From positions 8,250 to 72,249 of IMG/VR virus record IMGVR_UViG_3300048793_000029: a stretch of 64,000 nt of DNA; one strand, given 5' to 3'. The DNA comes from a virus. This document shows, one piece after another, positions 1-64,000 of the stretch. Within the stretch, counting starts at the first letter, position 1, and each line of letters starts with the position of its first letter. The notes below the pieces were generated by a model. The model did not search any database. It worked only from the letters and a program-made list of their open reading frames with translations, and had not been told where the DNA came from. The translations under genes were made by a program, and so were the position numbers.

Positions 1-233
1 ACCTTCTCGAAATCCTTCGGCGCCTTTGCTTTGCGGGTCTTCTTGGCCGCCGAACCTTCCTTCTGCGTTGCGAGCATCTTGTCGCGGTTCTCGGAACTGA
101 ACCGGTTCTGCAAATAGGGAGCAGTACCGGTGATCTTTACTCTAGCCGTTGCCATCTTTGGCGGCGTGATGGTGACTTTCGTTTCCGTAACAGGGGCCGC
201 GCTAACGGCCTTCAGTTGCATTACTTTTGACAT
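1..233 (-). CDS. hypothetical phage protein, 5' part only (runs off the window edge)
   Basis: Not in the ORF track. ATG at 233 with AGAGGA upstream; frame open to position 1: MSKVMQLKAVSAAPVTETKVTITPPKMATARVKITGTAPYLQNRFS... Confidence 0.6.
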   Translation of the reverse strand, partial: MSKVMQLKAVSAAPVTETKVTITPPKMATARVKITGTAPYLQNRFSSENRDKMLATQKEGSAAKKTRKAKAPKDFEK

Positions 234-267
234 CTTTTAGTCCTCTCTGCTGTGGTTTGTTAAGTCT

Positions 268-1800
268 TCACGTTACATCTTCCAACAAATTCCGCTTCAA
301 CTTATATGACGTCATTCCCTTCACATGCTTCCGCGCCTCCTGCCCGAACCGCTGAGCAATCGAATCAAGGTAGCGGGGGCTAGTGAAGTACGCCTGGAAC
401 GCTTGATCGCGAGCGCGGAGAACAGCGGCGGGGGACAAGTCGCCGGTGACGTAGGGGATGGTGTGCTCGTTGTGCATGCTGAAGGCCTCCCACGGCGGTG
501 GCTTCCAGCCGGCGGCGACCGCGTCGTCGTAGAGCTTGCTACCGGGGAACGCTTGCGTGGGATAAAAGTTCGCCCACGCGGTGTTGAGTTCTTGGGCCAG
601 CGCAAGGGTCGCCTCCATAGTCTCTGGCGTCTCGCCGGGTAGGCCGAAGATGTAGTTGGCGCCGATGTGGATGCCGGCCGCCTCGATCTTGTGGACCACG
701 GCCTTGATCTGCTCTGACGACATGCTCTTGTCGGCGCCGTCGCGGACTTCGGCGCTACCGGACTCGATGCCCAAGGCAAACCATTTAAAGCCGGCGGCGC
801 GGAACAGTCCTAGCTCGCCGACCTCGAACTTGTAGTCGGGGCGGCAGTAGCACCAGCTGTTGATCTTCTTGCCCAGGCCCGACGCAATCAGCCGCTCGCA
901 AATCGCCTTGGTGTGGCGGCGGTTCAAGACGAACAGTTCATCGACGAACTTGAAGGTTTCGACACCGTGGTCGCGGTTGAGCATCACCATCTCGTCAATC
1001 ACAGCTTGCGGGTCGCGCATGCGGTAGCGGTTGGTGTGTTGAAAGACATTTATCATACAGAAACTACAAGTGAACGCGCATCCAAGTGAAGTGCAGATGG
1101 CGGCGTAGGGGCTGCGCTTTGATTGGTCGTCGAACCGCTGCCAGTTGTGCGAGCGGTACTTGGATGGAGGCGGCAGCAGGTGCCAGGCGCGGCCGTGCAG
1201 GTCCTTGTTGATGTCGAGCAGCGGGGCGCGGTGGTTTTGCTTAACAACATCATCCAGGGTTTTGGCACGACCAGCTTCTAGAGCTTCTGTACTGCACCAT
1301 ACCAGTCCAGGAACTTCCCACAGCGGGTCGTTGTTGAGCAGCCCCATGATGGTCAGCGGCCCCTCGCCGTCGATCACGAAGTCTACTGGCTCCTCAACCA
1401 AAGTCTGCACCGGCAGGGCCGACGGGTGGTTGCCCATCATGACGATCTTCGGCTGCCGGTCGAGGTCGGCGCCTATGTCGGACGTTCGGTAGCTCTGCCG
1501 GATGGCCTCCGCCGCCAGCCTCGCCCCCGGCATGGCCTGGGTGCTGGCGCTGGGCTGATGGCCCGACACCACGATAGCAGCGATGCGAGGGTTGAGGGCC
1601 GCGACCCGTTCGCCTATCTGGCCGGGGCTCAGCCCCTCGCACTCGGCATCGATGATCTTGACGTCGACGCCGCGGTCAAGCAGGTAGCCTGCTATCAAGC
1701 GGGGCCACAACGGCTGCTCACGGCTAACCAGCGTATCGCCGAGCTGGCCGTAGATGCCGTGGACGCCGTTGGGGTGGATCAGGACTACGTCAACCATCAC
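268..1800 (-). CDS. B12-binding radical SAM protein (class B methylase-like)
   Basis: CxxxCxxC motif (GCAFTCSFC), FVDELF, LGIESG, YIFGLPGET, and an N-terminal cobalamin-binding-type domain (V..IDA...MGNHPS...VDFVIDGEG). True start is probably GTG 1800 or ATG 1797, overlapping the upstream stop, not 2163. Confidence 0.9.
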   Translation of the reverse strand: MMVDVVLIHPNGVHGIYGQLGDTLVSREQPLWPRLIAGYLLDRGVDVKIIDAECEGLSPGQIGERVAALNPRIAAIVVSGHQPSASTQAMPGARLAAEAIRQSYRTSDIGADLDRQPKIVMMGNHPSALPVQTLVEEPVDFVIDGEGPLTIMGLLNNDPLWEVPGLVWCSTEALEAGRAKTLDDVVKQNHRAPLLDINKDLHGRAWHLLPPPSKYRSHNWQRFDDQSKRSPYAAICTSLGCAFTCSFCMINVFQHTNRYRMRDPQAVIDEMVMLNRDHGVETFKFVDELFVLNRRHTKAICERLIASGLGKKINSWCYCRPDYKFEVGELGLFRAAGFKWFALGIESGSAEVRDGADKSMSSEQIKAVVHKIEAAGIHIGANYIFGLPGETPETMEATLALAQELNTAWANFYPTQAFPGSKLYDDAVAAGWKPPPWEAFSMHNEHTIPYVTGDLSPAAVLRARDQAFQAYFTSPRYLDSIAQRFGQEARKHVKGMTSYKLKRNLLEDVT

Positions 1801-2027
1801 CAACTCCTCGCGGCCAAGCCGCTGGCAAACCCCACCACCTGCTTCACGCCACCACCTCGCAACCCTACCTGATACCTCAGCTCCTCGGCCAGCCGCGTGC
1901 CGTAGTAGCCGGCGCACTTGAGGCTGGCCTTGAGCACCGCTTCCGAACCGCCGGCGGCATATTCCCGGCAAGCTCGCTCGTAGCGCCAGCGGTGGACCTC
2001 GGCGGCATCGGGGTTGGAGCCTAGCAT
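1797..2027 (-). CDS. hypothetical protein
   Basis: 76-aa ORF tightly packed between neighbours with a GTGA overlap. Confidence 0.55.
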   Translation of the reverse strand: MLGSNPDAAEVHRWRYERACREYAAGGSEAVLKASLKCAGYYGTRLAEELRYQVGLRGGGVKQVVGFASGLAARSW

Positions 2028-2029
2028 TT

Positions 2030-2368
2030 TTAGTCCTCAACCCGCCGCAGACCCTCGGGGGTATATTCTTGCTGGCGGCGAACGTGGTAGATGCCCTTGT
2101 CAAACATAATCGGCTCGTGCTGGTCAAACTCGCGCAGGTGCTCAAGCGCGGTTGGCTCGTCAACTACCAACAAACAATCCATTATCGAGTCCGGCAACCG
2201 ATACATTGTGACACTCTCGGCCTTCATGACGTGGTGATGGCCGGTTTCCGAGTGGGTCACGATCACACGGCCAGCTTCGGCCTTTACAGCAACAACCGCT
2301 TCCGGCAACGCATTGATGCGGCGGATGTAGATGTCGCCCTGTGCGCAGTAGTCTTTGAAGGTTCTCAT
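2030..2368 (-). CDS. conserved His-rich phage protein (usual partner of DUF6745 proteins)
   Basis: QGDI...HSETGHHH...LEH...HEPI...G.YHVRRQQEY motif set; operonic spacing. Confidence 0.7.
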   Translation of the reverse strand: MRTFKDYCAQGDIYIRRINALPEAVVAVKAEAGRVIVTHSETGHHHVMKAESVTMYRLPDSIMDCLLVVDEPTALEHLREFDQHEPIMFDKGIYHVRRQQEYTPEGLRRVED

Positions 2369-2369
2369 A

Positions 2370-3455
2370 TTAAGTCCTCACTTCTGGCTTGATGAACGTC
2401 TTTTTGTCTAGGCCCCACGTCCATGCTTGGGCCTCTAATGCAGTTTTCATAGTAGGCGGCACAGGCAACGCAAACTGCCGTTTGGTGCCGCAGAGTACGC
2501 GCAAGAACCTCTCCTTACCGATCTCTGGTAATTCAACCTCGACAAGCTCTCCGATCTCTGGGTCGCCGTCTCGATCGACAATCTTGGACTTCAATTCGGT
2601 CAGAATGCGATCCCAACCTAAAATTTCACAAGCGGCACGACGCTGTTCAATGTTCGTCCAAGTCAAAGCCATCTTTGAAGTCAACTTGTGGCGCTCAACA
2701 ATCCACTCTGGCGGCACTTGCGTTCCGTGCCAGTGATAGAGGCCCCAACCTGTCCCGGCATACTTTATCGACATGCCTGTGTCATAGTGCAGACGGCCCT
2801 CACCGTCTAAATGAATTTCTGATGGCCGCTCTGAAGCAAAACAAACATCATCTAGTGTCCAATAAAAACCACAACTCTCAGTCATTTCGAGGAAGTTGCG
2901 ATCAATAGCGATGCCGCAAACTTCGCTGAAATAGTCGGCCCAAGCAGAATATCCTGCGTTCCAGACAGAGCCACCAAAATAAGCGGTGCCAGCCGAGTAC
3001 ACCGCCGAGTCCACCGCCGAGTCCACCGCCGAGCGCACCGCCGAGTCCACCGCCGAGCGCACCGCCGAGCGCACCGCCGAGTCCACCGCCGAGTCCACCG
3101 CCGAGCGCACCGCCGAGTCCACCGCCGAGCGCACCGCCGAGTCCACCGCCGAGCGCACCGCCGAGTCCACCGCCGAGCGCACCGCCGAGTCCACCGCCTT
3201 CTTGGCGGTGGGCTCTAATCTGTGCTGAATGATATTACTGTAAACAATTGCGCTCAAAGTGGCGCTAATTGGACACGGCAGCCAGATCACGCGCGGTTCT
3301 TTTAGACTGGCTAGACGGTACAAACCCGCAATGGCTTTCTCGGCGCGCGGTCGATCCGCAGGCTTCGTCGATAGTCCGATCTCTATCCATTTGCGCGTGA
3401 ACTCCGGGAAACGGGCTTCCTGGTCCTTCGTTAGTTTGGTAATGAGTTTTTTCAT
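2370..3455 (-). CDS. DUF6745-like protein with internal SAV(R/D) tetrapeptide repeats
   Basis: C-terminal SERP...DGEGRLH...GLYHWHG..VP...NIEQRRAACEILGW pattern; repeat-encoded central linker. Confidence 0.7.
   Translation of the reverse strand: MKKLITKLTKDQEARFPEFTRKWIEIGLSTKPADRPRAEKAIAGLYRLASLKEPRVIWLPCPISATLSAIVYSNIIQHRLEPTAKKAVDSAVRSAVDSAVRSAVDSAVRSAVDSAVRSAVDSAVDSAVRSAVRSAVDSAVRSAVDSAVDSAVYSAGTAYFGGSVWNAGYSAWADYFSEVCGIAIDRNFLEMTESCGFYWTLDDVCFASERPSEIHLDGEGRLHYDTGMSIKYAGTGWGLYHWHGTQVPPEWIVERHKLTSKMALTWTNIEQRRAACEILGWDRILTELKSKIVDRDGDPEIGELVEVELPEIGKERFLRVLCGTKRQFALPVPPTMKTALEAQAWTWGLDKKTFIKPEVRT
2992..3198. repeat. 12-bp tandem repeat ACCGCCGAG(TCC/CGC)
   Basis: 16 full units counted from 3001 to 3192 (9 TCC-type, 7 CGC-type) plus partial flanking units. 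Confidence 0.97.
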
Positions 3456-3622
3456 TCGCTCAGCTCATAGTTGCTGTAACTGTTCTGCTTTTCGTAGTCC
3501 CAGTCTAGGTCGTCAATGGGCCTGACTTGGATTCGCTGTTTGACTTCATGCGTGAGGCAATACGCCTTGCGCTCCTCGAAGGTCTTGAGCCGCAGGTACT
3601 CGTCGAGGCGAAAGTCAATCAT
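3452..3622 (-). CDS. hypothetical protein
   Basis: Small ORF with ATGA overlaps at both ends (start taken as MIDFRL). Confidence 0.5.
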   Translation of the reverse strand: MIDFRLDEYLRLKTFEERKAYCLTHEVKQRIQVRPIDDLDWDYEKQNSYSNYELSE

Positions 3623-4050
3623 TGCTGTCGGTCCCTCGAAAGAGGGTGCATCCTCTTGAAATGACCCTCGCACCAGGAAGTGCCTGGCTTCACAACATCA
3701 CCACAAAATAACATTGTCGAGGCTTCGCCTTCGATCCACCGACAGTGCCACGACTTGGCATCGTATAGGTTAACACCGCCTTTCGTGGATCGCGACCTAT
3801 TTGGTCTCGGCGGCAGCCTCAACTTGACCTTCTTGAACCGTCGGGCCGGCACTCGCTCAAACTCGCGCTTGATCGATGGCTCGCGATCGGTGCGGATGGA
3901 GTTAGTTCTTACGATGCCGAGGCGGTGCAACTTGCCTATGATGGCGTTGCGACTGACGGCTCCGACCTCCCTGGTGATCTCTAGCGTACTTTTACCGAGA
4001 GCGTGAAGTTGCTTCAGTAGAGTAGTGCGATCATTGGTCCAGAAGGTCAT
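3619..4050 (-). CDS. gcrA: GcrA-family cell-cycle regulator
   Basis: WT.DR...LK.L...G.S...I......SRNAIIGKLHRLG N-terminus and CRW..G....FCG......SWC..H C-terminus. Confidence 0.9.
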   Translation of the reverse strand: MTFWTNDRTTLLKQLHALGKSTLEITREVGAVSRNAIIGKLHRLGIVRTNSIRTDREPSIKREFERVPARRFKKVKLRLPPRPNRSRSTKGGVNLYDAKSWHCRWIEGEASTMLFCGDVVKPGTSWCEGHFKRMHPLSRDRQQ

Positions 4051-4088
4051 GACGTTGATCCCGAAGAAAAAACATCCCGTTACTTACT

Positions 4089-4259
4089 TTAGGCGGCCAA
4101 CTTGCTGGCAACTTTTGTCAATTCGACTTCAGTGGCCCAAGTATAGCTTTTGCCCATCTTCTTGATCTTGGCTTCGCGAAGCTTGATCCGAACGGTGCTG
4201 GGCTTCAACTTCATTTTCTTGGCCAGATGGGCGATGCCAAACTTAGCAACTTTTGCCAT
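4089..4259 (-). CDS. small basic HTH-like protein (paralogue 1 of 4)
   Basis: IAHLAKKMKLKPSTVRIKLREAK...YTW; GAAAGGA RBS before ATG 4259. Confidence 0.65.
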   Translation of the reverse strand: MAKVAKFGIAHLAKKMKLKPSTVRIKLREAKIKKMGKSYTWATEVELTKVASKLAA

Positions 4260-4263
4260 GTCG

Positions 4264-5616
4264 TTACTTCCTTTCAAAGTGTGAAACTACTTGATAGACC
4301 GATGACTTTTTACCTTCTATCACCTTTATCTTCTCTTCGTCAACTGTATCTACAGCAAACAAAAGATAAGCATTTAGTACCTTTTTCTGGTTCTTACCAT
4401 AGAGCCGGAAGAGTACCTGCTCGAAATCGATGAAGCTGTGGTTAATAGAGTAGAAGATCAATTCACATGATCGAGTTAGATCGATGGCTACCCCGCCAGT
4501 GCGTAATTGACAGATGAGAGCATCAACCTTTCCGGCCTGAAAGTCTCGGATCAACTGAACTCTTTCCTCTCCTTTAATTCCACCATGAAGGGATCGAATA
4601 TGAGACCAAGGCAATGATTTACGGATTAGGGGAATCTCGTGTGAGAACAAGCAGAAAATTACCACTGGGGGCTTAAGTCGATTAGCCAGCCACTTTAGTT
4701 TGCGGGCTTTGGCTCCACCCGTAGGTCTTGAAATGTCATCTTCATCAAGAATCAGACCGCCAGTAATTTGCTCAAGCTTGCTTTTAACAGTGATGCTAAG
4801 AGGAGCCACGATACGAACACCGCCAACTTCAATGACCCCATTGTCCCGCATGTCTTCATAGAGTTTACGTTGATTGCCTAGCAAATGAAAAGGGACAGGA
4901 TGAAGTTGAATCGGTTTGAGCTTCAAAAAGTCCACGGTTAAGCGATAGATATGGTTCTTTAGTTTATCAAGAAATTGCCGTTGTTTGTCTTTATTAAATC
5001 TCCATTCATGCCCCATGAACCCGGCTTTGTAGCAGTACTCCTCGGCAAAAGGTGTCCAGTCTTCCCCTAGTACGGTGTGATCAATGAACCTCATCTGACT
5101 CCATACATCGATCTCACTTTCGTCAATCGGGGTACCAGAGAGGGCGATGCGTCGTGGAACCGCATCGCGAAATCGACGGGCAGCCCGTGACTGGAGGGAG
5201 TTTCGGTTCTTAAGCCCCTGCGACTCGTCGATAATAAGGACTTGCCAAGGCAGTTTAGCGAGCTGCTTGGACGTTTTAGTGAATAACTGCCAATGCACCA
5301 CTAGGGCAACCGGCCCGGAAGCCCCCTTGAGCTCCTCACGATTACGGCAGATTAGGTAGGGGGACTGTTGAAGAGCCGTGACCCACACGAGGTCGACTGC
5401 AGTGAGAGGCGCGACGATCAAGACAGTGGGCCAATGCAGTTTCTCAAGCACGGCCATGGAGATAAAGGTTTTACCGGTTCTTTGCTGGGAGAAGAGGCCT
5501 ACACAGCCTTCTTTGATTACAAAATCAGCGGCGTCTTTTTGCTCTGGCAATAGTCGATGATACCAACTCAATGGCCTCTTCGGGTGACGTGACGACACCG
5601 GCGCAACCTCCCGCAA
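4264..5616 (-). CDS. SNF2-like superfamily 2 helicase
   Basis: RTGKT, IIDESQ, LSGTP and helicase-C motifs (FQAG...GGVAIDLT); start uncertain. Confidence 0.85.
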   Translation of the reverse strand: MREVAPVSSRHPKRPLSWYHRLLPEQKDAADFVIKEGCVGLFSQQRTGKTFISMAVLEKLHWPTVLIVAPLTAVDLVWVTALQQSPYLICRNREELKGASGPVALVVHWQLFTKTSKQLAKLPWQVLIIDESQGLKNRNSLQSRAARRFRDAVPRRIALSGTPIDESEIDVWSQMRFIDHTVLGEDWTPFAEEYCYKAGFMGHEWRFNKDKQRQFLDKLKNHIYRLTVDFLKLKPIQLHPVPFHLLGNQRKLYEDMRDNGVIEVGGVRIVAPLSITVKSKLEQITGGLILDEDDISRPTGGAKARKLKWLANRLKPPVVIFCLFSHEIPLIRKSLPWSHIRSLHGGIKGEERVQLIRDFQAGKVDALICQLRTGGVAIDLTRSCELIFYSINHSFIDFEQVLFRLYGKNQKKVLNAYLLFAVDTVDEEKIKVIEGKKSSVYQVVSHFERK

Positions 5617-5845
5617 GTTGGATCAACTCTATTTCAATCTTTTGTAAGTCTGAAGGCTTAGATTTCTTTCCCTTTCCGGGCTGTTTGACTTCTAGACCAA
5701 AAAACAGCCCATTCACGCAGCCAAGCAGGTCGGGGATGCCGGCTTTTTGATAAGGACCTCCCCAGATTTTATACCAATGACCTCCGACGGCAGTGACTAG
5801 CTGCCGTCGGATATTTCGTTGAAGCCTTGACTCTGGCTTAGCCAT
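5525..5845 (-). CDS. VRR-NUC family nuclease
   Basis: ESRLQ...GIPDLL...LEVKQP...Q motif. Confidence 0.88.
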   Translation of the reverse strand: MAKPESRLQRNIRRQLVTAVGGHWYKIWGGPYQKAGIPDLLGCVNGLFFGLEVKQPGKGKKSKPSDLQKIEIELIQLAGGCAGVVTSPEEAIELVSSTIARAKRRR

Positions 5846-6479
5846 CTAACAGGTCATTTTCTTCGAGAGCCGCGGTAACGGCGGCAATTTTCTTGCGAAG
5901 AATTTTGTAGTCGCTTAGGTCGACGCCCAGATCATGCTTTTCAATCAAGGACTCGAGCTCATCTTCGCTCATTTCCTTGACTTCATCCTCACTCACCTTG
6001 ACGACCTTACCCTTGCCGGCGCCCTTGGCGCTACTCTTGGCCGAACGGGACTCCGGCTCTTCGGCCTCGGGAACAACGATGGCGGCGAGTTTCGATCGGG
6101 TCTTGCCCTGGTACTCGTCGTCTTCTACGACAGCTGTGCCTTCGAGACCTTCGAGTTCATCGAGATCCACGTCCATGACGCTGTCCGGCACTTCGACGCC
6201 AAGCCCTTCGAGTGTCTGACGCAATTTCCAGAGCGCCTGCTCGACGAGGGGGGTATAGAAATAAAATAGCTTCCCCTTCGCCTTTCCATCGGTTCCTTTG
6301 AAATGCCACTCAATTTGCTCGTTGTCGTTGCTGCTGATACCAACCTCGGCAGAGTCAACGATTACGCCGTACTCGCCTTCGGGAATATGAAAACCACCAC
6401 CGCCGCCGGACTCGACGTCGCTGAAATCAACTTCGATAGTGCGTTTCTTCTTCGCTGTACGACTGGCTGGTCTTGCCAT
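5838..6479 (-). CDS. DUF669-like putative ssDNA-binding protein
   Basis: IPEGEY...ALWKLR..LE.LG...YQGK pattern; acidic tail; next to AAA ATPase. Confidence 0.7.
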   Translation of the reverse strand: MARPASRTAKKKRTIEVDFSDVESGGGGGFHIPEGEYGVIVDSAEVGISSNDNEQIEWHFKGTDGKAKGKLFYFYTPLVEQALWKLRQTLEGLGVEVPDSVMDVDLDELEGLEGTAVVEDDEYQGKTRSKLAAIVVPEAEEPESRSAKSSAKGAGKGKVVKVSEDEVKEMSEDELESLIEKHDLGVDLSDYKILRKKIAAVTAALEENDLLDG

Positions 6480-6547
6480 ATTAGTTTACTCCTTGTTGCT
6501 GGTGGAATGGTTTATCCCGACAGGCCCACCGGATACCGAGTCGAGAA

Positions 6548-7387
6548 TTATTTGCCCTTGATCACGTCAATGACATCCGAATAGGAGGCGTCTTCAATGA
6601 ACGCGGGCGGTGGAACGTCTTTCGGCTTACGAAGTTTCGTCAAATAGTAAGGACCGGGGCCCACGCGTAGGCAGTACTGAATCTCTTCTTTCGATACCTT
6701 CTTCCCCTTGATGTCTTTCTTGAACCGACGCAGTCGAACGAAAGTATTAGCGATCACGGACACCGCCGCATTGAGGGCGATCGCCACAGACTTCATGACG
6801 TGAGGTCCAACCTCCGGAGAAATTGCGTTGTCGGAGTCATCTACCTCGTCTTCGTCGGTGGCGGAGATGCGTTCTTGCGCCAGGAACACGACCTCCATGG
6901 GCAAGTTTCGTAGATTGATGATCCAATCCTTCATCAGACCGGAAGCAGTGCCCCAGTCTCGCTTAGTCATTGATCCCCAGTCGCCGACTCGGGTAGTGTC
7001 TTTTTTCTTGTCGCTGATCACATACTCGAGACACACCTGCTGAAGCTGAGTGATAGTGTCCATCACCACCGTCTTGTACTTCTTAGGATTAGCTTTTAGA
7101 TAGTAGTAGGCTTCCTCGAATCTTTCCCATGAGTCGATCTCGACCATATCGATGTCGTCATGATCAGCGATAGAGTCGGTACCTTGATCGCGCACATCCA
7201 ACAACAAGATGGGCTTGGGAAAAGTTGCCGCGAATGTGGTCTTGCCACTACCGGATTTACCATAGATCGCCCAAGACCGCGGACGATTGAGTAAGCTGAT
7301 GGGACGCGGGTGGATATCACCGTCGTCCTCATCAGTCTCGGGTCTCTTCTTCAGTGGTTTCTTTAGCTTCATCTTTACGGATGACAT
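6548..7387 (-). CDS. AAA_24 / Sak4-like recombination ATPase
   Basis: IYGKSGSGKTTFA Walker A, YKTVVMDTIT Walker B, DWG, VVFLAQE. Confidence 0.85.
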   Translation of the reverse strand: MSSVKMKLKKPLKKRPETDEDDGDIHPRPISLLNRPRSWAIYGKSGSGKTTFAATFPKPILLLDVRDQGTDSIADHDDIDMVEIDSWERFEEAYYYLKANPKKYKTVVMDTITQLQQVCLEYVISDKKKDTTRVGDWGSMTKRDWGTASGLMKDWIINLRNLPMEVVFLAQERISATDEDEVDDSDNAISPEVGPHVMKSVAIALNAAVSVIANTFVRLRRFKKDIKGKKVSKEEIQYCLRVGPGPYYLTKLRKPKDVPPPAFIEDASYSDVIDVIKGK

Positions 7388-8315
7388 ATTCGTGCTCCTT
7401 CACGTAATCTTCATCGGAACCTTGTAGAGCCGCTCGACAGAGAGGCTCAAACTCGCACCAGGTACAGTGCTTATCTATACTGCGCGGGACGGGCTTGTCG
7501 AAATTAGTATCCCTTAGATGACGAGCCGAAAGGGTGAAATCACGGACGAGGTTATCAACGACCGCCTTCTTGGTTGGAGTATAGACGCGTTGATACCAAG
7601 TTGACATGTTGAGTGTCTGCGAGTCAATCAGATCTTTGTAGTCTCGAGGATTGAGTTTATGCTTCTTGATCGTGTCGATCACGACCTGAGGAAGAGAGTC
7701 CAGCCTTTTCTCACTTAGTTTGCCCGACTTGAGCAACTCCGGCCTAGTGGGAGGTTTCGATCGTATGTAATCCCACAGGGTTCCTTCGAGACTCCACCAT
7801 CCCAACATTTCGATGAAACGGATATAGACCGCTGACTGAAGGTTCCGCCAACGATGGTCGGCGTCGGGGAATTGCTTGTTGTTCTTGTGCTCAACAAGCC
7901 AGTTCATTTTGCGCGACTTCGCTACACCGTCAAGTTTACCTGTGGCGACGATGTCGGTAGTAAGCTCGATCTCGAACTCGATCTCCGCCTTTTTTCCGTC
8001 GTGGGGCAACATGACGAGTGGGTCTTTTTTCCAGTGCTCCAGATAGCCCCGCATGATATAGCCAGCATCGGCAACAATTTCTCCGTAAGCCTCTCGCTCC
8101 TCACGAAATAGTCGAACATTCTGCTTGGCGATCTCGTCGAGCTTCTTGAAAGGGTCTTTGCCTTCAACATGCACTTCAATCAACTCGTGCATGATGGAGC
8201 CAAATTGCAACGGCCGTGCCTTGGCCTTTCGACGTAGACGATCGTGGTATTTGTACTTGAATGCTTGAAGGCACCGACGGCCGGTGTTGATTTTGCTTTG
8301 ACTGACTCTAAACAT
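7332..8315 (-). CDS. PD-(D/E)XK Cas4-like exonuclease
   Basis: SQS...C...FGSIMH; GKLD...VEHK; Q...Y; C-terminal C..C.F..LC. Confidence 0.85.
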   Translation of the reverse strand: MFRVSQSKINTGRRCLQAFKYKYHDRLRRKAKARPLQFGSIMHELIEVHVEGKDPFKKLDEIAKQNVRLFREEREAYGEIVADAGYIMRGYLEHWKKDPLVMLPHDGKKAEIEFEIELTTDIVATGKLDGVAKSRKMNWLVEHKNNKQFPDADHRWRNLQSAVYIRFIEMLGWWSLEGTLWDYIRSKPPTRPELLKSGKLSEKRLDSLPQVVIDTIKKHKLNPRDYKDLIDSQTLNMSTWYQRVYTPTKKAVVDNLVRDFTLSARHLRDTNFDKPVPRSIDKHCTWCEFEPLCRAALQGSDEDYVKEHEYVIRKDEAKETTEEETRD

Positions 8316-10785
8316 GCTGTCTCTCCCGTTTCCATTTTTCGTAGCTCACGCCACTGCCCCAGGGGCCTAACTTCGTATCTCCGCAGATGGGGACCGTGAA
8401 CTCAATCCCGAAGTCTTTGAGGATATCAGGACCTGTCATGATTTCTTCGATGCGTCGCACGACCCTGTCTACTGCGTCAATACGAACTTCAATGAGAATA
8501 CTGTCGTGAACGGTGACAGTAGGCTGAAAGACAAGGCGCGAGAACTCAGAGGACATCTGAAGGAGCACTGCAAGGTTAAGGTCGCTCGCACAGCTCTGGA
8601 TCGGGCTGTTGATCGCCTGTCTTAGCGCCTCAGCACGTTCAGGGGTATCCTCGTAGGATAAGGCCTGAGGGAGACGACGTTTTCGCCCAAATAACGACCT
8701 TACAAAGCCATGGCGGCGAGCATACCGACGTTGATCGCTGTGCCAGTCCTCAAGGCGATACAAGTCAAAGAAGGATTTACGGCTTTCCTGTGCCTCCTCC
8801 GGTGAGATCTTCATGTCATAGTTATCTCGGGCGTAGATGATGAACTTCTTCCACCACATTCCGTATGAGTACCCAAAATTGACGGCCTTAGCTTTCTTGC
8901 GCAATTCCTTCCACACCTTGTCGACTTCTTGGGCGGCATCAGGACCGGCTTCGAGCAAAATCTCGATCGCCTCGCCATATTTCATCGGCCCTCGGCGTTG
9001 ACTGAGCGTCTTAGCCGTTTCAATAACTAGTTCAGCTTGGCCCGCCCCTCGTTCTAACTCACGCATGGCAGTTAGCCAATGAATGTCTACTCCCTCACGA
9101 AAGGCCTTCATCATACTAGGGTCTCGGGAGATCTCGGCAATAAGACGTAATTCTATCTGGGACAAATCAGCTTCGAGAAGGACATAGCCGGGAGGTGCAG
9201 TGATTTGAGACCGGATGCGCGTGTCACGGGGCACTTGCTGGAAATTGGGGTGTTCGCATGAAGGACGACCGGTGACCGTGCCGTGTAGCTTGAAACTAGG
9301 GTGGATGCGATGATCGACTATGTAAGGCTTCCATCCGTCAACGAAAAAGGACAGTTGCTGCTTAGCCCCTCGAAACCGCAACAGGTCGGCGACGCAATCG
9401 TGATCAATCTGCTTGAGGGCGCTCTCGGCGGTAGAGTTAGCCCCTTTCTTTGTTTTCATTGGACACTTGAGCTTTAGCTTTCCATAAAGCAACTCACCCA
9501 CTTGCTTAGGCGACGCCCAATTGATGTCGCCCCACTTGCTCAAATTCTTGGTGGTGACACGGATCTCATTGTTGAGAAACTTCTCTGCCTCCACGTGCTT
9601 AGTGTGGTCGATAAAACACCCATGGCATTCCATCTCGACGAACAAGCGAGCGACGGGCATCAATAGTTTGTTAAAAACTTTTTCTACCTGAGGGTCTTTC
9701 GATAAAGCTTTTTTCAGCTTGAAGTACAGTCTACGAGTATAAAAAAGGTCATGAGCGTGATAGCTCGCAATCTTTTCCATCGAAGCTTTGCCTTGCTTTT
9801 CTTCGAGGGGGATGTCCCACTTGGGAGCCCCGAAGAATAGCTGAGCCAGAAATTCCAGGTCGTGAGGACTGTTTTCGTCTGTCAAGTAATGGGCTAACAT
9901 AGTATCGAAGTCATTGGACCACTTGACGCCATAGTGAACAAGTAACCACAGGCAGTCGAACTTGCCGTTTTGAAAGACAAGGATGCAGTCGTCTAGCTTC
10001 TTGTTGATACGATCGATGATTTTTTTGACGTCTGTTTTTGACCAGGGGCTGTCAGAGTGATTGATGAAAAGACTGAACTCGCCGGCGGCGGTTCCGAAGC
10101 CCAGAGTAACAATCGCCGCCCCTTCATCCCACGGATACAGTCCGGTCGTTTCAATATCACAGGACACGATGCCTGAGAGTGCTTCAATGAACTGATCAAC
10201 TCGCTTCCAACTATCGACGATGATCGAGTTCAATCCTTCCTCTCGAGGGATTCCCCCATACTCAATGATCTCGCGAAAGACGCGCAAGTCTGCTTCGACT
10301 GTGGGACGATCTCGACCGTCACCTCGTAGGATATAAGAAGGGTGATAGGTGGGCAGCACAATCATTCCTTGATGTTCGATGGGTCGTCCCCGTAATTTCT
10401 TGATCCCCTTTAATCCAAGCACAGCTTGAAGGGCAACACCCCCAAGCAGCAACACGTACTTAGGCTTGATTGTGGCGATTTGATAGTCAAGCCACTTTTT
10501 ACACGCTTCGATTTCCTTTTTCTTGGGCGTACGATTGTCGGGCGGACGACAACTGACGGCATTGGTGATAAATAGTTTCTTGCGAGGAAGTCCCACTTCT
10601 TCGAGCATTTCGTCGAGCAACTTTCCTGCGCGTCCAACGAAGGGCTTTCCCGTTTCATCTTCGCTAGCGCCCGGGGCTTCTCCAATCACCATGACATTGC
10701 ACGGCTCCGGCCCTTGTCCGAGAAGACAGACGTGCTTTGCCTCTTCGTGCAGGATGCAGAGCTGACAGTGCGCGTCACGTTTCAT
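8308..10785 (-). CDS. polA: family A DNA polymerase with N-terminal family-4 uracil-DNA glycosylase domain
   Basis: UDG: C..C, GEAPG..E...G.PFVG, NAVSCRPP.NR, YHPS. Exonuclease: DIETTGL, NGKFD. Polymerase motifs DLSQIELR, KAVNFG..YG, VHDS. Confidence 0.95.
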   Translation of the reverse strand: MKRDAHCQLCILHEEAKHVCLLGQGPEPCNVMVIGEAPGASEDETGKPFVGRAGKLLDEMLEEVGLPRKKLFITNAVSCRPPDNRTPKKKEIEACKKWLDYQIATIKPKYVLLLGGVALQAVLGLKGIKKLRGRPIEHQGMIVLPTYHPSYILRGDGRDRPTVEADLRVFREIIEYGGIPREEGLNSIIVDSWKRVDQFIEALSGIVSCDIETTGLYPWDEGAAIVTLGFGTAAGEFSLFINHSDSPWSKTDVKKIIDRINKKLDDCILVFQNGKFDCLWLLVHYGVKWSNDFDTMLAHYLTDENSPHDLEFLAQLFFGAPKWDIPLEEKQGKASMEKIASYHAHDLFYTRRLYFKLKKALSKDPQVEKVFNKLLMPVARLFVEMECHGCFIDHTKHVEAEKFLNNEIRVTTKNLSKWGDINWASPKQVGELLYGKLKLKCPMKTKKGANSTAESALKQIDHDCVADLLRFRGAKQQLSFFVDGWKPYIVDHRIHPSFKLHGTVTGRPSCEHPNFQQVPRDTRIRSQITAPPGYVLLEADLSQIELRLIAEISRDPSMMKAFREGVDIHWLTAMRELERGAGQAELVIETAKTLSQRRGPMKYGEAIEILLEAGPDAAQEVDKVWKELRKKAKAVNFGYSYGMWWKKFIIYARDNYDMKISPEEAQESRKSFFDLYRLEDWHSDQRRYARRHGFVRSLFGRKRRLPQALSYEDTPERAEALRQAINSPIQSCASDLNLAVLLQMSSEFSRLVFQPTVTVHDSILIEVRIDAVDRVVRRIEEIMTGPDILKDFGIEFTVPICGDTKLGPWGSGVSYEKWKRERQHV

Positions 10786-10994
10786 TGTTGTTCCGTTAGG
10801 CGTCGCAGTACCTCTCGCTTACGCTCGAGTTCGGCTTTGGCGAAGCCCCCCAATTTGCGTAGAGCGTTCAACTCGATCTCGGCTTGACCCAGTTGTTCCT
10901 CAGCGTGACGTTCACGAATGGTGATCGCTTTGCTGACTTCGACCAAGCCGGTGATCTCTTCACGAATAGCTTTGATGGGATCGAACTCACTCAT
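10782..10994 (-). CDS. hypothetical coiled-coil protein
   Basis: ATGA overlaps with both neighbours. Confidence 0.55.
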   Translation of the reverse strand: MSEFDPIKAIREEITGLVEVSKAITIRERHAEEQLGQAEIELNALRKLGGFAKAELERKREVLRRLTEQQ

Positions 10995-11452
10995 GCGACA
11001 AGTTCGTTGGTCAAATAATTGATAGTGTACCCGCCGGGGGTCATGCGATAGACTTCGACGCCGGCAGCGACGAGAAGGTCAATGCCTTCAACAAGGCGAT
11101 ACTGGTTGAGATAAAATATTTTCTCAACCTTCTCTTTGATAATGATCGCGGCGCAGTCCGGGCAAGGACTCTCGGTGACATAGAGGGCCTTGCCTGAAGT
11201 TCGACGCCTATCCCACGAGGAGAGACGCTCAAAGGCATTCACTTCGGCATGCACCGCACGATGGCAGCCAGCTGAACTTGGACAATTCTTACCTGTACAG
11301 TGAGGCTCTCCCGAGGCGGGACCGTTATACCCAGAACTTATGATGCGATTATCGGCGACGAGAATAGCCCCAACGCTACGTCGGTAACACGTCGATCGAA
11401 GAGCCTCTACCTCGGCATGTTTCATCCACAGCTGATTTCGGCTAATTCTCAT
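10991..11452 (-). CDS. dCMP deaminase-family protein
   Basis: RSTC.R..VGA, SGYNG, HAE.NA, PCPDC zinc motifs. Confidence 0.92.
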   Translation of the reverse strand: MRISRNQLWMKHAEVEALRSTCYRRSVGAILVADNRIISSGYNGPASGEPHCTGKNCPSSAGCHRAVHAEVNAFERLSSWDRRRTSGKALYVTESPCPDCAAIIIKEKVEKIFYLNQYRLVEGIDLLVAAGVEVYRMTPGGYTINYLTNELVA

Positions 11453-12314
11453 CCGACACCCCGTGCTCTTTAGTCAGTTGAATGTAATCATTGCGGAACA
11501 TGTGCAAATTGGCGATCTGCAAGACAAAGACGCCAGGCAATACACCAGTCCACTGAGCTGGGTCCATGAGACGTAGCTGATCGAGAGCCCACAGGAGGAG
11601 GCGCACGGTGAGATAGATATCGTCACGCATGTGATGGGCGAGGTCACACGAACGAAGCTGATAAGAGATATCGAGTGAATTGCCGGTGAGCATGAAATGA
11701 TAAAAAAGCGAGCAGGGCTTGCGACGGCCTGGTTGGTAGCCCGTATCTTCGGGGAAGAACACTGGTAATATCGCCTGTCGTGTGGTGGGATCTTCCTTTA
11801 GCTCGAGCACGACATCATCGAGATCACCGTAGGGGAAGTAAATACCCCGATGGGATGGTGGAGTCAAGACACCATCTTCAGGCAAGATGCCTCCTGAGTA
11901 CATGCCAGCGTACTTAGGCCAGTAACGCATGGCGTAAGTGTGATCAAAGATTCGCTCTGGGCCGGGATCACCGACGCTCAGTGGATCTATGCGCGACTTA
12001 TCGGCGCTGGCGCCCCACGGCCAATTTCGCCATTCTTTGCCCGGGTTGAGGGGATTTCCATCCACTCGTTCTTCGAAGTGATTGTCGGCCCAGGGAAGGT
12101 TAGGTTTGATCTCTCGGCGATAAAAACCTAGCTCTTTTAGGACCATGGGAACTTTCATGGTAAAGTGATGCAGCTCATGTGTTGCGGCATCCGGCTTTCG
12201 CGAGACGTCGATGCCTTGCCATTTCCCGCGATGCACGAGTAAGCTACGCAGACGCATCTGGTCAAGGGCGTAGTCGATGGCTTCGGGAAAGCTATTGAAG
12301 GTCGTCACTGTCAT
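11442..12314 (-). CDS. thymidylate-synthase-fold enzyme, probable dCMP (hydroxy)methyltransferase
   Basis: DPTTRQA, catalytic PC, RSCDLAHHMRDD (Asp where TS has Asn), NLH.F; start probably 12314 or 12308. Confidence 0.85.
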   Translation of the reverse strand: MTVTTFNSFPEAIDYALDQMRLRSLLVHRGKWQGIDVSRKPDAATHELHHFTMKVPMVLKELGFYRREIKPNLPWADNHFEERVDGNPLNPGKEWRNWPWGASADKSRIDPLSVGDPGPERIFDHTYAMRYWPKYAGMYSGGILPEDGVLTPPSHRGIYFPYGDLDDVVLELKEDPTTRQAILPVFFPEDTGYQPGRRKPCSLFYHFMLTGNSLDISYQLRSCDLAHHMRDDIYLTVRLLLWALDQLRLMDPAQWTGVLPGVFVLQIANLHMFRNDYIQLTKEHGVSDEN

Positions 12315-13191
12315 CTCCATCAGGATCAACATAGTTATTGCGAAAGCCCGGGTGGTTTTTTCGTAGATAGACTTGAAGCTCGCGTTGCCTTTTGTGGCTG
12401 ATGCGCTCAAGGGCATCCTTACGCACGCGCATCGCTTGACTAAATTTCTCAATCCCACGACGATGCTCGGGGCAGAGATAACGAGCGCTCCACTTGACCA
12501 GCCAGTTGGCGAAGAAGCCATCAGCTCGTTTGATAGCATCGATGATTCGTAGCGGATCGTTTAGGTGGGGGATGATCGTTACGAAGTACATAGGATGAAT
12601 GGTGACGTTCGCAAAGTGGGCTGTGACACCTCGACACTCAAGACCCTTAAAGTCAAACGGCGAGAGAAGGACATCCCGGAGAAGGATAAGATCGGCGGGA
12701 AATTTCTTAAAGAGCTCCGTGGTCCTATAGAAAACGTCAATGGTATAAGTTTTCTTGGTGAGTAAGGTGATGACTACAGATTGGATGCAGGGGCCAAAAA
12801 CACTGGCACGTTTCGATCGCTTGGCGTCGATGGAGCCTCCTTTGACGAAGTGGGCATAGGTCGTGAAACCTACGCTCCCATACTTGCCCTGCTCTTTTCG
12901 TTTGTTCCACAGCTGAAGAGCGACGTTACGGCTCTCTTCGTGAAGATAGTGCTTGGTCAACATCGTCAGCTTGCTTTTGGTGTAGCCGGCGTCTCGGAGT
13001 TGGAGAGAGTCGTCAAGAGAGGAGAAGTGCAAAGTCATGGGTCTCAGAATCTTGCGGCAGCCTGAATATAAATCGGCTACTTGGCCTGAGGCGTCCAGGC
13101 AATGCTGAACCCACTCTTCCCTAAGCGTACCGCCGCCCTGCCGACCGCGAGACGCGACGACAGAGCGGCGGGGCTTCGACCGGGTCACCAC
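12292..13191 (-). CDS. divergent second thymidylate-synthase-fold protein
   Basis: GPCIQSV...VFYRTTELFKKFPADL...FANVTIH aligns by eye to TS PC...YQRSxD...PFN...H; start uncertain. Confidence 0.55.
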   Translation of the reverse strand: MVTRSKPRRSVVASRGRQGGGTLREEWVQHCLDASGQVADLYSGCRKILRPMTLHFSSLDDSLQLRDAGYTKSKLTMLTKHYLHEESRNVALQLWNKRKEQGKYGSVGFTTYAHFVKGGSIDAKRSKRASVFGPCIQSVVITLLTKKTYTIDVFYRTTELFKKFPADLILLRDVLLSPFDFKGLECRGVTAHFANVTIHPMYFVTIIPHLNDPLRIIDAIKRADGFFANWLVKWSARYLCPEHRRGIEKFSQAMRVRKDALERISHKRQRELQVYLRKNHPGFRNNYVDPDGDDSDDLQ

Positions 13192-13209
13192 GGGATAACA
13201 GCTCGCCGG

Positions 13210-13575
13210 TCAAACGAGATCAGAGAGGATGGGCGGTTGCCACCCCAAAGGCTTCACCACGTCATGAGTGGAGTCTCGCGTGCTCTGGTCAGCGTGCGTT
13301 GCGCGAACCTTCTTCATGTTCGCTCCGTGTACGCGGCGCCAAGCTTCCTCGAAATTATATCCATGCAGGTAGGCAGTCCCCAACGCGACATAGACAAGGT
13401 CCACCAAAGCGTCGAGTTCTTGAACTCGAGTGAGGGCGTCGCAGTATTCGTTCAGTTCTTCTTCCAAGAACTTGATGCGAAAAGCCCCGAGGTCGGCGGG
13501 TAGTTTTCTCGGCGGGCCGGAGTAAGCAAGTTCAAACTTCTCATGAAACTCTGCGATGTCGTCGATCATGTTCAT
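13210..13575 (-). CDS. MazG-like / PRA-PH-type NTP pyrophosphohydrolase
   Basis: EFHEKF, EEL.EY, DALVDLVYVA.G, VH.ANM.K, KP.GW.PP. Confidence 0.88.
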   Translation of the reverse strand: MNMIDDIAEFHEKFELAYSGPPRKLPADLGAFRIKFLEEELNEYCDALTRVQELDALVDLVYVALGTAYLHGYNFEEAWRRVHGANMKKVRATHADQSTRDSTHDVVKPLGWQPPILSDLV

Positions 13576-14084
13576 GTGTTGCTCCCGTTGCGGTAGATAG
13601 CTCGTTCAACGCAATCAGCGATGAAGCTCATGGAGTCGCCGATGCGATAAATGAGATGTGCGTGCTGAATGGCCCAAGCTCGATAAAGCGTGAGCATCTT
13701 GTCGTAACCTTCGCGAACTTGACGCAAGTGGTCCTCAGTGTCAACGCCATCGTTGAAGGTGTGACCCGCCATGCCTCGTCCAACTGGATCGCAGTAGATG
13801 AAAAAAGGCCTTGAGTCATAGAACTGCTGGACGAGTTCGTCGCGCATCCCGGCGGCGTCATGTCCACTGCGTATGGTGCGATAGATCGTCTGACTGACGA
13901 CGGGATGACGATCAAAGATAGTGTGCGGCATCAGAGCATAGCGCTCGATACGGACATCTACTTCGCCTTCATACTTAGGCGGTCCTTCACTTGGTTGCAC
14001 TGACCAATCGGGAAAACCCGCAGTAAGAAATTTAATCAGGGTAGACTTGCCTGAGTTATCTATCCCCTCGACGACAACGTTCAT
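13572..14084 (-). CDS. deoxynucleoside monophosphate kinase (TMP-kinase-like)
   Basis: VEGIDNSGKST P-loop; IFDRH...S..IY. Confidence 0.82.
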   Translation of the reverse strand: MNVVVEGIDNSGKSTLIKFLTAGFPDWSVQPSEGPPKYEGEVDVRIERYALMPHTIFDRHPVVSQTIYRTIRSGHDAAGMRDELVQQFYDSRPFFIYCDPVGRGMAGHTFNDGVDTEDHLRQVREGYDKMLTLYRAWAIQHAHLIYRIGDSMSFIADCVERAIYRNGSNT

Positions 14085-14662
14085 TTAACCGCTCCTGTCC
14101 AGTGGAGAGTGGGTGGTCCCTTGTGCTTATGATCCCAGACGAACCACGCGTAAGCTGTGGCCGATGTGGCCTTCATCTTGCCATTAGCGCGACGAATGGG
14201 AGGCATCAACGTCACTCGCTGAGAAAAGACGATTACTTTAGCCAGAGGGGTACAAGTGAAGATATCTTCATACCGGCCCATACTTTCGAGAAAGGCTAGA
14301 CGCAAAAAGAGCGCTAACTTACGACGAGATTTCACGAGACCAACACGGACAAAATCTTCGGCGAGGGAGAAAGGCGGGTTGGTGATGATGTTGTCCGATG
14401 ATTTTGGTCCCTTCTCCTCTAAAAAGTCAATGCCCGATCGACCGAAGCCTCGATCATGTAGGTCTGTAGCGGTCACGGAATAGCCGGCGGCTCGCAATGT
14501 CTTTGCCATATCGCCTTTGCCGCAAGCGGGTTCCCAGACGTTGCCGGTAAACTTTACTTGCTCGAGTAGGGCTTCGGTGGCATAAGAAGGTGTAGGGTAA
14601 AAGCCATGCTGATGGGGCTTATTATTCTGTCGCACACCGTAGTCGCCGGCAATGGCCATCAC
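14081..14662 (-). CDS. SAM-dependent amino-methyltransferase (probable DNA m6A/m4C)
   Basis: FYPTP, WEPACGKG (motif I), IITNPPF (motif IV), YAWFVW. Confidence 0.85.
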   Translation of the reverse strand: MMAIAGDYGVRQNNKPHQHGFYPTPSYATEALLEQVKFTGNVWEPACGKGDMAKTLRAAGYSVTATDLHDRGFGRSGIDFLEEKGPKSSDNIITNPPFSLAEDFVRVGLVKSRRKLALFLRLAFLESMGRYEDIFTCTPLAKVIVFSQRVTLMPPIRRANGKMKATSATAYAWFVWDHKHKGPPTLHWTGAVK

Positions 14663-15873
14663 TCGGCCTCCGGTGCTGAAAGGAGTTTGATGTCGGGTAA
14701 GGAAGCCCCGATCAGGCCCTGGAGATCGCCGTACATGCCTGACGTGCTTGAGATAACTTGCATCACTTGCTTCTCCCTCTTAGACCAACGCCGCTCGGCA
14801 ACACGCCTTTCTTCGGCGATATCGACTTGCATCTCGGTGAAGGCTTCGACGATTGCTTCGACACGTTGGCGAAAGCCGGGGCCGGAGAGATAGTCATAGA
14901 TGACTTCCATCTTCTCCTTCTTGCCCACCGAGGAGGCGCGAACTTGGGCAACTTCCATGAGCTGAAGACGACAGGCAGCGGCGAGGGCCATGGCGTGGTC
15001 TAGTGACACGATCCATACTCCTTCGACATGAGCGAAGGTCTTCACAGCGTCAGGCATTGTTGTGCTGACGATGATGGCGATGTCCGCCTTAGCCGTTCGC
15101 TGGTCAGACTTTAGCTTTGGCAGCCATTCGTCTTTCCACGCTTTGGTCCGCTTGATCTCCCAGATGATGGAGCCCGCCTGAGCCCCGGAGCGATCGAGGA
15201 CGCAATGCAAGACGTCGGCGCCAGTGACGCCTTTAGGCACGGGCTCGATGCGATCGAGGGGAAACGTAGCGGCGAGGGTTTTCTCAATCTCTAGCTCTAG
15301 TACTTCGCCTTGCGTTTGTTGCGAGCCTTGCTCGAGACGACGCTGTAAGGTTTCTACCGTAGTGAGAGCATCACTAAGACGCTTGTCCTTCTCGGCGTCT
15401 TTGAGGCGGCGCTCATTATCCAGGCGATCAGTGATTTCACTCGTTAGATCGGCGCGAGCAGTGTCAAGCTTACGCGCAACCTCTAGCTCGAGGGACTGCT
15501 CGCGCTCCTCCAACTCACGCGCACGGTTACGCAACGCAAGCTCGGAGGCTTGCGCCTCGCGTCGTTGTTTGTCAGCCGACGCCGCTTGTTGACGCAAGGA
15601 CTCTACCTCGGCGGACACCGCAGATCGAGCTGCCTCCTCAGCAGTCGCCGTAGCTTGCCTAGTGGCCACGGCTACACGATCTGCGATTGTTCGCTCAGCT
15701 ACGAGCTCGGACTTTTTAAGGCGTTGCTCACGGGCAGTGATGTCTTCTTGCTGGGTGAGTACTTCAGCACGCATCTCTTCGCGTGTTCGTTCAGCGATCT
15801 GATGCGAAAGTAGATCGGTGAGAGGAATGATATGTCCGCAGTTAGGACACTTTAAATTGTCAAGTGTGCTCAT
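14659..15873 (-). CDS. DUF2130-family coiled-coil / nuclease-fold protein
   Basis: CPNCG zinc knuckle, long coiled coil, QGSQQ.QGE.LE, FP.D.IEPVPKG..GAD, IIWE.K.TK.W...W..KLK.DQR. Confidence 0.8.
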   Translation of the reverse strand: MSTLDNLKCPNCGHIIPLTDLLSHQIAERTREEMRAEVLTQQEDITAREQRLKKSELVAERTIADRVAVATRQATATAEEAARSAVSAEVESLRQQAASADKQRREAQASELALRNRARELEEREQSLELEVARKLDTARADLTSEITDRLDNERRLKDAEKDKRLSDALTTVETLQRRLEQGSQQTQGEVLELEIEKTLAATFPLDRIEPVPKGVTGADVLHCVLDRSGAQAGSIIWEIKRTKAWKDEWLPKLKSDQRTAKADIAIIVSTTMPDAVKTFAHVEGVWIVSLDHAMALAAACRLQLMEVAQVRASSVGKKEKMEVIYDYLSGPGFRQRVEAIVEAFTEMQVDIAEERRVAERRWSKREKQVMQVISSTSGMYGDLQGLIGASLPDIKLLSAPEAE

Positions 15874-16046
15874 GCCACTCTCCTTACTTCTTCAAAAGTC
15901 ACCAGCAAATGCTGGGCGCAGCGCCATGCCGCCTTAAGGGCTTCCTTGGCGGGTCCTTGTGTCCGGACGGCGCCAGACTCAAAGATCTTCCACCACTCGC
16001 CGGTGATGCAGACCACTTTCTGTCCGACGACGAAGTTGCATTTCAT
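15870..16046 (-). CDS. small hypothetical protein (58 aa)
   Basis: Not in the ORF track: MKCNFVVGQKVVCITGEWW...; GGGAG RBS; ATGA overlap with the next gene. Confidence 0.55.
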   Translation of the reverse strand: MKCNFVVGQKVVCITGEWWKIFESGAVRTQGPAKEALKAAWRCAQHLLVTFEEVRRVA

Positions 16047-16137
16047 GGCTGGGCTCCCGTGCTAAATCTCGTCAGTTGCACGCGAGAGCTTATTACGTTA
16101 CGTTCTTCGCTGTCAACGCCGCCTCAACGGGATCTCC
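16047..16137. promoter_or_regulatory. divergent promoter region
   Basis: Strand switch. TTGCAC-N17-TACGTT on + (16076-16104) and TTGACA on - (16116-16111). Confidence 0.4.
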
Positions 16138-18015
16138 ATGCAAACAATCATTGAACTGTGGAAGAAGCAGCCCGGCAAATTTTTTTGTGTCTCGACGAAA
16201 AACGCCATGGGGCGTTGGAAAGACAACTTTTTTAAGAGGAGCGAGCTCGGAGACGTTCGGGAGTTTTTGAAGGACAATTCCGACAAGGACATTTATTGGT
16301 GCGTGTGCGGATTAACCCATCCACAGCGGAGGAAAGAGTTCGTCGAGTTGCCTAAGATGCTCTGGGCTGATCTCGATGAAGCGAACCCTCACAAGATGCG
16401 ACCGAAGCCCACGATCGCCATCGAGTCGTCGCCCGGGCGTTGGGTAGGTCTGTGGTTGACCGATCAAGTGGTGACTGAGAGCATCAACAAGCGCCTCACC
16501 TCGCTCGTAGGGGCGGACCCGGCGGGCTATGATGTGACGCAGGTGCTTCGCATACCGGGAACGACCAACTATAAATATCAAAGCAATCCGCGCGTACGAG
16601 AGCTATGGGATGATGGCCCAACGTGGAGGTTGCGCGATATCGAGAAGATGCTGCCTGAAGATGAAGAAGACGATGAGATGGGAGAAGGGGCAGCAACGAT
16701 ATTCAAAAAATATGAAAAGAGTCTACCGGCGCAGACACGTCATGAGCTCATGTCGGGAAAGCCCACTCCGGGTAAGAGGTCGGAGGTTCTCTGGCGCCTC
16801 GAGAATGATTTGATTGAGGCCGGGGTAAGTCGAGAAGAAGCGTTCATATTGCTGAAGGCGTCGCCTTGGAACAAGTTCAGAGGGCGAGCAGGAGAAGATG
16901 ATCAACTCAACCGTGAGCTGGATAAGGTGTATGCCAAGAAGTTCAAGGGGAAGAAGTGGAAAGAAGAGGAAACTCCGGCGCACAAGAACGGCTATACTTT
17001 CTTAGCAACGAACATGGACGATGTCGAAGAAGAAAATATCAATTGGCTATGGTTTCCCTACTTAGCGAGGGGCGAAGTGACCATCATCGAAGGGGACCCG
17101 GGCGTGGGAAAAAGCTATTTGTGTCAGATGGTGGCGAAAGGCTTAGTCGATGGAGATCGCATGCCGAGCGTCAAGAAGGAGATGACGCGTCATGTAAAAG
17201 GAAAGGTAGCTTACTTCGACATTGAAAACACCGCAGCGACGGTGACGAAGAAAAGGCTCAAGTATAACGGCTGCAAGAACATGGGGGACTTTTATCAAGA
17301 GGAAGAGCCGTTCAGCATCGATGACGCCCCGGCACTCGGGCATGTTTACGAGGCGATCGAAAAGCTCAAGCCGGTGGCGGTGTTCTTCGACACGGTGAAC
17401 CTCTACATAGGCAAGGCCGATACGCACAAGAGCAGCGAGACGACGCAAGCGCTGGCCGTGTTTAAAGATATCGCTCGTCGTTTTGATTGCTCGGTCGTGA
17501 TCGTGCGCCACTTGACGAAAGGAAACGCCGGGGTGAGCGCATTGTATAGAGGGCAGGGATCGATTGCCTTCACCGGAGTGTCGCGCATCGTCATGACGGT
17601 GGGCACGGACCCCGAAGACGCCGAGATCAAGGTCGTCTCGGTGACGAAGCTCAATCTGGCCAAGAGACCGCAAGCGCTGACCTTCACCATCGATGCCTTG
17701 CCCGATACGCTGAAGGAGAATGATCGGTCTCGCTTTGCTTGGGGGGGTTTCGTCAACCTGAGCAGCGACGAGATACTCGCAACGTCGAAAGGCGGCGGCA
17801 ATCACGAGCGCGACGGGGCGATCGAGTTCCTTAAGCGAGAGCTCGAAGATGGTGCTGTGAAAGTGGGCGAACTGGAGGTCATGGCGGAGAAGAGGAGCAT
17901 ATCGCGCCGCACCCTTTATCGCGCCTCAGAAGAGCTCGGAGTGAAGAAGAAATTGACCGGTTATGGAAAGGGTCGAACATCGACTTGGAAGTTGGCATTT
18001 AAAGGCAAAAAGTGA
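16138..18015 (+). CDS. RepB-type primase fused to AAA_25 helicase
   Basis: LWADLD, IESSPGR, QVLRIPGT.NYKY primase motifs; GDPGVGKS Walker A; VIVRHLTK. Confidence 0.88.
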   Translation: MQTIIELWKKQPGKFFCVSTKNAMGRWKDNFFKRSELGDVREFLKDNSDKDIYWCVCGLTHPQRRKEFVELPKMLWADLDEANPHKMRPKPTIAIESSPGRWVGLWLTDQVVTESINKRLTSLVGADPAGYDVTQVLRIPGTTNYKYQSNPRVRELWDDGPTWRLRDIEKMLPEDEEDDEMGEGAATIFKKYEKSLPAQTRHELMSGKPTPGKRSEVLWRLENDLIEAGVSREEAFILLKASPWNKFRGRAGEDDQLNRELDKVYAKKFKGKKWKEEETPAHKNGYTFLATNMDDVEEENINWLWFPYLARGEVTIIEGDPGVGKSYLCQMVAKGLVDGDRMPSVKKEMTRHVKGKVAYFDIENTAATVTKKRLKYNGCKNMGDFYQEEEPFSIDDAPALGHVYEAIEKLKPVAVFFDTVNLYIGKADTHKSSETTQALAVFKDIARRFDCSVVIVRHLTKGNAGVSALYRGQGSIAFTGVSRIVMTVGTDPEDAEIKVVSVTKLNLAKRPQALTFTIDALPDTLKENDRSRFAWGGFVNLSSDEILATSKGGGNHERDGAIEFLKRELEDGAVKVGELEVMAEKRSISRRTLYRASEELGVKKKLTGYGKGRTSTWKLAFKGKK

Positions 18016-18200
18016 TGGGTTGGCATTTTAACTTTAAAATGCCAAAGGGGCATAACGCGGTGGCATTTCAACTCTCTCTAAATTACAGAAGTGCCGGTGA
18101 ACATTGAACTTGCTTCGCGATGCGTGCCAACTTTCCTACACACACAAAAAAATGGCACGTAAAGACACAAAAACCCCTAAAATAATAATATGCCACCTTT
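17993..18200. repeat. AT-rich region with TGGCA/TGCCA repeats and a 12-bp inverted repeat (putative origin)
   Basis: TTGGCATTTTAA-CT-TTAAAATGCCAA at 18020-18045; TGGCA or TGCCA at 17993, 18021, 18040, 18061, 18125, 18153, 18191. Confidence 0.6.
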
Positions 18201-18281
18201 TTTATGTACGCGCGTGCGCGCGCGATGTTGACAAGACGTGCCGTACAGGCGCAGAGTCGTGATTCTCAACGGGAGATTATC

Positions 18282-18806
18282 ATGAGATCACCATCACCAC
18301 CTAAGCGGCCTGCTAAGTACTCGGTCATGTGCGAGCTAGGACATCGTCTCTACAGCGACAACTTCATGGAGAAGGGAGATGCAGCGGCCTTCGTGCAGGC
18401 GGTTCTCCAAAACGAACCCCTGCGTTGGGAGTCGCCTGAAGAGGCAACGGCGAAAGGAGGCGTCCTTGTCATCAAGGCAGATGACCTGGAAGACCTAGTT
18501 GAAATGGAGAGGGTGCCGAGTTTGAGTAGTGAACAATTGCGAGCGGTGAAGGCATTCTTGAGCGGGCATTGGCCTCCGAACGATAAGGTGCCGGGATCGG
18601 CTACGTCGACGAACGCGAAGAAGGCTGTGATGAAAAAGCCCGGTCTCGTTACCTTAGCCGACATGTGCACTCGTAATAAATGGACACCGCGCGTCGCACG
18701 TATGAAGCTGAGAAAGGCAAAGGTGAAGAGGCCGAAGGACGCTGGCTGGGCCTGGCCTTCGAACGAAGCAGCGAAGATCGAGAAGCAGCTGAAGGAACTG
18801 ATATAG
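18282..18806 (+). CDS. hypothetical protein with C-terminal basic HTH-like domain (paralogue 2)
   Basis: AACGGGAGA-N5-ATG start; VTLADMC...PRVARMKLRKAK...GWAW. Confidence 0.7.
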   Translation: MRSPSPPKRPAKYSVMCELGHRLYSDNFMEKGDAAAFVQAVLQNEPLRWESPEEATAKGGVLVIKADDLEDLVEMERVPSLSSEQLRAVKAFLSGHWPPNDKVPGSATSTNAKKAVMKKPGLVTLADMCTRNKWTPRVARMKLRKAKVKRPKDAGWAWPSNEAAKIEKQLKELI

Positions 18807-18863
18807 GAATACTATCCTATATGCCCATGCGGATATACCGGATACACCGGCATATCTTTATTG

Positions 18864-18891
18864 TTGACAAGGCATGCGGATATGGTAGTAT
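18864..18891 (+). promoter_or_regulatory. sigma70-like promoter
   Basis: TTGACA-N16-TAGTAT, flanked by repeated GGATAT motifs. Confidence 0.5.
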
Positions 18892-18899
18892 GGATATGC

Positions 18900-19250
18900 C
18901 ACTTGATGGCTACGGGACAAGGATTGGGTCCAAGAGCATAAAACACCGATCCCGCCACGCCCCCCCGGGGCTGCACGCGGAGACAGGCATGCGATCCTGA
19001 CACGTTCGCCCCAAGCCGCCCGCAAGTCGCAGTAGGAGGAGCTGGGTCAGTAAAGGGCTAACGCCCTGCGCAGCCAGTGGAACGACGCTGGGCGCGCTCG
19101 AGAAGATAAAAATCACATCAGCAACGCGGAGACAGTTCAAAGGAACGTCGCGCACATGACGATGGGCAGTAGCCTCAACGTCGACATGTGGCGGGTGTGA
19201 ATGTCTACGCAAATCCTAACGTCGCGGGTCGAGAGGCCTGCGGCGTTATA
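18900..19250 (+). ncRNA. candidate structured non-coding RNA or long leader
   Basis: No convincing ORF. Long-range pair CCCGCCAC (18951-58) with GTGGCGGG (19188-95); C(UAAC)G hairpin 19054-67; GAGA-loop hairpin with G-U pairs 19217-48. Confidence 0.45.
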
Positions 19251-19279
19251 GTGTGCGATGACAACAACGGGAGATGGAT

Positions 19280-19510
19280 ATGCAAATTTTAATGATGGCG
19301 GTGCAGGCGCAGCTTGATCGTTCTCACTCGATGTATGACGTCAAGATCCAAAACATCTTGACTGTTGAAAAAGGCTGGCTCGTGATCTTCGAGATTACGC
19401 CTCAGGTATTGCCGGGTGAGAGAACAATGCTATCGCGTTATCAGCGATGCGCGTTCTTCACGCAGACGGATAAGGGCATCAACTGCCCGAACGATATCAT
19501 CTTGGGATGA
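19280..19510 (+). CDS. hypothetical protein
   Basis: AACGGGAGA-N5-ATG start. Confidence 0.6.
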   Translation: MQILMMAVQAQLDRSHSMYDVKIQNILTVEKGWLVIFEITPQVLPGERTMLSRYQRCAFFTQTDKGINCPNDIILG

Positions 19511-19521
19511 GAAGGTGAAAC

Positions 19522-19716
19522 ATGGAAAAGATACGGGATAGGATACGCAAGCTGCTGAGGCTGGCGCGCGACAAAGGCGCGAGCGAGAATGAGGCGGCCA
19601 GCGCGATGGCGATGGCGTCACGTCTGATGCTCCAACAGTTGAGGACGGCGTGGCTAGGCCCAAAGGCAAGGCTGAAGCAACGGGCCTTCGCTCTTGCTCT
19701 GGAGCACGCCCGATGA
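19522..19716 (+). CDS. short DUF2786-like protein, possibly a truncated remnant
   Basis: KIRDRIRKLL.LA.D.GASENEAASAM.MA..LM; only 64 aa. Confidence 0.55.
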   Translation: MEKIRDRIRKLLRLARDKGASENEAASAMAMASRLMLQQLRTAWLGPKARLKQRAFALALEHAR

Positions 19717-19901
19717 CGACACTCGAAGAGTTCATGGGGGGCACACCGTTGAAGTACGTGTGGGATGATAACACGTGGACTGCAGTCTATCGCGTTGGCA
19801 CTATAGAGTTGCGTTGTGGTAAGCGTCGCGAGAGTGTGGAAATGATTGACAAGATAGGAGCATCACGCTTTTATCACAACATCAAAGGAGCGATGATATG
19901 A
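19713..19901 (+). CDS. hypothetical protein
   Basis: ATGA overlaps on both sides; GGAG RBS. Confidence 0.5.
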   Translation: MTTLEEFMGGTPLKYVWDDNTWTAVYRVGTIELRCGKRRESVEMIDKIGASRFYHNIKGAMI

Positions 19902-20581
19902 CTAAGGAACTTGAGATACCTGCGGATGGGAGCATACCCAAGTTCTTGGCTAGGGGAAAGCCCACCGAAGAGAACAAGGCGCGCATCGCGGCGATCGTCG
20001 CTGAAGGCAAGAACCCGACGATCAAGTTGGCTGAACCTACGGGCGAGCGACGTGATTGGTTGAGGCCGAAGGGAATGAGCGACGAGGACTGGAAAAAATA
20101 CCAGGAGGCTGAAGCGACGAAGAAAAAGGCCGCGACGACGGAACGACTGAAAGGATTGAAGAAAGAAAGGCAACCGAAACGTCCAGCGCGTGACGGACTG
20201 ATCAGCGTGGGAGACATTGCCAAGAAAGCTGGATTGCTGCCACGTGAGGCGCGAGCCATACTACGATCGGCGAAGGAGCCCAAGCCCGCGTGTGGTTGGG
20301 CGTTCGACACGACGACGGCTGGTCGCATCGAGGGACTGCTGAGAGCCGGGGCGGCTAAGGCGCCGCCGAAAGGGACACCCGGCACGAAGCCCACGCCGAA
20401 GGGATTGAGTATACCACCTCCGGAGGAGACGACATGGTCCTTGTCGAAGAAAGACAAGAAGAAATGGAAGACCGATGTGAAAAAGCGAGATGTTTCCATG
20501 GTCGACGCCGAAGCCGCCGAGGCAAAGACTGCACCGAAAAAGCGGACGTTATCGAAAGCCGCGACTGCGAGGAAGAAATGA
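19898..20581 (+). CDS. Lys-rich protein with internal HTH-like domain (paralogue 3)
   Basis: ISVGDIAKKAGLLPREARAILRSAK...GWAF; AGGAG RBS. Confidence 0.7.
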   Translation: MTKELEIPADGSIPKFLARGKPTEENKARIAAIVAEGKNPTIKLAEPTGERRDWLRPKGMSDEDWKKYQEAEATKKKAATTERLKGLKKERQPKRPARDGLISVGDIAKKAGLLPREARAILRSAKEPKPACGWAFDTTTAGRIEGLLRAGAAKAPPKGTPGTKPTPKGLSIPPPEETTWSLSKKDKKKWKTDVKKRDVSMVDAEAAEAKTAPKKRTLSKAATARKK

Positions 20582-20799
20582 CCGTTGTGACCAAGATACA
20601 GGGACGTGGCGAGACTGAACTGTATGCCTCGCCTTCGATAGCGCGCAGGGGGTACATGAACTTGCTAGTGATTGCGGTGAATGCTTATGAAGTCTATCGC
20701 ATCATCGGGCTCATGGCTGACACGTTCGCCGAAGTGACGTTCACTGATCCGGCTCGCTGCGGCGATCACCGCTGGGGTAGTTATGGGAGAGTGAAATGA
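20578..20799 (+). CDS. hypothetical protein
   Basis: ATGA overlap; GAGGA RBS. Confidence 0.45.
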   Translation: MTVVTKIQGRGETELYASPSIARRGYMNLLVIAVNAYEVYRIIGLMADTFAEVTFTDPARCGDHRWGSYGRVK

Positions 20800-21093
20800 A
20801 ACGGATCGAGTGGAAGATCTTGACGACGGCGCGGATCGAGTTGCAGTGTCGTCAAGACGATGATGAGGAGTGGAAGATTTTGACGACAGCGCACTATCCT
20901 ATAGGCGATACTGGAATCGAGACGCAGGAACGCCAAATGAGTGTGCGCTACATCAACGACTGCCACCGTTGATGGCAGTCGAATACTTACCTGTTCGGAC
21001 AAGAGTTCAGGATTGTGAAGCCGAAAGGGTTTTGAAACATGGCAGCGTGTCTGTCGTGTCACGGTGCACTGAGCACCTCAACGGGAGAGAGAG

Positions 21094-21444
21094 ATGGAAA
21101 AAGTGTTCAACGTTCATCTTCGTGTCAATGGACAGAGGGCTCTGTCAACGTTACTAGAGGTAACCGACGGCACTGCGGAGATCGTCGAAATCAAAGAAGC
21201 GATTGTCAAGCCGGTGAAGTCGCACGCCTATGTTGGCGGAAAAAGAGACAAGGGGATCAGGTCTGACGATTTGATCAAGGAGATTTTTACCAATGCCAAG
21301 CGTCCCGTAAGTCATGATGAAATTTCCAAAGAATTTGTGCGTCGTGGTTTTGCGGGCAACAGCTGCAGTCCGTCACTAAGTGTGGCCGTTCGCAACAAGA
21401 AGATACACAAATTGCCAGATGGGAGGTATGAAGCAATCAAGTAA
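21094..21444 (+). CDS. hypothetical protein, possible C-terminal winged helix
   Basis: AACGGGAGA-N5-ATG start; helical C-terminus ending K.PDGRY. Confidence 0.6.
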   Translation: MEKVFNVHLRVNGQRALSTLLEVTDGTAEIVEIKEAIVKPVKSHAYVGGKRDKGIRSDDLIKEIFTNAKRPVSHDEISKEFVRRGFAGNSCSPSLSVAVRNKKIHKLPDGRYEAIK

Positions 21445-21521
21445 AGACATCAGCTCGATGCACCTGGAGACGGGTGCATCAGGGTGTTGTCATGACGACA
21501 CACCATTAACGGGAGATGGCT

Positions 21522-21734
21522 ATGACTGATACCAAGAAAGCCGGCGTTGCGTTGTCGAAGATCGCGACGGAGTTGAAGATAGACCCGAAAGTGGCACGCG
21601 CTAAGTTGCGTCGCGCCAAAGTGCCTGCGGGTATGACTGTGGGCGATACCTGGATGCTCACTCCGAAAGGCGTGATGTGGGCGAAGGCATTGCTGAGGGG
21701 TGAAAAGCCTAAGGCAACAGCAACGGCGGCGTGA
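21522..21734 (+). CDS. small basic HTH-like protein (paralogue 4)
   Basis: VALSKIATELKIDPKVARAKLRRAK...TW; AACGGGAGA-N5-ATG start. Confidence 0.7.
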   Translation: MTDTKKAGVALSKIATELKIDPKVARAKLRRAKVPAGMTVGDTWMLTPKGVMWAKALLRGEKPKATATAA

Positions 21735-21742
21735 ACTAAAAC

Positions 21743-21779
21743 AAAGCGTCCATTGGCATTAGCTGATGGGCGCTTTTTT
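21743..21779 (+). terminator. intrinsic terminator
   Basis: AAAGCGTCCATTGGC-ATTA-GCTGATGGGCGCTTT followed by a T run. Confidence 0.8.
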
Positions 21780-21840
21780 AGTGGGTTGACGAGGAAGGGT
21801 TTGAGTGTTTAGTGTGGGGGATGATCAAGGAGACCAAAGC

Positions 21841-22368
21841 ATGGCTCGAGGAAGGCCGCGTAAGCAAGGACCTCGAACCAAAGGAGGTCGACTGAGGTAT
21901 GACAAACTTGACGCAAGATACCCAACAGCTTTGATACGTGTGAGGGATTTCGGGGTGTCTGTAGTGCAAAGTGTTTCTCCCTTTGCAGGCCATCTTGCGG
22001 GAGTGCTTTACTTACGAGGATTGATCGAGAAAGAAGAACTGGGTCGATTTCACTCTTATTTGCAGATGGTGCCAACGACGATGCGCGCAATCCAATACGG
22101 GATACGCGTGAGCGGGCGTGAAGGAGGGGTTGAGTTCAGGCCTTCGAGGGGGTATTGGAGGCTATGTCGTAAGCTGGGACGCGACATTGATGTGCTGCAC
22201 CAACTCGCAATTGACCGGCTTATATGCCCGGTTTCACGCTTGCGTCATATCCTCTCCCGAGTACCATTGACACCCGCCGGCTCCTCTTATATACAAGCTG
22301 CTGAAACTCATCAATCACCAGTGCGCCTTGAAGCTCGCCGCGGCCCGATTGTCGTGGGTTCGGTATAA
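21841..22368 (+). CDS. hypothetical protein upstream of terS (possible late regulator)
   Basis: AAGGAG RBS; MARGRPRK basic N-terminus; function guessed from position only. Confidence 0.55.
   Translation: MARGRPRKQGPRTKGGRLRYDKLDARYPTALIRVRDFGVSVVQSVSPFAGHLAGVLYLRGLIEKEELGRFHSYLQMVPTTMRAIQYGIRVSGREGGVEFRPSRGYWRLCRKLGRDIDVLHQLAIDRLICPVSRLRHILSRVPLTPAGSSYIQAAETHQSPVRLEARRGPIVVGSV
22267..22295 (+). promoter_or_regulatory. possible promoter for the packaging operon
   Basis: TTGACA-N17-TATACA about 110 bp upstream of terS. Confidence 0.35.
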
Positions 22369-22402
22369 CGAAATGGCTATGGATATGGCTTGGATCTAAC
22401 CG

Positions 22403-22897
22403 ATGTCAGGTAGCCCAGAAACCGCAAGAGAGAATGGCAAGAAAGGCGGCCGTCCTCCGGGTGCGCTGACCAAGATGTCGAGACGCAAAGCCATCGAGTT
22501 AGCCCTGGCTAATCGTACCCCGCTCGACGTCATGGTCGACAACATGAACTTCTGGTGGGACAAAGGAAAAGACTTAGGAGAAGTGCTTGAGCAACAGCTA
22601 GCTCGTATTTCTTCAATCAAAGGTAAAGAGAAAGTCAAGCAAGCGTTATCCGAAGTTAATAAGATAGCCACGCATTTTCTGGCCGCACGCGAGAACGCCC
22701 AACGTTGCGCTGTCGATGCGGCTCCTTACGTACATCCCCGGTTCCAGTCGATCGAGTTCAAAGGCCAGCTGGAAGTCAGCGAAGTGGAAAAGATTTCCAA
22801 GGAGATGACGCCGGATAAGGCCAAGGAACTGTATGCCAGCACTATCAAACCGGATAGCAACGTCTCGCCGTTCCCGGCTCGACGCGTGGCCCCCTGA
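22403..22897 (+). CDS. terS: terminase small subunit
   Basis: ENGKKGGRP.G, TPLDVM..NM, A..AAPYVHP motifs; directly upstream of terL. Confidence 0.8.
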   Translation: MSGSPETARENGKKGGRPPGALTKMSRRKAIELALANRTPLDVMVDNMNFWWDKGKDLGEVLEQQLARISSIKGKEKVKQALSEVNKIATHFLAARENAQRCAVDAAPYVHPRFQSIEFKGQLEVSEVEKISKEMTPDKAKELYASTIKPDSNVSPFPARRVAP

Positions 22898-24551
22898 CTA
22901 CACCGCTGTTCTGGCTTGGCGTCAAGAGCAGATTGTTCGGATGCGGAAAGAGCCCGCATATCATTTTGGCTCTCTCGAGTATTACAAAGAAAACCCCGCT
23001 GAGTTCATTTCGCATTGGTGTGATACTTATGATCCTCGCAACGCTACGGGCGCCGCGATGGTACGGCCACCCTTTGTCTTGTTTCAACGGCAAACAGAGT
23101 TCGTAGAATTTCTTCAAGCATGCATTGCTGCGGAAGAAGGCGGACTGGTTGAGAAATCTCGTGACATGGGAGCCACGTGGCTTTGTTGCGCTTACTCAGT
23201 TTGGCTATGGCGCTTTGTGCCCGGTGCCTCGATCGGCTGGGGCAGTCGCAAGGCCGAACTGGTTGACAGACTGGGCGACGCCGACACGATCTTCGAAAAG
23301 ATGCGTATGATCTTGCGCGAGCTACCGCCTGAGTTCTTGCCTGTGGGATTTGATCCTGGCAGTCACGCTGCTCACATGCGGATATTTAATCCCGAGAACG
23401 GGTCGTCGATTACCGGCGAAGGCGGCGACAACATAGGCCGCGGTGGCAGGAAGCTTGTCTACTTCAAGGACGAGAGTGCACATTACGAACACGCCGAAAT
23501 GATTGAAGCTTCGCTGTCTGGCAATACGCGCGTGCAGATAGACCTGAGTTCAGTCCACGGCTTGGGAACGATCTTCCACCGCAAGCGTGAAGCCGGTGTT
23601 GACTGGGTGCCGGGTCATCCCGCGGTTAAGGGCCGTACCAATGTTTTCGTAATGGACTGGCGTGACCACCCACTCAAGACGCAAGAGTGGTACGATCAGG
23701 AGAAATCGCACAAGGAGCAGGAAGGTCTGCTCCACATCTTCGCCCAAGAGGTAGACCGCAATTACGCTGCTTCGGTTGAGGGCGTCATCATTCCGGCCGA
23801 GTGGGTCAGCGCTGCGATTGACGCTGATAAGAAATTGAGCTTCAACGACTCGGGCATGTGGGCCGCGGCCCTTGACGTCGCCGATGCCGGGCTCGACACC
23901 AACGCGCTGGCCAAGCGCAAGGGCGTCGTGCTCAAGTCGGTTGATGAATGGGGCGAGCGCGACACCGGCAAGACAACGCGGCGCGCGGTTGAGGCCTGTC
24001 GAGATTGCGGTGTTGTAGACCTACAGTATGATTCGATCGGTGTTGGTGCTGGGGTCAAGGCCGAGTCCAACCGGCTGATCGAAGAAGGCTTGATGCCGAA
24101 GAACGTGTTCCTGGCGCCGTGGAACGCCGGTGCCGAGGTGCTCGACAAGGACAAGAACTTAATCCCACACGACCGCAACTCGCCGCTCAATGGCGACTTC
24201 TTCGGCAACCTCAAGGCCCAGGGCTGGTGGCAGCTAAGGTTGCGGTTCGAGCGAACGTGGCGCGCGGTCAACGATCCGACGTTTACCTGGGAGCCCGGCC
24301 AACTGATATCCATACCGGGTACGCTGCCATTGCTTCGCAAGATCCAAAAAGAACTGTCGCAGGCCACGGCCTCGACCAACACGCGGATGAAACTGATTGT
24401 GGACAAGTCGCCCGAGGGTACGCGTTCGCCAAATTTGGCCGACGCCATCATGATGGTTTACTGGCCCTTGAAGAGCGTGCGGCCGATGCAAGTTAGTGCC
24501 GGCATGCTGCAACGGGCCTCGATGCCGATGCGCGGTAGGACGCGGTTTTAA
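22833..24551 (+). CDS. terL: terminase large subunit
   Basis: EKSRDMGATW Walker A variant, FKDESAH Walker B, LDVAD and YDSIGVGAG and SPNLADA nuclease motifs. Confidence 0.93.
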   Translation: MPALSNRIATSRRSRLDAWPPDYTAVLAWRQEQIVRMRKEPAYHFGSLEYYKENPAEFISHWCDTYDPRNATGAAMVRPPFVLFQRQTEFVEFLQACIAAEEGGLVEKSRDMGATWLCCAYSVWLWRFVPGASIGWGSRKAELVDRLGDADTIFEKMRMILRELPPEFLPVGFDPGSHAAHMRIFNPENGSSITGEGGDNIGRGGRKLVYFKDESAHYEHAEMIEASLSGNTRVQIDLSSVHGLGTIFHRKREAGVDWVPGHPAVKGRTNVFVMDWRDHPLKTQEWYDQEKSHKEQEGLLHIFAQEVDRNYAASVEGVIIPAEWVSAAIDADKKLSFNDSGMWAAALDVADAGLDTNALAKRKGVVLKSVDEWGERDTGKTTRRAVEACRDCGVVDLQYDSIGVGAGVKAESNRLIEEGLMPKNVFLAPWNAGAEVLDKDKNLIPHDRNSPLNGDFFGNLKAQGWWQLRLRFERTWRAVNDPTFTWEPGQLISIPGTLPLLRKIQKELSQATASTNTRMKLIVDKSPEGTRSPNLADAIMMVYWPLKSVRPMQVSAGMLQRASMPMRGRTRF

Positions 24552-24700
24552 GTGAAGAGTTCTACGCAGAAACCCTTTAGTGGGACGGTCACCACCTCGG
24601 ACTACAACGGGATTAAGTTGCCCGCTCTGGTCACAGGACCCCGGCTGTCGAGGAAAAAGATGTCGGGTTGCCGAGTTGTCCTCGGCCTGCGTGGATCAAA

Positions 24701-26404
24701 ATGAAACGCTCTAAGCTCAAAAAAATCCTCCAGGAGACCGTGCGCCAGGAGCGCCGTCGCGGTAAGCGTGTACCGAAGAAGGTCACTGTGGTCGAGGCTA
24801 ATAAGCCGACCAAGCCGCCGTTCAAGGTTCATGACTTCACGCTGGCTCGCGCCAGGGCGCTGAAGAAGACACGCCAGTTGGACAGCAAGCCGCGTATCAA
24901 TCCGTTCGAGCCGTACACCCCACCGCCGGGTGTTGTACCTGCAGGCCATAACTTGGCGATGGACGAGGCGATGTCCAGCGCGCTGACCTGGGCGGCGCAA
25001 GCCACCATCTCCGGCATGTGGTCGGAGGGCTTGACGTTCCTCGGTTACGCATATCTCTCCGAACTCAGCCAGCGCCCCGAATACCGCGTTATCAGTTCGG
25101 TGATCGCCACCGAGATGACCCGCAAGTGGATCAAGCTTGAGGCTTCCGAGGCCGCCGAGGAAGCCGAGGACAAGACCGATAAGATTAAGGAGCTGGAAGA
25201 TTATCTCGACCGGCTCAATGTGCGCGATGTGTTCTACCAACTGGCGGAACAAGACGGCTTCTTCGGTCGCACGCATTTATACCTCGACACCGGCGACACT
25301 GACGATTGGGACGAGTTGGCACAGGACCTTGGCGACGGTCGCAACGACCGCAGCAAGATGAAGGTCAACCCAAAGAAGCCGCTGCAGCGCCTGGCTGTGA
25401 TCGAGCCGATTTGGTGTTACCCTCAGCGCTACAACTCCAACGACCCGCTGCGACCGGACTGGTATAATCCAGAAGTCTGGTTCTGCATGTCCAAGGAGAT
25501 CCACGCCTCGCGGCTACTGACGTTTGTCGGCAACAAGGTGCCGGACATCTTAAAGCCGGCTTACGCCTTTGGCGGCCTGTCGCGCAGCCAGATTGCCAAG
25601 CCCTATGTCGACAACTGGTTGACAACGCGCCAGTCGGTCAACGACCTGATCCACAGCTTCTCGGTGATGGTGCTGATGACCGATATGAGCGCGATGATTA
25701 GCTCCAGCAATGCGGCGCTCGATGGCTCGGACGCGGGCAGCACGACCGGCGATGCCATGTTCAACCGGCTCGACATGTTTAACTCGCTGCGTGACAACCG
25801 CGGCATCTTCGCGCTTAACAAGGACACCGAGGACTTTAAGAACGTTATGACGCCATTGAGTACCTTGGACTCACTGCAGGCGCAGAGCCAGGAGCACATG
25901 GCTTCGGTGTCGCGTATTCCGTTGGTTAAGCTGTTGGGCACCTCGCCTGCTGGGCTCAATGCTTCGAGCGAGGGCGAGATTCGCGCCTTCTACGACACCA
26001 TCCACGCCTTCCAGGAGCAGTTCTTCCGCCCTGGCTTGTCGCGCGTTATTGACTTCTGCCAGCTCAGTCTGTGGGGCGAGGTTGATCCGGCCATCACCAT
26101 CAGGTTCGAGGAGCTGTGGTCGATCGACGCGCTGCAAGAGGCAACCATCCGCAAGATGGATGCCGAGACCGACGACATCCTTGTGAACGGCGTAGGGGCG
26201 GTGGCGCCTGAGGAAGTGCGACAGCGTATCGCGGCTGACGTTGACGCGCCGTATGCCAGCCTTGATGTAGAGGACATGCCGGAGCCGCCCGCGCCTGAGG
26301 TCGATCCCAAAACCGGTGAGCCTTTGAAGGGGCAGAACATAAGCTTGAGGGGCACCACCAAGAAGGGCGAGGGGCCGGCATCACAGAAGGCGGGTAAAGA
26401 TTGA
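24701..26404 (+). CDS. portal protein (DUF1073 type)
   Basis: FLGY.YL.EL.QRPEY, EMTRKWI, IHASRL, RIPLVKLLG.SP.GLNASSEGE; follows terL. Confidence 0.9.
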   Translation: MKRSKLKKILQETVRQERRRGKRVPKKVTVVEANKPTKPPFKVHDFTLARARALKKTRQLDSKPRINPFEPYTPPPGVVPAGHNLAMDEAMSSALTWAAQATISGMWSEGLTFLGYAYLSELSQRPEYRVISSVIATEMTRKWIKLEASEAAEEAEDKTDKIKELEDYLDRLNVRDVFYQLAEQDGFFGRTHLYLDTGDTDDWDELAQDLGDGRNDRSKMKVNPKKPLQRLAVIEPIWCYPQRYNSNDPLRPDWYNPEVWFCMSKEIHASRLLTFVGNKVPDILKPAYAFGGLSRSQIAKPYVDNWLTTRQSVNDLIHSFSVMVLMTDMSAMISSSNAALDGSDAGSTTGDAMFNRLDMFNSLRDNRGIFALNKDTEDFKNVMTPLSTLDSLQAQSQEHMASVSRIPLVKLLGTSPAGLNASSEGEIRAFYDTIHAFQEQFFRPGLSRVIDFCQLSLWGEVDPAITIRFEELWSIDALQEATIRKMDAETDDILVNGVGAVAPEEVRQRIAADVDAPYASLDVEDMPEPPAPEVDPKTGEPLKGQNISLRGTTKKGEGPASQKAGKD

Positions 26405-26589
26405 TGGCAGACGAACACCCGCGCTTGATCCAGCTTCGCGTCAAGAAGGTGTCAACCGCGCATCTGTACTCGAAAGTCAAAGTAGCTAGGCCAAGCCGGC
26501 GGGACTACTTATATTGGGCAGGCTTTGCCGTCGTGTTCGTTGTTGCCATTATAGCTGCAGTCGTGCTCTTCGCCTTGATCCAGTTATGA
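26401..26589 (+). CDS. small membrane protein
   Basis: C-terminal hydrophobic helix. Confidence 0.45.
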   Translation: MMADEHPRLIQLRVKKVSTAHLYSKVKVARPSRRDYLYWAGFAVVFVVAIIAAVVLFALIQL

Positions 26590-26676
26590 TTGTTACCTCC
26601 CGGCGCCTTCGACGACTCCTCAACCACAGGTCAGCCGTAGTGAAGACGAGTGCAGTCGAGCGCCGGGACGGGTTTC

Positions 26677-26760
26677 ATGGCACAGATTATTGGCTACGGT
26701 AGTTTGCTGGTGGTAATGATTGTGCTGTCGATGGTGGTGCTTAGAGTGACGATGGGTTGA
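26677..26760 (+). CDS. 27-aa hydrophobic micropeptide
   Basis: MAQIIGYGSLLVVMIVLSMVVLRVTMG; not in the ORF track. Confidence 0.35.
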   Translation: MAQIIGYGSLLVVMIVLSMVVLRVTMG

Positions 26761-26761
26761 T

Positions 26762-26953
26762 ATGAGCCTTACCACTGTTCATCTAAGAGACGCGCTTGCC
26801 GCCGAAGGGGTCCTGTTCGTAAGGATCACCAGGAGACGTGAGTACCACGATATGTTGCCACCGGTGCCTTGGGTCATTCGCAATAATAATGGCTTGTTGT
26901 CTCTCGCTGCAATAATCGTGATCAGTGCAATAGCTTGTCTGCTGGCGTCCTAA
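26762..26953 (+). CDS. small membrane protein
   Basis: C-terminal hydrophobic helix; TAATG coupling to the next gene. Confidence 0.45.
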   Translation: MSLTTVHLRDALAAEGVLFVRITRRREYHDMLPPVPWVIRNNNGLLSLAAIIVISAIACLLAS

Positions 26954-27771
26954 TGGCCCCTTACATCTACCGCAAGGATCGCGATCGCACTGACAAGGTG
27001 CTACGCCCCGTGCGCCCTAATATTGGCCTCGAGGTAGCCTACCGGCGTCGGCTGGTTGAGCTGATTGAGAAGATGGGCGTCTCAGTCCAGCACTGGATCG
27101 AGCAGCAGTACAAGCGGTTGCGGCCCGAGATGGCGCAAGACGCAACGCCTGCCAGCGAGCTACAGGCCGCCGTCCAGCAGCTGGTGCGCCAGTGGATGTA
27201 CAACTTCGACCAAGCCGCCACTGAGCTGGCCCATTACTTTGCGCAGGACGTCAGCCAGCGCAGCGATGCGGCTCTCTTATCGGCCTTGAGGAAGGGCGGC
27301 TTTGCGGTCGGCTTTACCATGACGCCGGCGATGCGTGACATCATTGACGCCACGGTTCATCAGAATGTCGCGCTGATAAAGTCAATCCCGGCTACATACC
27401 TCAGTCAAGTTGAAGGTATGGTGATGCGGTCGGTCCAGACCGGTCGCGATATTGGCGGACTGGCTAAAGAGCTTCGAGAACAGTTAGGCGTCACTAAGCG
27501 GCGGGCCGCGCTTATAGCGCGTAGCCAGAACAACTTGGCGACTGCTGCCATGCAGCGTGCCAGACAAAAAGAAATGAAGATTACCGAAGCTATTTGGATG
27601 CATTCTCACGGTGGCAAGACGCCGAGGCCAAGCCACGTCAAGAACAACGGTAAGCGGTATAAAATATCTGAAGGCTGGTATGACCCCGATGAGGGGAAAT
27701 TTATCCTGCCTGGCGAATTGATAAACTGCCGTTGCGTGTCGCGTTCGGTCATACCGGGACTTGACATGTGA
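26953..27771 (+). CDS. head morphogenesis protein (Mu gpF / SPP1 gp7 family)
   Basis: NV.LIKSIP, RRA.LIAR.Q, W.HS....PRPSH, PGELINCRC. Confidence 0.9.
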   Translation: MAPYIYRKDRDRTDKVLRPVRPNIGLEVAYRRRLVELIEKMGVSVQHWIEQQYKRLRPEMAQDATPASELQAAVQQLVRQWMYNFDQAATELAHYFAQDVSQRSDAALLSALRKGGFAVGFTMTPAMRDIIDATVHQNVALIKSIPATYLSQVEGMVMRSVQTGRDIGGLAKELREQLGVTKRRAALIARSQNNLATAAMQRARQKEMKITEAIWMHSHGGKTPRPSHVKNNGKRYKISEGWYDPDEGKFILPGELINCRCVSRSVIPGLDM

Positions 27772-28280
27772 CCATCTTCTCTGAACGCCGTCACTTGGCG
27801 CGAGTGCTGTCACACTCAAAGCTGCGTAAGTTCACCGACCCCGAGTTGATACAGTGTGCAGTCGACGGCCTTACGGTCACTGAGACTTGTTACCGACTTG
27901 AAGCGGCCAAGACCACCATCGCCTACCATGCCAAGCGCATAGGGTTGGTGTTTCCGCAGCGTCGTCGTCGGCTATATTTCACCGAGCAGGACGACGAACT
28001 TATCCGCAAGTGTGCTCGCGGCGAAATAGGGCTGTCCAAGGTTGCTGGTGCTACCAACTGTTCGTTCAGCTCGGTCAGGCTTCGCGCTCTTACCATTGGC
28101 GCGCCGATACCATTCAAGAAGCGGCTGCGGAAGAAAGACCCAAAAATCTATGCCATGCGCGACTATGACTTGGGCCATCAGATATCAGTTGGCAAGGACA
28201 AGTTGCTGATCATGCTACGACGCATCCATGTTACCCCGCGTGATGAGGTCTACCCTGGCAGCGTCAAGGTAAAAGAATGA
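27768..28280 (+). CDS. hypothetical protein with tandem HTH-like segments
   Basis: GTGA overlap; two helix-turn-helix-like stretches each ending A.xIG. Confidence 0.5.
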   Translation: MTIFSERRHLARVLSHSKLRKFTDPELIQCAVDGLTVTETCYRLEAAKTTIAYHAKRIGLVFPQRRRRLYFTEQDDELIRKCARGEIGLSKVAGATNCSFSSVRLRALTIGAPIPFKKRLRKKDPKIYAMRDYDLGHQISVGKDKLLIMLRRIHVTPRDEVYPGSVKVKE

Positions 28281-29512
28281 CGACCACGTCCCAGATTATT
28301 CGGCAGTGTGAGTCGTTGCTGGCCCAATGCGTCATCGCGGCCAACGAGGCGGCAGCCGCGGCAGCTTCTCTGGCTGGTTCAGCTCCACTAAACTCTCCTA
28401 ATTTCACCGGACTGCCGACGGCACCGACGCCGGCGCAGAATAGTAACTCGGCGTTGTTGGCGACCACTGCCTACTTCGATCGGCTGCTGGGCACCTCCAA
28501 TGGCGTGGCGACGCTTGACGCCACCGGGCGTATTCCAACCGCTGAGCTGCCATCGTCGGTGCTTGGCGGTTTGAGTTATCTCGGTGTTTGGAATGGTAGT
28601 ACTAACTCGCCACATCTTGCCTCTGGCAGCGGTATCAGCGGCAATTTCTACATCTGCAACGTCGCCGGCACTGCTACAGTTTCTGGCGTCTCCACCTGGA
28701 GCGTCGGCGATTGGATTGTCTACAGTGGTGGCTCCGACAATACTTGGCACCGTGTTTCGCCAACCTATACGACCGTCACTGGCATCACGCTGAGCAACCT
28801 GGCGGTTCAGGCCGGCAGCACGTTGGTCGGCAACAACGGCACTGGGGCGGCGTCGCCCACGGCCATCCCTATCAGTACCATCACGTCCGCGGTGCCGGAC
28901 ATGGTGGGGGCATCCGGGACCGCAGTCGGCGTCAGGGGTTTGGTACCGGCACCGGCCGCAGGTGACGGCACCGACCCGAAGTATTTAACGGCGCGCGGTA
29001 CTTGGGATGATGCCCCGACCCCCGACTTGTCAGCTTATGCGCTGTTGGCGGGGCCGGCGTTCAGCGGCACGCCGACTACCGCAACGGTGGCGCGTGACAC
29101 TAACTCGACGGCGATTGCTACCGCGCAGTTCGTCCTCGCCCAGCTTGCCGCTACTGAGACGCCGGTAGTTGATGGTACAGCATCGGCTGGGACCTCAACC
29201 CACGGCGCCCGCATCGATCACATCCATCCTACCGACACGTCAAGAGCTGCTGCGGCAGCCTTGGCTGCTTACGCGCCGATACCGACGAACGGTACTATGC
29301 CAGTTGGATGGTCCGGTCCGGTGCTGTTAAGTGGTGTTAGCTTCGTTTCTGATGAGGCAACGGTAGCTGGATCAGCATTAAATTTGTGCAACTTTAATTT
29401 GGCTACCACCACTGTAAATGGCGCTGGCACCCCACAAAGTGGCACTTGGAGAAATATTACTGGAAACCAAGTTCCCCAATATTATATAGGTCTTTTTGTT
29501 AGAATAGCTTAA
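28277..29512 (+). CDS. fibre protein (tail- or head-fibre-like)
   Basis: Two SP.FTG.PTAPT...NS...ATTA.F fibre repeats; NGVATLDA.G.IP; C-terminal GTWRN...LFVRIA. Confidence 0.75.
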   Translation: MTTTSQIIRQCESLLAQCVIAANEAAAAAASLAGSAPLNSPNFTGLPTAPTPAQNSNSALLATTAYFDRLLGTSNGVATLDATGRIPTAELPSSVLGGLSYLGVWNGSTNSPHLASGSGISGNFYICNVAGTATVSGVSTWSVGDWIVYSGGSDNTWHRVSPTYTTVTGITLSNLAVQAGSTLVGNNGTGAASPTAIPISTITSAVPDMVGASGTAVGVRGLVPAPAAGDGTDPKYLTARGTWDDAPTPDLSAYALLAGPAFSGTPTTATVARDTNSTAIATAQFVLAQLAATETPVVDGTASAGTSTHGARIDHIHPTDTSRAAAAALAAYAPIPTNGTMPVGWSGPVLLSGVSFVSDEATVAGSALNLCNFNLATTTVNGAGTPQSGTWRNITGNQVPQYYIGLFVRIA

Positions 29513-29524
29513 ACGGAAAAACAA

Positions 29525-29971
29525 ATGACACTGGCATACACAACGGTCGCTGATTGCCAATGGGCTGACGCTGCTCATACTATGATTAATTGCCAAGTAA
29601 CGTTTGATACATTAGGGACTGTGCCATTTACAGCAACTGCTACAGATTACGAAGCACATGGCGCTGAAATTTTCAACAGAGCAGTTGCTGGCGACTTTGG
29701 CGCAATTGCTGCTTATGTGGCACCACCCGCGCCGATTCCAAGTTGTCAGCTCTGGCAGTTGCAGTCGGTTATGACACCGACGCAGTGGACCGCGGCACAA
29801 GCTGCGGTTGCTGCGCTCAACAATTCGGCGGTGTCGGCGTTCTTCGCGCACGGCACCAATGTAATTCCAGCCAACTCAACGACGCTACTCGCGCTCGGTG
29901 AGGCTATAGGCTTAACGGCAGATCAGATCACGGCGCTAGTCACAGCTGCGGCGCTTGTTTCAATACCGTGA
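29525..29971 (+). CDS. tail fibre assembly chaperone-like protein
   Basis: W.D..HT.I.C.V.F...G.VPFTA...D.E.HG.EIF.RA..G.FG.IA.Y. Confidence 0.75.
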   Translation: MTLAYTTVADCQWADAAHTMINCQVTFDTLGTVPFTATATDYEAHGAEIFNRAVAGDFGAIAAYVAPPAPIPSCQLWQLQSVMTPTQWTAAQAAVAALNNSAVSAFFAHGTNVIPANSTTLLALGEAIGLTADQITALVTAAALVSIP

Positions 29972-30168
29972 CCGTAATCTGGCTGATTTGGATTGGTTGC
30001 TTCGTTGTAAGCCTCGGCGCGCTGGAAGCGGTCAGCTATTATCGCAACGGCACAGCGGGCACGCTGTCCGATCACGTCCGCAAGTGGACGCGTCAGTGGC
30101 CAATCATTCCGTTCTGGTTTGGTGTACTGGTTGGTGTTCTGTCTATGCACTTCTGGGCTCATGCATGA
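29968..30168 (+). CDS. small membrane protein
   Basis: Two hydrophobic helices; GTGA overlap. Confidence 0.55.
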   Translation: MTVIWLIWIGCFVVSLGALEAVSYYRNGTAGTLSDHVRKWTRQWPIIPFWFGVLVGVLSMHFWAHA

Positions 30169-30184
30169 TGAGGAAAATGCGGCA

Positions 30185-30757
30185 ATGAAAAAGATAATTA
30201 CTGCCATCGTGCTAGCTTGTGCTTGGCTGTTGGCGCCGCTGCCGGCTAATGCTGTCGTTGTAGTGTCATCCTGCTCATCGATAACGGCGGTGACGGGCTT
30301 CAGCGGTGACTTGTATATTGATACGTCAGGTAAGCTGTGTATCAATGCAAGTACCACTTCGTTGCCCCCCAACGCCGCCCAGGAAACCGGCGGCAATCTC
30401 GCGGCGATCTTGTCGGCTATTCAATCACCGCTTGCTGGTGTTTCCGAATCGCATAGCGCAGCGGCGGAATCATCGCGGGTTGCCAAAAACTCCGCTGGTA
30501 ACGTAATCAGCATATCCGGCTCTGCCGCTGCCGGTTCCTACATCATGCTTTTCGATCTTACTGCCGCACCTAGCAATGGTGGTGTGACACCGAAGAAATG
30601 CTGGGGACCGATGGCATCGAGTGGACCGTTTTCGTTTTCATGGGGTGTCGGGCCAACCCTTACGATGGCGACCGGGATAACGGTCGTCTCTAGCTCAACC
30701 GGCTGCTTCACGCAGACATTAACCAACGCCAACTTCATCAGCGTGGAGTATCAGTAA
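30185..30757 (+). CDS. exported protein (signal peptide, 4 Cys)
   Basis: MKKIITAIVLACAWLLAPLPANA| signal peptide. Confidence 0.75.
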   Translation: MKKIITAIVLACAWLLAPLPANAVVVVSSCSSITAVTGFSGDLYIDTSGKLCINASTTSLPPNAAQETGGNLAAILSAIQSPLAGVSESHSAAAESSRVAKNSAGNVISISGSAAAGSYIMLFDLTAAPSNGGVTPKKCWGPMASSGPFSFSWGVGPTLTMATGITVVSSSTGCFTQTLTNANFISVEYQ

Positions 30758-31602
30758 TGAAAAAGATTTTAGCTCTTATCGCTGGGCTGCTGCTTGTTTC
30801 GGCTGCTTACGCGCAGAACTCATCCTCCACTCCTAAATATGCGCCGAATAGCGTTGTCTTTACTTACAACGATGGCGTTCATTGTACTAATTCTGTTTGT
30901 ACCTTTCCTATTCCGGCCAACGTCAGTATTATTTATATCGATGGCGTTGGCGCTGGCGGCCCTGGCGGTGGCGGTCAGGTTACTTCCGGCGCTGGTGGAG
31001 GTGGTGGTGGCTCAGGCGAAGAGGTTACTGGACTCCCGCTGCCGGTAACTCCTGGGGCAACTCTCACTATCACCATCCCAGTAACAACGTCAGGAGGTGC
31101 TATTGCTGGTGTTGGCACAGACCCGGCTGCGCTCACCATAACTTCATCCCCAAGTCTAGCCGTTCCTTTTCCATCACTCGGTGCTGGCATCCACGGATTA
31201 GCCGGGGCTGCTACTGTTGGCGGGACTGGCGGCGCGGGCGGTGGCCCTGGCGGTGTCGCTGGCGGCGCTGCAAACGTAGCTGGTGGCAATGCATCTAATA
31301 CCGGACGGTCAACTTATTACAAGACAGGAAACGGCGGCGGCGGCGGCGGCAGCACAGCATCAACTCCAGGCTTTGGCGGAACCTCTGGCGCTTACATTAC
31401 ACTCGGCGCTGGGGCATTAGGAAATGCTGGCGGCGGCCTAGGAGGCAATGCTCAATTTGGTCCCGGCGGCGCAGGCGGCGGCGGCACTACTCCCTCGGTA
31501 GGCTTGGCTCCCGCAAGCGGGTTCGGCGGTGGCGGTGGTGGTGGTGGCCAGAATAATGCTGGCGGGGCCGGAGGTCCGGCTTTTGTCCAGATCAGGTATT
31601 AA
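30757..31602 (+). CDS. exported glycine-rich fibre-type protein
   Basis: MKKILALIAGLLLVSAAYA| followed by a phage Gly-rich domain (F.IP..V..I.I..VGAGG.GG...VTPG...V.IRY). Confidence 0.8.
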   Translation: MKKILALIAGLLLVSAAYAQNSSSTPKYAPNSVVFTYNDGVHCTNSVCTFPIPANVSIIYIDGVGAGGPGGGGQVTSGAGGGGGGSGEEVTGLPLPVTPGATLTITIPVTTSGGAIAGVGTDPAALTITSSPSLAVPFPSLGAGIHGLAGAATVGGTGGAGGGPGGVAGGAANVAGGNASNTGRSTYYKTGNGGGGGGSTASTPGFGGTSGAYITLGAGALGNAGGGLGGNAQFGPGGAGGGGTTPSVGLAPASGFGGGGGGGGQNNAGGAGGPAFVQIRY

Positions 31603-31604
31603 GC

Positions 31605-32972
31605 ATGATCTGGCGCGTTCTAATTATCTTGCTCTGTGCCGGTATTGTTTCCGGTTGGCGAGTTGGCAGCAATCTTTCCGTTGCTACGTTCTCGCCCGAC
31701 GCGACTTCGTTTCTTAATCCTGAACGCGGTTGGTATGGCGACATAGGGGACGGCAGTACGCCATGCACCGCAGCGACTAATTTTTCCAGTTATCGTGGCA
31801 ACAACAAGGGAATGTCTCGCGTCTATGTTCGATTGGACGCTTATGTTTCTAGCCCGTTGCCTCAATCAATTCTGGATAACCTGACCGGCTGCTTTGCCCA
31901 AATCAGGTCAGCCGGAATTAAAGTTGAACCTAGATTTACTTATAATTTCGGCGGCGGTGCGCCGTGTACCGACGCAACGCTAACGCAGATATTGGCTCAC
32001 ATAGCCCAGCTCACTCCGGTGTTGCAGGCCAACATCGACGTGATTGCGTTTCTTCACGCCGGGTTCATTGGCTGTTGGGGCCAGTGGTGGGGATCAGCAA
32101 ATACCCTGAATACGAACCAAAGCGCAACGCAGCAAATTCTCGCCGCCGAATTGGCGATTGATCCTAATTTAGTGGTGATGATCCCATATCCAGACAGCGT
32201 GCGATATGCTCTCGGTGCAGCAAACATTCAAACGCGCGTCGGCATCGCTAATGATTGTTTTCAATCAACCAACAACTCAGATGACGATGAATTTGGCAGA
32301 TTGAACGGTGTTGACCAAACCGGCCAGCCTGGATATGCCGCGCAAATAACAACTGACCGCACCTACATGCAAACGCTCGGCGGCATTACAAACGCCAACG
32401 GCGGCGAGGGTCAGCCGAGTTGCCCTTATACGGCGGTCTATAGCGATTGCGCTGCGTCCATTGCGGCAATGCAGACCTATTCAATTTCATACTTTGCTGT
32501 TTTTGCATCGTTACATCCTTCGACATGGGCGTCTGATTCTGGAAATTGTGCCGCTACGATGCAAGATTCGATGGGCTACCGCCTAGAATTGCAGCGCGTG
32601 CAATATCCAGCCAGCATAAGCAAAGGCAGCCTATTCAGTTTCAATCTTGCGCTGGTCAATCGAGGCTACGCAGGCCCGATCAATCAGCACCCGATCAATG
32701 CGGTGCTGTCGGACGGCACGCATACTTATGTGCTGTCATCGTCAATCGACTGGCGGACGTGGCGTCCTGGATCGGGAATATCCGCATGGGGCCAAGCGAC
32801 GGTGCCGAGCGGTGCCGTGTCCGGCACCTACTCGCTCTATCTATGGATACCGGACAGCCACGCCAGTCTGCAAAGTAATCCACTCTATGACGTTCGCCTC
32901 GCCAACTCAGGCGTATGGGACGGAACCACCGGCTACAACAAGATTTGCGATACCTGCGTGACGGTGCATTGA
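31605..32972 (+). CDS. exported DUF4874/DUF4832 glycoside-hydrolase-like protein
   Basis: NPERGW, RF.Y, AGFIG.WG.W, NDCF, GGE, MGYRL motifs; hydrophobic N-terminus. Confidence 0.78.
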   Translation: MIWRVLIILLCAGIVSGWRVGSNLSVATFSPDATSFLNPERGWYGDIGDGSTPCTAATNFSSYRGNNKGMSRVYVRLDAYVSSPLPQSILDNLTGCFAQIRSAGIKVEPRFTYNFGGGAPCTDATLTQILAHIAQLTPVLQANIDVIAFLHAGFIGCWGQWWGSANTLNTNQSATQQILAAELAIDPNLVVMIPYPDSVRYALGAANIQTRVGIANDCFQSTNNSDDDEFGRLNGVDQTGQPGYAAQITTDRTYMQTLGGITNANGGEGQPSCPYTAVYSDCAASIAAMQTYSISYFAVFASLHPSTWASDSGNCAATMQDSMGYRLELQRVQYPASISKGSLFSFNLALVNRGYAGPINQHPINAVLSDGTHTYVLSSSIDWRTWRPGSGISAWGQATVPSGAVSGTYSLYLWIPDSHASLQSNPLYDVRLANSGVWDGTTGYNKICDTCVTVH

Positions 32973-34021
32973 TGAAAAACATCCTGCCGACATGGAAACT
33001 CTTTCTCACCGCAGGAAGCTTTCTGTTCTTCCTTGGAGCGTTTCAATCCAGCACCATCGCGTGGGTACATGGTGGCGTAAGCTACTTTTTTCCAAATGGG
33101 ATCGCAGTCACACAAAATAGTTCTTCTGGTGTCAACTATGGAGCAGGTACTGAAAACGGGTCAACAAACTCATTTATTTGGTCGGCATTAAGCACCTATA
33201 CGAGTGGCAGCACGCTGCAAAATCCCGCGACCGGCATATGCTCAGACGTGACAATATGTTTTGTCGATGCCTATGCGGTAGGGCGCGATACGGTTGACGC
33301 GAGCGCGGCATCCAATGGTTTCTTCGGTCATTTCTTTTCTCTCAATTCCGGCGGTACGGGCACTAAGGGTGGCCACCACGCGGCGCTGTTTCAGTTTCAG
33401 CTTGTTGGCGCGCCGGATGATACAAACCAATTTTATTCGGCAGTAAATACAATTTCGCAGGCTTCCGTTAGCGCAGGCGGAACGTCTGGTGCTGGCAATG
33501 GGCTTGGGCATCTTTACGGGACAAATCCTTACGCGAGGCTTACATCAGGTGCGACAAATTGGGGTCAGCTTGTCGGCACAGAAATAAATACAAGCGTTCA
33601 TACTGGCGCATCGGTCGATCAGGTGATCGGCCAACAGATTGTCCAAGACACCCTCGATGTTGTTTCTGGCAATCAGGTTGATATCGGAATTTCTCTCAAC
33701 AACCAAGCGATCAAGGCTTCGGTAGCCGGTTGGGATATTCTCTTTGCTGACGGTTCTTATCCCGGTTATTCGTCGCTGAAAACCACCGGCACTATTTTCA
33801 AATGTTATCTGCACGCCAACAGCGGTAACTGCGGAACAATCGCGAACGGTTTCGATATGACGAACTACACTTTAACCGGCGCACCAATCCTAGCTCCGCT
33901 TAAAACTCCGTCCAGTTCGTCTGATACCTGCACCCAAGGCGCGCAGGAATGGGATGCCAGTTACGTCTATATCTGCACAGCGACGAATACATGGAAGCGC
34001 GCGGCGCTGAGTACATTCTAG
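32972..34021 (+). CDS. exported fibre-type protein
   Basis: Signal-peptide-like N-terminus; C-terminal P.SSS.T...G...WD..Y.YIC.ATNTWKR.AL motif typical of phage fibre proteins. Confidence 0.72.
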   Translation: MKNILPTWKLFLTAGSFLFFLGAFQSSTIAWVHGGVSYFFPNGIAVTQNSSSGVNYGAGTENGSTNSFIWSALSTYTSGSTLQNPATGICSDVTICFVDAYAVGRDTVDASAASNGFFGHFFSLNSGGTGTKGGHHAALFQFQLVGAPDDTNQFYSAVNTISQASVSAGGTSGAGNGLGHLYGTNPYARLTSGATNWGQLVGTEINTSVHTGASVDQVIGQQIVQDTLDVVSGNQVDIGISLNNQAIKASVAGWDILFADGSYPGYSSLKTTGTIFKCYLHANSGNCGTIANGFDMTNYTLTGAPILAPLKTPSSSSDTCTQGAQEWDASYVYICTATNTWKRAALSTF

Positions 34022-34064
34022 GCATCCCGCTGATCGACCCGAACAGGAAGCCGCCGGAGATTAA

Positions 34065-34262
34065 GTGACCCACCTCGTTAACATGTTGATCGATCCCGGC
34101 GGCTACTTCTTGGCCGAGTCGGTCACTGTCGGTACCTCGCCTGAGGAGATCGAGGAGATCCGCCTCGGCAAGGTGGAAGAAGACCGTATGCACGTCATCA
34201 ACGACAATTTGCGCTTCGCGGCCCAGTTATTATGTGCCGCCGCGCCGATGGGGAACTGCTGA
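34065..34262 (+). CDS. hypothetical protein
   Basis: GGAG RBS; 65 aa. Confidence 0.45.
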   Translation: MTHLVNMLIDPGGYFLAESVTVGTSPEEIEEIRLGKVEEDRMHVINDNLRFAAQLLCAAAPMGNC

Positions 34263-34328
34263 TGCATGAGCTACAGCTTTCCGCTGCACCCGCGGCGCTA
34301 TGACCGTGTCGGGTCGAGAGAAAAACTA

Positions 34329-35054
34329 ATGACAGTGCCTCTGATTATCATGGTTGGCTCCGATAAGGGTGGCGTTGGCAAGACCACCGTTACCCGGTCG
34401 CTGATCGACTATCTGGCCTCGACTGGCGTTTCTGGCCGGGCGTTCGACTCGGAGAACCCGGCTGGCGGCCTGGCGCGCTTTGTGCCGTCGGCCAAGGTCG
34501 TCGATATGGCCCGCGTCGAGGATCAGATGGAGATGTTCGACGTCGCCTCCGGCGTCACCGTCATCGACGTACGGGCCGGCATGCTGTCCAAGAGCCTTGC
34601 TACGCTAGAGCAGGCCCACTTGCTCGATGACGTTCAGACCGGCGCCGTCGGTCTGGTTCTGATGCATGTGCTGGGACCAAGTGTTCAATCGCTAGGCGAG
34701 GTTTCGGCGGCTGCCGCCAGGATCGGTGGTGGCTCGCGGCATATACTAGTCAAGAACCACATCAGTGATGTCACCGGCGGTTACTTCGAATGGGACGGCG
34801 CTGACAGCAAGTTCGCCGCGGTGTTAGCCCAGATGGAGCCGCAGACCGTGGTAGTGCCGCACTTGGCCGAGCGGGCTTGTGAGACTGTTGACAAGCTCGG
34901 CGTCGGCTTTACCGACTTCTGCCGCGACGCCGGTCAGTCGCGCATGCTACGCGGCTACGTGCGGACGTGGTTGACGTCGACTTGGGCCGACTTTGATAAG
35001 GTGGGTTTGGGTGGGTTGGCGAAGAGCGCGTGCGCTCCGAAGGAGGGATCGTAA
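34329..35054 (+). CDS. ParA/MinD-type P-loop NTPase
   Basis: Deviant Walker A DKGGVGKTT; AFDSE; VIDVRAG. Start 34329 or 34266. Confidence 0.8.
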   Translation: MTVPLIIMVGSDKGGVGKTTVTRSLIDYLASTGVSGRAFDSENPAGGLARFVPSAKVVDMARVEDQMEMFDVASGVTVIDVRAGMLSKSLATLEQAHLLDDVQTGAVGLVLMHVLGPSVQSLGEVSAAAARIGGGSRHILVKNHISDVTGGYFEWDGADSKFAAVLAQMEPQTVVVPHLAERACETVDKLGVGFTDFCRDAGQSRMLRGYVRTWLTSTWADFDKVGLGGLAKSACAPKEGS

Positions 35055-36478
35055 TGCCACAGATAGATTCCTTCGCCTTCGACCGCGCCAGTGTGCGCCG
35101 TACCGACGACGACGGTCGGCTGCATGTTGAGATAACAAATATTTCAAAATCGAATGTGTGTCCCTATCTTGGCTCTGAAATCCCTGACTGGGAAGAGATG
35201 GGCCTCAAGCGCGACAAGGTCTATCAGCTGCTGCGCGACCCGGCTGAACTGCGCAAGGCCGCGCCTTCATTCAATAATTTACCGCTACTTAGCGAGCACG
35301 TCCCGGTCAACGCGCAAGATCACCAGCCTGATTTAGTGATCGGCTCCACCGGTACCGATGCTGAGTTTGCGGAGCCTTATCTGCGCAACAGCCTGGTGCT
35401 ATGGGCGAAGGATTTCATTGACGCGGTGGAGTCCGGCACTCAGAAAGAACTTTCGTCCGCCTACCGCTACCGGGCCGATATGACGCCCGGCAACTACAAC
35501 GGAGCAGAATACGACGGCGTGATGCGCGACATCATCGGCAATCACGTCGCTTTGGTAAGGGAAGGGAGAGCCGGCAGTGATGTCATTGTCGGAGATTCGG
35601 CATTACCCATAACAGAGGAGATCATCCAGATGGGTGTGAAACTGAGCCGCAAGGCTGCACTGGCCCAGGGAGCCCTGATGGTCTTCCTGAAGCCGAAGAT
35701 GGCACAAGACGCCAAGATTGACCTCGCGTCAGTACTCAAGGGCGTCACGGCCAAGAACTACGTCGAGAGCAAGCCGGCAATCTTCGCCGGCATCGCCAAG
35801 CTGCTCGACGGCAAGCTGGCCAAGGACGCCAAGCTTGAGGACGTCCACGGCTTCCTCGATTCGCTTGACAGGGAAGAGCCTGCCGGCGACGAAGAGCCGG
35901 AGAAAAAGGACGAGCCGGCCAAGGACGAAGAAAAAGACGAAGTCAAGAAGCCCGCTGAGGACGAGGACGACACGGCAATGGACGCCGAGGGCGTCAAAAA
36001 CTTCCTTAAGGACAAGATCTCCGAAGACGATATGAAGGCGCTCGACGCACTCATGTCCGGAGCCAAGGACGCAGACGAGCCTACTCCCGTCAAGGAGCCG
36101 GCCAAAGACGAGGAGAAGGAAGAAATGGTGCCGAAGAAGGCAATGGACGCGGCGATCAAGTCGGCGATCAAGGTCGCTGCCGATACCGCCACCAAGACCC
36201 AGAAGGACATCCGCGAGGCCGAGAACTTCGTGCGGCCGTGGGTGGGCAATATCGCCATGGCGCACGACAGCGCCGAAGGCGTCTACCGCACTGCGCTTGG
36301 TGCGCTCGGCAAGAAGGATGTCGATCAGATCCATCCTGCCGCGCTCAAGCACGTCCTTGAAGCTCAACCCAAGCCCAACGAGAAGAAGCCGGCGGCTGAG
36401 CACCTCGCGATGGATGCGGCCTCCGTCGACAGCTTCAACAAGCGTTTCCCCGGTGCCGCTCGCATCGGACAGGCATAA
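35054..36478 (+). CDS. prohead protease / scaffold (DUF2213 type)
   Basis: ISK.NV.PY.G.EIP, ELSSAYRY, GNHVALV..GRAG; acidic scaffold-like C-terminus. Confidence 0.88.
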   Translation: MPQIDSFAFDRASVRRTDDDGRLHVEITNISKSNVCPYLGSEIPDWEEMGLKRDKVYQLLRDPAELRKAAPSFNNLPLLSEHVPVNAQDHQPDLVIGSTGTDAEFAEPYLRNSLVLWAKDFIDAVESGTQKELSSAYRYRADMTPGNYNGAEYDGVMRDIIGNHVALVREGRAGSDVIVGDSALPITEEIIQMGVKLSRKAALAQGALMVFLKPKMAQDAKIDLASVLKGVTAKNYVESKPAIFAGIAKLLDGKLAKDAKLEDVHGFLDSLDREEPAGDEEPEKKDEPAKDEEKDEVKKPAEDEDDTAMDAEGVKNFLKDKISEDDMKALDALMSGAKDADEPTPVKEPAKDEEKEEMVPKKAMDAAIKSAIKVAADTATKTQKDIREAENFVRPWVGNIAMAHDSAEGVYRTALGALGKKDVDQIHPAALKHVLEAQPKPNEKKPAAEHLAMDAASVDSFNKRFPGAARIGQA

Positions 36479-36490
36479 GGAGATATCAAC

Positions 36491-37480
36491 ATGAGTGGCG
36501 GTTTCCAAACTTCCGTTACCACCCTTCCGGCACTTGGCGTTGCGGGCGACTTCGCCAGCGCCAATCCGTACTTCAGCTACGACGCCGGCCCTGGCGGACT
36601 CGTGGCTGGTGCCAACGGTCTTACTGTTGGCCGCTTCGCCTGGGTTGCCCCGTATCCTCTCGATGCGGACAACGCCGGCCAAGTAGCCAACAACAACGGC
36701 ATCGGCCAAGTTGCCGGTTTCGTGCATCGCTCTCAGCGAGCGTTGATCACTACTTATCTTGCCGATGCGTCGATGGTGGTTCCGGCCGGCCTTGATGTCT
36801 CGCTGATGACTGGTGGTGACTTCCTCATGAAGAACGACGGCACCGCCGACGCCTTGATGGGGCAGAAAGCTTACGCCGACCTCGCCACTGGCAAGGTGAC
36901 GTTTGCGGCCACCGCCAGCCCAACCGCGGGGGCCACCTCGACGGCTGCCTCGATTGCGGCCGGTTCGGCCTCGGTCACTGGTTCCATCTCTGGCAACATC
37001 CTGACGGTCAGCACGATCGGCAGCGGCAAGTTGGTGGTTGGTGCCACTATCGCCGGTTCCGCAGGTTCGGCGGGCGGCGTGGCGGTTGCCACCGGCACGC
37101 AGATCGTCAGTCAGTTAACTGGCGGAACCTCCGGTTCGGTTGGTACCTACACTGTCAGCATCGGCGAACAGAACGTCACCTCAACGACTATCACCGAGAC
37201 TTACGGTACGTTGACTGTGGGTGGTTCGCTCACCGGCACGTTAGCCGTTGGTCAGAGCATCGCTGGTACCGATGGCACGACCACGACAAGCGCTACGACT
37301 ACTTGGATCACGGCGCTCGGTACTGGAGCAGGTGGCTCCGGCACCTATATCGTCAACAAGACACAGACTCTCAACTCGACTTCAATTACGGCCTACGGAA
37401 ATGTTGAGACGAAGTGGATCGCCATGTCCAGCGGCGCACCGGGCGAGCTGGTCAAAACTTCCAGCCATCCGCTCGGTTAA
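36491..37480 (+). CDS. capsid decoration / cement protein with inserted beta domains
   Basis: GFQT.V...PA.GVAGDFAS.NP N-terminus; lies between protease and major capsid protein. Confidence 0.75.
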   Translation: MSGGFQTSVTTLPALGVAGDFASANPYFSYDAGPGGLVAGANGLTVGRFAWVAPYPLDADNAGQVANNNGIGQVAGFVHRSQRALITTYLADASMVVPAGLDVSLMTGGDFLMKNDGTADALMGQKAYADLATGKVTFAATASPTAGATSTAASIAAGSASVTGSISGNILTVSTIGSGKLVVGATIAGSAGSAGGVAVATGTQIVSQLTGGTSGSVGTYTVSIGEQNVTSTTITETYGTLTVGGSLTGTLAVGQSIAGTDGTTTTSATTTWITALGTGAGGSGTYIVNKTQTLNSTSITAYGNVETKWIAMSSGAPGELVKTSSHPLG

Positions 37481-37492
37481 GGAGAAACACAA

Positions 37493-38599
37493 ATGAACCT
37501 GCAAGAAGCAGTCCGCACCTTTGCTGCCGACAAGGCGCGGCTCATGGAACTTGGCGTTAGTTGGGAACCGGGCGCCGAGGCGAAAGCCTATGTACCCGAA
37601 GAGTTTCGCCGCAACTGGGCACTCGCTATGGACGCAATGCCCACGTTGACGACGGACCCCAATGCGGGCATCCCGGCGATGCTCACTACGTTGATCGACC
37701 CGCAGGTCTACGAGATCTTGTTCAGCCCGAACAAGGCAGCGGAGATTCTCGGCGAGAACCGTAAGGGAACCTGGCTTGACGACGCCGCGCTGTTCCCGGT
37801 GGTCGAGCACACCGGCGAGGTGTCCAGCTACGGCGACTACGCCAACTCTGGACGCGCTGGCCTCAACATGAACTGGCCGGCTCGCCAGTCCTACCTGTTC
37901 CAGACCGTCAAGCAGTACGGCGAGCGCGAACTCGAGCGTGCCGGCCTGGGCCGCATCAACTACGTGTCGGAGATCGATAAGTCCGCCGCCACGCAGCTCA
38001 ATAAGTTTACGAACCTGTCGTACTTTTACGGTGTTAATGGCCTGCAGAACTACGGTTTGCTCAACGACCCGAACCTGCCGGCCAACCTGACACCGGGAAC
38101 CAAGGCGAGCCCTGCGTCGGGCAACACCTGGTTCACCACCGGCGGGGCGCCAAACTGCACGGCCAACGAGGTCTACAACGACATCTTGGCGATCTACGAA
38201 ACGCTGGTTACTACCGCTGCTGGCCTCGTCGACAAAGGCACCAAGTTGGTGCTCGCCATGTCGCCGGGCTCGCAAGTGGCGCTCGACTTCACCAACTCCT
38301 TCGGCATCACCGTCAGCGATATGTTGAAGAGGACCTTCCCAGGTCTTCGGTTCGTGACCGCGGTGCAGTACGGGGTGTTGACGGCTTCCAATCCGCAAGG
38401 CATTGCGGCCGGCAACATGGTGCAGATGATCGCCGAGTCGATTGAGGGGCAAGCTACTGGTTACTGCTCCTTCAACGAGAAGATGCGTGCCCACATCATT
38501 GTGCGCGAGATGAGCGCGTTCAAGCAGAAAGTTACTGGCGGCACTTGGGGTGCAATCATCCGCATGCCGGTCGCCTTCCAGGGAATGGTGGGAGTCTGA
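37493..38599 (+). CDS. major capsid protein (DUF2184 type)
   Basis: YGD....G....N...RQSY.FQT...YGE.E, YG.LNDPNL, GGTWGAII. Confidence 0.9.
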   Translation: MNLQEAVRTFAADKARLMELGVSWEPGAEAKAYVPEEFRRNWALAMDAMPTLTTDPNAGIPAMLTTLIDPQVYEILFSPNKAAEILGENRKGTWLDDAALFPVVEHTGEVSSYGDYANSGRAGLNMNWPARQSYLFQTVKQYGERELERAGLGRINYVSEIDKSAATQLNKFTNLSYFYGVNGLQNYGLLNDPNLPANLTPGTKASPASGNTWFTTGGAPNCTANEVYNDILAIYETLVTTAAGLVDKGTKLVLAMSPGSQVALDFTNSFGITVSDMLKRTFPGLRFVTAVQYGVLTASNPQGIAAGNMVQMIAESIEGQATGYCSFNEKMRAHIIVREMSAFKQKVTGGTWGAIIRMPVAFQGMVGV

Positions 38600-38602
38600 A
38601 CC

Positions 38603-39118
38603 ATGGCAGAAAACGAAGCCTCCAAGGGATCAAAGCACGTTAGCGTGGCGTGCAAGGTCCCGAACGGTCTCGTCTTGAGGGTGTTCAAGTCCCGCAAGGA
38701 ACATCAGCAAGTCATGGGTGGCGGCAGCCGTGAGGTTGAAGTCAACTACCAGGTCGGTGAGGGGTTCAAGGTCAACGGCCCGAAGCCGCTCAGTGCGCAG
38801 CCAAACTTCGCCATGCCGGGCGGCTATGCATTGACGCACAACGTGCCGGCGGACGTGTGGGAATCTTGGCTCAAGGCCAACGAAGATAGCGTCATGGTGA
38901 AGAACAAGCAGATCTTTGCCGCCGCTACTTCCGAGGCTGCAGCCAAGATGGCCGTGGAGCACGAGGAAGTCAAAAGCAACCTCGAGCCGCTCGATCCCGC
39001 GACCATCAACGTCAAGGGGCGCGAGGTCAATGTCGACCCGCGCTGGCCGAAGGCTGTACCGATGGCACCGGGAGGTTCGGGTGTAACCCCAATCCAGACC
39101 GGCGCTCGGACGGGGTGA
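38603..39118 (+). CDS. conserved head-associated protein
   Basis: VACK.PNGL...GYALT.NVP.D.W..W pattern; follows the capsid gene. Confidence 0.7.
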   Translation: MAENEASKGSKHVSVACKVPNGLVLRVFKSRKEHQQVMGGGSREVEVNYQVGEGFKVNGPKPLSAQPNFAMPGGYALTHNVPADVWESWLKANEDSVMVKNKQIFAAATSEAAAKMAVEHEEVKSNLEPLDPATINVKGREVNVDPRWPKAVPMAPGGSGVTPIQTGARTG

Positions 39119-39125
39119 TAAGCAC

Positions 39126-39566
39126 ATGGGCGTCGTCGTCACATTCGACTATGCGTCGTGGGTCGCGAGATATCCTGAATTTGCGGCTGTGTCCCAGCCG
39201 ACAGCTCAAGAATATTTCAATGAAGCCACAATGTATTGTCGAAATGACGGCGGCGGCCCGGTGCCTACTGCAGCAATCCAAAGCACCTTACTAAATATGT
39301 TAACGGCTCATCTTGCCTTTTTGTATTCCGGCGCCAACGGTGAGGCACCATCACAGTTGGTGGGTCGCATTAGCGATGCGGCCGAAGGTAGCGTTCACGT
39401 TGCAGTCGAGATGCCGACGAACATGTCGGCTGCCGCGGCTTTTTTCACGCAGACAAAATATGGTCTTGCGTTTTGGCAAGCCACGGTGGGCTACCGCACC
39501 GCTAGGTATAGGGCGCGGCCGCAGTTTGTGGTTGGCGGGCGCTGGCCGATGATCGGTGGTTATTAA
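39126..39566 (+). CDS. head-tail adaptor (DUF4054 type)
   Basis: FDY..W..RYPEF, LL..LTAH, VGRIS.A.EGSV, QTKYG..FW. Confidence 0.85.
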   Translation: MGVVVTFDYASWVARYPEFAAVSQPTAQEYFNEATMYCRNDGGGPVPTAAIQSTLLNMLTAHLAFLYSGANGEAPSQLVGRISDAAEGSVHVAVEMPTNMSAAAAFFTQTKYGLAFWQATVGYRTARYRARPQFVVGGRWPMIGGY

Positions 39567-40019
39567 GTGGCCGATATCTTCACCACTAAGTTCAGTGGTG
39601 GCGCTAAGCTGGCGGCCGCGCTCAAGGCGATGGCCGAAAAGGTTCGCAGCCCAGGGACGCTGAGCGTTGGGTTTCAGGACGGGTCTACTGACGAGAGCGG
39701 AACGCTCAATGCGATGAAGGCTGCTTTGAACGAGTACGGCACCAAAAACATCCCACCGCGGCCGTTCTTTCGTACCATGGTTGCCAACAAAAGCGGCGGC
39801 TGGGCCGGCGACATCGAGAAGCTGCTAAAGGCCAACGACTACGATGCTACGGTAACGCTCGATTACATGGGCGATAAGATCAAGGGCCAGCTCGTGGATT
39901 CTATTTTTAACGGCGGTTGGCTACCGAATAAGCCATCTACTCTCGCCAGGAAGTCGGGGACGCAACCATTGGTTGACACTGGCGCAATGTCTAATTCTAT
40001 AACGTGGGTGGTTAAATGA
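39567..40019 (+). CDS. neck / tail completion protein
   Basis: NEYGT..IPPRPF, PST..RK....PLVDTG.M..SI. Confidence 0.8.
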   Translation: MADIFTTKFSGGAKLAAALKAMAEKVRSPGTLSVGFQDGSTDESGTLNAMKAALNEYGTKNIPPRPFFRTMVANKSGGWAGDIEKLLKANDYDATVTLDYMGDKIKGQLVDSIFNGGWLPNKPSTLARKSGTQPLVDTGAMSNSITWVVK

Positions 40020-40942
40020 TCTTTCTCGTAAATCTCATGAACCACAATGAAGTTGGACAACGCAGTCTTGAAGATGTTGTGGGAATTTTTGGTCATCAGC
40101 TTCGTTCGTTCGGTCACCAGATCGTGTGGGAGACCAGTAACACGCGCTTCCTCGGCCCTGGTCAAGGCATAAATATCATCGTCGAGGGCTTCTTCCCCTA
40201 TCACGTTCCAATTATCGCCGAGGCCCACAGCAAGGGCGCCCGCTTTCTGATGTTGGCGACCGAGGAGCCAACCGATAAAGGCTTCAACCACGGTACCCAG
40301 GAAGAGATGGTTGTGCGCCAACGGGTGTTCCCCGAAGTGGCCAAATACTTTGACGGCATCCTCCACTTGGTGCCTGGCGAGAACATCACGCGCTGGTACG
40401 GCCAATTCGCGCCGACCGCGCAGATCGAGTTGGGCTACGCGCCGACTTTGGTACGCAACCACGGCATTGTACCGGACTATGACTTCGGTTTCTACGGCTC
40501 GCTGACGCCGCGCCGGCTCAAGTTGCTCAAGCGGCTGGCGAACAAAATCAATTCGCCCAAGGCGGTTAAGATCGTGAGCGACTTCAAGACCCAGACCGAG
40601 CGCGACCAATTGATGTCGCGCGCCAAGGTGATCGTGCAGATAAGGAAGTTCGAGGAGATGGGCCTGGTGTCGAGTTCACGCTGCAACACAGCGTTGCATA
40701 TCGGTCGCCCGGTGGTGGCCGAGCCACACCTACTGTCGAAGCCGTGGGACGAGGTGGTCGATTTCGCCGCCTCGATCGACGACTTCTTCTCCAAGGCTAT
40801 TATGGCCAAGGCCATGTGGAAGGGGTTGCATGGTAGCCAAATGGAAAAGTTCAAGAAGAAGCTTTCGCCGGAGTTCTGCGTCGGCCACGCCTTGGCGGCG
40901 ATCGGCATGACAGACGATTCGGCGCAGCGGAAGGTTGCCTAA
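40016..40942 (+). CDS. GT-B-like glycosyltransferase inserted in the neck operon
   Basis: YDFGFYGSLTPRR...ERD.LM.RAKVI.QI...SSSR...AL..G.PVVAE resembles the GT-B donor-binding half. Confidence 0.6.
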   Translation: MIFLVNLMNHNEVGQRSLEDVVGIFGHQLRSFGHQIVWETSNTRFLGPGQGINIIVEGFFPYHVPIIAEAHSKGARFLMLATEEPTDKGFNHGTQEEMVVRQRVFPEVAKYFDGILHLVPGENITRWYGQFAPTAQIELGYAPTLVRNHGIVPDYDFGFYGSLTPRRLKLLKRLANKINSPKAVKIVSDFKTQTERDQLMSRAKVIVQIRKFEEMGLVSSSRCNTALHIGRPVVAEPHLLSKPWDEVVDFAASIDDFFSKAIMAKAMWKGLHGSQMEKFKKKLSPEFCVGHALAAIGMTDDSAQRKVA

Positions 40943-41326
40943 GTGGATCTTCGCTCTATAGCCGGAAGCGTCATAACGGCGGTTAACCCGGATATCTTCG
41001 CTACTGTTATGTCGTCTACCGGCTACACGATCGCTCCCGACGGCAAACAGACGCCGGCTTACAACACAGTTACCGAAGTTCCGGTGCAGGTTCAAAGCTT
41101 GTCGTTTAGGGACCTGATGCAGGTCGAGGGCCTCAACCTCAACGGCGAGAAGCGGGCCATCTACATCAAGGGCAAGCTCGACGGTACGGTGCGCGTCGCT
41201 GGCAAGGGCGGTGATTTGATTGTCATCAATAATGGGACAAGCATTGGCACTTGGTTAGTGGTTCAGTCCCTCGAACAGTGGCCTGACTGGTGCAAAGTGG
41301 CAGTCGTACTCCAGGATGGCTCGTGA
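40943..41326 (+). CDS. head closure protein
   Basis: L..IA...I.AVNP, QVQ.L, GGDL, WLVV..LE.WPDWCK. Confidence 0.78.
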   Translation: MDLRSIAGSVITAVNPDIFATVMSSTGYTIAPDGKQTPAYNTVTEVPVQVQSLSFRDLMQVEGLNLNGEKRAIYIKGKLDGTVRVAGKGGDLIVINNGTSIGTWLVVQSLEQWPDWCKVAVVLQDGS

Positions 41327-42060
41327 CTATATTGCTGACTCCTACCGAAGACGACGCCATCATGGCGCTGCGCTCCTTTATGAGTAGCGTGCTGCCGAGC
41401 AGCGTTGACGTGATCCGTGGCCAGATCAACCGCGTACCGGAGCCGGCAGACAGCGATTTCATTGTCATGTGGCCGATCATGCGCCGCCGCCTGGAGACCA
41501 ACGTCGACCAGTTCGTTGATACCAAGAGTGTCGGTTCCATCGCCGGCAACCTGATGACGGTGACCGGGCTCAGCTACGGCAGTTTGCAAGTAGGCTCCGT
41601 GGTGTTTAGTGTGGTCGGCGGCACCGGAGCGGTGTTCTCGGTGCAGTCGCAGGTGTCTGGCTCGGTCGGTGGCACTGGGGTCTACAGCGTGGCGCCCAGC
41701 GGTTCGGTCGGCGGTGGCGTGCTGGCAGCTGGCGTGCTCAACGCGCTGGCGCCAACTGAGCTTACGATTCAGTTGGATGTTCACGGGCCGAATGGCGGAG
41801 ATAACGCGCAGATTGTGAGTACGATGTTGCGCGACGATTTTGCTTGCCAAGCCTTCAAGGTTCTCAACGTTGGTGTAGTGCCACTGTACGCCAACGATCC
41901 AAAGCAGATCACGTTTCAAAACGAGAACCAGCAAATCGAAGAGCGGTGGATTGTGGAAGCCTGCTTCCAGGTGAACACCACCGTCAATGATATCCCGCAG
42001 CAATTCTTTGACTCCATCACCGTCGAGCGGGTGCCCGCCGACATCGAGTTCCCCGCATGA
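41323..42060 (+). CDS. tail terminator-like protein with inserted beta domain
   Basis: GQ.NRVPEP, QLDVHGP, LRD, PLYA.DP, Q.E.RW; precedes the sheath gene. Confidence 0.75.
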   Translation: MTILLTPTEDDAIMALRSFMSSVLPSSVDVIRGQINRVPEPADSDFIVMWPIMRRRLETNVDQFVDTKSVGSIAGNLMTVTGLSYGSLQVGSVVFSVVGGTGAVFSVQSQVSGSVGGTGVYSVAPSGSVGGGVLAAGVLNALAPTELTIQLDVHGPNGGDNAQIVSTMLRDDFACQAFKVLNVGVVPLYANDPKQITFQNENQQIEERWIVEACFQVNTTVNDIPQQFFDSITVERVPADIEFPA

Positions 42061-42074
42061 GGAGAAACTAGCCA

Positions 42075-43583
42075 ATGACCACAATTCCGGCTTCTGCGAT
42101 CGTTCAAGTCAATCCAGCCGTCCTCAGCGCGGGCGGTCGCGCGCTCGACATCATCGGCGTCATCCTGACGACTAACTCCCGCGTGCCCATCGGCGCGGTG
42201 CAGCCATTCAGCAACCAGGTTGACGTCAGCAACTACTTCGGTCCGTCCTCCACTGAGGAGGCGCTGAGCATGATTTACTTCAACGGCTTCGATAATTCCA
42301 ATATCAAGCCGGCACGCGTGTACTTTGCGCAGTACCCCACGGCTTCGGTGGCTGGCTACCTGCGCGGCGGTCCAGTCGACACGCTGACGATTGCCCAGCT
42401 TAACGCCCTCACAGTCGGGGCGCTGACCATCACTGTGAACGGCTCGGGCTACACCGCCGCAGCGGTCTCCTTCGGCACCGTCGGCTCGTTCTCGGCCGCT
42501 GCCAATGTCATCCAGGCCGGCTTTGGCTCAGGCGCGCTACCGTTCACCACCACCTACGACAGCATCGCTGGCGCCTTTGTCATTACCACCACGGCCACTG
42601 GCTCAGGGGCGACGATAAGCTTTGCTTCAACCAATAACATTGCTACGGCAATAATGCTAACGGCAGCATCGGGAGCGGTAACATCCCAGGGCGCCGTGGC
42701 GGCAACCCCTGGTCCGTTTATGACGGCCCTCACGCAAGCGACTCAGGATTTTGCCACCTTCATGACGGCGTTCGATCCGGACGTCTCCGGCAACACTAAC
42801 AAGCTGGCGTTCGCGGCATGGAACAGTCTCCAGAACGATCGCTACGGTTATGTCTGCTGGGATTCCGACGCTACGCCAAAGACCGTGGTGCCGGCAACTT
42901 CCTCGCTCGGCTATCTGCTGACGCTCAATGAATACTCTGGTACATGTCTTATCTCTGCCACTGATGCCACGCTGGCGGCGTTTATCTGTGGTTCGGCCGC
43001 ATCAATAGATTTTAGCGAACATAATGGTCGCGTTACATTCGCTTTCCGTTCGCAATCTGGGCTATCCGCCCCGGTCACTGATCAGACTACTGGTGATAAC
43101 TTAATTGCCAACGGCTACAATTTTTATGGTGCCTACGCTACCGCCAATCAGGGGTTCATCTTCTTCTATCCTGGTTCGGTGTCAGGGCCGTTCCAATGGT
43201 TTGATAGTTACATTGATCAGATTTGGCTCAACAATCAGTTCCAGTTGGCTTTGATGGAATTGTTGGTCAACGCCAAGTCGATTCCCTACAACGCGGCGGG
43301 CTATTCGCTAATCGAGGCCGCTTGTCTCGACCCCATCAATCAGGGTTTCAACTTTGGTGCATTTCGCGCTGGCGTTACGCTATCCATGGCGCAGGCCGCC
43401 GAGGTTAACAATGCAGCAGGCGTTACCATCAGCAACACGCTCAATCAGCGTGGCTGGTACTTGCAGGTGTTGGATGCTTCGCCGCAGGTGCGCCAAGCCC
43501 GTGGCTCACCGCCCTGCACGTTCTGGTATCTTGATGGTCAGTCGGTACAAAAAATATCCCTCGCTTCAATCGAGCTTATGTAA
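42075..43583 (+). CDS. tail sheath protein (DUF3383 type)
   Basis: IPAS.IV.VNP.V, YF.GFDNS, NGYNFYG.Y, IPYN..G, R..R.SP...FWY.DG.S. Confidence 0.9.
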   Translation: MTTIPASAIVQVNPAVLSAGGRALDIIGVILTTNSRVPIGAVQPFSNQVDVSNYFGPSSTEEALSMIYFNGFDNSNIKPARVYFAQYPTASVAGYLRGGPVDTLTIAQLNALTVGALTITVNGSGYTAAAVSFGTVGSFSAAANVIQAGFGSGALPFTTTYDSIAGAFVITTTATGSGATISFASTNNIATAIMLTAASGAVTSQGAVAATPGPFMTALTQATQDFATFMTAFDPDVSGNTNKLAFAAWNSLQNDRYGYVCWDSDATPKTVVPATSSLGYLLTLNEYSGTCLISATDATLAAFICGSAASIDFSEHNGRVTFAFRSQSGLSAPVTDQTTGDNLIANGYNFYGAYATANQGFIFFYPGSVSGPFQWFDSYIDQIWLNNQFQLALMELLVNAKSIPYNAAGYSLIEAACLDPINQGFNFGAFRAGVTLSMAQAAEVNNAAGVTISNTLNQRGWYLQVLDASPQVRQARGSPPCTFWYLDGQSVQKISLASIELM

Positions 43584-43598
43584 AGGAGCGCCTAAACT

Positions 43599-44030
43599 AT
43601 GCCCACAATCACTTCCGCCAATGCCGTACTGACCCTATCCGTAAGCACCATCTTCACGGCACCGTTTCAACTGCAGGGCTTTTCTGCCGATGATATCTAT
43701 ACTACTGGGCCGCTGGCCTCCGCTGAAACCCTTATGGGTCTCGATGGTAAGCTGTCCGGCGGTTACGTTCACGTTCCAGTAACTTGGAACATAGCGCTAC
43801 AGGCCGACTCGACATCGAACGACTTGTTTGATCAGTGGTTCCAACTTCAGCAAACTAACAGCGAGGTCTATGAGGCCAGCGGGATTCTTTTGTTGCCAAG
43901 CATCAGTAAGAAATGGGTCCTCACTACTGGTTTCTTAACGTCGTTTCCGCCGTTTCCGGATGCCGCCAAGACGCTTCGGCCCCGACGTTATGGCATGCTG
44001 TGGCAGTCTGTCAGCTCGGCGCCGATCTGA
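43599..44030 (+). CDS. tail tube protein
   Basis: TITSAN, LQGFSAD, MG.DGKLS.G, LQADS.S. Confidence 0.85.
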   Translation: MPTITSANAVLTLSVSTIFTAPFQLQGFSADDIYTTGPLASAETLMGLDGKLSGGYVHVPVTWNIALQADSTSNDLFDQWFQLQQTNSEVYEASGILLLPSISKKWVLTTGFLTSFPPFPDAAKTLRPRRYGMLWQSVSSAPI

Positions 44031-44052
44031 TAATTAAAATGGAGGAGGTTAA

Positions 44053-44493
44053 ATGAGAAAAACAAAACACGCCACTATCGACGCCGAAGGCCGTGACAAT
44101 GGCAAGCTATTCTTGATCACTGAGATGCCGGCATCGCAAGCTGAGCGCTGGGCGTTTCGGGCGTTTCAGGCGCTGGCGCGTGCCGGCGTCGATATGCCGG
44201 AGAACGTGAGCGGCGCAGGCATGGCTGGTATTGCCGTTGTCGGCCTCAAGGCGCTCGGCACCATACCGTTCTACGAAGCAACCGAGTTGATGGATGAGAT
44301 GTTTTCGTGCGTGCGTATCGTGCGCGACAAGGCTCACCCTGAGACAGCGATGCCTTTAATGGAAGAGGACATCGAGGAAGTATCAACCCGTCTTCACCTT
44401 CGCTCGGAGGTGTTTGAACTCCACACGGGTTTTTCTTTCGCCGGAGTGCGCCAAAGCTTGACCCCGACTCCGGCGATCGACCAGCCGACTTAG
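44053..44493 (+). CDS. tail assembly chaperone
   Basis: GRD.GK.F.ITEM.A...E.WA; lies between tube and tape measure genes. Confidence 0.82.
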   Translation: MRKTKHATIDAEGRDNGKLFLITEMPASQAERWAFRAFQALARAGVDMPENVSGAGMAGIAVVGLKALGTIPFYEATELMDEMFSCVRIVRDKAHPETAMPLMEEDIEEVSTRLHLRSEVFELHTGFSFAGVRQSLTPTPAIDQPT

Positions 44494-44672
44494 CCCAATA
44501 CGAGAACGTGCCCAACGTTCTGGCCGTCGTGATCTCCAGCGAACTAGCCACCCTCCACGAGCTTGACACCGTTTATTCGGTCGAGGACGTTTACGTGTTC
44601 CTCGAGATCATCGCCACCAATAATCACAACAAACGCGCGTACCGGAAGTTTTACGAAAAGCAGCAGCAATAA
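44433..44672 (+). CDS. -1 frameshift extension of the tail assembly chaperone
   Basis: Slippery G-GGT-TTT at 44427-44433; -1 frame open to TAA 44670-72 (...ATLHELDTVYSVEDVY...LEII). Confidence 0.75.
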   Translation, partial: FFRRSAPKLDPDSGDRPADLAQYENVPNVLAVVISSELATLHELDTVYSVEDVYVFLEIIATNNHNKRAYRKFYEKQQQ

Positions 44673-46531
44673 TGGCAACTATCATCGACGAATTGGTAGT
44701 GCAACTTGGCCTCGACCCTACGAAGTTTGTCGAGGGCGGCCACGTCACGGTTGCTGAGTATAAGAAGCTTGTCGAGGGCATTGATAAGCACAGTAAAGAT
44801 GCGGTCAAGTCAGTCAAGACCGTAGAGGACGGCTTCACCAAGGTCACCAGAGCCATCGGTGAGATGACTGCCGGCTACTTGACTGTTACCGGCATCAGTA
44901 GCTTCATCCAGCAAACTAACGCCACCAATGTTGCGGTCGGCCAGTTGGCGACGACGCTCGGCCTGATGCCGGATAAGATCGCTCAATATACGGAGGCCGC
45001 GCGGCGGGCTAATATCAATCCGCAGTCGATGACGTCAGCCCTCAACACGCTGAACATGCGGGCGGGCGCTGCCAAGCAGGGGCAGGACTCTGCACTCTTC
45101 GACCCGTTGGCAAGGCTCGGTGTTAACCCGAATGTGGTGTGGTCAAACGACCCCACTACTATGTTGCGTGGTATCGCGTCAGCGGCGCAGAAACAGATTG
45201 CCGGTGGCCGGCCGCTCGATGAGGTTAACGCCAACCTGGCCGCTATTGGATTGAACGGCGACCTGATCTATATGATCGATCGGTCGGACAAGAAGCTCAA
45301 GGAATTCTTTGAGGACGCCGAGAAGCTCCATGCAACAACGAACGCCCAGATCGAATCTTCCACGAGGCTGCTGAGTGCCTGGAACGAGTTCGTCCCGATC
45401 CTCACTAAGCTCGGTAACTCTATCGCTAAGGACCTCGACGGGCCGCTGGGTTGGCTCGTGAAAACCATGGGCGGCGTTAACGACCACATGGAGGCGTTCA
45501 AACACCTTCTCGAAGAGATCGGCGGCCTGCTGATCGGGACGTCTTTAGGCGCGGCCATCGGCGGTATCATTGGATTCTTCAGCCCCGTCCCAGGCGGCAT
45601 GGCCATAGGTGCCGGCATCGGTGCGCGTATCGGCGCGGGCGTCGGATTATTGGGTGGCGCGGGCCTTGCGGCTAGCAGTCCTCCAGACCCGAACCTTGCC
45701 GCGGCGCCAAAAGGCGGCAGCAACGCGGTAGCTCCGGCTGGAGGCACAGCTCCTGCTCCGGGAGCTGGAGGTACTGGCTTAACTACCTTGCAAGCGGATC
45801 GTGCGAGATTTGCAGAGGAATTGAGGCTCAATCCTGGTTTGAAGGACGAACTCTTTAAGCATGCTACTGGCGAAAACAATGACCCGCTTGCAAATAAGAT
45901 TATCATGGAAACGGCAATGAACCGCGCTTCGCAGCGGCACACTTCGTTAGCTGCACAGCTTGGCTATTTTCAGGGTTATCGAGGCTATGATTCTAAGCAT
46001 GCAGCAATGATGGAACAAAACCTCAAAAGTGTGCTTAGCGGCTCAAACGAGGGCCTTGGTGCAACAGATAACTCATCCGGTGGATTGGCCGAGCGCGAGA
46101 AAGCAAGCGGCAAATTTATACATCGACGCACGGTTAACGGTGAGTCTTTCTTCATTCCTGGCTCGGCTGAAAAAGGATTACAAAGAAGTTACGGCCCATG
46201 GGCAGCGCAGCGTGGTCTAGATCCTACCACTGGATTAGCGTTACCCAGCGCTGCTGCTCCCGTTCCTGCTCAGGCTGCTCCAGCCAGCGGCAGCAACGCC
46301 GTCGTTCCTGCTGTCCCCGCTGAGGAGGGCTGGGGCCATTGGCTAGGCCGGCACATGCCAAGTTTCTTGTCGCCGTCATCGTCGTCCACCACCAACAACA
46401 AGCAATCGTCGTTGAGCATCGGCAACATGAACTTCCACGGCGTGCGTGATATGAAAGACGTGGCGGACAACATTCAGCCGTTCATCGCAAACCGCTTCTC
46501 GGCCGTCGCGGCGGATACCGGCTATGGTTGA
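44672..46531 (+). CDS. tape measure protein
   Basis: MATIIDELVV.LGLD start, helical Ala-rich body, Gly-rich hydrophobic segment; position after the chaperone. Confidence 0.85.
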   Translation: MATIIDELVVQLGLDPTKFVEGGHVTVAEYKKLVEGIDKHSKDAVKSVKTVEDGFTKVTRAIGEMTAGYLTVTGISSFIQQTNATNVAVGQLATTLGLMPDKIAQYTEAARRANINPQSMTSALNTLNMRAGAAKQGQDSALFDPLARLGVNPNVVWSNDPTTMLRGIASAAQKQIAGGRPLDEVNANLAAIGLNGDLIYMIDRSDKKLKEFFEDAEKLHATTNAQIESSTRLLSAWNEFVPILTKLGNSIAKDLDGPLGWLVKTMGGVNDHMEAFKHLLEEIGGLLIGTSLGAAIGGIIGFFSPVPGGMAIGAGIGARIGAGVGLLGGAGLAASSPPDPNLAAAPKGGSNAVAPAGGTAPAPGAGGTGLTTLQADRARFAEELRLNPGLKDELFKHATGENNDPLANKIIMETAMNRASQRHTSLAAQLGYFQGYRGYDSKHAAMMEQNLKSVLSGSNEGLGATDNSSGGLAEREKASGKFIHRRTVNGESFFIPGSAEKGLQRSYGPWAAQRGLDPTTGLALPSAAAPVPAQAAPASGSNAVVPAVPAEEGWGHWLGRHMPSFLSPSSSSTTNNKQSSLSIGNMNFHGVRDMKDVADNIQPFIANRFSAVAADTGYG

Positions 46532-47285
46532 TCAGATTCAGCTACCGGAAATCAACGTCACCGGCAGCCTTGCTGAGGGCGGAGCAGCAGCAACGCAAAG
46601 TATTCCCGGCGTTCCCGTGCTGTTCGGCGGCGTATCAATATCGTTTCCGACGCTGATGACTGGCGATGTAGTTGACGCTCTTAGTTTTGGTGTGGGACCG
46701 CAGTGGGGCGTCTATCAAGGTGGCAGTCCTGTGGTGGTGTTCGACTCCTTCTTGGAGATCGACTACCGTCAGACCTGGAACATATCTGATTATCCGGTCG
46801 AGCGGGGCGGCTTTGAGAGCTACAACAAGGTTTACACGCCGTTCGAGGCTCGCGTTAAGTTTGCCGCCGGAGGCACTGAGGCAAACCGCGCTGAATTATT
46901 GGCATCGGTAGCGGCTATAGCGGGGACGCTTCAGCTTTACGACGTGGTTACGCCGGAAGTTGTTTACCAGTCGGTGAACGTCAAACACTACGAATATCGT
47001 AGAACGGCCACCAATGGTCTCGGTATCATTACGGTGGAGATGTGGTTGGAGGAGGTCCGCGTCACTGTCAGCGAGGATTCGTCCACCACGGCTGGGACGA
47101 GTAGCGCGAACAGTTCGAGCAGCGGAGTAGCTACCGATGGGGTCACGCCACCGGCGGCAACTGACGTCGTAGCCCCGCTGGACCCATCTGGTGCCAATTT
47201 GAACAACAACGGGGTCACCCCTGCTGTACCAAGCGATCCGTCTCTCAGTGATCCGTCCCTTATGCTCTGGTCCGGTGTGTGGTGA
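46524..47285 (+). CDS. tail tube initiator / Dit-like baseplate protein
   Basis: ISDYPVE.G.F.SYNKV..P; VVTPE. Confidence 0.78.
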   Translation: MVDQIQLPEINVTGSLAEGGAAATQSIPGVPVLFGGVSISFPTLMTGDVVDALSFGVGPQWGVYQGGSPVVVFDSFLEIDYRQTWNISDYPVERGGFESYNKVYTPFEARVKFAAGGTEANRAELLASVAAIAGTLQLYDVVTPEVVYQSVNVKHYEYRRTATNGLGIITVEMWLEEVRVTVSEDSSTTAGTSSANSSSSGVATDGVTPPAATDVVAPLDPSGANLNNNGVTPAVPSDPSLSDPSLMLWSGVW

Positions 47286-47729
47286 ATGTTGACTATTCCC
47301 ATCACGGCAAACTACGCACAGACCTTGACGACGGTTTTGAACCAGCAGACCTGTCATATCAACATCTATCAGAAGTTCTATGGCGTGTTCGTAGACCTGT
47401 ACGTCGACACCGGTCTCATCATCGGTGGCGTGCTTGCTGAAGACCGCAATTTCATCGTCAGGGACACTTACCTTGGGTTCTTGGGCGACATTGGCTTCAT
47501 CGACACTCAGGGTAATGACGATCCAAATTACGTCGGCCTCGGCTCTCGCTTTGTGCTGGTCTATCTTACCCCGGCAGAGGTCGCCATTGCGCAGAAGGCC
47601 TACGTGGCCAGCGCATCAGCTCTTCCGCCATTTATTCCTTCCTCTATCGTGCCTGTTCCCCCAATCGCCACCCCATCGTTAGACTTCTCTGATCCGGCAA
47701 ACAGCCAATATATTGGGATGTTCCCATGA
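47286..47729 (+). CDS. small baseplate protein with C-terminal extension
   Basis: IP.....Q.....L..Q.C.I..YQK, YLGF.GD..F.DTQG..DP...GLG.RF.L.Y. Confidence 0.75.
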   Translation: MLTIPITANYAQTLTTVLNQQTCHINIYQKFYGVFVDLYVDTGLIIGGVLAEDRNFIVRDTYLGFLGDIGFIDTQGNDDPNYVGLGSRFVLVYLTPAEVAIAQKAYVASASALPPFIPSSIVPVPPIATPSLDFSDPANSQYIGMFP

Positions 47730-47749
47730 CACGTAGAGGATTTGACTTC

Positions 47750-48343
47750 ATGATTAGGTACTGGAAAGGCACTATAGCCATATTGTTAACATTGGCGGCT
47801 GTCAGTGCTGCCATTGCCGCGAGCGGCACCATCACGGTCAAGGACGGGAACGGTGTAGCGCGCACGTATGCCGTAGTGACGGACGGGTCTGGAAACTACG
47901 TCGCTATGAACGTGATATGCGACTATTCGTCGGCAGCGAATTGCGCGACGGTTAATAGCTCGCACCAACTCAGTGTCGTTGCTTCATCTGACCCCTGCAT
48001 GTCAGCGGCCAAGACAAACCTATCTATCGATAGCAACACAACGGCCCTCACGCAACTTATCGCCGCATCTGGTTCTACTCAAATTTATATCTGTTCGGTT
48101 TTGATTGTATCTAATGGAACAACTATCACTTTCAACACTGGTACTGGCACCAATTGCGGCACCGGCACTGCTGGACTAATTGGCGGAACGACAGTTGGCC
48201 ACTCGATGACTCTTGCAAATAGCAATTTGACCTACGGCAACGGGTTGGGAACCGTAGCTGTCACTGGCGTCGGAGGCGAAGTCTGTATGGCGCTCGGTTC
48301 GTCCGTCTATGTTGCCGGTAATATGACCTACGTGCAGCAGTAG
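47750..48343 (+). CDS. exported beta-rich protein (signal peptide, 6 Cys)
   Basis: AGAGGA RBS; MIRYWKGTIAILLTLAAVSAAIA|. Confidence 0.72.
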   Translation: MIRYWKGTIAILLTLAAVSAAIAASGTITVKDGNGVARTYAVVTDGSGNYVAMNVICDYSSAANCATVNSSHQLSVVASSDPCMSAAKTNLSIDSNTTALTQLIAASGSTQIYICSVLIVSNGTTITFNTGTGTNCGTGTAGLIGGTTVGHSMTLANSNLTYGNGLGTVAVTGVGGEVCMALGSSVYVAGNMTYVQQ

Positions 48344-48352
48344 CTATCAAGC

Positions 48353-49198
48353 ATGGCCTTCGTCGAACGCGTCATCACCGTGACGTTCGCCATGGGTGGT
48401 GGTGCCGGTGGTGGTGGCGTTACGTTGTCCGGTCTAAGAGTCATAACCAATATTACCGTGGCAGGAGCACACTGGATCACGGCCACTGCCAATATATTCG
48501 GCATGACGCTTTCGCACATGAACGCCCTGACGACGGTGCCATGGCGGCCACTGACGCGCGGCAAGAACTTGGTGCAGATCCAAGCTGGCGACGCCCAGAA
48601 CGGTATGTCCGTTGTGTTTAACGGCACTATCATGCAGGCTTGGCCTGACATGCAGAGCATGCCGGAAGTGTCGTTCCGCGTTGACGCTAATGTAGGCGGC
48701 TGGGAGAAGGTCAACCCGAAGGACCCGACCAGTTTCTCCGGGCCTACTAAGGTCTCTGACGTTCATGCCGCCATAGCGCAGAAGCTAGAAGCCAAGCCGG
48801 AGAACAACGGCGTTACGGCAATGATCTCCAACCCGTACATGTGGGGGCCGCCTTACACCCAGATGCAGCAGCTTGCTAGGGCAACGCGCATCGGTTGGAT
48901 ACTGGAGAATGGTGTGTGTGCCATCTGGCCACAGCAGGGCAGCCGAACGTCAGCCGGCCAGACTGTGATATCGCCGCAGACTGGCATGGTGGGCTACCCC
49001 ATGGCGGTGCCTGGCGGCATAGTGGTGCGAACGCTGTTCAACAAGGCCATAGCTTACGCCTCCCAGTTCACGGTTCAGAGCGATATTACGCAGGCCAACG
49101 GATTGTGGAAGGTGACGAAGATAGACCTCGAACTCGACTCCCAGATGCCGAACGGTCGTTGGTTTGCCCTATTGTATGGCACGCCGATAGGTAACTGA
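48353..49198 (+). CDS. baseplate hub protein
   Basis: I.GM....MN.L, AGD......VF.GTI, ENNGV, ISP.TGMVGYP. Confidence 0.8.
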   Translation: MAFVERVITVTFAMGGGAGGGGVTLSGLRVITNITVAGAHWITATANIFGMTLSHMNALTTVPWRPLTRGKNLVQIQAGDAQNGMSVVFNGTIMQAWPDMQSMPEVSFRVDANVGGWEKVNPKDPTSFSGPTKVSDVHAAIAQKLEAKPENNGVTAMISNPYMWGPPYTQMQQLARATRIGWILENGVCAIWPQQGSRTSAGQTVISPQTGMVGYPMAVPGGIVVRTLFNKAIAYASQFTVQSDITQANGLWKVTKIDLELDSQMPNGRWFALLYGTPIGN

Positions 49199-49199
49199 C

Positions 49200-49907
49200 A
49201 TGGCCGACGAACATCCCAGTACCGAGTTCATGGAGTCGCCGGCTGCCGACTTCAATACGCATCAGTTTCTGCAAGACCGCGGGCTGAATCGCACGGCAAA
49301 GGCAACGCTCGTTCAAGTGACCAAGGTGTCGACGACCGGACAGGTTGCCCCGGTCGGCACCGTTAGCGTCTCGCCACTGGTGAAGATGCAGGACGCGCTA
49401 GGCAACGTGCATCCGCACAGTGAGATGCACAACCTGCCATACTTCCGTATGCAGGGCGGTGCTGACAAGGCGGTTATCCTTGATCCGAAGGTCGGCGATA
49501 TCGGTGTGGCCGTGTTTGCGGACAGGGATATAAGTACTGCCGTCAAGAACAACTCTGGATGGGACGGCACGAAGAAAGTAAGCGACGCCCAGGCCCCGCC
49601 GGGATCGTTTCGACAGCACGACATGGCTGACGGTATGTTCTTCGGCTGCTTCCTCGGCGGTAAGCCGAAGAGTTATATTCAATTTAAGGATGACGGCAGC
49701 ATAAACATGAGTCCAGACGAGGGCACCACTTCGTTTCTTCTCGAAAAGAATAAAGCGACGCTCACGGCCACTCAGTTTATTGTCAACGGGACTTCTTACC
49801 TCGGCGGTCCGGATGCGAGCCTGAAAGCTGGTATGGTTGGTACCGTTGATACTGATGGCGATGCGCTAACGCAGGAAGCGGCGGCAACAAAAGTGTTTAT
49901 GAAGTAA
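49200..49907 (+). CDS. baseplate spike (Gp138-N type)
   Basis: LPYFR.QGG...VILDP.VGDIG...F.DRDIS, PGS.R.H..ADG. Confidence 0.85.
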   Translation: MADEHPSTEFMESPAADFNTHQFLQDRGLNRTAKATLVQVTKVSTTGQVAPVGTVSVSPLVKMQDALGNVHPHSEMHNLPYFRMQGGADKAVILDPKVGDIGVAVFADRDISTAVKNNSGWDGTKKVSDAQAPPGSFRQHDMADGMFFGCFLGGKPKSYIQFKDDGSINMSPDEGTTSFLLEKNKATLTATQFIVNGTSYLGGPDASLKAGMVGTVDTDGDALTQEAAATKVFMK

Positions 49908-50257
49908 TGCAAACCTTTCTCCTCGATACCGCCGGTTGGGATCTGACGATAGATTCCGACAGGAACATCGCCATGGCCAGCGAACCGTACTCGCAGGCGC
50001 AGGACGCGGCCAGCGCCATCAAGACCTTCCAGGGCGAGTGCTACTACAACATCAATCTTGGCATCCCATACTGGAGTAGCGTACTGGGATTCACGCCGTC
50101 GCTGGCGCTGATGAAGTCCTACTTCATGACAATGGCGCTCCTTGTTCCAGGCACTACCACGGCGGTCTGCTATATAAATTCGTTCGTTAATCGAAAGGTC
50201 ACAGGTCAGGTGCAAATAACAAACTCGGCTGGCCAAATCTCAGCGGCAGGCTTCTAG
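49907..50257 (+). CDS. baseplate wedge / sheath initiator (gp25-like)
   Basis: LD...WDL..D...NIA, Y..AQD.A.AI..F.GE.YY....GIPY. Confidence 0.8.
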   Translation: MQTFLLDTAGWDLTIDSDRNIAMASEPYSQAQDAASAIKTFQGECYYNINLGIPYWSSVLGFTPSLALMKSYFMTMALLVPGTTTAVCYINSFVNRKVTGQVQITNSAGQISAAGF

Positions 50258-50258
50258 C

Positions 50259-51695
50259 ATGACGAACGTGCCGCCACCGACCTTCGGCCCACGAGGGTTC
50301 ATTGCCCCTCTAGAGTCGCAGATACTCGCCGGCTTTCAGGCCGACATCAACGCTGCTTTCGGTGGCAATCTGAATACAGCACTCAATACGCCGCAGGGTC
50401 AGTTGGCCTCGTCGATGGCTGCCGTTACTGGCAACGCTATGGACACTTTCGCGCTAATGGCCAACTCTGTTGATCCGGCCTACGCCACCGGCCGCTACCA
50501 GGACGGCATCGCTCGCATCTACTTCATTGAGCGAATACCTTCGTCGTCCACTGTGGTGCTGGCAACTTGCTCAGGGTTGACGGGAACGCTGATCCCAGTA
50601 GGTTCGCTGGCGCAAGCCGCTGACGGCAATACCTACACTAGTACCGCCGACGGCATTATTGGCGTCAATGGTACGGTCGATATATCGTTTGCCTGCAACG
50701 TGCAGGGCAGTATCTCTTGTCCCGCAAACAGTCTGACGACCATCTACCAAACCGTGCTGGGTTGGGATTCCATCACCAACGCCTCGGATGGCGTCATCGG
50801 CAACGACGTGGAGAACCGCGCCGACTTCGAGAACCGCCGCTTCCAGTCGGTGGCGCACAACTCACTAGGTTTCCTGCCGTCGGTGTTGGGTGCGGTACTG
50901 TCGGTGCCAAACGTAGTTGACGCCTACGTGACGGAGAACGCCACAGGCTCCCCTATCATCGTTACCGGCGTCACCATCGCAGCTCGTTCGATCTACGTGT
51001 CGGCGGCCGGTGGGTTGGCGGCCGATATAGCGCAGGCGCTGTGGCAGAAGAAGGCCCCCGGCTGTGGTTACAACGGCAACACCACGGTCACGGTATACGA
51101 CAACCAATCCGGCTACGACCCACCATACCCAGCCTACCCAGTATCGTTTGAGACGCCAGACCCGCTCGACGTCTTATTCTCTGTAAACATCGTCAACGGC
51201 GTGCTGGTGCCGTCAAATGCGGCGACTCAAATACAAAGTGCCATCATCGCAGCCTTCGCTGGCGAGGACGGCGGCCAGCGCGCTCGCATCGGTTCGATCA
51301 TCTACGCCTCCAGGTTCTACGCTTCGGTGGCGGCATTAGGCCCGTGGGCGCAGATCGTTGCCATTGACATCGGTTCAGCCAACACGCCGGCTGCTTCCAT
51401 CGTCGGCAGCATTAGCGGTCTTACGCTGACGGTGACCAGTTGCACCGCAGCGACCATCGCCAATAATCAATTCTTATCCGGCAGCGCTGGCGGCAGCAGC
51501 GTGGCTATCGGTACCCAGATTGTCGGGCAGGTATCCGGGTCGACCGGCGGCACCGGCACCTATACGGTGAGCATTACGCAAATCGTGCCGTCGATGGCGA
51601 TGGCTACAGCGACCGCCAACCAGAACTCGGTTGCGGTACAGATCAATCAGGTACCGACAGTGTCGGCTCTCGATATCGTGGTTAACACGTCCTAG
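50259..51695 (+). CDS. baseplate J-like protein
   Basis: AFGG.LN....TPQGQ, DP..A.GR.QD.I.RIYF, E.R..FE.RR. Confidence 0.88.
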   Translation: MTNVPPPTFGPRGFIAPLESQILAGFQADINAAFGGNLNTALNTPQGQLASSMAAVTGNAMDTFALMANSVDPAYATGRYQDGIARIYFIERIPSSSTVVLATCSGLTGTLIPVGSLAQAADGNTYTSTADGIIGVNGTVDISFACNVQGSISCPANSLTTIYQTVLGWDSITNASDGVIGNDVENRADFENRRFQSVAHNSLGFLPSVLGAVLSVPNVVDAYVTENATGSPIIVTGVTIAARSIYVSAAGGLAADIAQALWQKKAPGCGYNGNTTVTVYDNQSGYDPPYPAYPVSFETPDPLDVLFSVNIVNGVLVPSNAATQIQSAIIAAFAGEDGGQRARIGSIIYASRFYASVAALGPWAQIVAIDIGSANTPAASIVGSISGLTLTVTSCTAATIANNQFLSGSAGGSSVAIGTQIVGQVSGSTGGTGTYTVSITQIVPSMAMATATANQNSVAVQINQVPTVSALDIVVNTS

Positions 51696-51697
51696 CC

Positions 51698-52408
51698 ATG
51701 TACGCCCTCTTATCTCAATTAGCGCAAATGACGGTAGCTTCGGCCCCCGGCACTGGACCTGTGACGGTCGGCGTTGCCATTCCACCGTTTCCAACACTGG
51801 AGAGTGCTGGCGTCGTCGATGGACAGATTATCCGATATTTCTTGGCCGATGGCGCGGCGTGGGAACGAGGCATCGGCGTCTACACAGTCGCGACTAAGAC
51901 TTTCACGCGGACGGTGCAGCGTTCCAGCTTCGGGTCTTTGCCAATCAACGCTTCGATAAACACCACAGTCAATTGCAGCAGCGCGCAGTTTTCCGGAGGC
52001 GGTGGCGGAGGTAGCGGAATTGCTTACGCTCAAGACTTTGTCTCCCCAGGTGATTTCACACCCGGCACTACTACTAGCCTCACACTTTCAACGACCCCAG
52101 ATTCAGCAGCGTCCCTTCTCATAGCGTTCGATGGCATAGTTCAGTCGCACGATACCTGGTCACTTGCGGGGGCGGTGATTACGTTTTCCTCGGCTATCCC
52201 ATGGAATGTTCAGGTCGTAGAAGCGCAATGCGGGCTTGTTGGCAACAACGTCTTTACTGTTGCCACGTTGCCCGCGGCTTCGGGTCTGGCGGGGGTGCGG
52301 GCGTTTGTCACGGATGCGAACTCAACCACCTTTTTGGCAACCGCAGTTGGCGGCGGCGTGAACGCCGTACCTGTGGTTTGTGACGGCACCTATTGGAAGA
52401 TTGGGTAG
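51698..52408 (+). CDS. fibre/adaptor-like virion protein (no signal peptide)
   Basis: GTG.VT.G.A...F, WE.GIG.Y......TR N-domain; C-terminal TVATLP...G.RAFVTD...DGT.W module. Confidence 0.68.
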   Translation: MYALLSQLAQMTVASAPGTGPVTVGVAIPPFPTLESAGVVDGQIIRYFLADGAAWERGIGVYTVATKTFTRTVQRSSFGSLPINASINTTVNCSSAQFSGGGGGGSGIAYAQDFVSPGDFTPGTTTSLTLSTTPDSAASLLIAFDGIVQSHDTWSLAGAVITFSSAIPWNVQVVEAQCGLVGNNVFTVATLPAASGLAGVRAFVTDANSTTFLATAVGGGVNAVPVVCDGTYWKIG

Positions 52409-52414
52409 AGGAAG

Positions 52415-53542
52415 ATGAAGAAAATTATTGCAGCCCTAATAGTAATCATCACTTTTTCTTTTGCGACTACGCTCACTATTGCGCAACCGGTAACGACAAA
52501 CCCTAATTTAAGCAATTTGACTGGCGTCGATCTTCGGCAGTTTGCGACGCTTTCCTGCAATCCGGCATCACCATCCTCAACAAATGTTGCCGCTGCGGTT
52601 TACAAGGCTAATCAAGCTGGCTTTACTCATTTTTTCATGCCAGCCGGGTGTTTTCTTTATCTCGGTGATGCGGCGTGGACCGCACACTTTACAGTCAATG
52701 TTATTCCTACCGGCTTTTATTTTCAGGGTGAGAACTGGGCAACGTCGGGCATTAGTGTTTGCTCGACCTATACTGGCTGCACACCAGGTAGCGGCACGCT
52801 TATCACAGGAATAGGACCTATCGAAATTAAGAACATGTTCACGATGGACGGCGCCTGTTACAACGTCGACAGCGGTGCTTTTGGTAATCCCGTTTATTGC
52901 CCAATCAGCGAATTATTTACCAACGCCGGTTCCTTTGATCAGGACGTCACCTATCCTGGCCAGGCCATTCAACTTAACATTGGCGCTTATACTAATGGAA
53001 CGTGGAACGGCACTGACCAGCCGGGTTTAGCTATCAATCAAGAAACGCAAGGGGATGTTTTCTTTATAAACGACGTTTCCACGAACACGTCGGCGCATCT
53101 GCTAAATTTCTTCAATCGGTACGGCACTGTGGCGACGCTTAATGTTGATGGTAAATTCTCCATCGGAACTTCGTCAACAGTACATTCCGGGAATGGAATG
53201 ATCCAAATCGCGGATGCTTATGGGACTTGTAACATTTACGCAAACACAAGTGGAGCCCCAGGCTTTGCCTGTTCATCGGATGAAAGATTGAAAAAGGACA
53301 TTCACAAAGCCAAAAGTGAATTGCCGTATCTGATGAGTTTTCCAATTCGGGATTATGTCTGGAAGAAAAACGGTATAGCGGGAACTAGCACGATTGCGCA
53401 ACAGATGCTCAAAGTTCATCCTGAAATGGTGCGAAAGGATGACAGCGGCTATTACGAGGTTGCTGTACCGGAAATCTGGAAGCTCACTAAGGCCATGCAG
53501 GAAATGCAAACAGAAATTGTCGAACTAAAACAGAGGAAGTAA
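52415..53542 (+). CDS. signal-peptide-bearing tailspike-like protein with S74 intramolecular chaperone
   Basis: MKKIIAALIVIITFSFATTLTIA|; SDERLKKDI...Y.WK...IAQ....HPE.V...KAMQE coiled coil. Confidence 0.82.
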   Translation: MKKIIAALIVIITFSFATTLTIAQPVTTNPNLSNLTGVDLRQFATLSCNPASPSSTNVAAAVYKANQAGFTHFFMPAGCFLYLGDAAWTAHFTVNVIPTGFYFQGENWATSGISVCSTYTGCTPGSGTLITGIGPIEIKNMFTMDGACYNVDSGAFGNPVYCPISELFTNAGSFDQDVTYPGQAIQLNIGAYTNGTWNGTDQPGLAINQETQGDVFFINDVSTNTSAHLLNFFNRYGTVATLNVDGKFSIGTSSTVHSGNGMIQIADAYGTCNIYANTSGAPGFACSSDERLKKDIHKAKSELPYLMSFPIRDYVWKKNGIAGTSTIAQQMLKVHPEMVRKDDSGYYEVAVPEIWKLTKAMQEMQTEIVELKQRK

Positions 53543-53547
53543 ATACG

Positions 53548-53901
53548 ATGAAACGTATTGTTGTCGGCCTCCTCATTGCCGTGTTGCCATTCGCTGCGGT
53601 GGCGCAGCAGGTGTGGATCGCAAGTGAGAGCGAGACCTACGATCAAAACACCGACATCGGCAAAGCGATGCAGATTTGCCACCAGTATCTTCATACTGTA
53701 ATTGGGATACAACCGAAGAATGGCTGGCGCGCACAATATGATACGGCGCCGGATTCTAATGGCGTGCCGCGTTGGCAAACTTGTGACGCGGTGCGAACGC
53801 AATGGCAGGCAAGTGGCGTGGCCGCAGCAGCCAAGCAGAAGACAGAAGATGATTTTATCTCTGGTTTTGTGGTGAAGCTCCAGCAGCCGCTTCCGAAGTA
53901 A
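53548..53901 (+). CDS. exported protein (2 Cys)
   Basis: MKRIVVGLLIAVLPFAAVA|. Confidence 0.65.
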   Translation: MKRIVVGLLIAVLPFAAVAQQVWIASESETYDQNTDIGKAMQICHQYLHTVIGIQPKNGWRAQYDTAPDSNGVPRWQTCDAVRTQWQASGVAAAAKQKTEDDFISGFVVKLQQPLPK

Positions 53902-53924
53902 GCAGCGAACGCAGGAAAACCAAA

Positions 53925-54152
53925 ATGATCCGAGCATTTACTATCGCACTCGGCCTCGCAGTGGCTACAGCAGCAAATGCCCAACAGCTAGCGCCGCAGA
54001 CAATGGTTCGGCAACTCATAGCGAATGATGCCAATATCAAAGCTGCGCTGGCTATCGAACTCGACAAGGCCAACGCGCGGATCGCGGCACTTATAGCCGA
54101 GAACGAGGCGTTGAAGAAGGCGCAGGGCAAGACAGAAGCGAAGAAGCCTTAA
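53925..54152 (+). CDS. small exported coiled-coil protein
   Basis: MIRAFTIALGLAVATAANA|. Confidence 0.65.
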   Translation: MIRAFTIALGLAVATAANAQQLAPQTMVRQLIANDANIKAALAIELDKANARIAALIAENEALKKAQGKTEAKKP

Positions 54153-54817
54153 TGACCGGCCCCGCCTACCCACCGAGTAACCTGCCGGGGGCGAATGCTA
54201 TCGGTACGTTCGCCATCGGCGCGAGTTCGATCGGCGCCATCAAGCCGTTTGATTGGTGGCGCACAGTCATCAGTCAGTATGCCAATAGTCCAATTCTGAT
54301 GCAGTTGATTGAGAACTTCGACGACTGCGTCGACCAGACCGCCAACCTTGAGCAGTTCTTCGACTTGATCTGGAACGTCGACACTGCGCAGGGTTATGGC
54401 CTCGACGTCTGGGGCCGTATCGTGGCAGTCAACCGCGTACTCAAGATTGGTGTCGGGCCGCCTTATTTCGGTTTCGACGAGGGAATCGACTACCAGCCGT
54501 TTGGCACCGGCGGCCTCGGGCCGTTCTACTCCGGCCAGCAGACGACAGAGAACTACTTGCTGTCTGACCCCGGCTTTCGAGTCCTGATCCTGGCCAAGGC
54601 ATTTAGCAACATCTGCGATGGTTCAATCAAGTCCATCAACCGTCTGCTGATCACGCTGTTCGGCTCTAGCGGGAAGGGCTACGTGGTCGACAACCTCGAC
54701 ATGACTATGAGCTACGTCTTCGAGTTCAAATTGTCGCCGGTACAGGCAGCTATCCTAACTAACTCCGGCGTGTTCCCTAAACCGACCGGCGTATCCTACA
54801 ACATAGTCCAGCTGTGA
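54152..54817 (+). CDS. baseplate wedge protein (DUF2612 type)
   Basis: T.ISQYANSP, W..DTA.G.GLD.WGRIV, IL.KA..NI, P.PTGV. Confidence 0.88.
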   Translation: MTGPAYPPSNLPGANAIGTFAIGASSIGAIKPFDWWRTVISQYANSPILMQLIENFDDCVDQTANLEQFFDLIWNVDTAQGYGLDVWGRIVAVNRVLKIGVGPPYFGFDEGIDYQPFGTGGLGPFYSGQQTTENYLLSDPGFRVLILAKAFSNICDGSIKSINRLLITLFGSSGKGYVVDNLDMTMSYVFEFKLSPVQAAILTNSGVFPKPTGVSYNIVQL

Positions 54818-54830
54818 GAAACAACTAGCC

Positions 54831-56261
54831 ATGATCTCCAGTAATATTCCGACAAAGTTTTCCATTCCGTTCGCCAACAGCGCGACCGGCGCCTACATCA
54901 CGAAGCCGATCCCGGTGCCGTCGCAGATTGGCATTGGTGCCGGTCGCGCCTCGTTCACCGATGGCTTCCCGCCGCTTACCTTCACGCAGCTTGCGGCCGG
55001 CGGTGATCCGCCGTGGGGTGCCGACTTCAACGGCCTATTGAACGAGATAACGTCCTGGCTGGTGTGGGTGGCGGCCGGCGGGGCTCCAGTGGCTTACGAC
55101 GTCGCCTTCTCAACAGCGATCGGCGGCTATCCCAGCGGGGCCTTCCTGCAATCAACCCCGCCAGGTCACTACTGGATTTCCACAGCCGACAACAACGCTA
55201 CCGACCCCGATACTGGCGGCGCTGGTTGGTCCATCTTCCCTGATATTTTGATTCAGCAACAGGCCGGAAATTATGCAGCGGTCGATTCCGGTGCAGTGAA
55301 TCACGTCGCTGTCACGCTATCGCCGGTGCCGGCATCGCTGACCTCGATTGTTGGCTCGCCGATTCGCTTCTTGATCGCCAACGCCAACACCATCACGACG
55401 CCGACCATCAATATTAATGGTCTCGGCGCCGTAACGATGATCAATACCGACGGCTCTTCTATCGTTATTGGTCAGTTCTCTCGCGCTGGCCAGATGTGCG
55501 AAGGCTACTTAACCAGCCCGACTGTGTTTCAGGTTACTACCCCCGGTAAGCCGGCATCGGGCGGCGGTGGAGGAGCGGCTGGCGGCGTGCCGACCGGCGG
55601 CATCATCTTGTGCCCGGTGGAAATCCCGTTGCCGGGTTTCCTGGAGTGTGATGGTTCGACCAAAAACATCTCTGCCTATCCAAACCTGTTCAACGTTATC
55701 AAGGCGACCTACGGCGGCGACGGCATCAATACCTTCAAGGTACCGGACCTGCGTGGCGCCTTCGCGCGCGGTTGGGACCACGGACGCGGACTTGACCCCA
55801 GCGCTTCAACTCGCACCAACCGCGGCGACGGCACCACTGGCGATCATGTAGGTACCTGGGAAGCCCAAGCAAACGGTCCGTATTCATCATCGGTCAGCAT
55901 TGCAAATCCGCAGGTGAATTGGCCGGCATTTTCAAACCTTGCAGGCTCTCATACTTGGCCTGGGGGCACGGCAAATTTTCTTCTTGGCCAGGATGTAGCC
56001 GAGTTTGATGTCTACGGCCAAACGAATTATGGCTTCACGGGGGATACTCTTCCGAACAACAGCGTCACGATCAACCCGCCGCAGTACCCATTGGGCGGTT
56101 CACCACAGGTGGTGACCCTTCCTTCGACGAATAGCCAGAACGGCATCAATTTCTTCGGTCCAGGCGGCGTTTACATCACTTCCTTAACCGGCACCATCAC
56201 ACTCAGCGGCCCGGAGACGCGCCCTGTGAATATAAATCTTATGTATATAATTGCATACTGA
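54831..56261 (+). CDS. tail fibre with collar domain
   Basis: AS..DGFPP.T.....GG.PP.G.D.NG, IGGYP.GA; collar motif L.CDG......YP.LF.VI...YG...F.VPDLRG.F.RG.D; ETRP.N. Confidence 0.88.
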   Translation: MISSNIPTKFSIPFANSATGAYITKPIPVPSQIGIGAGRASFTDGFPPLTFTQLAAGGDPPWGADFNGLLNEITSWLVWVAAGGAPVAYDVAFSTAIGGYPSGAFLQSTPPGHYWISTADNNATDPDTGGAGWSIFPDILIQQQAGNYAAVDSGAVNHVAVTLSPVPASLTSIVGSPIRFLIANANTITTPTININGLGAVTMINTDGSSIVIGQFSRAGQMCEGYLTSPTVFQVTTPGKPASGGGGGAAGGVPTGGIILCPVEIPLPGFLECDGSTKNISAYPNLFNVIKATYGGDGINTFKVPDLRGAFARGWDHGRGLDPSASTRTNRGDGTTGDHVGTWEAQANGPYSSSVSIANPQVNWPAFSNLAGSHTWPGGTANFLLGQDVAEFDVYGQTNYGFTGDTLPNNSVTINPPQYPLGGSPQVVTLPSTNSQNGINFFGPGGVYITSLTGTITLSGPETRPVNINLMYIIAY

Positions 56262-56268
56262 GGAAGCC

Positions 56269-56628
56269 ATGAAAAAGCTGCTACTCGCCCTCTTACTACT
56301 CTACCCTGCTGCCGCACTGGCGCAGTCGGCACCAAATTTCTACCAAGGCTTCGTACCGAGCGCGGCGCAGTGGAAGCAATACTTTGCCGGAAAATGGGAT
56401 TACCCTGGTTACACCGCGCTCAACAAGGGTGGTGACAACATGCAGGGCTTGTTGGGCATTGCCCCCTCACTCATAGCCTCGCTGCCAACCTGCGTGGCCA
56501 CGCTGGCAGGCGAGCTTGCCTATGTCACCAACGGCGTTGCCTCGCCTAGCTACAACGCGACCGTCAGCACGACAGGCTCGTCGAATCAACTAGTGTGGTG
56601 TAACGGGGCTAATTGGACTTATCATTGA
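56269..56628 (+). CDS. exported small fibre-module protein (2 Cys)
   Basis: GAGGA RBS; MKKLLLALLLLYPAAALA|; ASLP.C....GELAYVT...WCNG.NW. Confidence 0.72.
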   Translation: MKKLLLALLLLYPAAALAQSAPNFYQGFVPSAAQWKQYFAGKWDYPGYTALNKGGDNMQGLLGIAPSLIASLPTCVATLAGELAYVTNGVASPSYNATVSTTGSSNQLVWCNGANWTYH

Positions 56629-57155
56629 TGCAAAGTAATCTAGCGCAGTCCCTGACCTACATCACTGGCGACGAGGGGCCTGAGCTCAACGTCAGCCCCG
56701 ACGAGCCTGGTGGTGCCAGCAAGTGGGGAGTGACGCTGACGGACTTGTCGGAGGTGCGCGGCAAGGTATGCACGGTCGACGACGTCGGCGCGTTGACGCA
56801 GGATGACGCCAACGCAATCTTCTCCACTCGCTTCGCCGTCCCGATCCACTTCAACGATCTGCCGTCCGGAGTCGACTATCGCATGCTTGACTGTGCGGTA
56901 ACTCTCGGCATTACTGGGTCTATCGAGGCCTTGCAGATGTGCCTTGCTATGTGGCCGACGACTGGGGCGATGGATGCCCCCACGCTGGCCGCCGTCAACG
57001 CCGCGACGTCGGCGGTTCTAGTCCTGCAGCTCGACGCAGCGTGGTTAACTTGGAAGCGCATGCTTGAGGCCGACGGGTGGAGCAAATACGGCAGGGGGTG
57101 GACCAACAGGGTTCTAAAAGTCAGAGCACGCTTACCGGCAATGATGGGGACGTAG
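56628..57155 (+). CDS. endolysin, glycoside hydrolase family 108-like
   Basis: EG......D.PGG...WGVT, LP.GVDY...D.AV..G, YG.GW..RV. Confidence 0.82.
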   Translation: MQSNLAQSLTYITGDEGPELNVSPDEPGGASKWGVTLTDLSEVRGKVCTVDDVGALTQDDANAIFSTRFAVPIHFNDLPSGVDYRMLDCAVTLGITGSIEALQMCLAMWPTTGAMDAPTLAAVNAATSAVLVLQLDAAWLTWKRMLEADGWSKYGRGWTNRVLKVRARLPAMMGT

Positions 57156-57161
57156 ACAGAC

Positions 57162-57758
57162 ATGACCCTCGCAACTCTCAAGGCCAAGATTGTCGAGCTG
57201 TTTGATGCGGAAATCGTTCCACCGCCCCCGGCCGTTGCCTCGGCTCCATTGTCGATTATCGTGCCCCAGACGTGGCCGCTGCAGGCTGACTGTGACGCCT
57301 TCTACGGCAACCCCGGCAGTACGCCCGGCGAGTGGGCCGCCTGGGAGTCTGCAAATTTGGTCGACGTCGCCTGCCCATGGGTGCTTAACATGGATGCCAT
57401 AGTCGTCACGCAAATTCGCATTCACAAGAAGTGCGCTGTCAGTCTGACGCAGGTACTAGGAGCAATTTGGGACGCTACTGGCAAGTCGCAGTCGGCCATC
57501 GAAACGCTACGGTACAACCTGTTCTCTGGATCGTACAATCAACGGCCAATTCGCGGCGGCACGATGCGCAGTATGCATGGGTATGGTGCCGCACTAGATT
57601 TCGACTGTGCTGACAACGAGCAGCACTCGATGAATCACTTGTTCCAAGACAGTTCGCTAATAACAGTCAAGTTCAAAGAAGCAGGAGCGGCCTGGGGCGG
57701 AGATTGGAGTTCGACAAGCGTCGACGCAATGCACTATCAATTTGCAAGAGTTCATTAA
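57162..57758 (+). CDS. M15-family peptidoglycan peptidase
   Basis: G.YN.R.IRG....SMH.YG.A.D...WGG.W....D.MH.Q. Confidence 0.85.
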   Translation: MTLATLKAKIVELFDAEIVPPPPAVASAPLSIIVPQTWPLQADCDAFYGNPGSTPGEWAAWESANLVDVACPWVLNMDAIVVTQIRIHKKCAVSLTQVLGAIWDATGKSQSAIETLRYNLFSGSYNQRPIRGGTMRSMHGYGAALDFDCADNEQHSMNHLFQDSSLITVKFKEAGAAWGGDWSSTSVDAMHYQFARVH

Positions 57759-57769
57759 GGAGCTACCAT

Positions 57770-58150
57770 ATGATCCCGAACAACGACCAAATAATGATGT
57801 TCATCCGCTGGCTTCTGTCTGTCGGCGGCCCCCTCGGCGCGCTACTGGTGGCTCGCGGCATGTCTGCGGATCAAGTTAATGACCTCTCGACTTGGCTGCT
57901 CACAGGCTTTGCCGTCATTCCTCCTGCCGCGTCGTTCGTCTGGGGTATGCTTGCTCACACCAACGCAGCCAAGGTAGCTGCGGTGAATGCAATGCCGAAA
58001 GATCAAATCCTCGGCGTTGTTGTCGCACCGACGGCGTCAAACGGTGTGCTTGCCGCTTCGAGGGACCCCGCGATGTCGAAGGTGATGATGACCACGCCAG
58101 CCATCACAGCGGCGATCGCTGCTGCACCGGTAACAGTGCCGAGAACATGA
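57770..58150 (+). CDS. holin-like membrane protein
   Basis: Two hydrophobic segments; AAGGAG RBS; lysis context. Confidence 0.55.
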   Translation: MIPNNDQIMMFIRWLLSVGGPLGALLVARGMSADQVNDLSTWLLTGFAVIPPAASFVWGMLAHTNAAKVAAVNAMPKDQILGVVVAPTASNGVLAASRDPAMSKVMMTTPAITAAIAAAPVTVPRT

Positions 58151-58788
58151 TAGCTGCTCTCACTGGTCTGCGCGAAGAGGCCAATACTATTACTGACCAG
58201 TGGGTGGTGCAGGTATTGACTGGTCTTGCAGCCATCAACGACATGGATGGGCTAATTCCATCCGATTGCGAGGCAATCATCAGTTGGGGAACAGCGGGCG
58301 CGCTTACCTCAGACATCAAGGTTGGTGACGTGGTTGCTGTACAAACTGTATTTACGCCAGACGGTGCACAGCACAAGGCTGATGCTGATTGGTTGCAACG
58401 TATTGTTGACATATTTCCAGAGATCAAAATCAGACGGGGGTTCTCCAGTTCCATCGAAGTTGCTGCAACTGCTGTAACGAAGGCTTCCCTTGCCGCTAAA
58501 TATCCTGTTTCCACTGTCGATATGGGAGCATACGCCGTCGCAGCTTTTGCCGAGAAGCGTGGCATACCCTGGGCAGTTATTCAGGGCATTTCAGATGCTT
58601 ACGACCAGGACATCGTGAAGGCTGCGCAAGATGGTATGGGCGGCATCGAGGCGGTCATTAAAGATCTCGTAGCAGACCCAACGGAGCTTCGCGGCTTAGT
58701 AACCGTCACAGAAACCTTTACTGAAGCGATCTACGGACTGCAACGATGTTATTTTGCACTTGGACCTGAACTAGGTGGAAAAATATGA
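58147..58788 (+). CDS. nucleoside phosphorylase / HpnG-like protein
   Basis: TGL..EA, ISWG.AG.L......GDVV, D..W, VDM, RGIPW......SD. Confidence 0.72.
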   Translation: MIAALTGLREEANTITDQWVVQVLTGLAAINDMDGLIPSDCEAIISWGTAGALTSDIKVGDVVAVQTVFTPDGAQHKADADWLQRIVDIFPEIKIRRGFSSSIEVAATAVTKASLAAKYPVSTVDMGAYAVAAFAEKRGIPWAVIQGISDAYDQDIVKAAQDGMGGIEAVIKDLVADPTELRGLVTVTETFTEAIYGLQRCYFALGPELGGKI

Positions 58789-59552
58789 ACTACAAGCTCG
58801 GCAAATTACCAGCGCGACCGGACGCGGTCAGCCTTAAGTTCGGGGCGTTCTTCAATGCCGAGGCGCTGCCGACGCCCCCGGCAAAGTTCGGCCATTACGG
58901 CATCGGCATCGGGTTAAATTGGGGGATGCTGGCTAACGACCGGCACTCCGATTGTCTCTTTGCTGGCGCCGCTCACGAGCACATGGTATGGACGCATCGC
59001 TCGGGAACCGGGGAGCCGGTCGCCTTCAATGACGCAGTGGTGCTGGCTGATTACTCTGCAGCCACCGGATTTGACCCTACTAACCCAGCCACCGATCAGG
59101 GTGGTGATATGCAGGCAACGGCGTCATACAGACGCAATGTGGGGATCTCCGACGCCAGCGGTGCACGACATAAGATTGACGCCTACGTGGCGCTGCGGCC
59201 TGGAGACGTTGATCAATTTATTCTCGCCACTTACTTGTTCTCGGCGACAGGCGTCGGTCTTCAGTTACCGGACAGCGCTGAAAAGCAATTTGATGCTGGC
59301 GTGCCGTGGAGCGTTATCCCCGGCGCCAAAATAGTCGGAGGTCACTACGTTCCCTGCATTGGACGAAACAGTGATGGCAATTTACTTGTGGTGACGTGGA
59401 ATCGTCTCCAGGCCGTAGAACCACCGTTTATGAACGCCTACTGCGACGAAGGACTAGCCTACATATCGCTTGACCCGCTGAAGAACGACTTGTCGCCGGA
59501 GGGGTTCAACTTGGATCAGCTCCGGCGTGACTTAGTTACAGTAACAACCTGA
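58785..59552 (+). CDS. papain-fold cysteine peptidase-like protein
   Basis: ND..SDC..A..AH...GGHYV...G...VVTW. Confidence 0.65.
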   Translation: MNYKLGKLPARPDAVSLKFGAFFNAEALPTPPAKFGHYGIGIGLNWGMLANDRHSDCLFAGAAHEHMVWTHRSGTGEPVAFNDAVVLADYSAATGFDPTNPATDQGGDMQATASYRRNVGISDASGARHKIDAYVALRPGDVDQFILATYLFSATGVGLQLPDSAEKQFDAGVPWSVIPGAKIVGGHYVPCIGRNSDGNLLVVTWNRLQAVEPPFMNAYCDEGLAYISLDPLKNDLSPEGFNLDQLRRDLVTVTT

Positions 59553-59565
59553 AAGGAATTTTTCC

Positions 59566-59769
59566 ATGACTGATACTACGATACAAGGCACTACGGTAGA
59601 CCTAGAACGGGTGGCGGCTGCCCAGGCGGCAGTAAAACAAGCCGTCAGCGGGTTCACCTACGACGGCTTCGACGTGGGCAGTCGTGTCACCGACCAGGAG
59701 TGCAACACCGTCGCCATCGCCGTGATGGCGGCGCTGGTGGCTTACGACACCTCAAAATCAATCATTTAA
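59566..59769 (+). CDS. hypothetical protein
   Basis: AAAGGA RBS; 67 aa. Confidence 0.55.
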   Translation: MTDTTIQGTTVDLERVAAAQAAVKQAVSGFTYDGFDVGSRVTDQECNTVAIAVMAALVAYDTSKSII

Positions 59770-59782
59770 CGGAGTTTATCAG

Positions 59783-60094
59783 ATGAAAAACTTTCTACGA
59801 GTCCTGCCGTTGGTCGGCACGTTGTTGGTCGGTGGCTGCGGCGTTATTTCCAACCCGTTCACTGGCGCACCCATCACGGCGGCCGACGTTCAGGCTGCCG
59901 CAGTAGCCGCCTGTGGCTTCTTGCCGACGGCCGCAACTGTTGCTAATATCATCGCTGCGGGCAACCCAGCCGTGGCTACGGTGTCGACCATCGCTCAAGC
60001 TATCTGCTCCGCCGTGACGGCGAAGGGCGGCAGGCTCGGCGGCGCCGCGCCGAACGTTAACGGCGTGCCGGTTCACGGGCGTTTCGTACAGTAG
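59783..60094 (+). CDS. lipoprotein (possible spanin component)
   Basis: Lipobox LVGGC after a hydrophobic N-terminus. Confidence 0.6.
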   Translation: MKNFLRVLPLVGTLLVGGCGVISNPFTGAPITAADVQAAAVAACGFLPTAATVANIIAAGNPAVATVSTIAQAICSAVTAKGGRLGGAAPNVNGVPVHGRFVQ

Positions 60095-60100
60095 GATGAC

Positions 60101-60132
60101 TGACCCCTCATCCTTAGTTGGGTGAGGGGTCA
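60101..60132 (+). terminator. strong intergenic hairpin
   Basis: TGACCCCTCATCC-TTAGTT-GGGTGAGGGGTCA; weak T tail. Confidence 0.5.
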
Positions 60133-60150
60133 CTCTATTAGGTGTTTTCA

Positions 60151-60855
60151 ATGATCAGCTTTGTAATTCCTGCCTATAACGAAGAGGCCCTGATAGAGGG
60201 CTGCCTCAGTTCTATTAAACGAGAAGTTTCTGTTCCCTTTGAGATTATCGTTGTGGACAATGGCAGCACAGACGCCACAGCGAAGGTTGCTGCCCGTGCA
60301 GGCGCTCGCGTTATCTTGGAGCCGCTTAAGGGGCTGACGCTGGCGCGTAACGCAGGCCAGCTTGCGGCGCGATATGACCTCGTTGCCCATGTGGATGCTG
60401 ACAATGTTTTACCTTCGGGTTGGATTCAAGCGGTGCAAGATACAATGTATGACCGCGGGGTTGTGGCGTGTAGCGGACCACTTTATTATGAAGGTCTATC
60501 TTTTTATAAACGGGTTATTACGGAAGTCTTTTATGTTTTTGCTCGTGTGGCTCACAAATTCTTGCCAATGATCCAAGGTGGAAATTTCGTAATGCGGCGT
60601 GCAGCCTTCAAACAAATTGGCGGCTTCGACACGTCGATCACGTTCTACGGCGACGACACCGATATAGCCGTGCGCCTTGCCAAGATCGGAAAAATCAAAT
60701 TTGTTCCTGCGATGTGGATACAATCCTCGCCACGGCGCATGCAGGCCGAAGGTCTCATTGCCACCGGCGTGAGGTATATCGCCAATTACTTCTCGGTCCA
60801 TTTGCTCGGTAAGCCGTGGAGCGAGACTCACAATGATATTCGTGCATCAAACTAG
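60151..60855 (+). CDS. family 2 glycosyltransferase
   Basis: ISFVIPAYNEE, IIVVDNGSTD, ARN.G, VDAD, GGFD, DTD, S.RR. Confidence 0.92.
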   Translation: MISFVIPAYNEEALIEGCLSSIKREVSVPFEIIVVDNGSTDATAKVAARAGARVILEPLKGLTLARNAGQLAARYDLVAHVDADNVLPSGWIQAVQDTMYDRGVVACSGPLYYEGLSFYKRVITEVFYVFARVAHKFLPMIQGGNFVMRRAAFKQIGGFDTSITFYGDDTDIAVRLAKIGKIKFVPAMWIQSSPRRMQAEGLIATGVRYIANYFSVHLLGKPWSETHNDIRASN

Positions 60856-61513
60856 GTTTCGTTCTATATTTATATCTGATTTTCACCTTGGTTCGCCCCA
60901 TTGCGAAGCTGGTAGGCTAAGTAACTTTCTGGCTACTCACAATGCAGAACGTATCTACCTTGTCGGGGATATTATTGAGGCCAACAATCATCTCAGCTGG
61001 CCTGCGGCTCATTGCAATGTGATTAAAGAATTATCGAATAAACTACAAACTGGTACAGAAATATTCTACATCCCAGGCAACCACGACAGAATATTTCTTA
61101 ATTATGTAGGGGACTATAATAACCTACAGATTGCCAGATGTGTTTCGCATACAATGGTTGATGGTAAAGTTTTGCTTGTTACTCATGGCGATCAGATTGA
61201 CAGATTTAAGTCCTGGACGTTGCTCCACATTTTAACTGCGGTAGAGAAAGTAATCAAAAAGAACCTTTGGGAATTGCTCCGAAAATACCTCAGATATATT
61301 CTTAAGCGGCATGAACTTAAGTTTGAGCAGGGTATGATTGATTATGCTCGTGCGCGTGGCTTTTACGGTGTTGTGTGCGGTCATGTGCACTTCCCTAAGA
61401 TAGAAACTGTAGTGCGGGGTGGAGCAATCTACATCAATGCGGGGGATTGGATCTATCACTGTACGGCAGTTGTCGAGCACTGGGATGGTCGTTTTGAACT
61501 ACTGCGAGGATAA
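60833..61513 (+). CDS. LpxH/YbbF-like calcineurin-type metallophosphoesterase
   Basis: ISDFHLG, LVGDI, GNHD, THGD, CGH.H, N.GDW. Confidence 0.88.
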   Translation: MIFVHQTRFRSIFISDFHLGSPHCEAGRLSNFLATHNAERIYLVGDIIEANNHLSWPAAHCNVIKELSNKLQTGTEIFYIPGNHDRIFLNYVGDYNNLQIARCVSHTMVDGKVLLVTHGDQIDRFKSWTLLHILTAVEKVIKKNLWELLRKYLRYILKRHELKFEQGMIDYARARGFYGVVCGHVHFPKIETVVRGGAIYINAGDWIYHCTAVVEHWDGRFELLRG

Positions 61514-61547
61514 ACTATGACACCAAGGTTCAGGAGATATTTAAACA

Positions 61548-62090
61548 ATGAGTTTAGGAACTGACAAAATTGCTGCTCAGACAATAGTTGATGTCGCGGT
61601 TGAAGCAGCTAGTCGGCTAGAGGAAGCGAGAGAAGCGGCGCTCCTGGTTCTGGAGAAGGCGAAGCAGTTAGAAACAAATAGCGAACTCAACATTAAGCGC
61701 ATCCGAGAAATCTCAGAAAGTCTATCAGACCCTGAATTACCGATTCACGTTCTCGACGAGATGCCGGATGGCATTTTGCTCATTGACACAAGCATGACTA
61801 TTAGACTGATTAACAAGGAAACCGAGCGACTCTTTGGCTATTCCAGACGAGAACTAGACGGTCAGCAACTAAATACTTTGGTACCGCAAGATTGCCAGGC
61901 TACGCACACACTACACGTTAATAAGTTTTCAGAGAACCCGATCTCCCGCAAGATGGGAACAGGGTTAGATATACGTGGCGTTCGCAAAGACAAATCTGAA
62001 GTTTCTCTTGACATAAGCCTGACCACCATCTTGGTTTTAAAATCCACCTTCATTTTGGCAATAGTCAGAGAGAAACAAATCGATGAGTGA
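61548..62090 (+). CDS. stand-alone PAS-domain protein
   Basis: PDGILLID....I..IN...E.LFGY...EL.G...LVP...R.MG....G.RKD.SE. Confidence 0.85.
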   Translation: MSLGTDKIAAQTIVDVAVEAASRLEEAREAALLVLEKAKQLETNSELNIKRIREISESLSDPELPIHVLDEMPDGILLIDTSMTIRLINKETERLFGYSRRELDGQQLNTLVPQDCQATHTLHVNKFSENPISRKMGTGLDIRGVRKDKSEVSLDISLTTILVLKSTFILAIVREKQIDE

Positions 62091-62355
62091 TATTTCGGAA
62101 GGTCAGATGGAGAGCTGGCCGGAATACCGGCGGCTCGTGCTTGCTGAGCTGGTACGATTGAATCAGACTATTATCAATCTAGATACCAAGCTGGAGTCGC
62201 GAGATCGCGATCAAAGGAAAGCTATCTCCAGGCTCGAGGCCGATGTCCTAACGCTCAAGTTGAAGGCGAGCATGTGGGGGGCCGCTGCCGGTATGGTTGG
62301 AAGCTTTATCGTATCCGTCATAGTCGCGCTAATGTATCACCTTCCAATGAAATAA
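62083..62355 (+). CDS. coiled-coil protein with C-terminal membrane anchor
   Basis: Heptad region followed by a hydrophobic helix. Confidence 0.6.
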   Translation: MSDISEGQMESWPEYRRLVLAELVRLNQTIINLDTKLESRDRDQRKAISRLEADVLTLKLKASMWGAAAGMVGSFIVSVIVALMYHLPMK

Positions 62356-62360
62356 GCCCC

Positions 62361-62705
62361 ATGCAACTATTCGGCTACGAGCATCATCACAAAGCCAATC
62401 CGCTGGACGGGGCAAGCCCTGCGGTTGTCGAACTATACCACATGCTTGCCCGTATCATAAACAATCAGGAGAAATTCCAAATGGCTACCCAGGCACAGAT
62501 CGACAAGTACACTGCCGACGTCGCGGCGCTCATTGCTGCCGGCGTTGCGGAGATTACCGCTGCTATTGCGACGGCCCAGGCGGCGAGCCCGGACCCGGCG
62601 ATCGATGCTGCCGACGCCAAGGTAACCGCGGCCACCCAGGCAATGACAGCTGCTGCGGCTGCGTTAACGCCCCCGCCCGCGGCGCCACCCGCCCCCACTC
62701 CGTAG
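62361..62705 (+). CDS. Ala-rich hypothetical protein
   Basis: Start 62361, or 62481 (AGGAG RBS). Confidence 0.55.
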   Translation: MQLFGYEHHHKANPLDGASPAVVELYHMLARIINNQEKFQMATQAQIDKYTADVAALIAAGVAEITAAIATAQAASPDPAIDAADAKVTAATQAMTAAAAALTPPPAAPPAPTP

Positions 62706-62720
62706 TCTGGCGTTCGCGAC

Positions 62721-62748
62721 CCCCAGGCCTCGGCCTGGGGTTATTCTT
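62721..62748 (+). terminator. intrinsic terminator
   Basis: CCCCAGGCC-TC-GGCCTGGGG followed by TTATTCTT. Confidence 0.65.
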
Positions 62749-62784
62749 CATTGCTAGGAAGGTTCTAACAGCAAGGAGGCTACC

Positions 62785-62964
62785 ATGTCCCGTGGTCTGT
62801 TATTTTGGGTTATTTGGGTCGTCTGCGTTCTTGTGTGGCTCGGTATCAACTTTGGCGGCGTCGGCGGTCCTATGGCCATGCGCTTCGCAGGCGGCGGTGT
62901 AATTGAGTTCGTGCTGTTCGGTCTGCTCGGCTGGCAGGTGTTTGGGCCGGTAGTTCACGCCTAA
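62785..62964 (+). CDS. 59-aa two-helix membrane protein
   Basis: Not in the ORF track; AAGGAGG RBS; MSRGLLFWVIW...LLGWQVFGPVVHA. Confidence 0.7.
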   Translation: MSRGLLFWVIWVVCVLVWLGINFGGVGGPMAMRFAGGGVIEFVLFGLLGWQVFGPVVHA

Positions 62965-63129
62965 ATGTTCTCCAACCAAGGCGCAATGCTCTTGATCGCG
63001 CTCATCGTTCTGGTGAGCGCGATCGGGCTTTATTATGCCGGCATCTGGAATTGCTGCCAGCTTCATTAGTACAATCCCCTTAGGAGGCGGGACAGAGAAC
63101 TTGCCCTGAAATCAACGAAGGAGACTACC

Positions 63130-63621
63130 GTGAAGTTTAAGATCACGGCGGCACTCGCCGCTACTATCATCGCAGTTCTTCTGGCCAGCCCGGCAGAAGC
63201 AAAACATCACCACAGTCAGGCAACAATAACTTGCAATCAATATGGCTGTAACGATCGGGCTACCTACCGCGCACCTACCAGGATTGCGAGAGAAACCGTT
63301 AGGCACATCGAGCGTGCCGTTGAATCTATCGTCGGCGGTAGGCCGCGCGGTTGTCCGCACGCCTTCTGCGGCTGTGGCACCTCGCTACATATCTTCGGAC
63401 GTATAATCCCGGAGCTGAACCTGGCTGCCAACTGGCGGCGCTTCCCCCCGGCAGCACCAGCTCGCGGCATGGCCGCATGGCGCCGGGGACACGTGTTCGC
63501 CATTGAGGAAGTGCTGGGCGACGGCGAGGTGTTGGCCTACGACCCCAACAGCGGGCACGGCCGAACAAGGATACACGTAGTCAGCTTACGCGGCTTCCAC
63601 GTTGTTAACCCTCATGGATAG
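63130..63621 (+). CDS. exported CHAP/NlpC-like protein
   Basis: Signal peptide ...ASPAEA|; FCGCG...A.NW...GHVF...D.NS Cys/His arrangement. Confidence 0.62.
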   Translation: MKFKITAALAATIIAVLLASPAEAKHHHSQATITCNQYGCNDRATYRAPTRIARETVRHIERAVESIVGGRPRGCPHAFCGCGTSLHIFGRIIPELNLAANWRRFPPAAPARGMAAWRRGHVFAIEEVLGDGEVLAYDPNSGHGRTRIHVVSLRGFHVVNPHG

Positions 63622-63694
63622 AAATTAGGGCACCGTTGCCCTTCCACCTGCACGCCGGGCTTTACTCACCCGGCGGGCACCTCCCTGACGACTT

Positions 63695-63726
63695 GGCCCC
63701 GGCTTGAAAGAGCTGGGGCTTTTTTA
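63695..63726 (+). terminator. intrinsic terminator ending the late operon
   Basis: GGCCCCGGCTT-GAAA-GAGCTGGGGCT followed by a T run; a convergent gene follows. Confidence 0.85.
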
Positions 63727-63773
63727 TTAGGGTTGTAGTGTCTTGAGACTCGCTATCTGCTCAATAGGGTGTA

Positions 63774-63962
63774 TCAAACAAACTTTGGCGCGGCTTCGAT
63801 CATGGCGCGGTAGATGTCTTTTGGATAGGCCCCCTCAAGACCGGCATCAAGCATATCCTTGGTCGGCTCTCTCGGAACGATGACGAAGCCAGCTGCCTCA
63901 AAGATGCGCTGTGCGTCTCTTAGTGCCTCTACCCCGGCAATCCGGTCTAAACTCGTAAGCAT
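63774..63962 (-). CDS. small conserved-type phage protein
   Basis: VPREPT..M..AG......YRAMI.AAP motif; GAGGG RBS. Confidence 0.65.
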   Translation of the reverse strand: MLTSLDRIAGVEALRDAQRIFEAAGFVIVPREPTKDMLDAGLEGAYPKDIYRAMIEAAPKFV

Positions 63963-64000
63963 TGGGTCAGCATCCCTCGTGTGATGATATGGCGCGTTAC

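What the first reader, a model, noticed from the sequence alone, without database searches (positions are those of the whole stretch)
30185..56628. Family of signal-peptide-bearing, Cys-paired fibre-type proteins inserted in the virion operons
Seen: nine genes inside the head, baseplate and fibre operons (starts 30185, 30757, 31605, 32972, 47750, 52415, 53548, 53925, 56269) begin with Sec-like signal peptides (basic, hydrophobic, mostly AxA). Cys counts in the predicted mature chains are 4, 2, 10, 6, 6, 8, 2, 0 and 2, all even. Several carry modules typical of virion fibres: a Gly-rich domain, a WD..Y.YIC..TNTW tail, an S74 chaperone and an 'LP...G..A.VT...G.NW' module. Established: tailed-phage virions assemble in the reducing cytoplasm, and fibre proteins normally lack signal peptides. 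Inference: the phage exports receptor-binding or decoration subunits for oxidative folding in the periplasm and loads them on particles at lysis. Alternatively they act as cell-surface adhesins or soluble decoys. This is my best candidate for an undescribed system in the window.
Basis: partly seen in the sequence, partly recalled or inferred. Interest (0 to 1): 0.9.

Follow-up and report, generated by a model that had tools for sequence, protein, structure and literature searches.

The report
Phage fibre-like proteins carrying export signals
A 72-kb contractile-tailed phage from peat puts bacterial secretion signals and paired cysteines on nine proteins encoded among its head, baseplate and fibre genes, so these fibre-like and sugar-cutting proteins very probably fold outside the cytoplasm where the particle is built; whether they then join the particle is unknown.

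Summary
All nine genes start with a basic, hydrophobic, AxA-type N-terminus. A simple rule of mine flags 11 of 99 ORFs of the 72,249-bp phage genome, these nine among them. Mature cysteine counts are 4,2,10,6,6,8,2,0,2.

Export is well supported:
- The leader is kept in homologues: 36 of 38 complete relatives of 47750.
- In two unrelated C-terminal fibre modules, an extra cysteine that completes a pair travels with the leader (20/2 against 1/17; 8/2 against 2/62).

The genes are accessory. Relatives lack them. A sister phage about 98-99% identical in the flanks carries a different leader-bearing cassette at 30361-34022.

One gene (31605) has the domain pair of an exported exopolysaccharide hydrolase. 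Another (52415) ends in an S74 chaperone.

I read them as Sec-exported, disulfide-bonded glycan-binding or glycan-cutting proteins built from fibre parts. Loading onto particles at lysis is neither shown nor excluded; a complete podovirus contig with a leader-bearing protein in its fibre slot keeps it open.

This scan noted the same pattern before in other soil phages. Four literature searches found no paper describing it.

The parts
30185..30757 (+). P1, 190 aa. Leader (cut about 23), then a 36-aa conserved N-segment with 2 Cys, then a swappable C-domain with 2 Cys.
   Evidence: The sister phage keeps residues 1-55/59 at 96% but has a different C-domain. Atlas look-alike clusters are 87-100% viral and carry no Pfam family. 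P0012 joins a 47750-type N-module to a P1-type C-domain, read by eye.
30757..31602 (+). P2, 281 aa. Leader, then a glycine-rich protein with 2 Cys.
   Evidence: Pfam Gly_rich_2 scores 21.8, below the cut-off of 24.3. No PHROG hit and no GenBank phage match. Absent from the sister phage.
31605..32972 (+). P3, 455 aa. Leader or signal-anchor, then DUF4874 + DUF4832 with 10 mature Cys. Candidate exported exopolysaccharide hydrolase.
   Evidence: Pfam E-values 4e-29 and 7e-32. A protein with a transmembrane helix, TIM barrel and DUF4832 domain (SIR_1591) is an active Pel-disrupting glycoside hydrolase (PMC12345266, passages). No match in GenBank phages. Absent from the sister phage.
32972..34021 (+). 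P4, 349 aa. Leader, then a body of unknown fold, then a 45-aa fibre C-terminal module with the leader-linked 'early' Cys. 6 Cys in all.
   Evidence: The sister phage has a 605-aa leader-bearing protein whose body is 47% identical and which ends in an S74-like region.
30361..34022 (+). Variable cassette: the stretch replaced by 2.6 kb of other leader-bearing genes in a sister phage whose flanks are 94-98% identical in DNA.
47750..48343 (+). P5, 197 aa. Leader, then an N-module with a Cys loop, then a C-terminal jelly-roll domain with invariant Cys136 and Cys179. Inserted between the 47286 gene and the baseplate hub.
   Evidence: 36 of 38 complete homologues carry a leader. Model. Fold matches reach only Z 8 or less, which the tool calls common. 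Absent at this place in L002 and phage 56.
51698..52408 (+). Leaderless 236-aa fibre-like protein that carries the same C-module as P9, with Ala in place of the first Cys. It heads the 4-gene insertion after gpJ.
   Evidence: The insertion is shown by L003 and phage 56.
52415..53542 (+). P6, 375 aa. Leader, then an 8-Cys body, then an S74 intramolecular chaperone (SDERLK).
   Evidence: The only body homologue, P0270 (38% identical), also has a leader and S74. 84% identical, with an indel, in the sister phage.
53548..53901 (+). P7, 117 aa. Leader, 2 Cys, no known family.
   Evidence: Among viral contigs, found only in the sister phage.
53925..54152 (+). P8, 75 aa. Leader, then a helix-like Ala/Lys-rich tail. 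No Cys.
56269..56628 (+). P9, 119 aa. Leader, then an N-module (about residues 20-70), then a tailspike-type C-module (about 66-119) with Cys75 and Cys111. It sits directly after the tail fibre gene.

Best explanation
The nine genes encode Sec-exported proteins that fold with disulfide bonds outside the cytoplasm. Seven are assembled from parts also used by virion fibres and tailspikes (C-terminal knobs, an S74 trimerising chaperone, a jelly-roll tip), or are of unknown fold. One (31605) is a bacterial-type exopolysaccharide hydrolase.

They are accessory cassettes. Each group sits just downstream of a leaderless fibre gene in the late operons: 28277/29525, then P1-P4; 51698, then P6-P8; 54831, then P9. 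P5 lies alone before the hub. They are transcribed with the virion genes.

Inferred mechanism:
1. Late in infection they cross the inner membrane and the leader is cut.
2. Cysteine pairs are oxidised, and S74 trims P6 after trimerisation.
3. The mature proteins act on envelope or matrix glycans, as soluble or surface-held depolymerases and glycan binders.
4. They destroy or mask receptors and loosen the exopolysaccharide around the lysing cell. Progeny then escape and are not lost on debris or on already infected cells.

Shown here: the leaders, their conservation, the leader-cysteine link, accessory status, cassette swapping and domain identities.
Inferred: the cellular target and the benefit.

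I put export at about 0.85 and this non-virion role at about 0.45.
For: Leaders. Present on all nine genes and on only 2 of the other 90 ORFs. The control phage gave 3 of 65 flagged ORFs, none in virion genes.

Conservation of the leader.
- 36 of 38 complete homologues of P5.
- P0270 for P6.
- In the top 150 hits of P9, 65 start with Met and carry its C-module; 43 of them pass my rule. Several of the 22 that fail show a leader after a few extra residues.

Leader-cysteine covariation.
- P9 C-module, 40 distinct complete ORFs from 50 viral loci: leader with pair 20, leader without 2, no leader with pair 1, no leader without 17. Fisher p = 4e-8, not corrected for relatedness.
- P4 C-module, 74 carriers among 76 hits: 8, 2, 2, 62; p = 1e-7.

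Accessory and acquired.
- Absent at these places in L002, L003 and phage 56.
- GC3 is 0.553 against 0.663 for 43 other plus-strand genes, p = 6e-4.
- The cassette is replaced in sister phage G003, while the leaderless fibres stay 98-99% identical.

Co-transcription. Gaps are -1 to 23 nt, and promoter- or terminator-like sites show no excess.

Enzyme. P3 has DUF4874 + DUF4832. SIR_1591 (PMC12345266) gives the precedent for an extracytoplasmic DUF4832 glycoside hydrolase acting on Pel.

Loss of the leaderless N-segment. In the alignment of P4 with its closest body homologues, leaderless P0044, P0045 and P0051 have a 30-40-aa N-segment where P4, P0046 and P0047 have the leader.

Precedent for exported phage-type fibres. 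21 Bdellovibrio MAT fibres have a signal peptide, and 13 end in S74 (PMC10769870).
Against: - No direct evidence of export. SignalP was not run, and there are no proteomics and no RNA data.
- No catalytic residues were checked in P3 or P6. The body folds of P4 and P6 are unknown: PDB sequence searches were empty, and the Atlas gave only weak leads of 0.83.
- P1, P5 and P9 keep a conserved module right after the leader. In fibres, that is where the virion anchor lies.
- P1's breakpoint falls after residue 55-59, as in fibres that keep the anchor and swap the tip.
- In podovirus G046, the leader-bearing protein is the only candidate distal receptor-binding protein.
- The cassettes change while the phage's own leaderless fibres do not. 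That fits poorly with masking the phage's own receptor.
- Both covariation counts include related sequences.
Confidence: 0.45

Rival explanations
1. Periplasm-matured virion parts. The exported proteins are receptor-binding or decoration subunits. They fold and oxidise in the periplasm. They dock on finished particles when the holin and endolysin merge the two compartments, or just after lysis.
For: - The fibre and tailspike modules, the S74 chaperone and their position in the virion operons.
- Conserved modules directly after the leader in P1, P5 and P9.
- Cassette swapping and an 84%-identical P6 between phages otherwise 96-100% identical. This is the pattern of host-range genes.
- G046, a 45,992-bp contig rated 100% complete, encodes a gp16-like protein, then a 214-aa protein matching only the first ~130 residues of T7-type fibre and spike families, then a 467-aa leader-bearing 8-Cys protein, then the endolysin. 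No other ORF looks like a spike.
- Recalled, not from a call: spike-less P22 heads take up purified tailspike in vitro.
Against: - This phage already has the complete leaderless fibre set of its relatives.
- P4's leader replaces the N-segment of its leaderless homologues.
- P3 is an enzyme type with no match in GenBank phages.
- An HMM of the P9 N-module finds no leaderless fibre N-terminus in my loci.
- No virion proteomics exists for any relative. The Tunturi phage paper has none, and P5, P9, P3 and P2 have no match in 50,697 GenBank phages.
Confidence: 0.27
2. Cell-surface fibres or exclusion factors. The exported proteins stay on the infected cell's envelope, like Bdellovibrio MAT adhesins or the lom, cor and llp class. 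There they block superinfection by other phages, or stick infected cells to neighbours.
For: - The architecture of leader, conserved N-module, variable body, then tip or S74 parallels MAT fibres.
- The position next to fibre genes is that of cor, lom and llp (recalled, not from a call).
- Rapid turnover independent of the phage's own fibres fits an arms race with competitors.
- P7 and P8 are small leader-bearing proteins without fibre modules.
Against: - No lipobox, beta-barrel or anchor domain was recognised in the nine.
- No sequence link to MAT N-domains was tested.
- The phage looks virulent: it has its own polymerase and nucleotide-modification genes according to first-reader notes, and I saw no integrase among the proteins I scanned. 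Long-term conversion is therefore unlikely.
Confidence: 0.18
3. No export. The hydrophobic N-termini are mis-called starts or cytoplasmic assembly helices.
For: The source's gene caller called only the C-terminal 114 aa of 47750 (P0001). No SignalP run was possible.
Against: - Full-length homologues align through the N-module and leader of 47750.
- The 349-aa and 375-aa forms of P4 and P6 are the called genes in the database (P0042, P0269).
- Stop-start overlaps and Shine-Dalgarno-like sequences fit the stated starts.
- The leader-cysteine covariation has no explanation without export.
Confidence: 0.04

Closest known systems
Bdellovibrio bacteriovorus MAT (mosaic adhesive trimer) fibres (PMC10769870; passages read)
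   Same: A Sec signal peptide followed by a conserved N-terminal domain, a phage-fibre-like trimeric body, and a variable tip (beta-sandwich, TNF-like, lectin) or an S74 chaperone with SDxxxK. They are exported and work outside the cytoplasm.
   Different: MAT fibres are encoded by a predatory bacterium, are about 1,000 aa long and sit on its surface. The proteins here are encoded inside a phage's virion operons, are 75-455 aa long, and have N-modules of only 35-50 aa. No sequence relationship to the MAT N-domain was tested. Its supplementary tables were not seen.
Virion tail fibres and tailspikes with the same modules (T4-type gp37 distal fibres, cyanophage structural proteins, uncultured-phage beta-helix proteins)
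   Same: P6's last ~120 residues match gp37-type fibres. P4's last 45-70 residues match cyanophage structural proteins. P9's C-module matches predicted C-termini of phage beta-helix proteins.
   Different: Those proteins have no leader, and mostly lack the cysteine that completes the pair. They start with a particle-binding segment where these start with a leader.
Leader-bearing accessory genes in tail operons: lambda lom, phi80/T1 cor, T5 llp (recalled; no call)
   Same: Secretion-signal proteins encoded beside tail-fibre genes, dispensable for the particle, acting at the envelope.
   Different: Those are an outer-membrane barrel or small lipoproteins without fibre modules, one per phage. Here there are nine, most with fibre-type modules or enzyme domains. 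No own promoter or terminator was detectable.
Streptococcus intermedius SIR_1591, a DUF4832 glycoside hydrolase of the Pel locus (PMC12345266; passages read)
   Same: An N-terminal membrane or export segment, a TIM-barrel part and a DUF4832 beta-domain. It acts on an exopolysaccharide outside the cytoplasm.
   Different: SIR_1591 is bacterial and Gram-positive. Whether it has DUF4874 was not seen. P3's identity to it, its catalytic residues and its substrate are untested.
Disulfide network of Agrobacterium phage Milano (PMC10811340; abstract and passages)
   Same: A contractile-tailed phage of an alphaproteobacterium whose particle proteins are cross-linked by cysteines.
   Different: The passages I read mention no signal peptide and no periplasm.

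Membership tests
Sec (signal peptidase I) signal peptide | Basic n-region, 10-15-residue hydrophobic core, small residues at -3 and -1, within the first ~35 residues | tested here: met
   All nine pass my rule. 11 of 99 ORFs of the genome pass in all. This is my own heuristic, not SignalP.
Sec (signal peptidase I) signal peptide | Leader conserved in homologues | tested here: met
   P5: 36 of 38. P6: 1 of 1. P9 and P4 families are mixed, with leader-bearing and leaderless forms. P7 and P8 have no homologues to test.
Sec (signal peptidase I) signal peptide | Actual translocation and cleavage | not testable with these tools
   Needs fusions or N-terminal proteomics.
Peptidase_S74 intramolecular chaperone (P6) | Pfam PF13884 above the gathering score | tested here: met
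   24.8 bits against a cut-off of 22, residues 288-339.
Peptidase_S74 intramolecular chaperone (P6) | Ser-Lys dyad SDxxxK (motif as given in PMC10769870) | tested here: met
   SDERLK in the translation.
Peptidase_S74 intramolecular chaperone (P6) | Trimerisation and self-cleavage | not testable with these tools
DUF4874/DUF4832 glycoside-hydrolase-like proteins (P3) | Both Pfam domains above cut-off, in order | tested here: met
   101.7 and 111.4 bits against 30.1 and 29.2.
DUF4874/DUF4832 glycoside-hydrolase-like proteins (P3) | TIM barrel with catalytic acid residues; hydrolase activity | not tested
The PDB sequence search was empty.
Gly_rich_2 (PF21722) (P2) | Pfam gathering score | tested here: not met
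   21.8 bits against 24.3. I do not file P2 under this family.
Virion tail fibre or tailspike | N-terminal particle-binding segment | tested here: not met
   PHROG tail hits cover only the C-termini of P4 and P6. P4's leader stands where leaderless homologues have their N-segment. The P9 N-module HMM hits no leaderless fibre.
Virion tail fibre or tailspike | Presence in purified particles | not testable with these tools
   No cultured relative with proteomics.
Moron (autonomous accessory unit) | Absent from close relatives; atypical composition | tested here: met
Moron (autonomous accessory unit) | Own promoter and terminator | tested here: inconclusive
   5 and 4 promoter-like and 9 and 10 terminator-like sites, at or below the shuffle means. 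These are consensus scans only.
Bdellovibrio MAT fibres | Signal peptide plus S74 or an adhesive tip | tested here: met
   P6 has S74. P5's jelly-roll tip is only a generic fold match.
Bdellovibrio MAT fibres | Conserved ~130-aa beta-rich domain after the signal peptide | not tested
   No MAT sequence was compared.

The most novel reading that the evidence does not exclude
Some tailed phages of soil bacteria build part of their host-recognition gear in a different compartment from the particle. Fibre and spike subunits are Sec-exported, disulfide-bonded in the periplasm, and join cytoplasmic particles only when lysis merges the compartments. In this phage at least P1, P5, P6 or P9 would be such late-added parts. 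In podovirus G046 the only distal receptor-binding protein would be made this way.
Probability: 0.27. Interest if true: 0.92.

Novelty: new variant of a known kind. Interest (0 to 1): 0.72.

Why it matters
Tailed-phage particles are taken to assemble wholly in the cytoplasm, and genome annotation treats anything in a fibre operon as a cytoplasmic virion part.

Here a phage devotes nine late genes to exported, disulfide-bonded proteins made of fibre parts, and the same modules exist in leader-bearing and leaderless versions that differ by one cysteine.

- If they are free or surface-bound glycan enzymes and binders, they are a new class of phage tools for reshaping the host envelope and the soil biofilm matrix. 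They would also be oxidation-stable depolymerases of practical interest.
- If they join the particle, the textbook assembly route needs an exception, and host-range prediction from 'tail fibre' genes must take export into account.

Either way, the leader-cysteine covariation gives a simple sequence test for sorting the two classes in metagenomes.

Tried and rejected
- Complex prediction. P5 (residues 25-197, alignment A6) against 46524, 47286 and the hub 48353 returned 'no answer', score 0.00. This is no evidence either way.
- RNA data. The run search listed no RNA holder, so nothing can be said on expression. Small-share runs were not used for habitat.
- Folds.
  - Foldseek of the P9 model against PDB found nothing at E <= 0.001.
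  - The P5 model gave only Z <= 8.0: virus turrets, Ena endospore pili, YomS, TNF-like lectins, CBMs and a Bdellovibrio fibre tip. The tool rates that as common, so I claim only a jelly-roll sandwich.
  - PDB sequence searches with P3, P6, P2 and profiles A5 and A7 gave nothing useful. The scFv hits of P2 are glycine linkers.
  - The Atlas gave only weak leads for the P6 body (0.83).
- Long homologues. Pfam found nothing in ten long homologues of P9. PHROG gave one hit, a C-terminal tail-fibre match of P0137.
- My idea that the P9 N-module is related to the 'LPYTFAN...' N-termini of leaderless fibres was not borne out by an HMM search of all held ORFs.
- I read 29525 first as a fibre adaptor, then (from recall) as a tail-fibre assembly protein. 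Neither was tested beyond its PHROG N-terminal hits.
- In-window paralogy by BLAST was mostly low-complexity noise.
- Host. Only 2 of 41 genomes related to a Roseiarcus MAG carry the P9 C-module. The host remains unknown. An alphaproteobacterial host is a guess from L015 and L016.
- Literature. Searches (listings and abstracts) found no paper on leader-bearing tail fibres.
The MAT list and the Milano protein tables could bear on the comparison and were not seen.

Full report
WHAT THE WINDOW IS. The window is bases 8250-72249 of a single 72,249-bp virus record. PHROG scans give a contractile-tailed phage:
- terminase 22833, portal 24668, head morphogenesis 26935
- protease 35030, major head protein 37493
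- sheath 42075, tube 43599, tape measure 44672
- hub 48353, wedge 49907 and 50259
- structural protein 54152, tail fibre 54831, endolysin 56613

The same DNA, cassette junctions included, lies with 0 differences in contigs of further peat metagenome runs. The arrangement is therefore not an assembly artefact.

THE OBSERVATION. I had no SignalP. I wrote a rule instead: at least one Lys/Arg and no Asp/Glu before the core, a 10-residue Kyte-Doolittle mean of at least 1.9 in the first ~30 residues, and a small-x-small site behind it.
- It flags 11 of 99 ORFs of the genome: the nine, a lipobox protein at 59783 and another leader-bearing protein at 63130. It flags nothing else.
- On cultured Aeromonas phage 56, which shares the backbone, it flags 3 of 65 ORFs. 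All three are small membrane-like proteins outside the virion genes.
- With my cleavage guesses the mature cysteine counts are 4,2,10,6,6,8,2,0,2, or 2.03 per 100 aa. The 31 leaderless proteins of the same block have 0.75 per 100 aa, and 16 of 31 have even counts.

The fibre-type modules are real, except that the Gly-rich match of 30757 is below Pfam's cut-off.

THE GENES ARE ACCESSORY CASSETTES.
- In relative L002 and in phage 56, the 47286 homologue abuts the hub. In L003 and phage 56, gpJ is followed at once by the 54152 homologue and the fibre. So 47750 and the block 51698-52415-53548-53925 are insertions.
- The nine have lower GC3 than 43 other plus-strand genes (0.553 against 0.663, Mann-Whitney p = 6e-4).
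- They are packed with gaps of -1 to 23 nt. Promoter- or terminator-like sites show no excess. I infer that they ride on the late transcripts.
- Each group follows a leaderless fibre-type gene: 28277/29525, 51698 and 54831.

A SISTER PHAGE SWAPS THE CASSETTE. IMG/VR record G003 (71,920 bp, terminal repeats, rated complete) matches the flanks at 98% and 94% DNA identity. It replaces window 30361-34022 with 2.6 kb of other sequence. That stretch encodes:
- a P1 with the same first 55-59 residues but another C-domain
- a 605-aa leader-bearing protein, 47% identical to the body of P4, that ends in an S74-like region
- a 58-aa leader-bearing protein

P2 and P3 are missing.

Elsewhere most proteins are 96-100% identical. 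The leaderless fibre-type proteins stand at 99.3% (28277), 98.3% (51698) and 99.2% (54831). P6 is only 84% identical, with an indel. P5 is 100%, P7 97%, P8 96% and P9 97.5%. The tape measure (76%) and the protease (89%) also diverge. Part of the leader-bearing set therefore turns over faster than the phage's ordinary fibres.

EXPORT: CONSERVATION.
- P5 has 41 database relatives. Of the 40 other than its own short form, 38 start with Met and 36 of those pass my rule. The two that fail still look leader-like.
- They share a ~115-aa C-domain with invariant Cys136 and Cys179.
- In viral contigs and two alphaproteobacterial MAGs, that domain ends leader-bearing proteins of 403-1,028 aa that sit among other leader-bearing ORFs.
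- P6 has one body homologue, which also has a leader and S74.
- P9 has 802 relatives at E <= 0.001 in an exhaustive search. It is a minimal protein. Its residues 1-70 match the N-termini, and its residues ~60-119 the C-termini, of many 400-1,400-aa proteins. The eleven long ones I read start with leaders. Ten of them, with tailspike-like beginnings of the body, have no Pfam family, and only one has a PHROG hit.

EXPORT: THE LEADER-CYSTEINE LINK. This is the strongest result.
- The P9 C-module occurs in 50 viral loci. Among 40 distinct, untruncated ORFs: leader with both Cys 20, leader without 2, no leader with both 1, no leader with Ala, Gly or Pro at the first position 17 (Fisher p = 4e-8).
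- The single exception (L047) has a leader-like N-terminus that merely lacks a basic residue.
- The phage itself holds both forms. 51698 has no leader and Ala at the first position. 56269 has a leader and Cys.
- The P4 C-module shows the same in independent sequences. Of 74 carriers among 76 hits: leader with the 'early' Cys 8, leader without 2, no leader with it 2, no leader without it 62 (p = 1e-7).
- In the closest pair, P0048 (leader) and P0051 (no leader), the cysteine tracks the leader.
- Relatives of P1's modules show the same trend. Leader-bearing ORFs have 4-10 cysteines. Leaderless ones have 0-3, except one 1,215-aa protein with 8.
- These counts are not corrected for shared ancestry. 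Both classes do span very different lengths and architectures.

A cysteine that is kept only when a leader is present is what export to an oxidising compartment predicts.

WHAT THE PROTEINS ARE.
- P3 has DUF4874 + DUF4832 (E 4e-29 and 7e-32). A streptococcal protein with a transmembrane helix, a TIM barrel and DUF4832 is an active glycoside hydrolase that dissolves Pel-dependent aggregates (PMC12345266, passages). DUF4832 genes accompany Pel loci (bioRxiv 10.1101/768473, passages). P3 has no match in 50,697 GenBank phage records.
- P6 ends like gp37-type distal fibres, with an S74 chaperone and SDERLK.
- The P9 model is confident only in the C-module (pLDDT about 90). That module matches C-termini of predicted phage beta-helix proteins, and weakly those of EPS depolymerases.
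- The P5 model gives a jelly-roll sandwich, with only generic matches.
- P1's look-alikes are viral clusters without a family.
- P7 and P8 have no relatives beyond the sister phage.

HOW IT MOST LIKELY WORKS. I commit to this reading: late-expressed, Sec-exported, disulfide-stabilised glycan enzymes and binders derived from fibre parts, acting on the envelope or matrix of the infected cell and its neighbours. Their effects would be receptor destruction or masking, and release from exopolysaccharide.
- For it: the phage already has its relatives' complete leaderless fibre set.
- For it: P3 is a bacterial-type enzyme.
- For it: P4's leader stands where leaderless homologues have their N-segment.
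- For it: Bdellovibrio shows that phage-type S74 fibres can be made by the Sec route and work outside the cell (PMC10769870).

I give export about 0.85 and this role about 0.45.

- P1, P5 and P9 keep a conserved module right after the leader, and P1 recombines behind it as fibres do.
- Record G046 (45,992 bp, rated 100% complete) is a T7-like podovirus. A gp16-like protein is followed by a 214-aa protein that matches only the first ~130 residues of fibre and spike families. Then comes a 467-aa leader-bearing 8-Cys protein with the P9 C-module, then the endolysin.
- I saw no other spike-like ORF in that genome.
- That does not prove attachment. It does mean the leader-bearing protein fills the fibre slot there.

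COMPARISON AND NOVELTY.
- Closest are the MAT fibres (cell-encoded), the leaderless virion fibres with the same modules, the lom/cor/llp class (recalled) and exported DUF4832 hydrolases.
- Four full-text searches gave no paper on tailed-phage fibre-type proteins with secretion signals.
- P5, P9, P3 and P2 have no tblastn match in GenBank phages.
- This scan has already reported the same pattern in other soil phages. 281 notes hold the words I searched. All eight notes shown had follow-ups with 'observation confirmed; first reading partly supported'. I did not check those. Their lead to the Tunturi phage paper gave no proteomic data.
- I rate this a new variant of known kinds, with a bolder reading that the evidence does not exclude.

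Noticed in passing
window 29968-30168 (+): A 66-aa ORF with two hydrophobic segments (holin-like topology) sits between the leaderless 29525 gene and the first leader-bearing gene. No holin was recognised beside the endolysin at 56613.
   Followed up: no
window 59783-60094 and 63130-63621 (+): Two further leader-bearing ORFs lie outside the finding. One is a 103-aa protein with a lipobox-like LLVGGC, a possible outer spanin. The other is a 163-aa protein with an AEA|KHHH site and 5 Cys. Neither has a Pfam hit.
   Followed up: partly
window 57162-62090 (+): Behind the endolysin lie an M15 peptidase, a PNP_UDP_1 phosphorylase-family protein, a family-2 glycosyltransferase, a calcineurin-like phosphoesterase and a PAS-domain protein.
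   Followed up: partly
window 36491-37480, 41290-42060, 50259-51695: A shared ~70-110-aa segment (34-41% identity; phrog_21413 region) recurs in a minor head protein, a neck-region protein and the gpJ-like wedge protein. It may be a common surface domain.
   Followed up: no
window 44672-46531 and 35030-36478, against G003: The tape measure (76%) and the head protease (89%) are far more diverged from the sister phage than their neighbours, which are 96-100% identical.
   Followed up: no
G046 (L022, L101, L102): A complete T7-like podovirus contig has a fibre slot that holds a 214-aa anchor-only protein followed by a 467-aa leader-bearing 8-Cys protein. It is a cleaner test case for exported receptor-binding proteins than this window.
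   Followed up: partly
P0270 (homologue of 52415): The only body homologue of P6 has an extra N-terminal Cys-rich segment with a fibre-like '...NTAFV' motif. It also has a hydrophobic C-terminal tail after its S74 domain.
   Followed up: no
window 47750-48343: The source's gene caller recorded only the C-terminal 114 aa of this gene (P0001). Automatic annotation would therefore miss its leader and N-module.
   Followed up: yes
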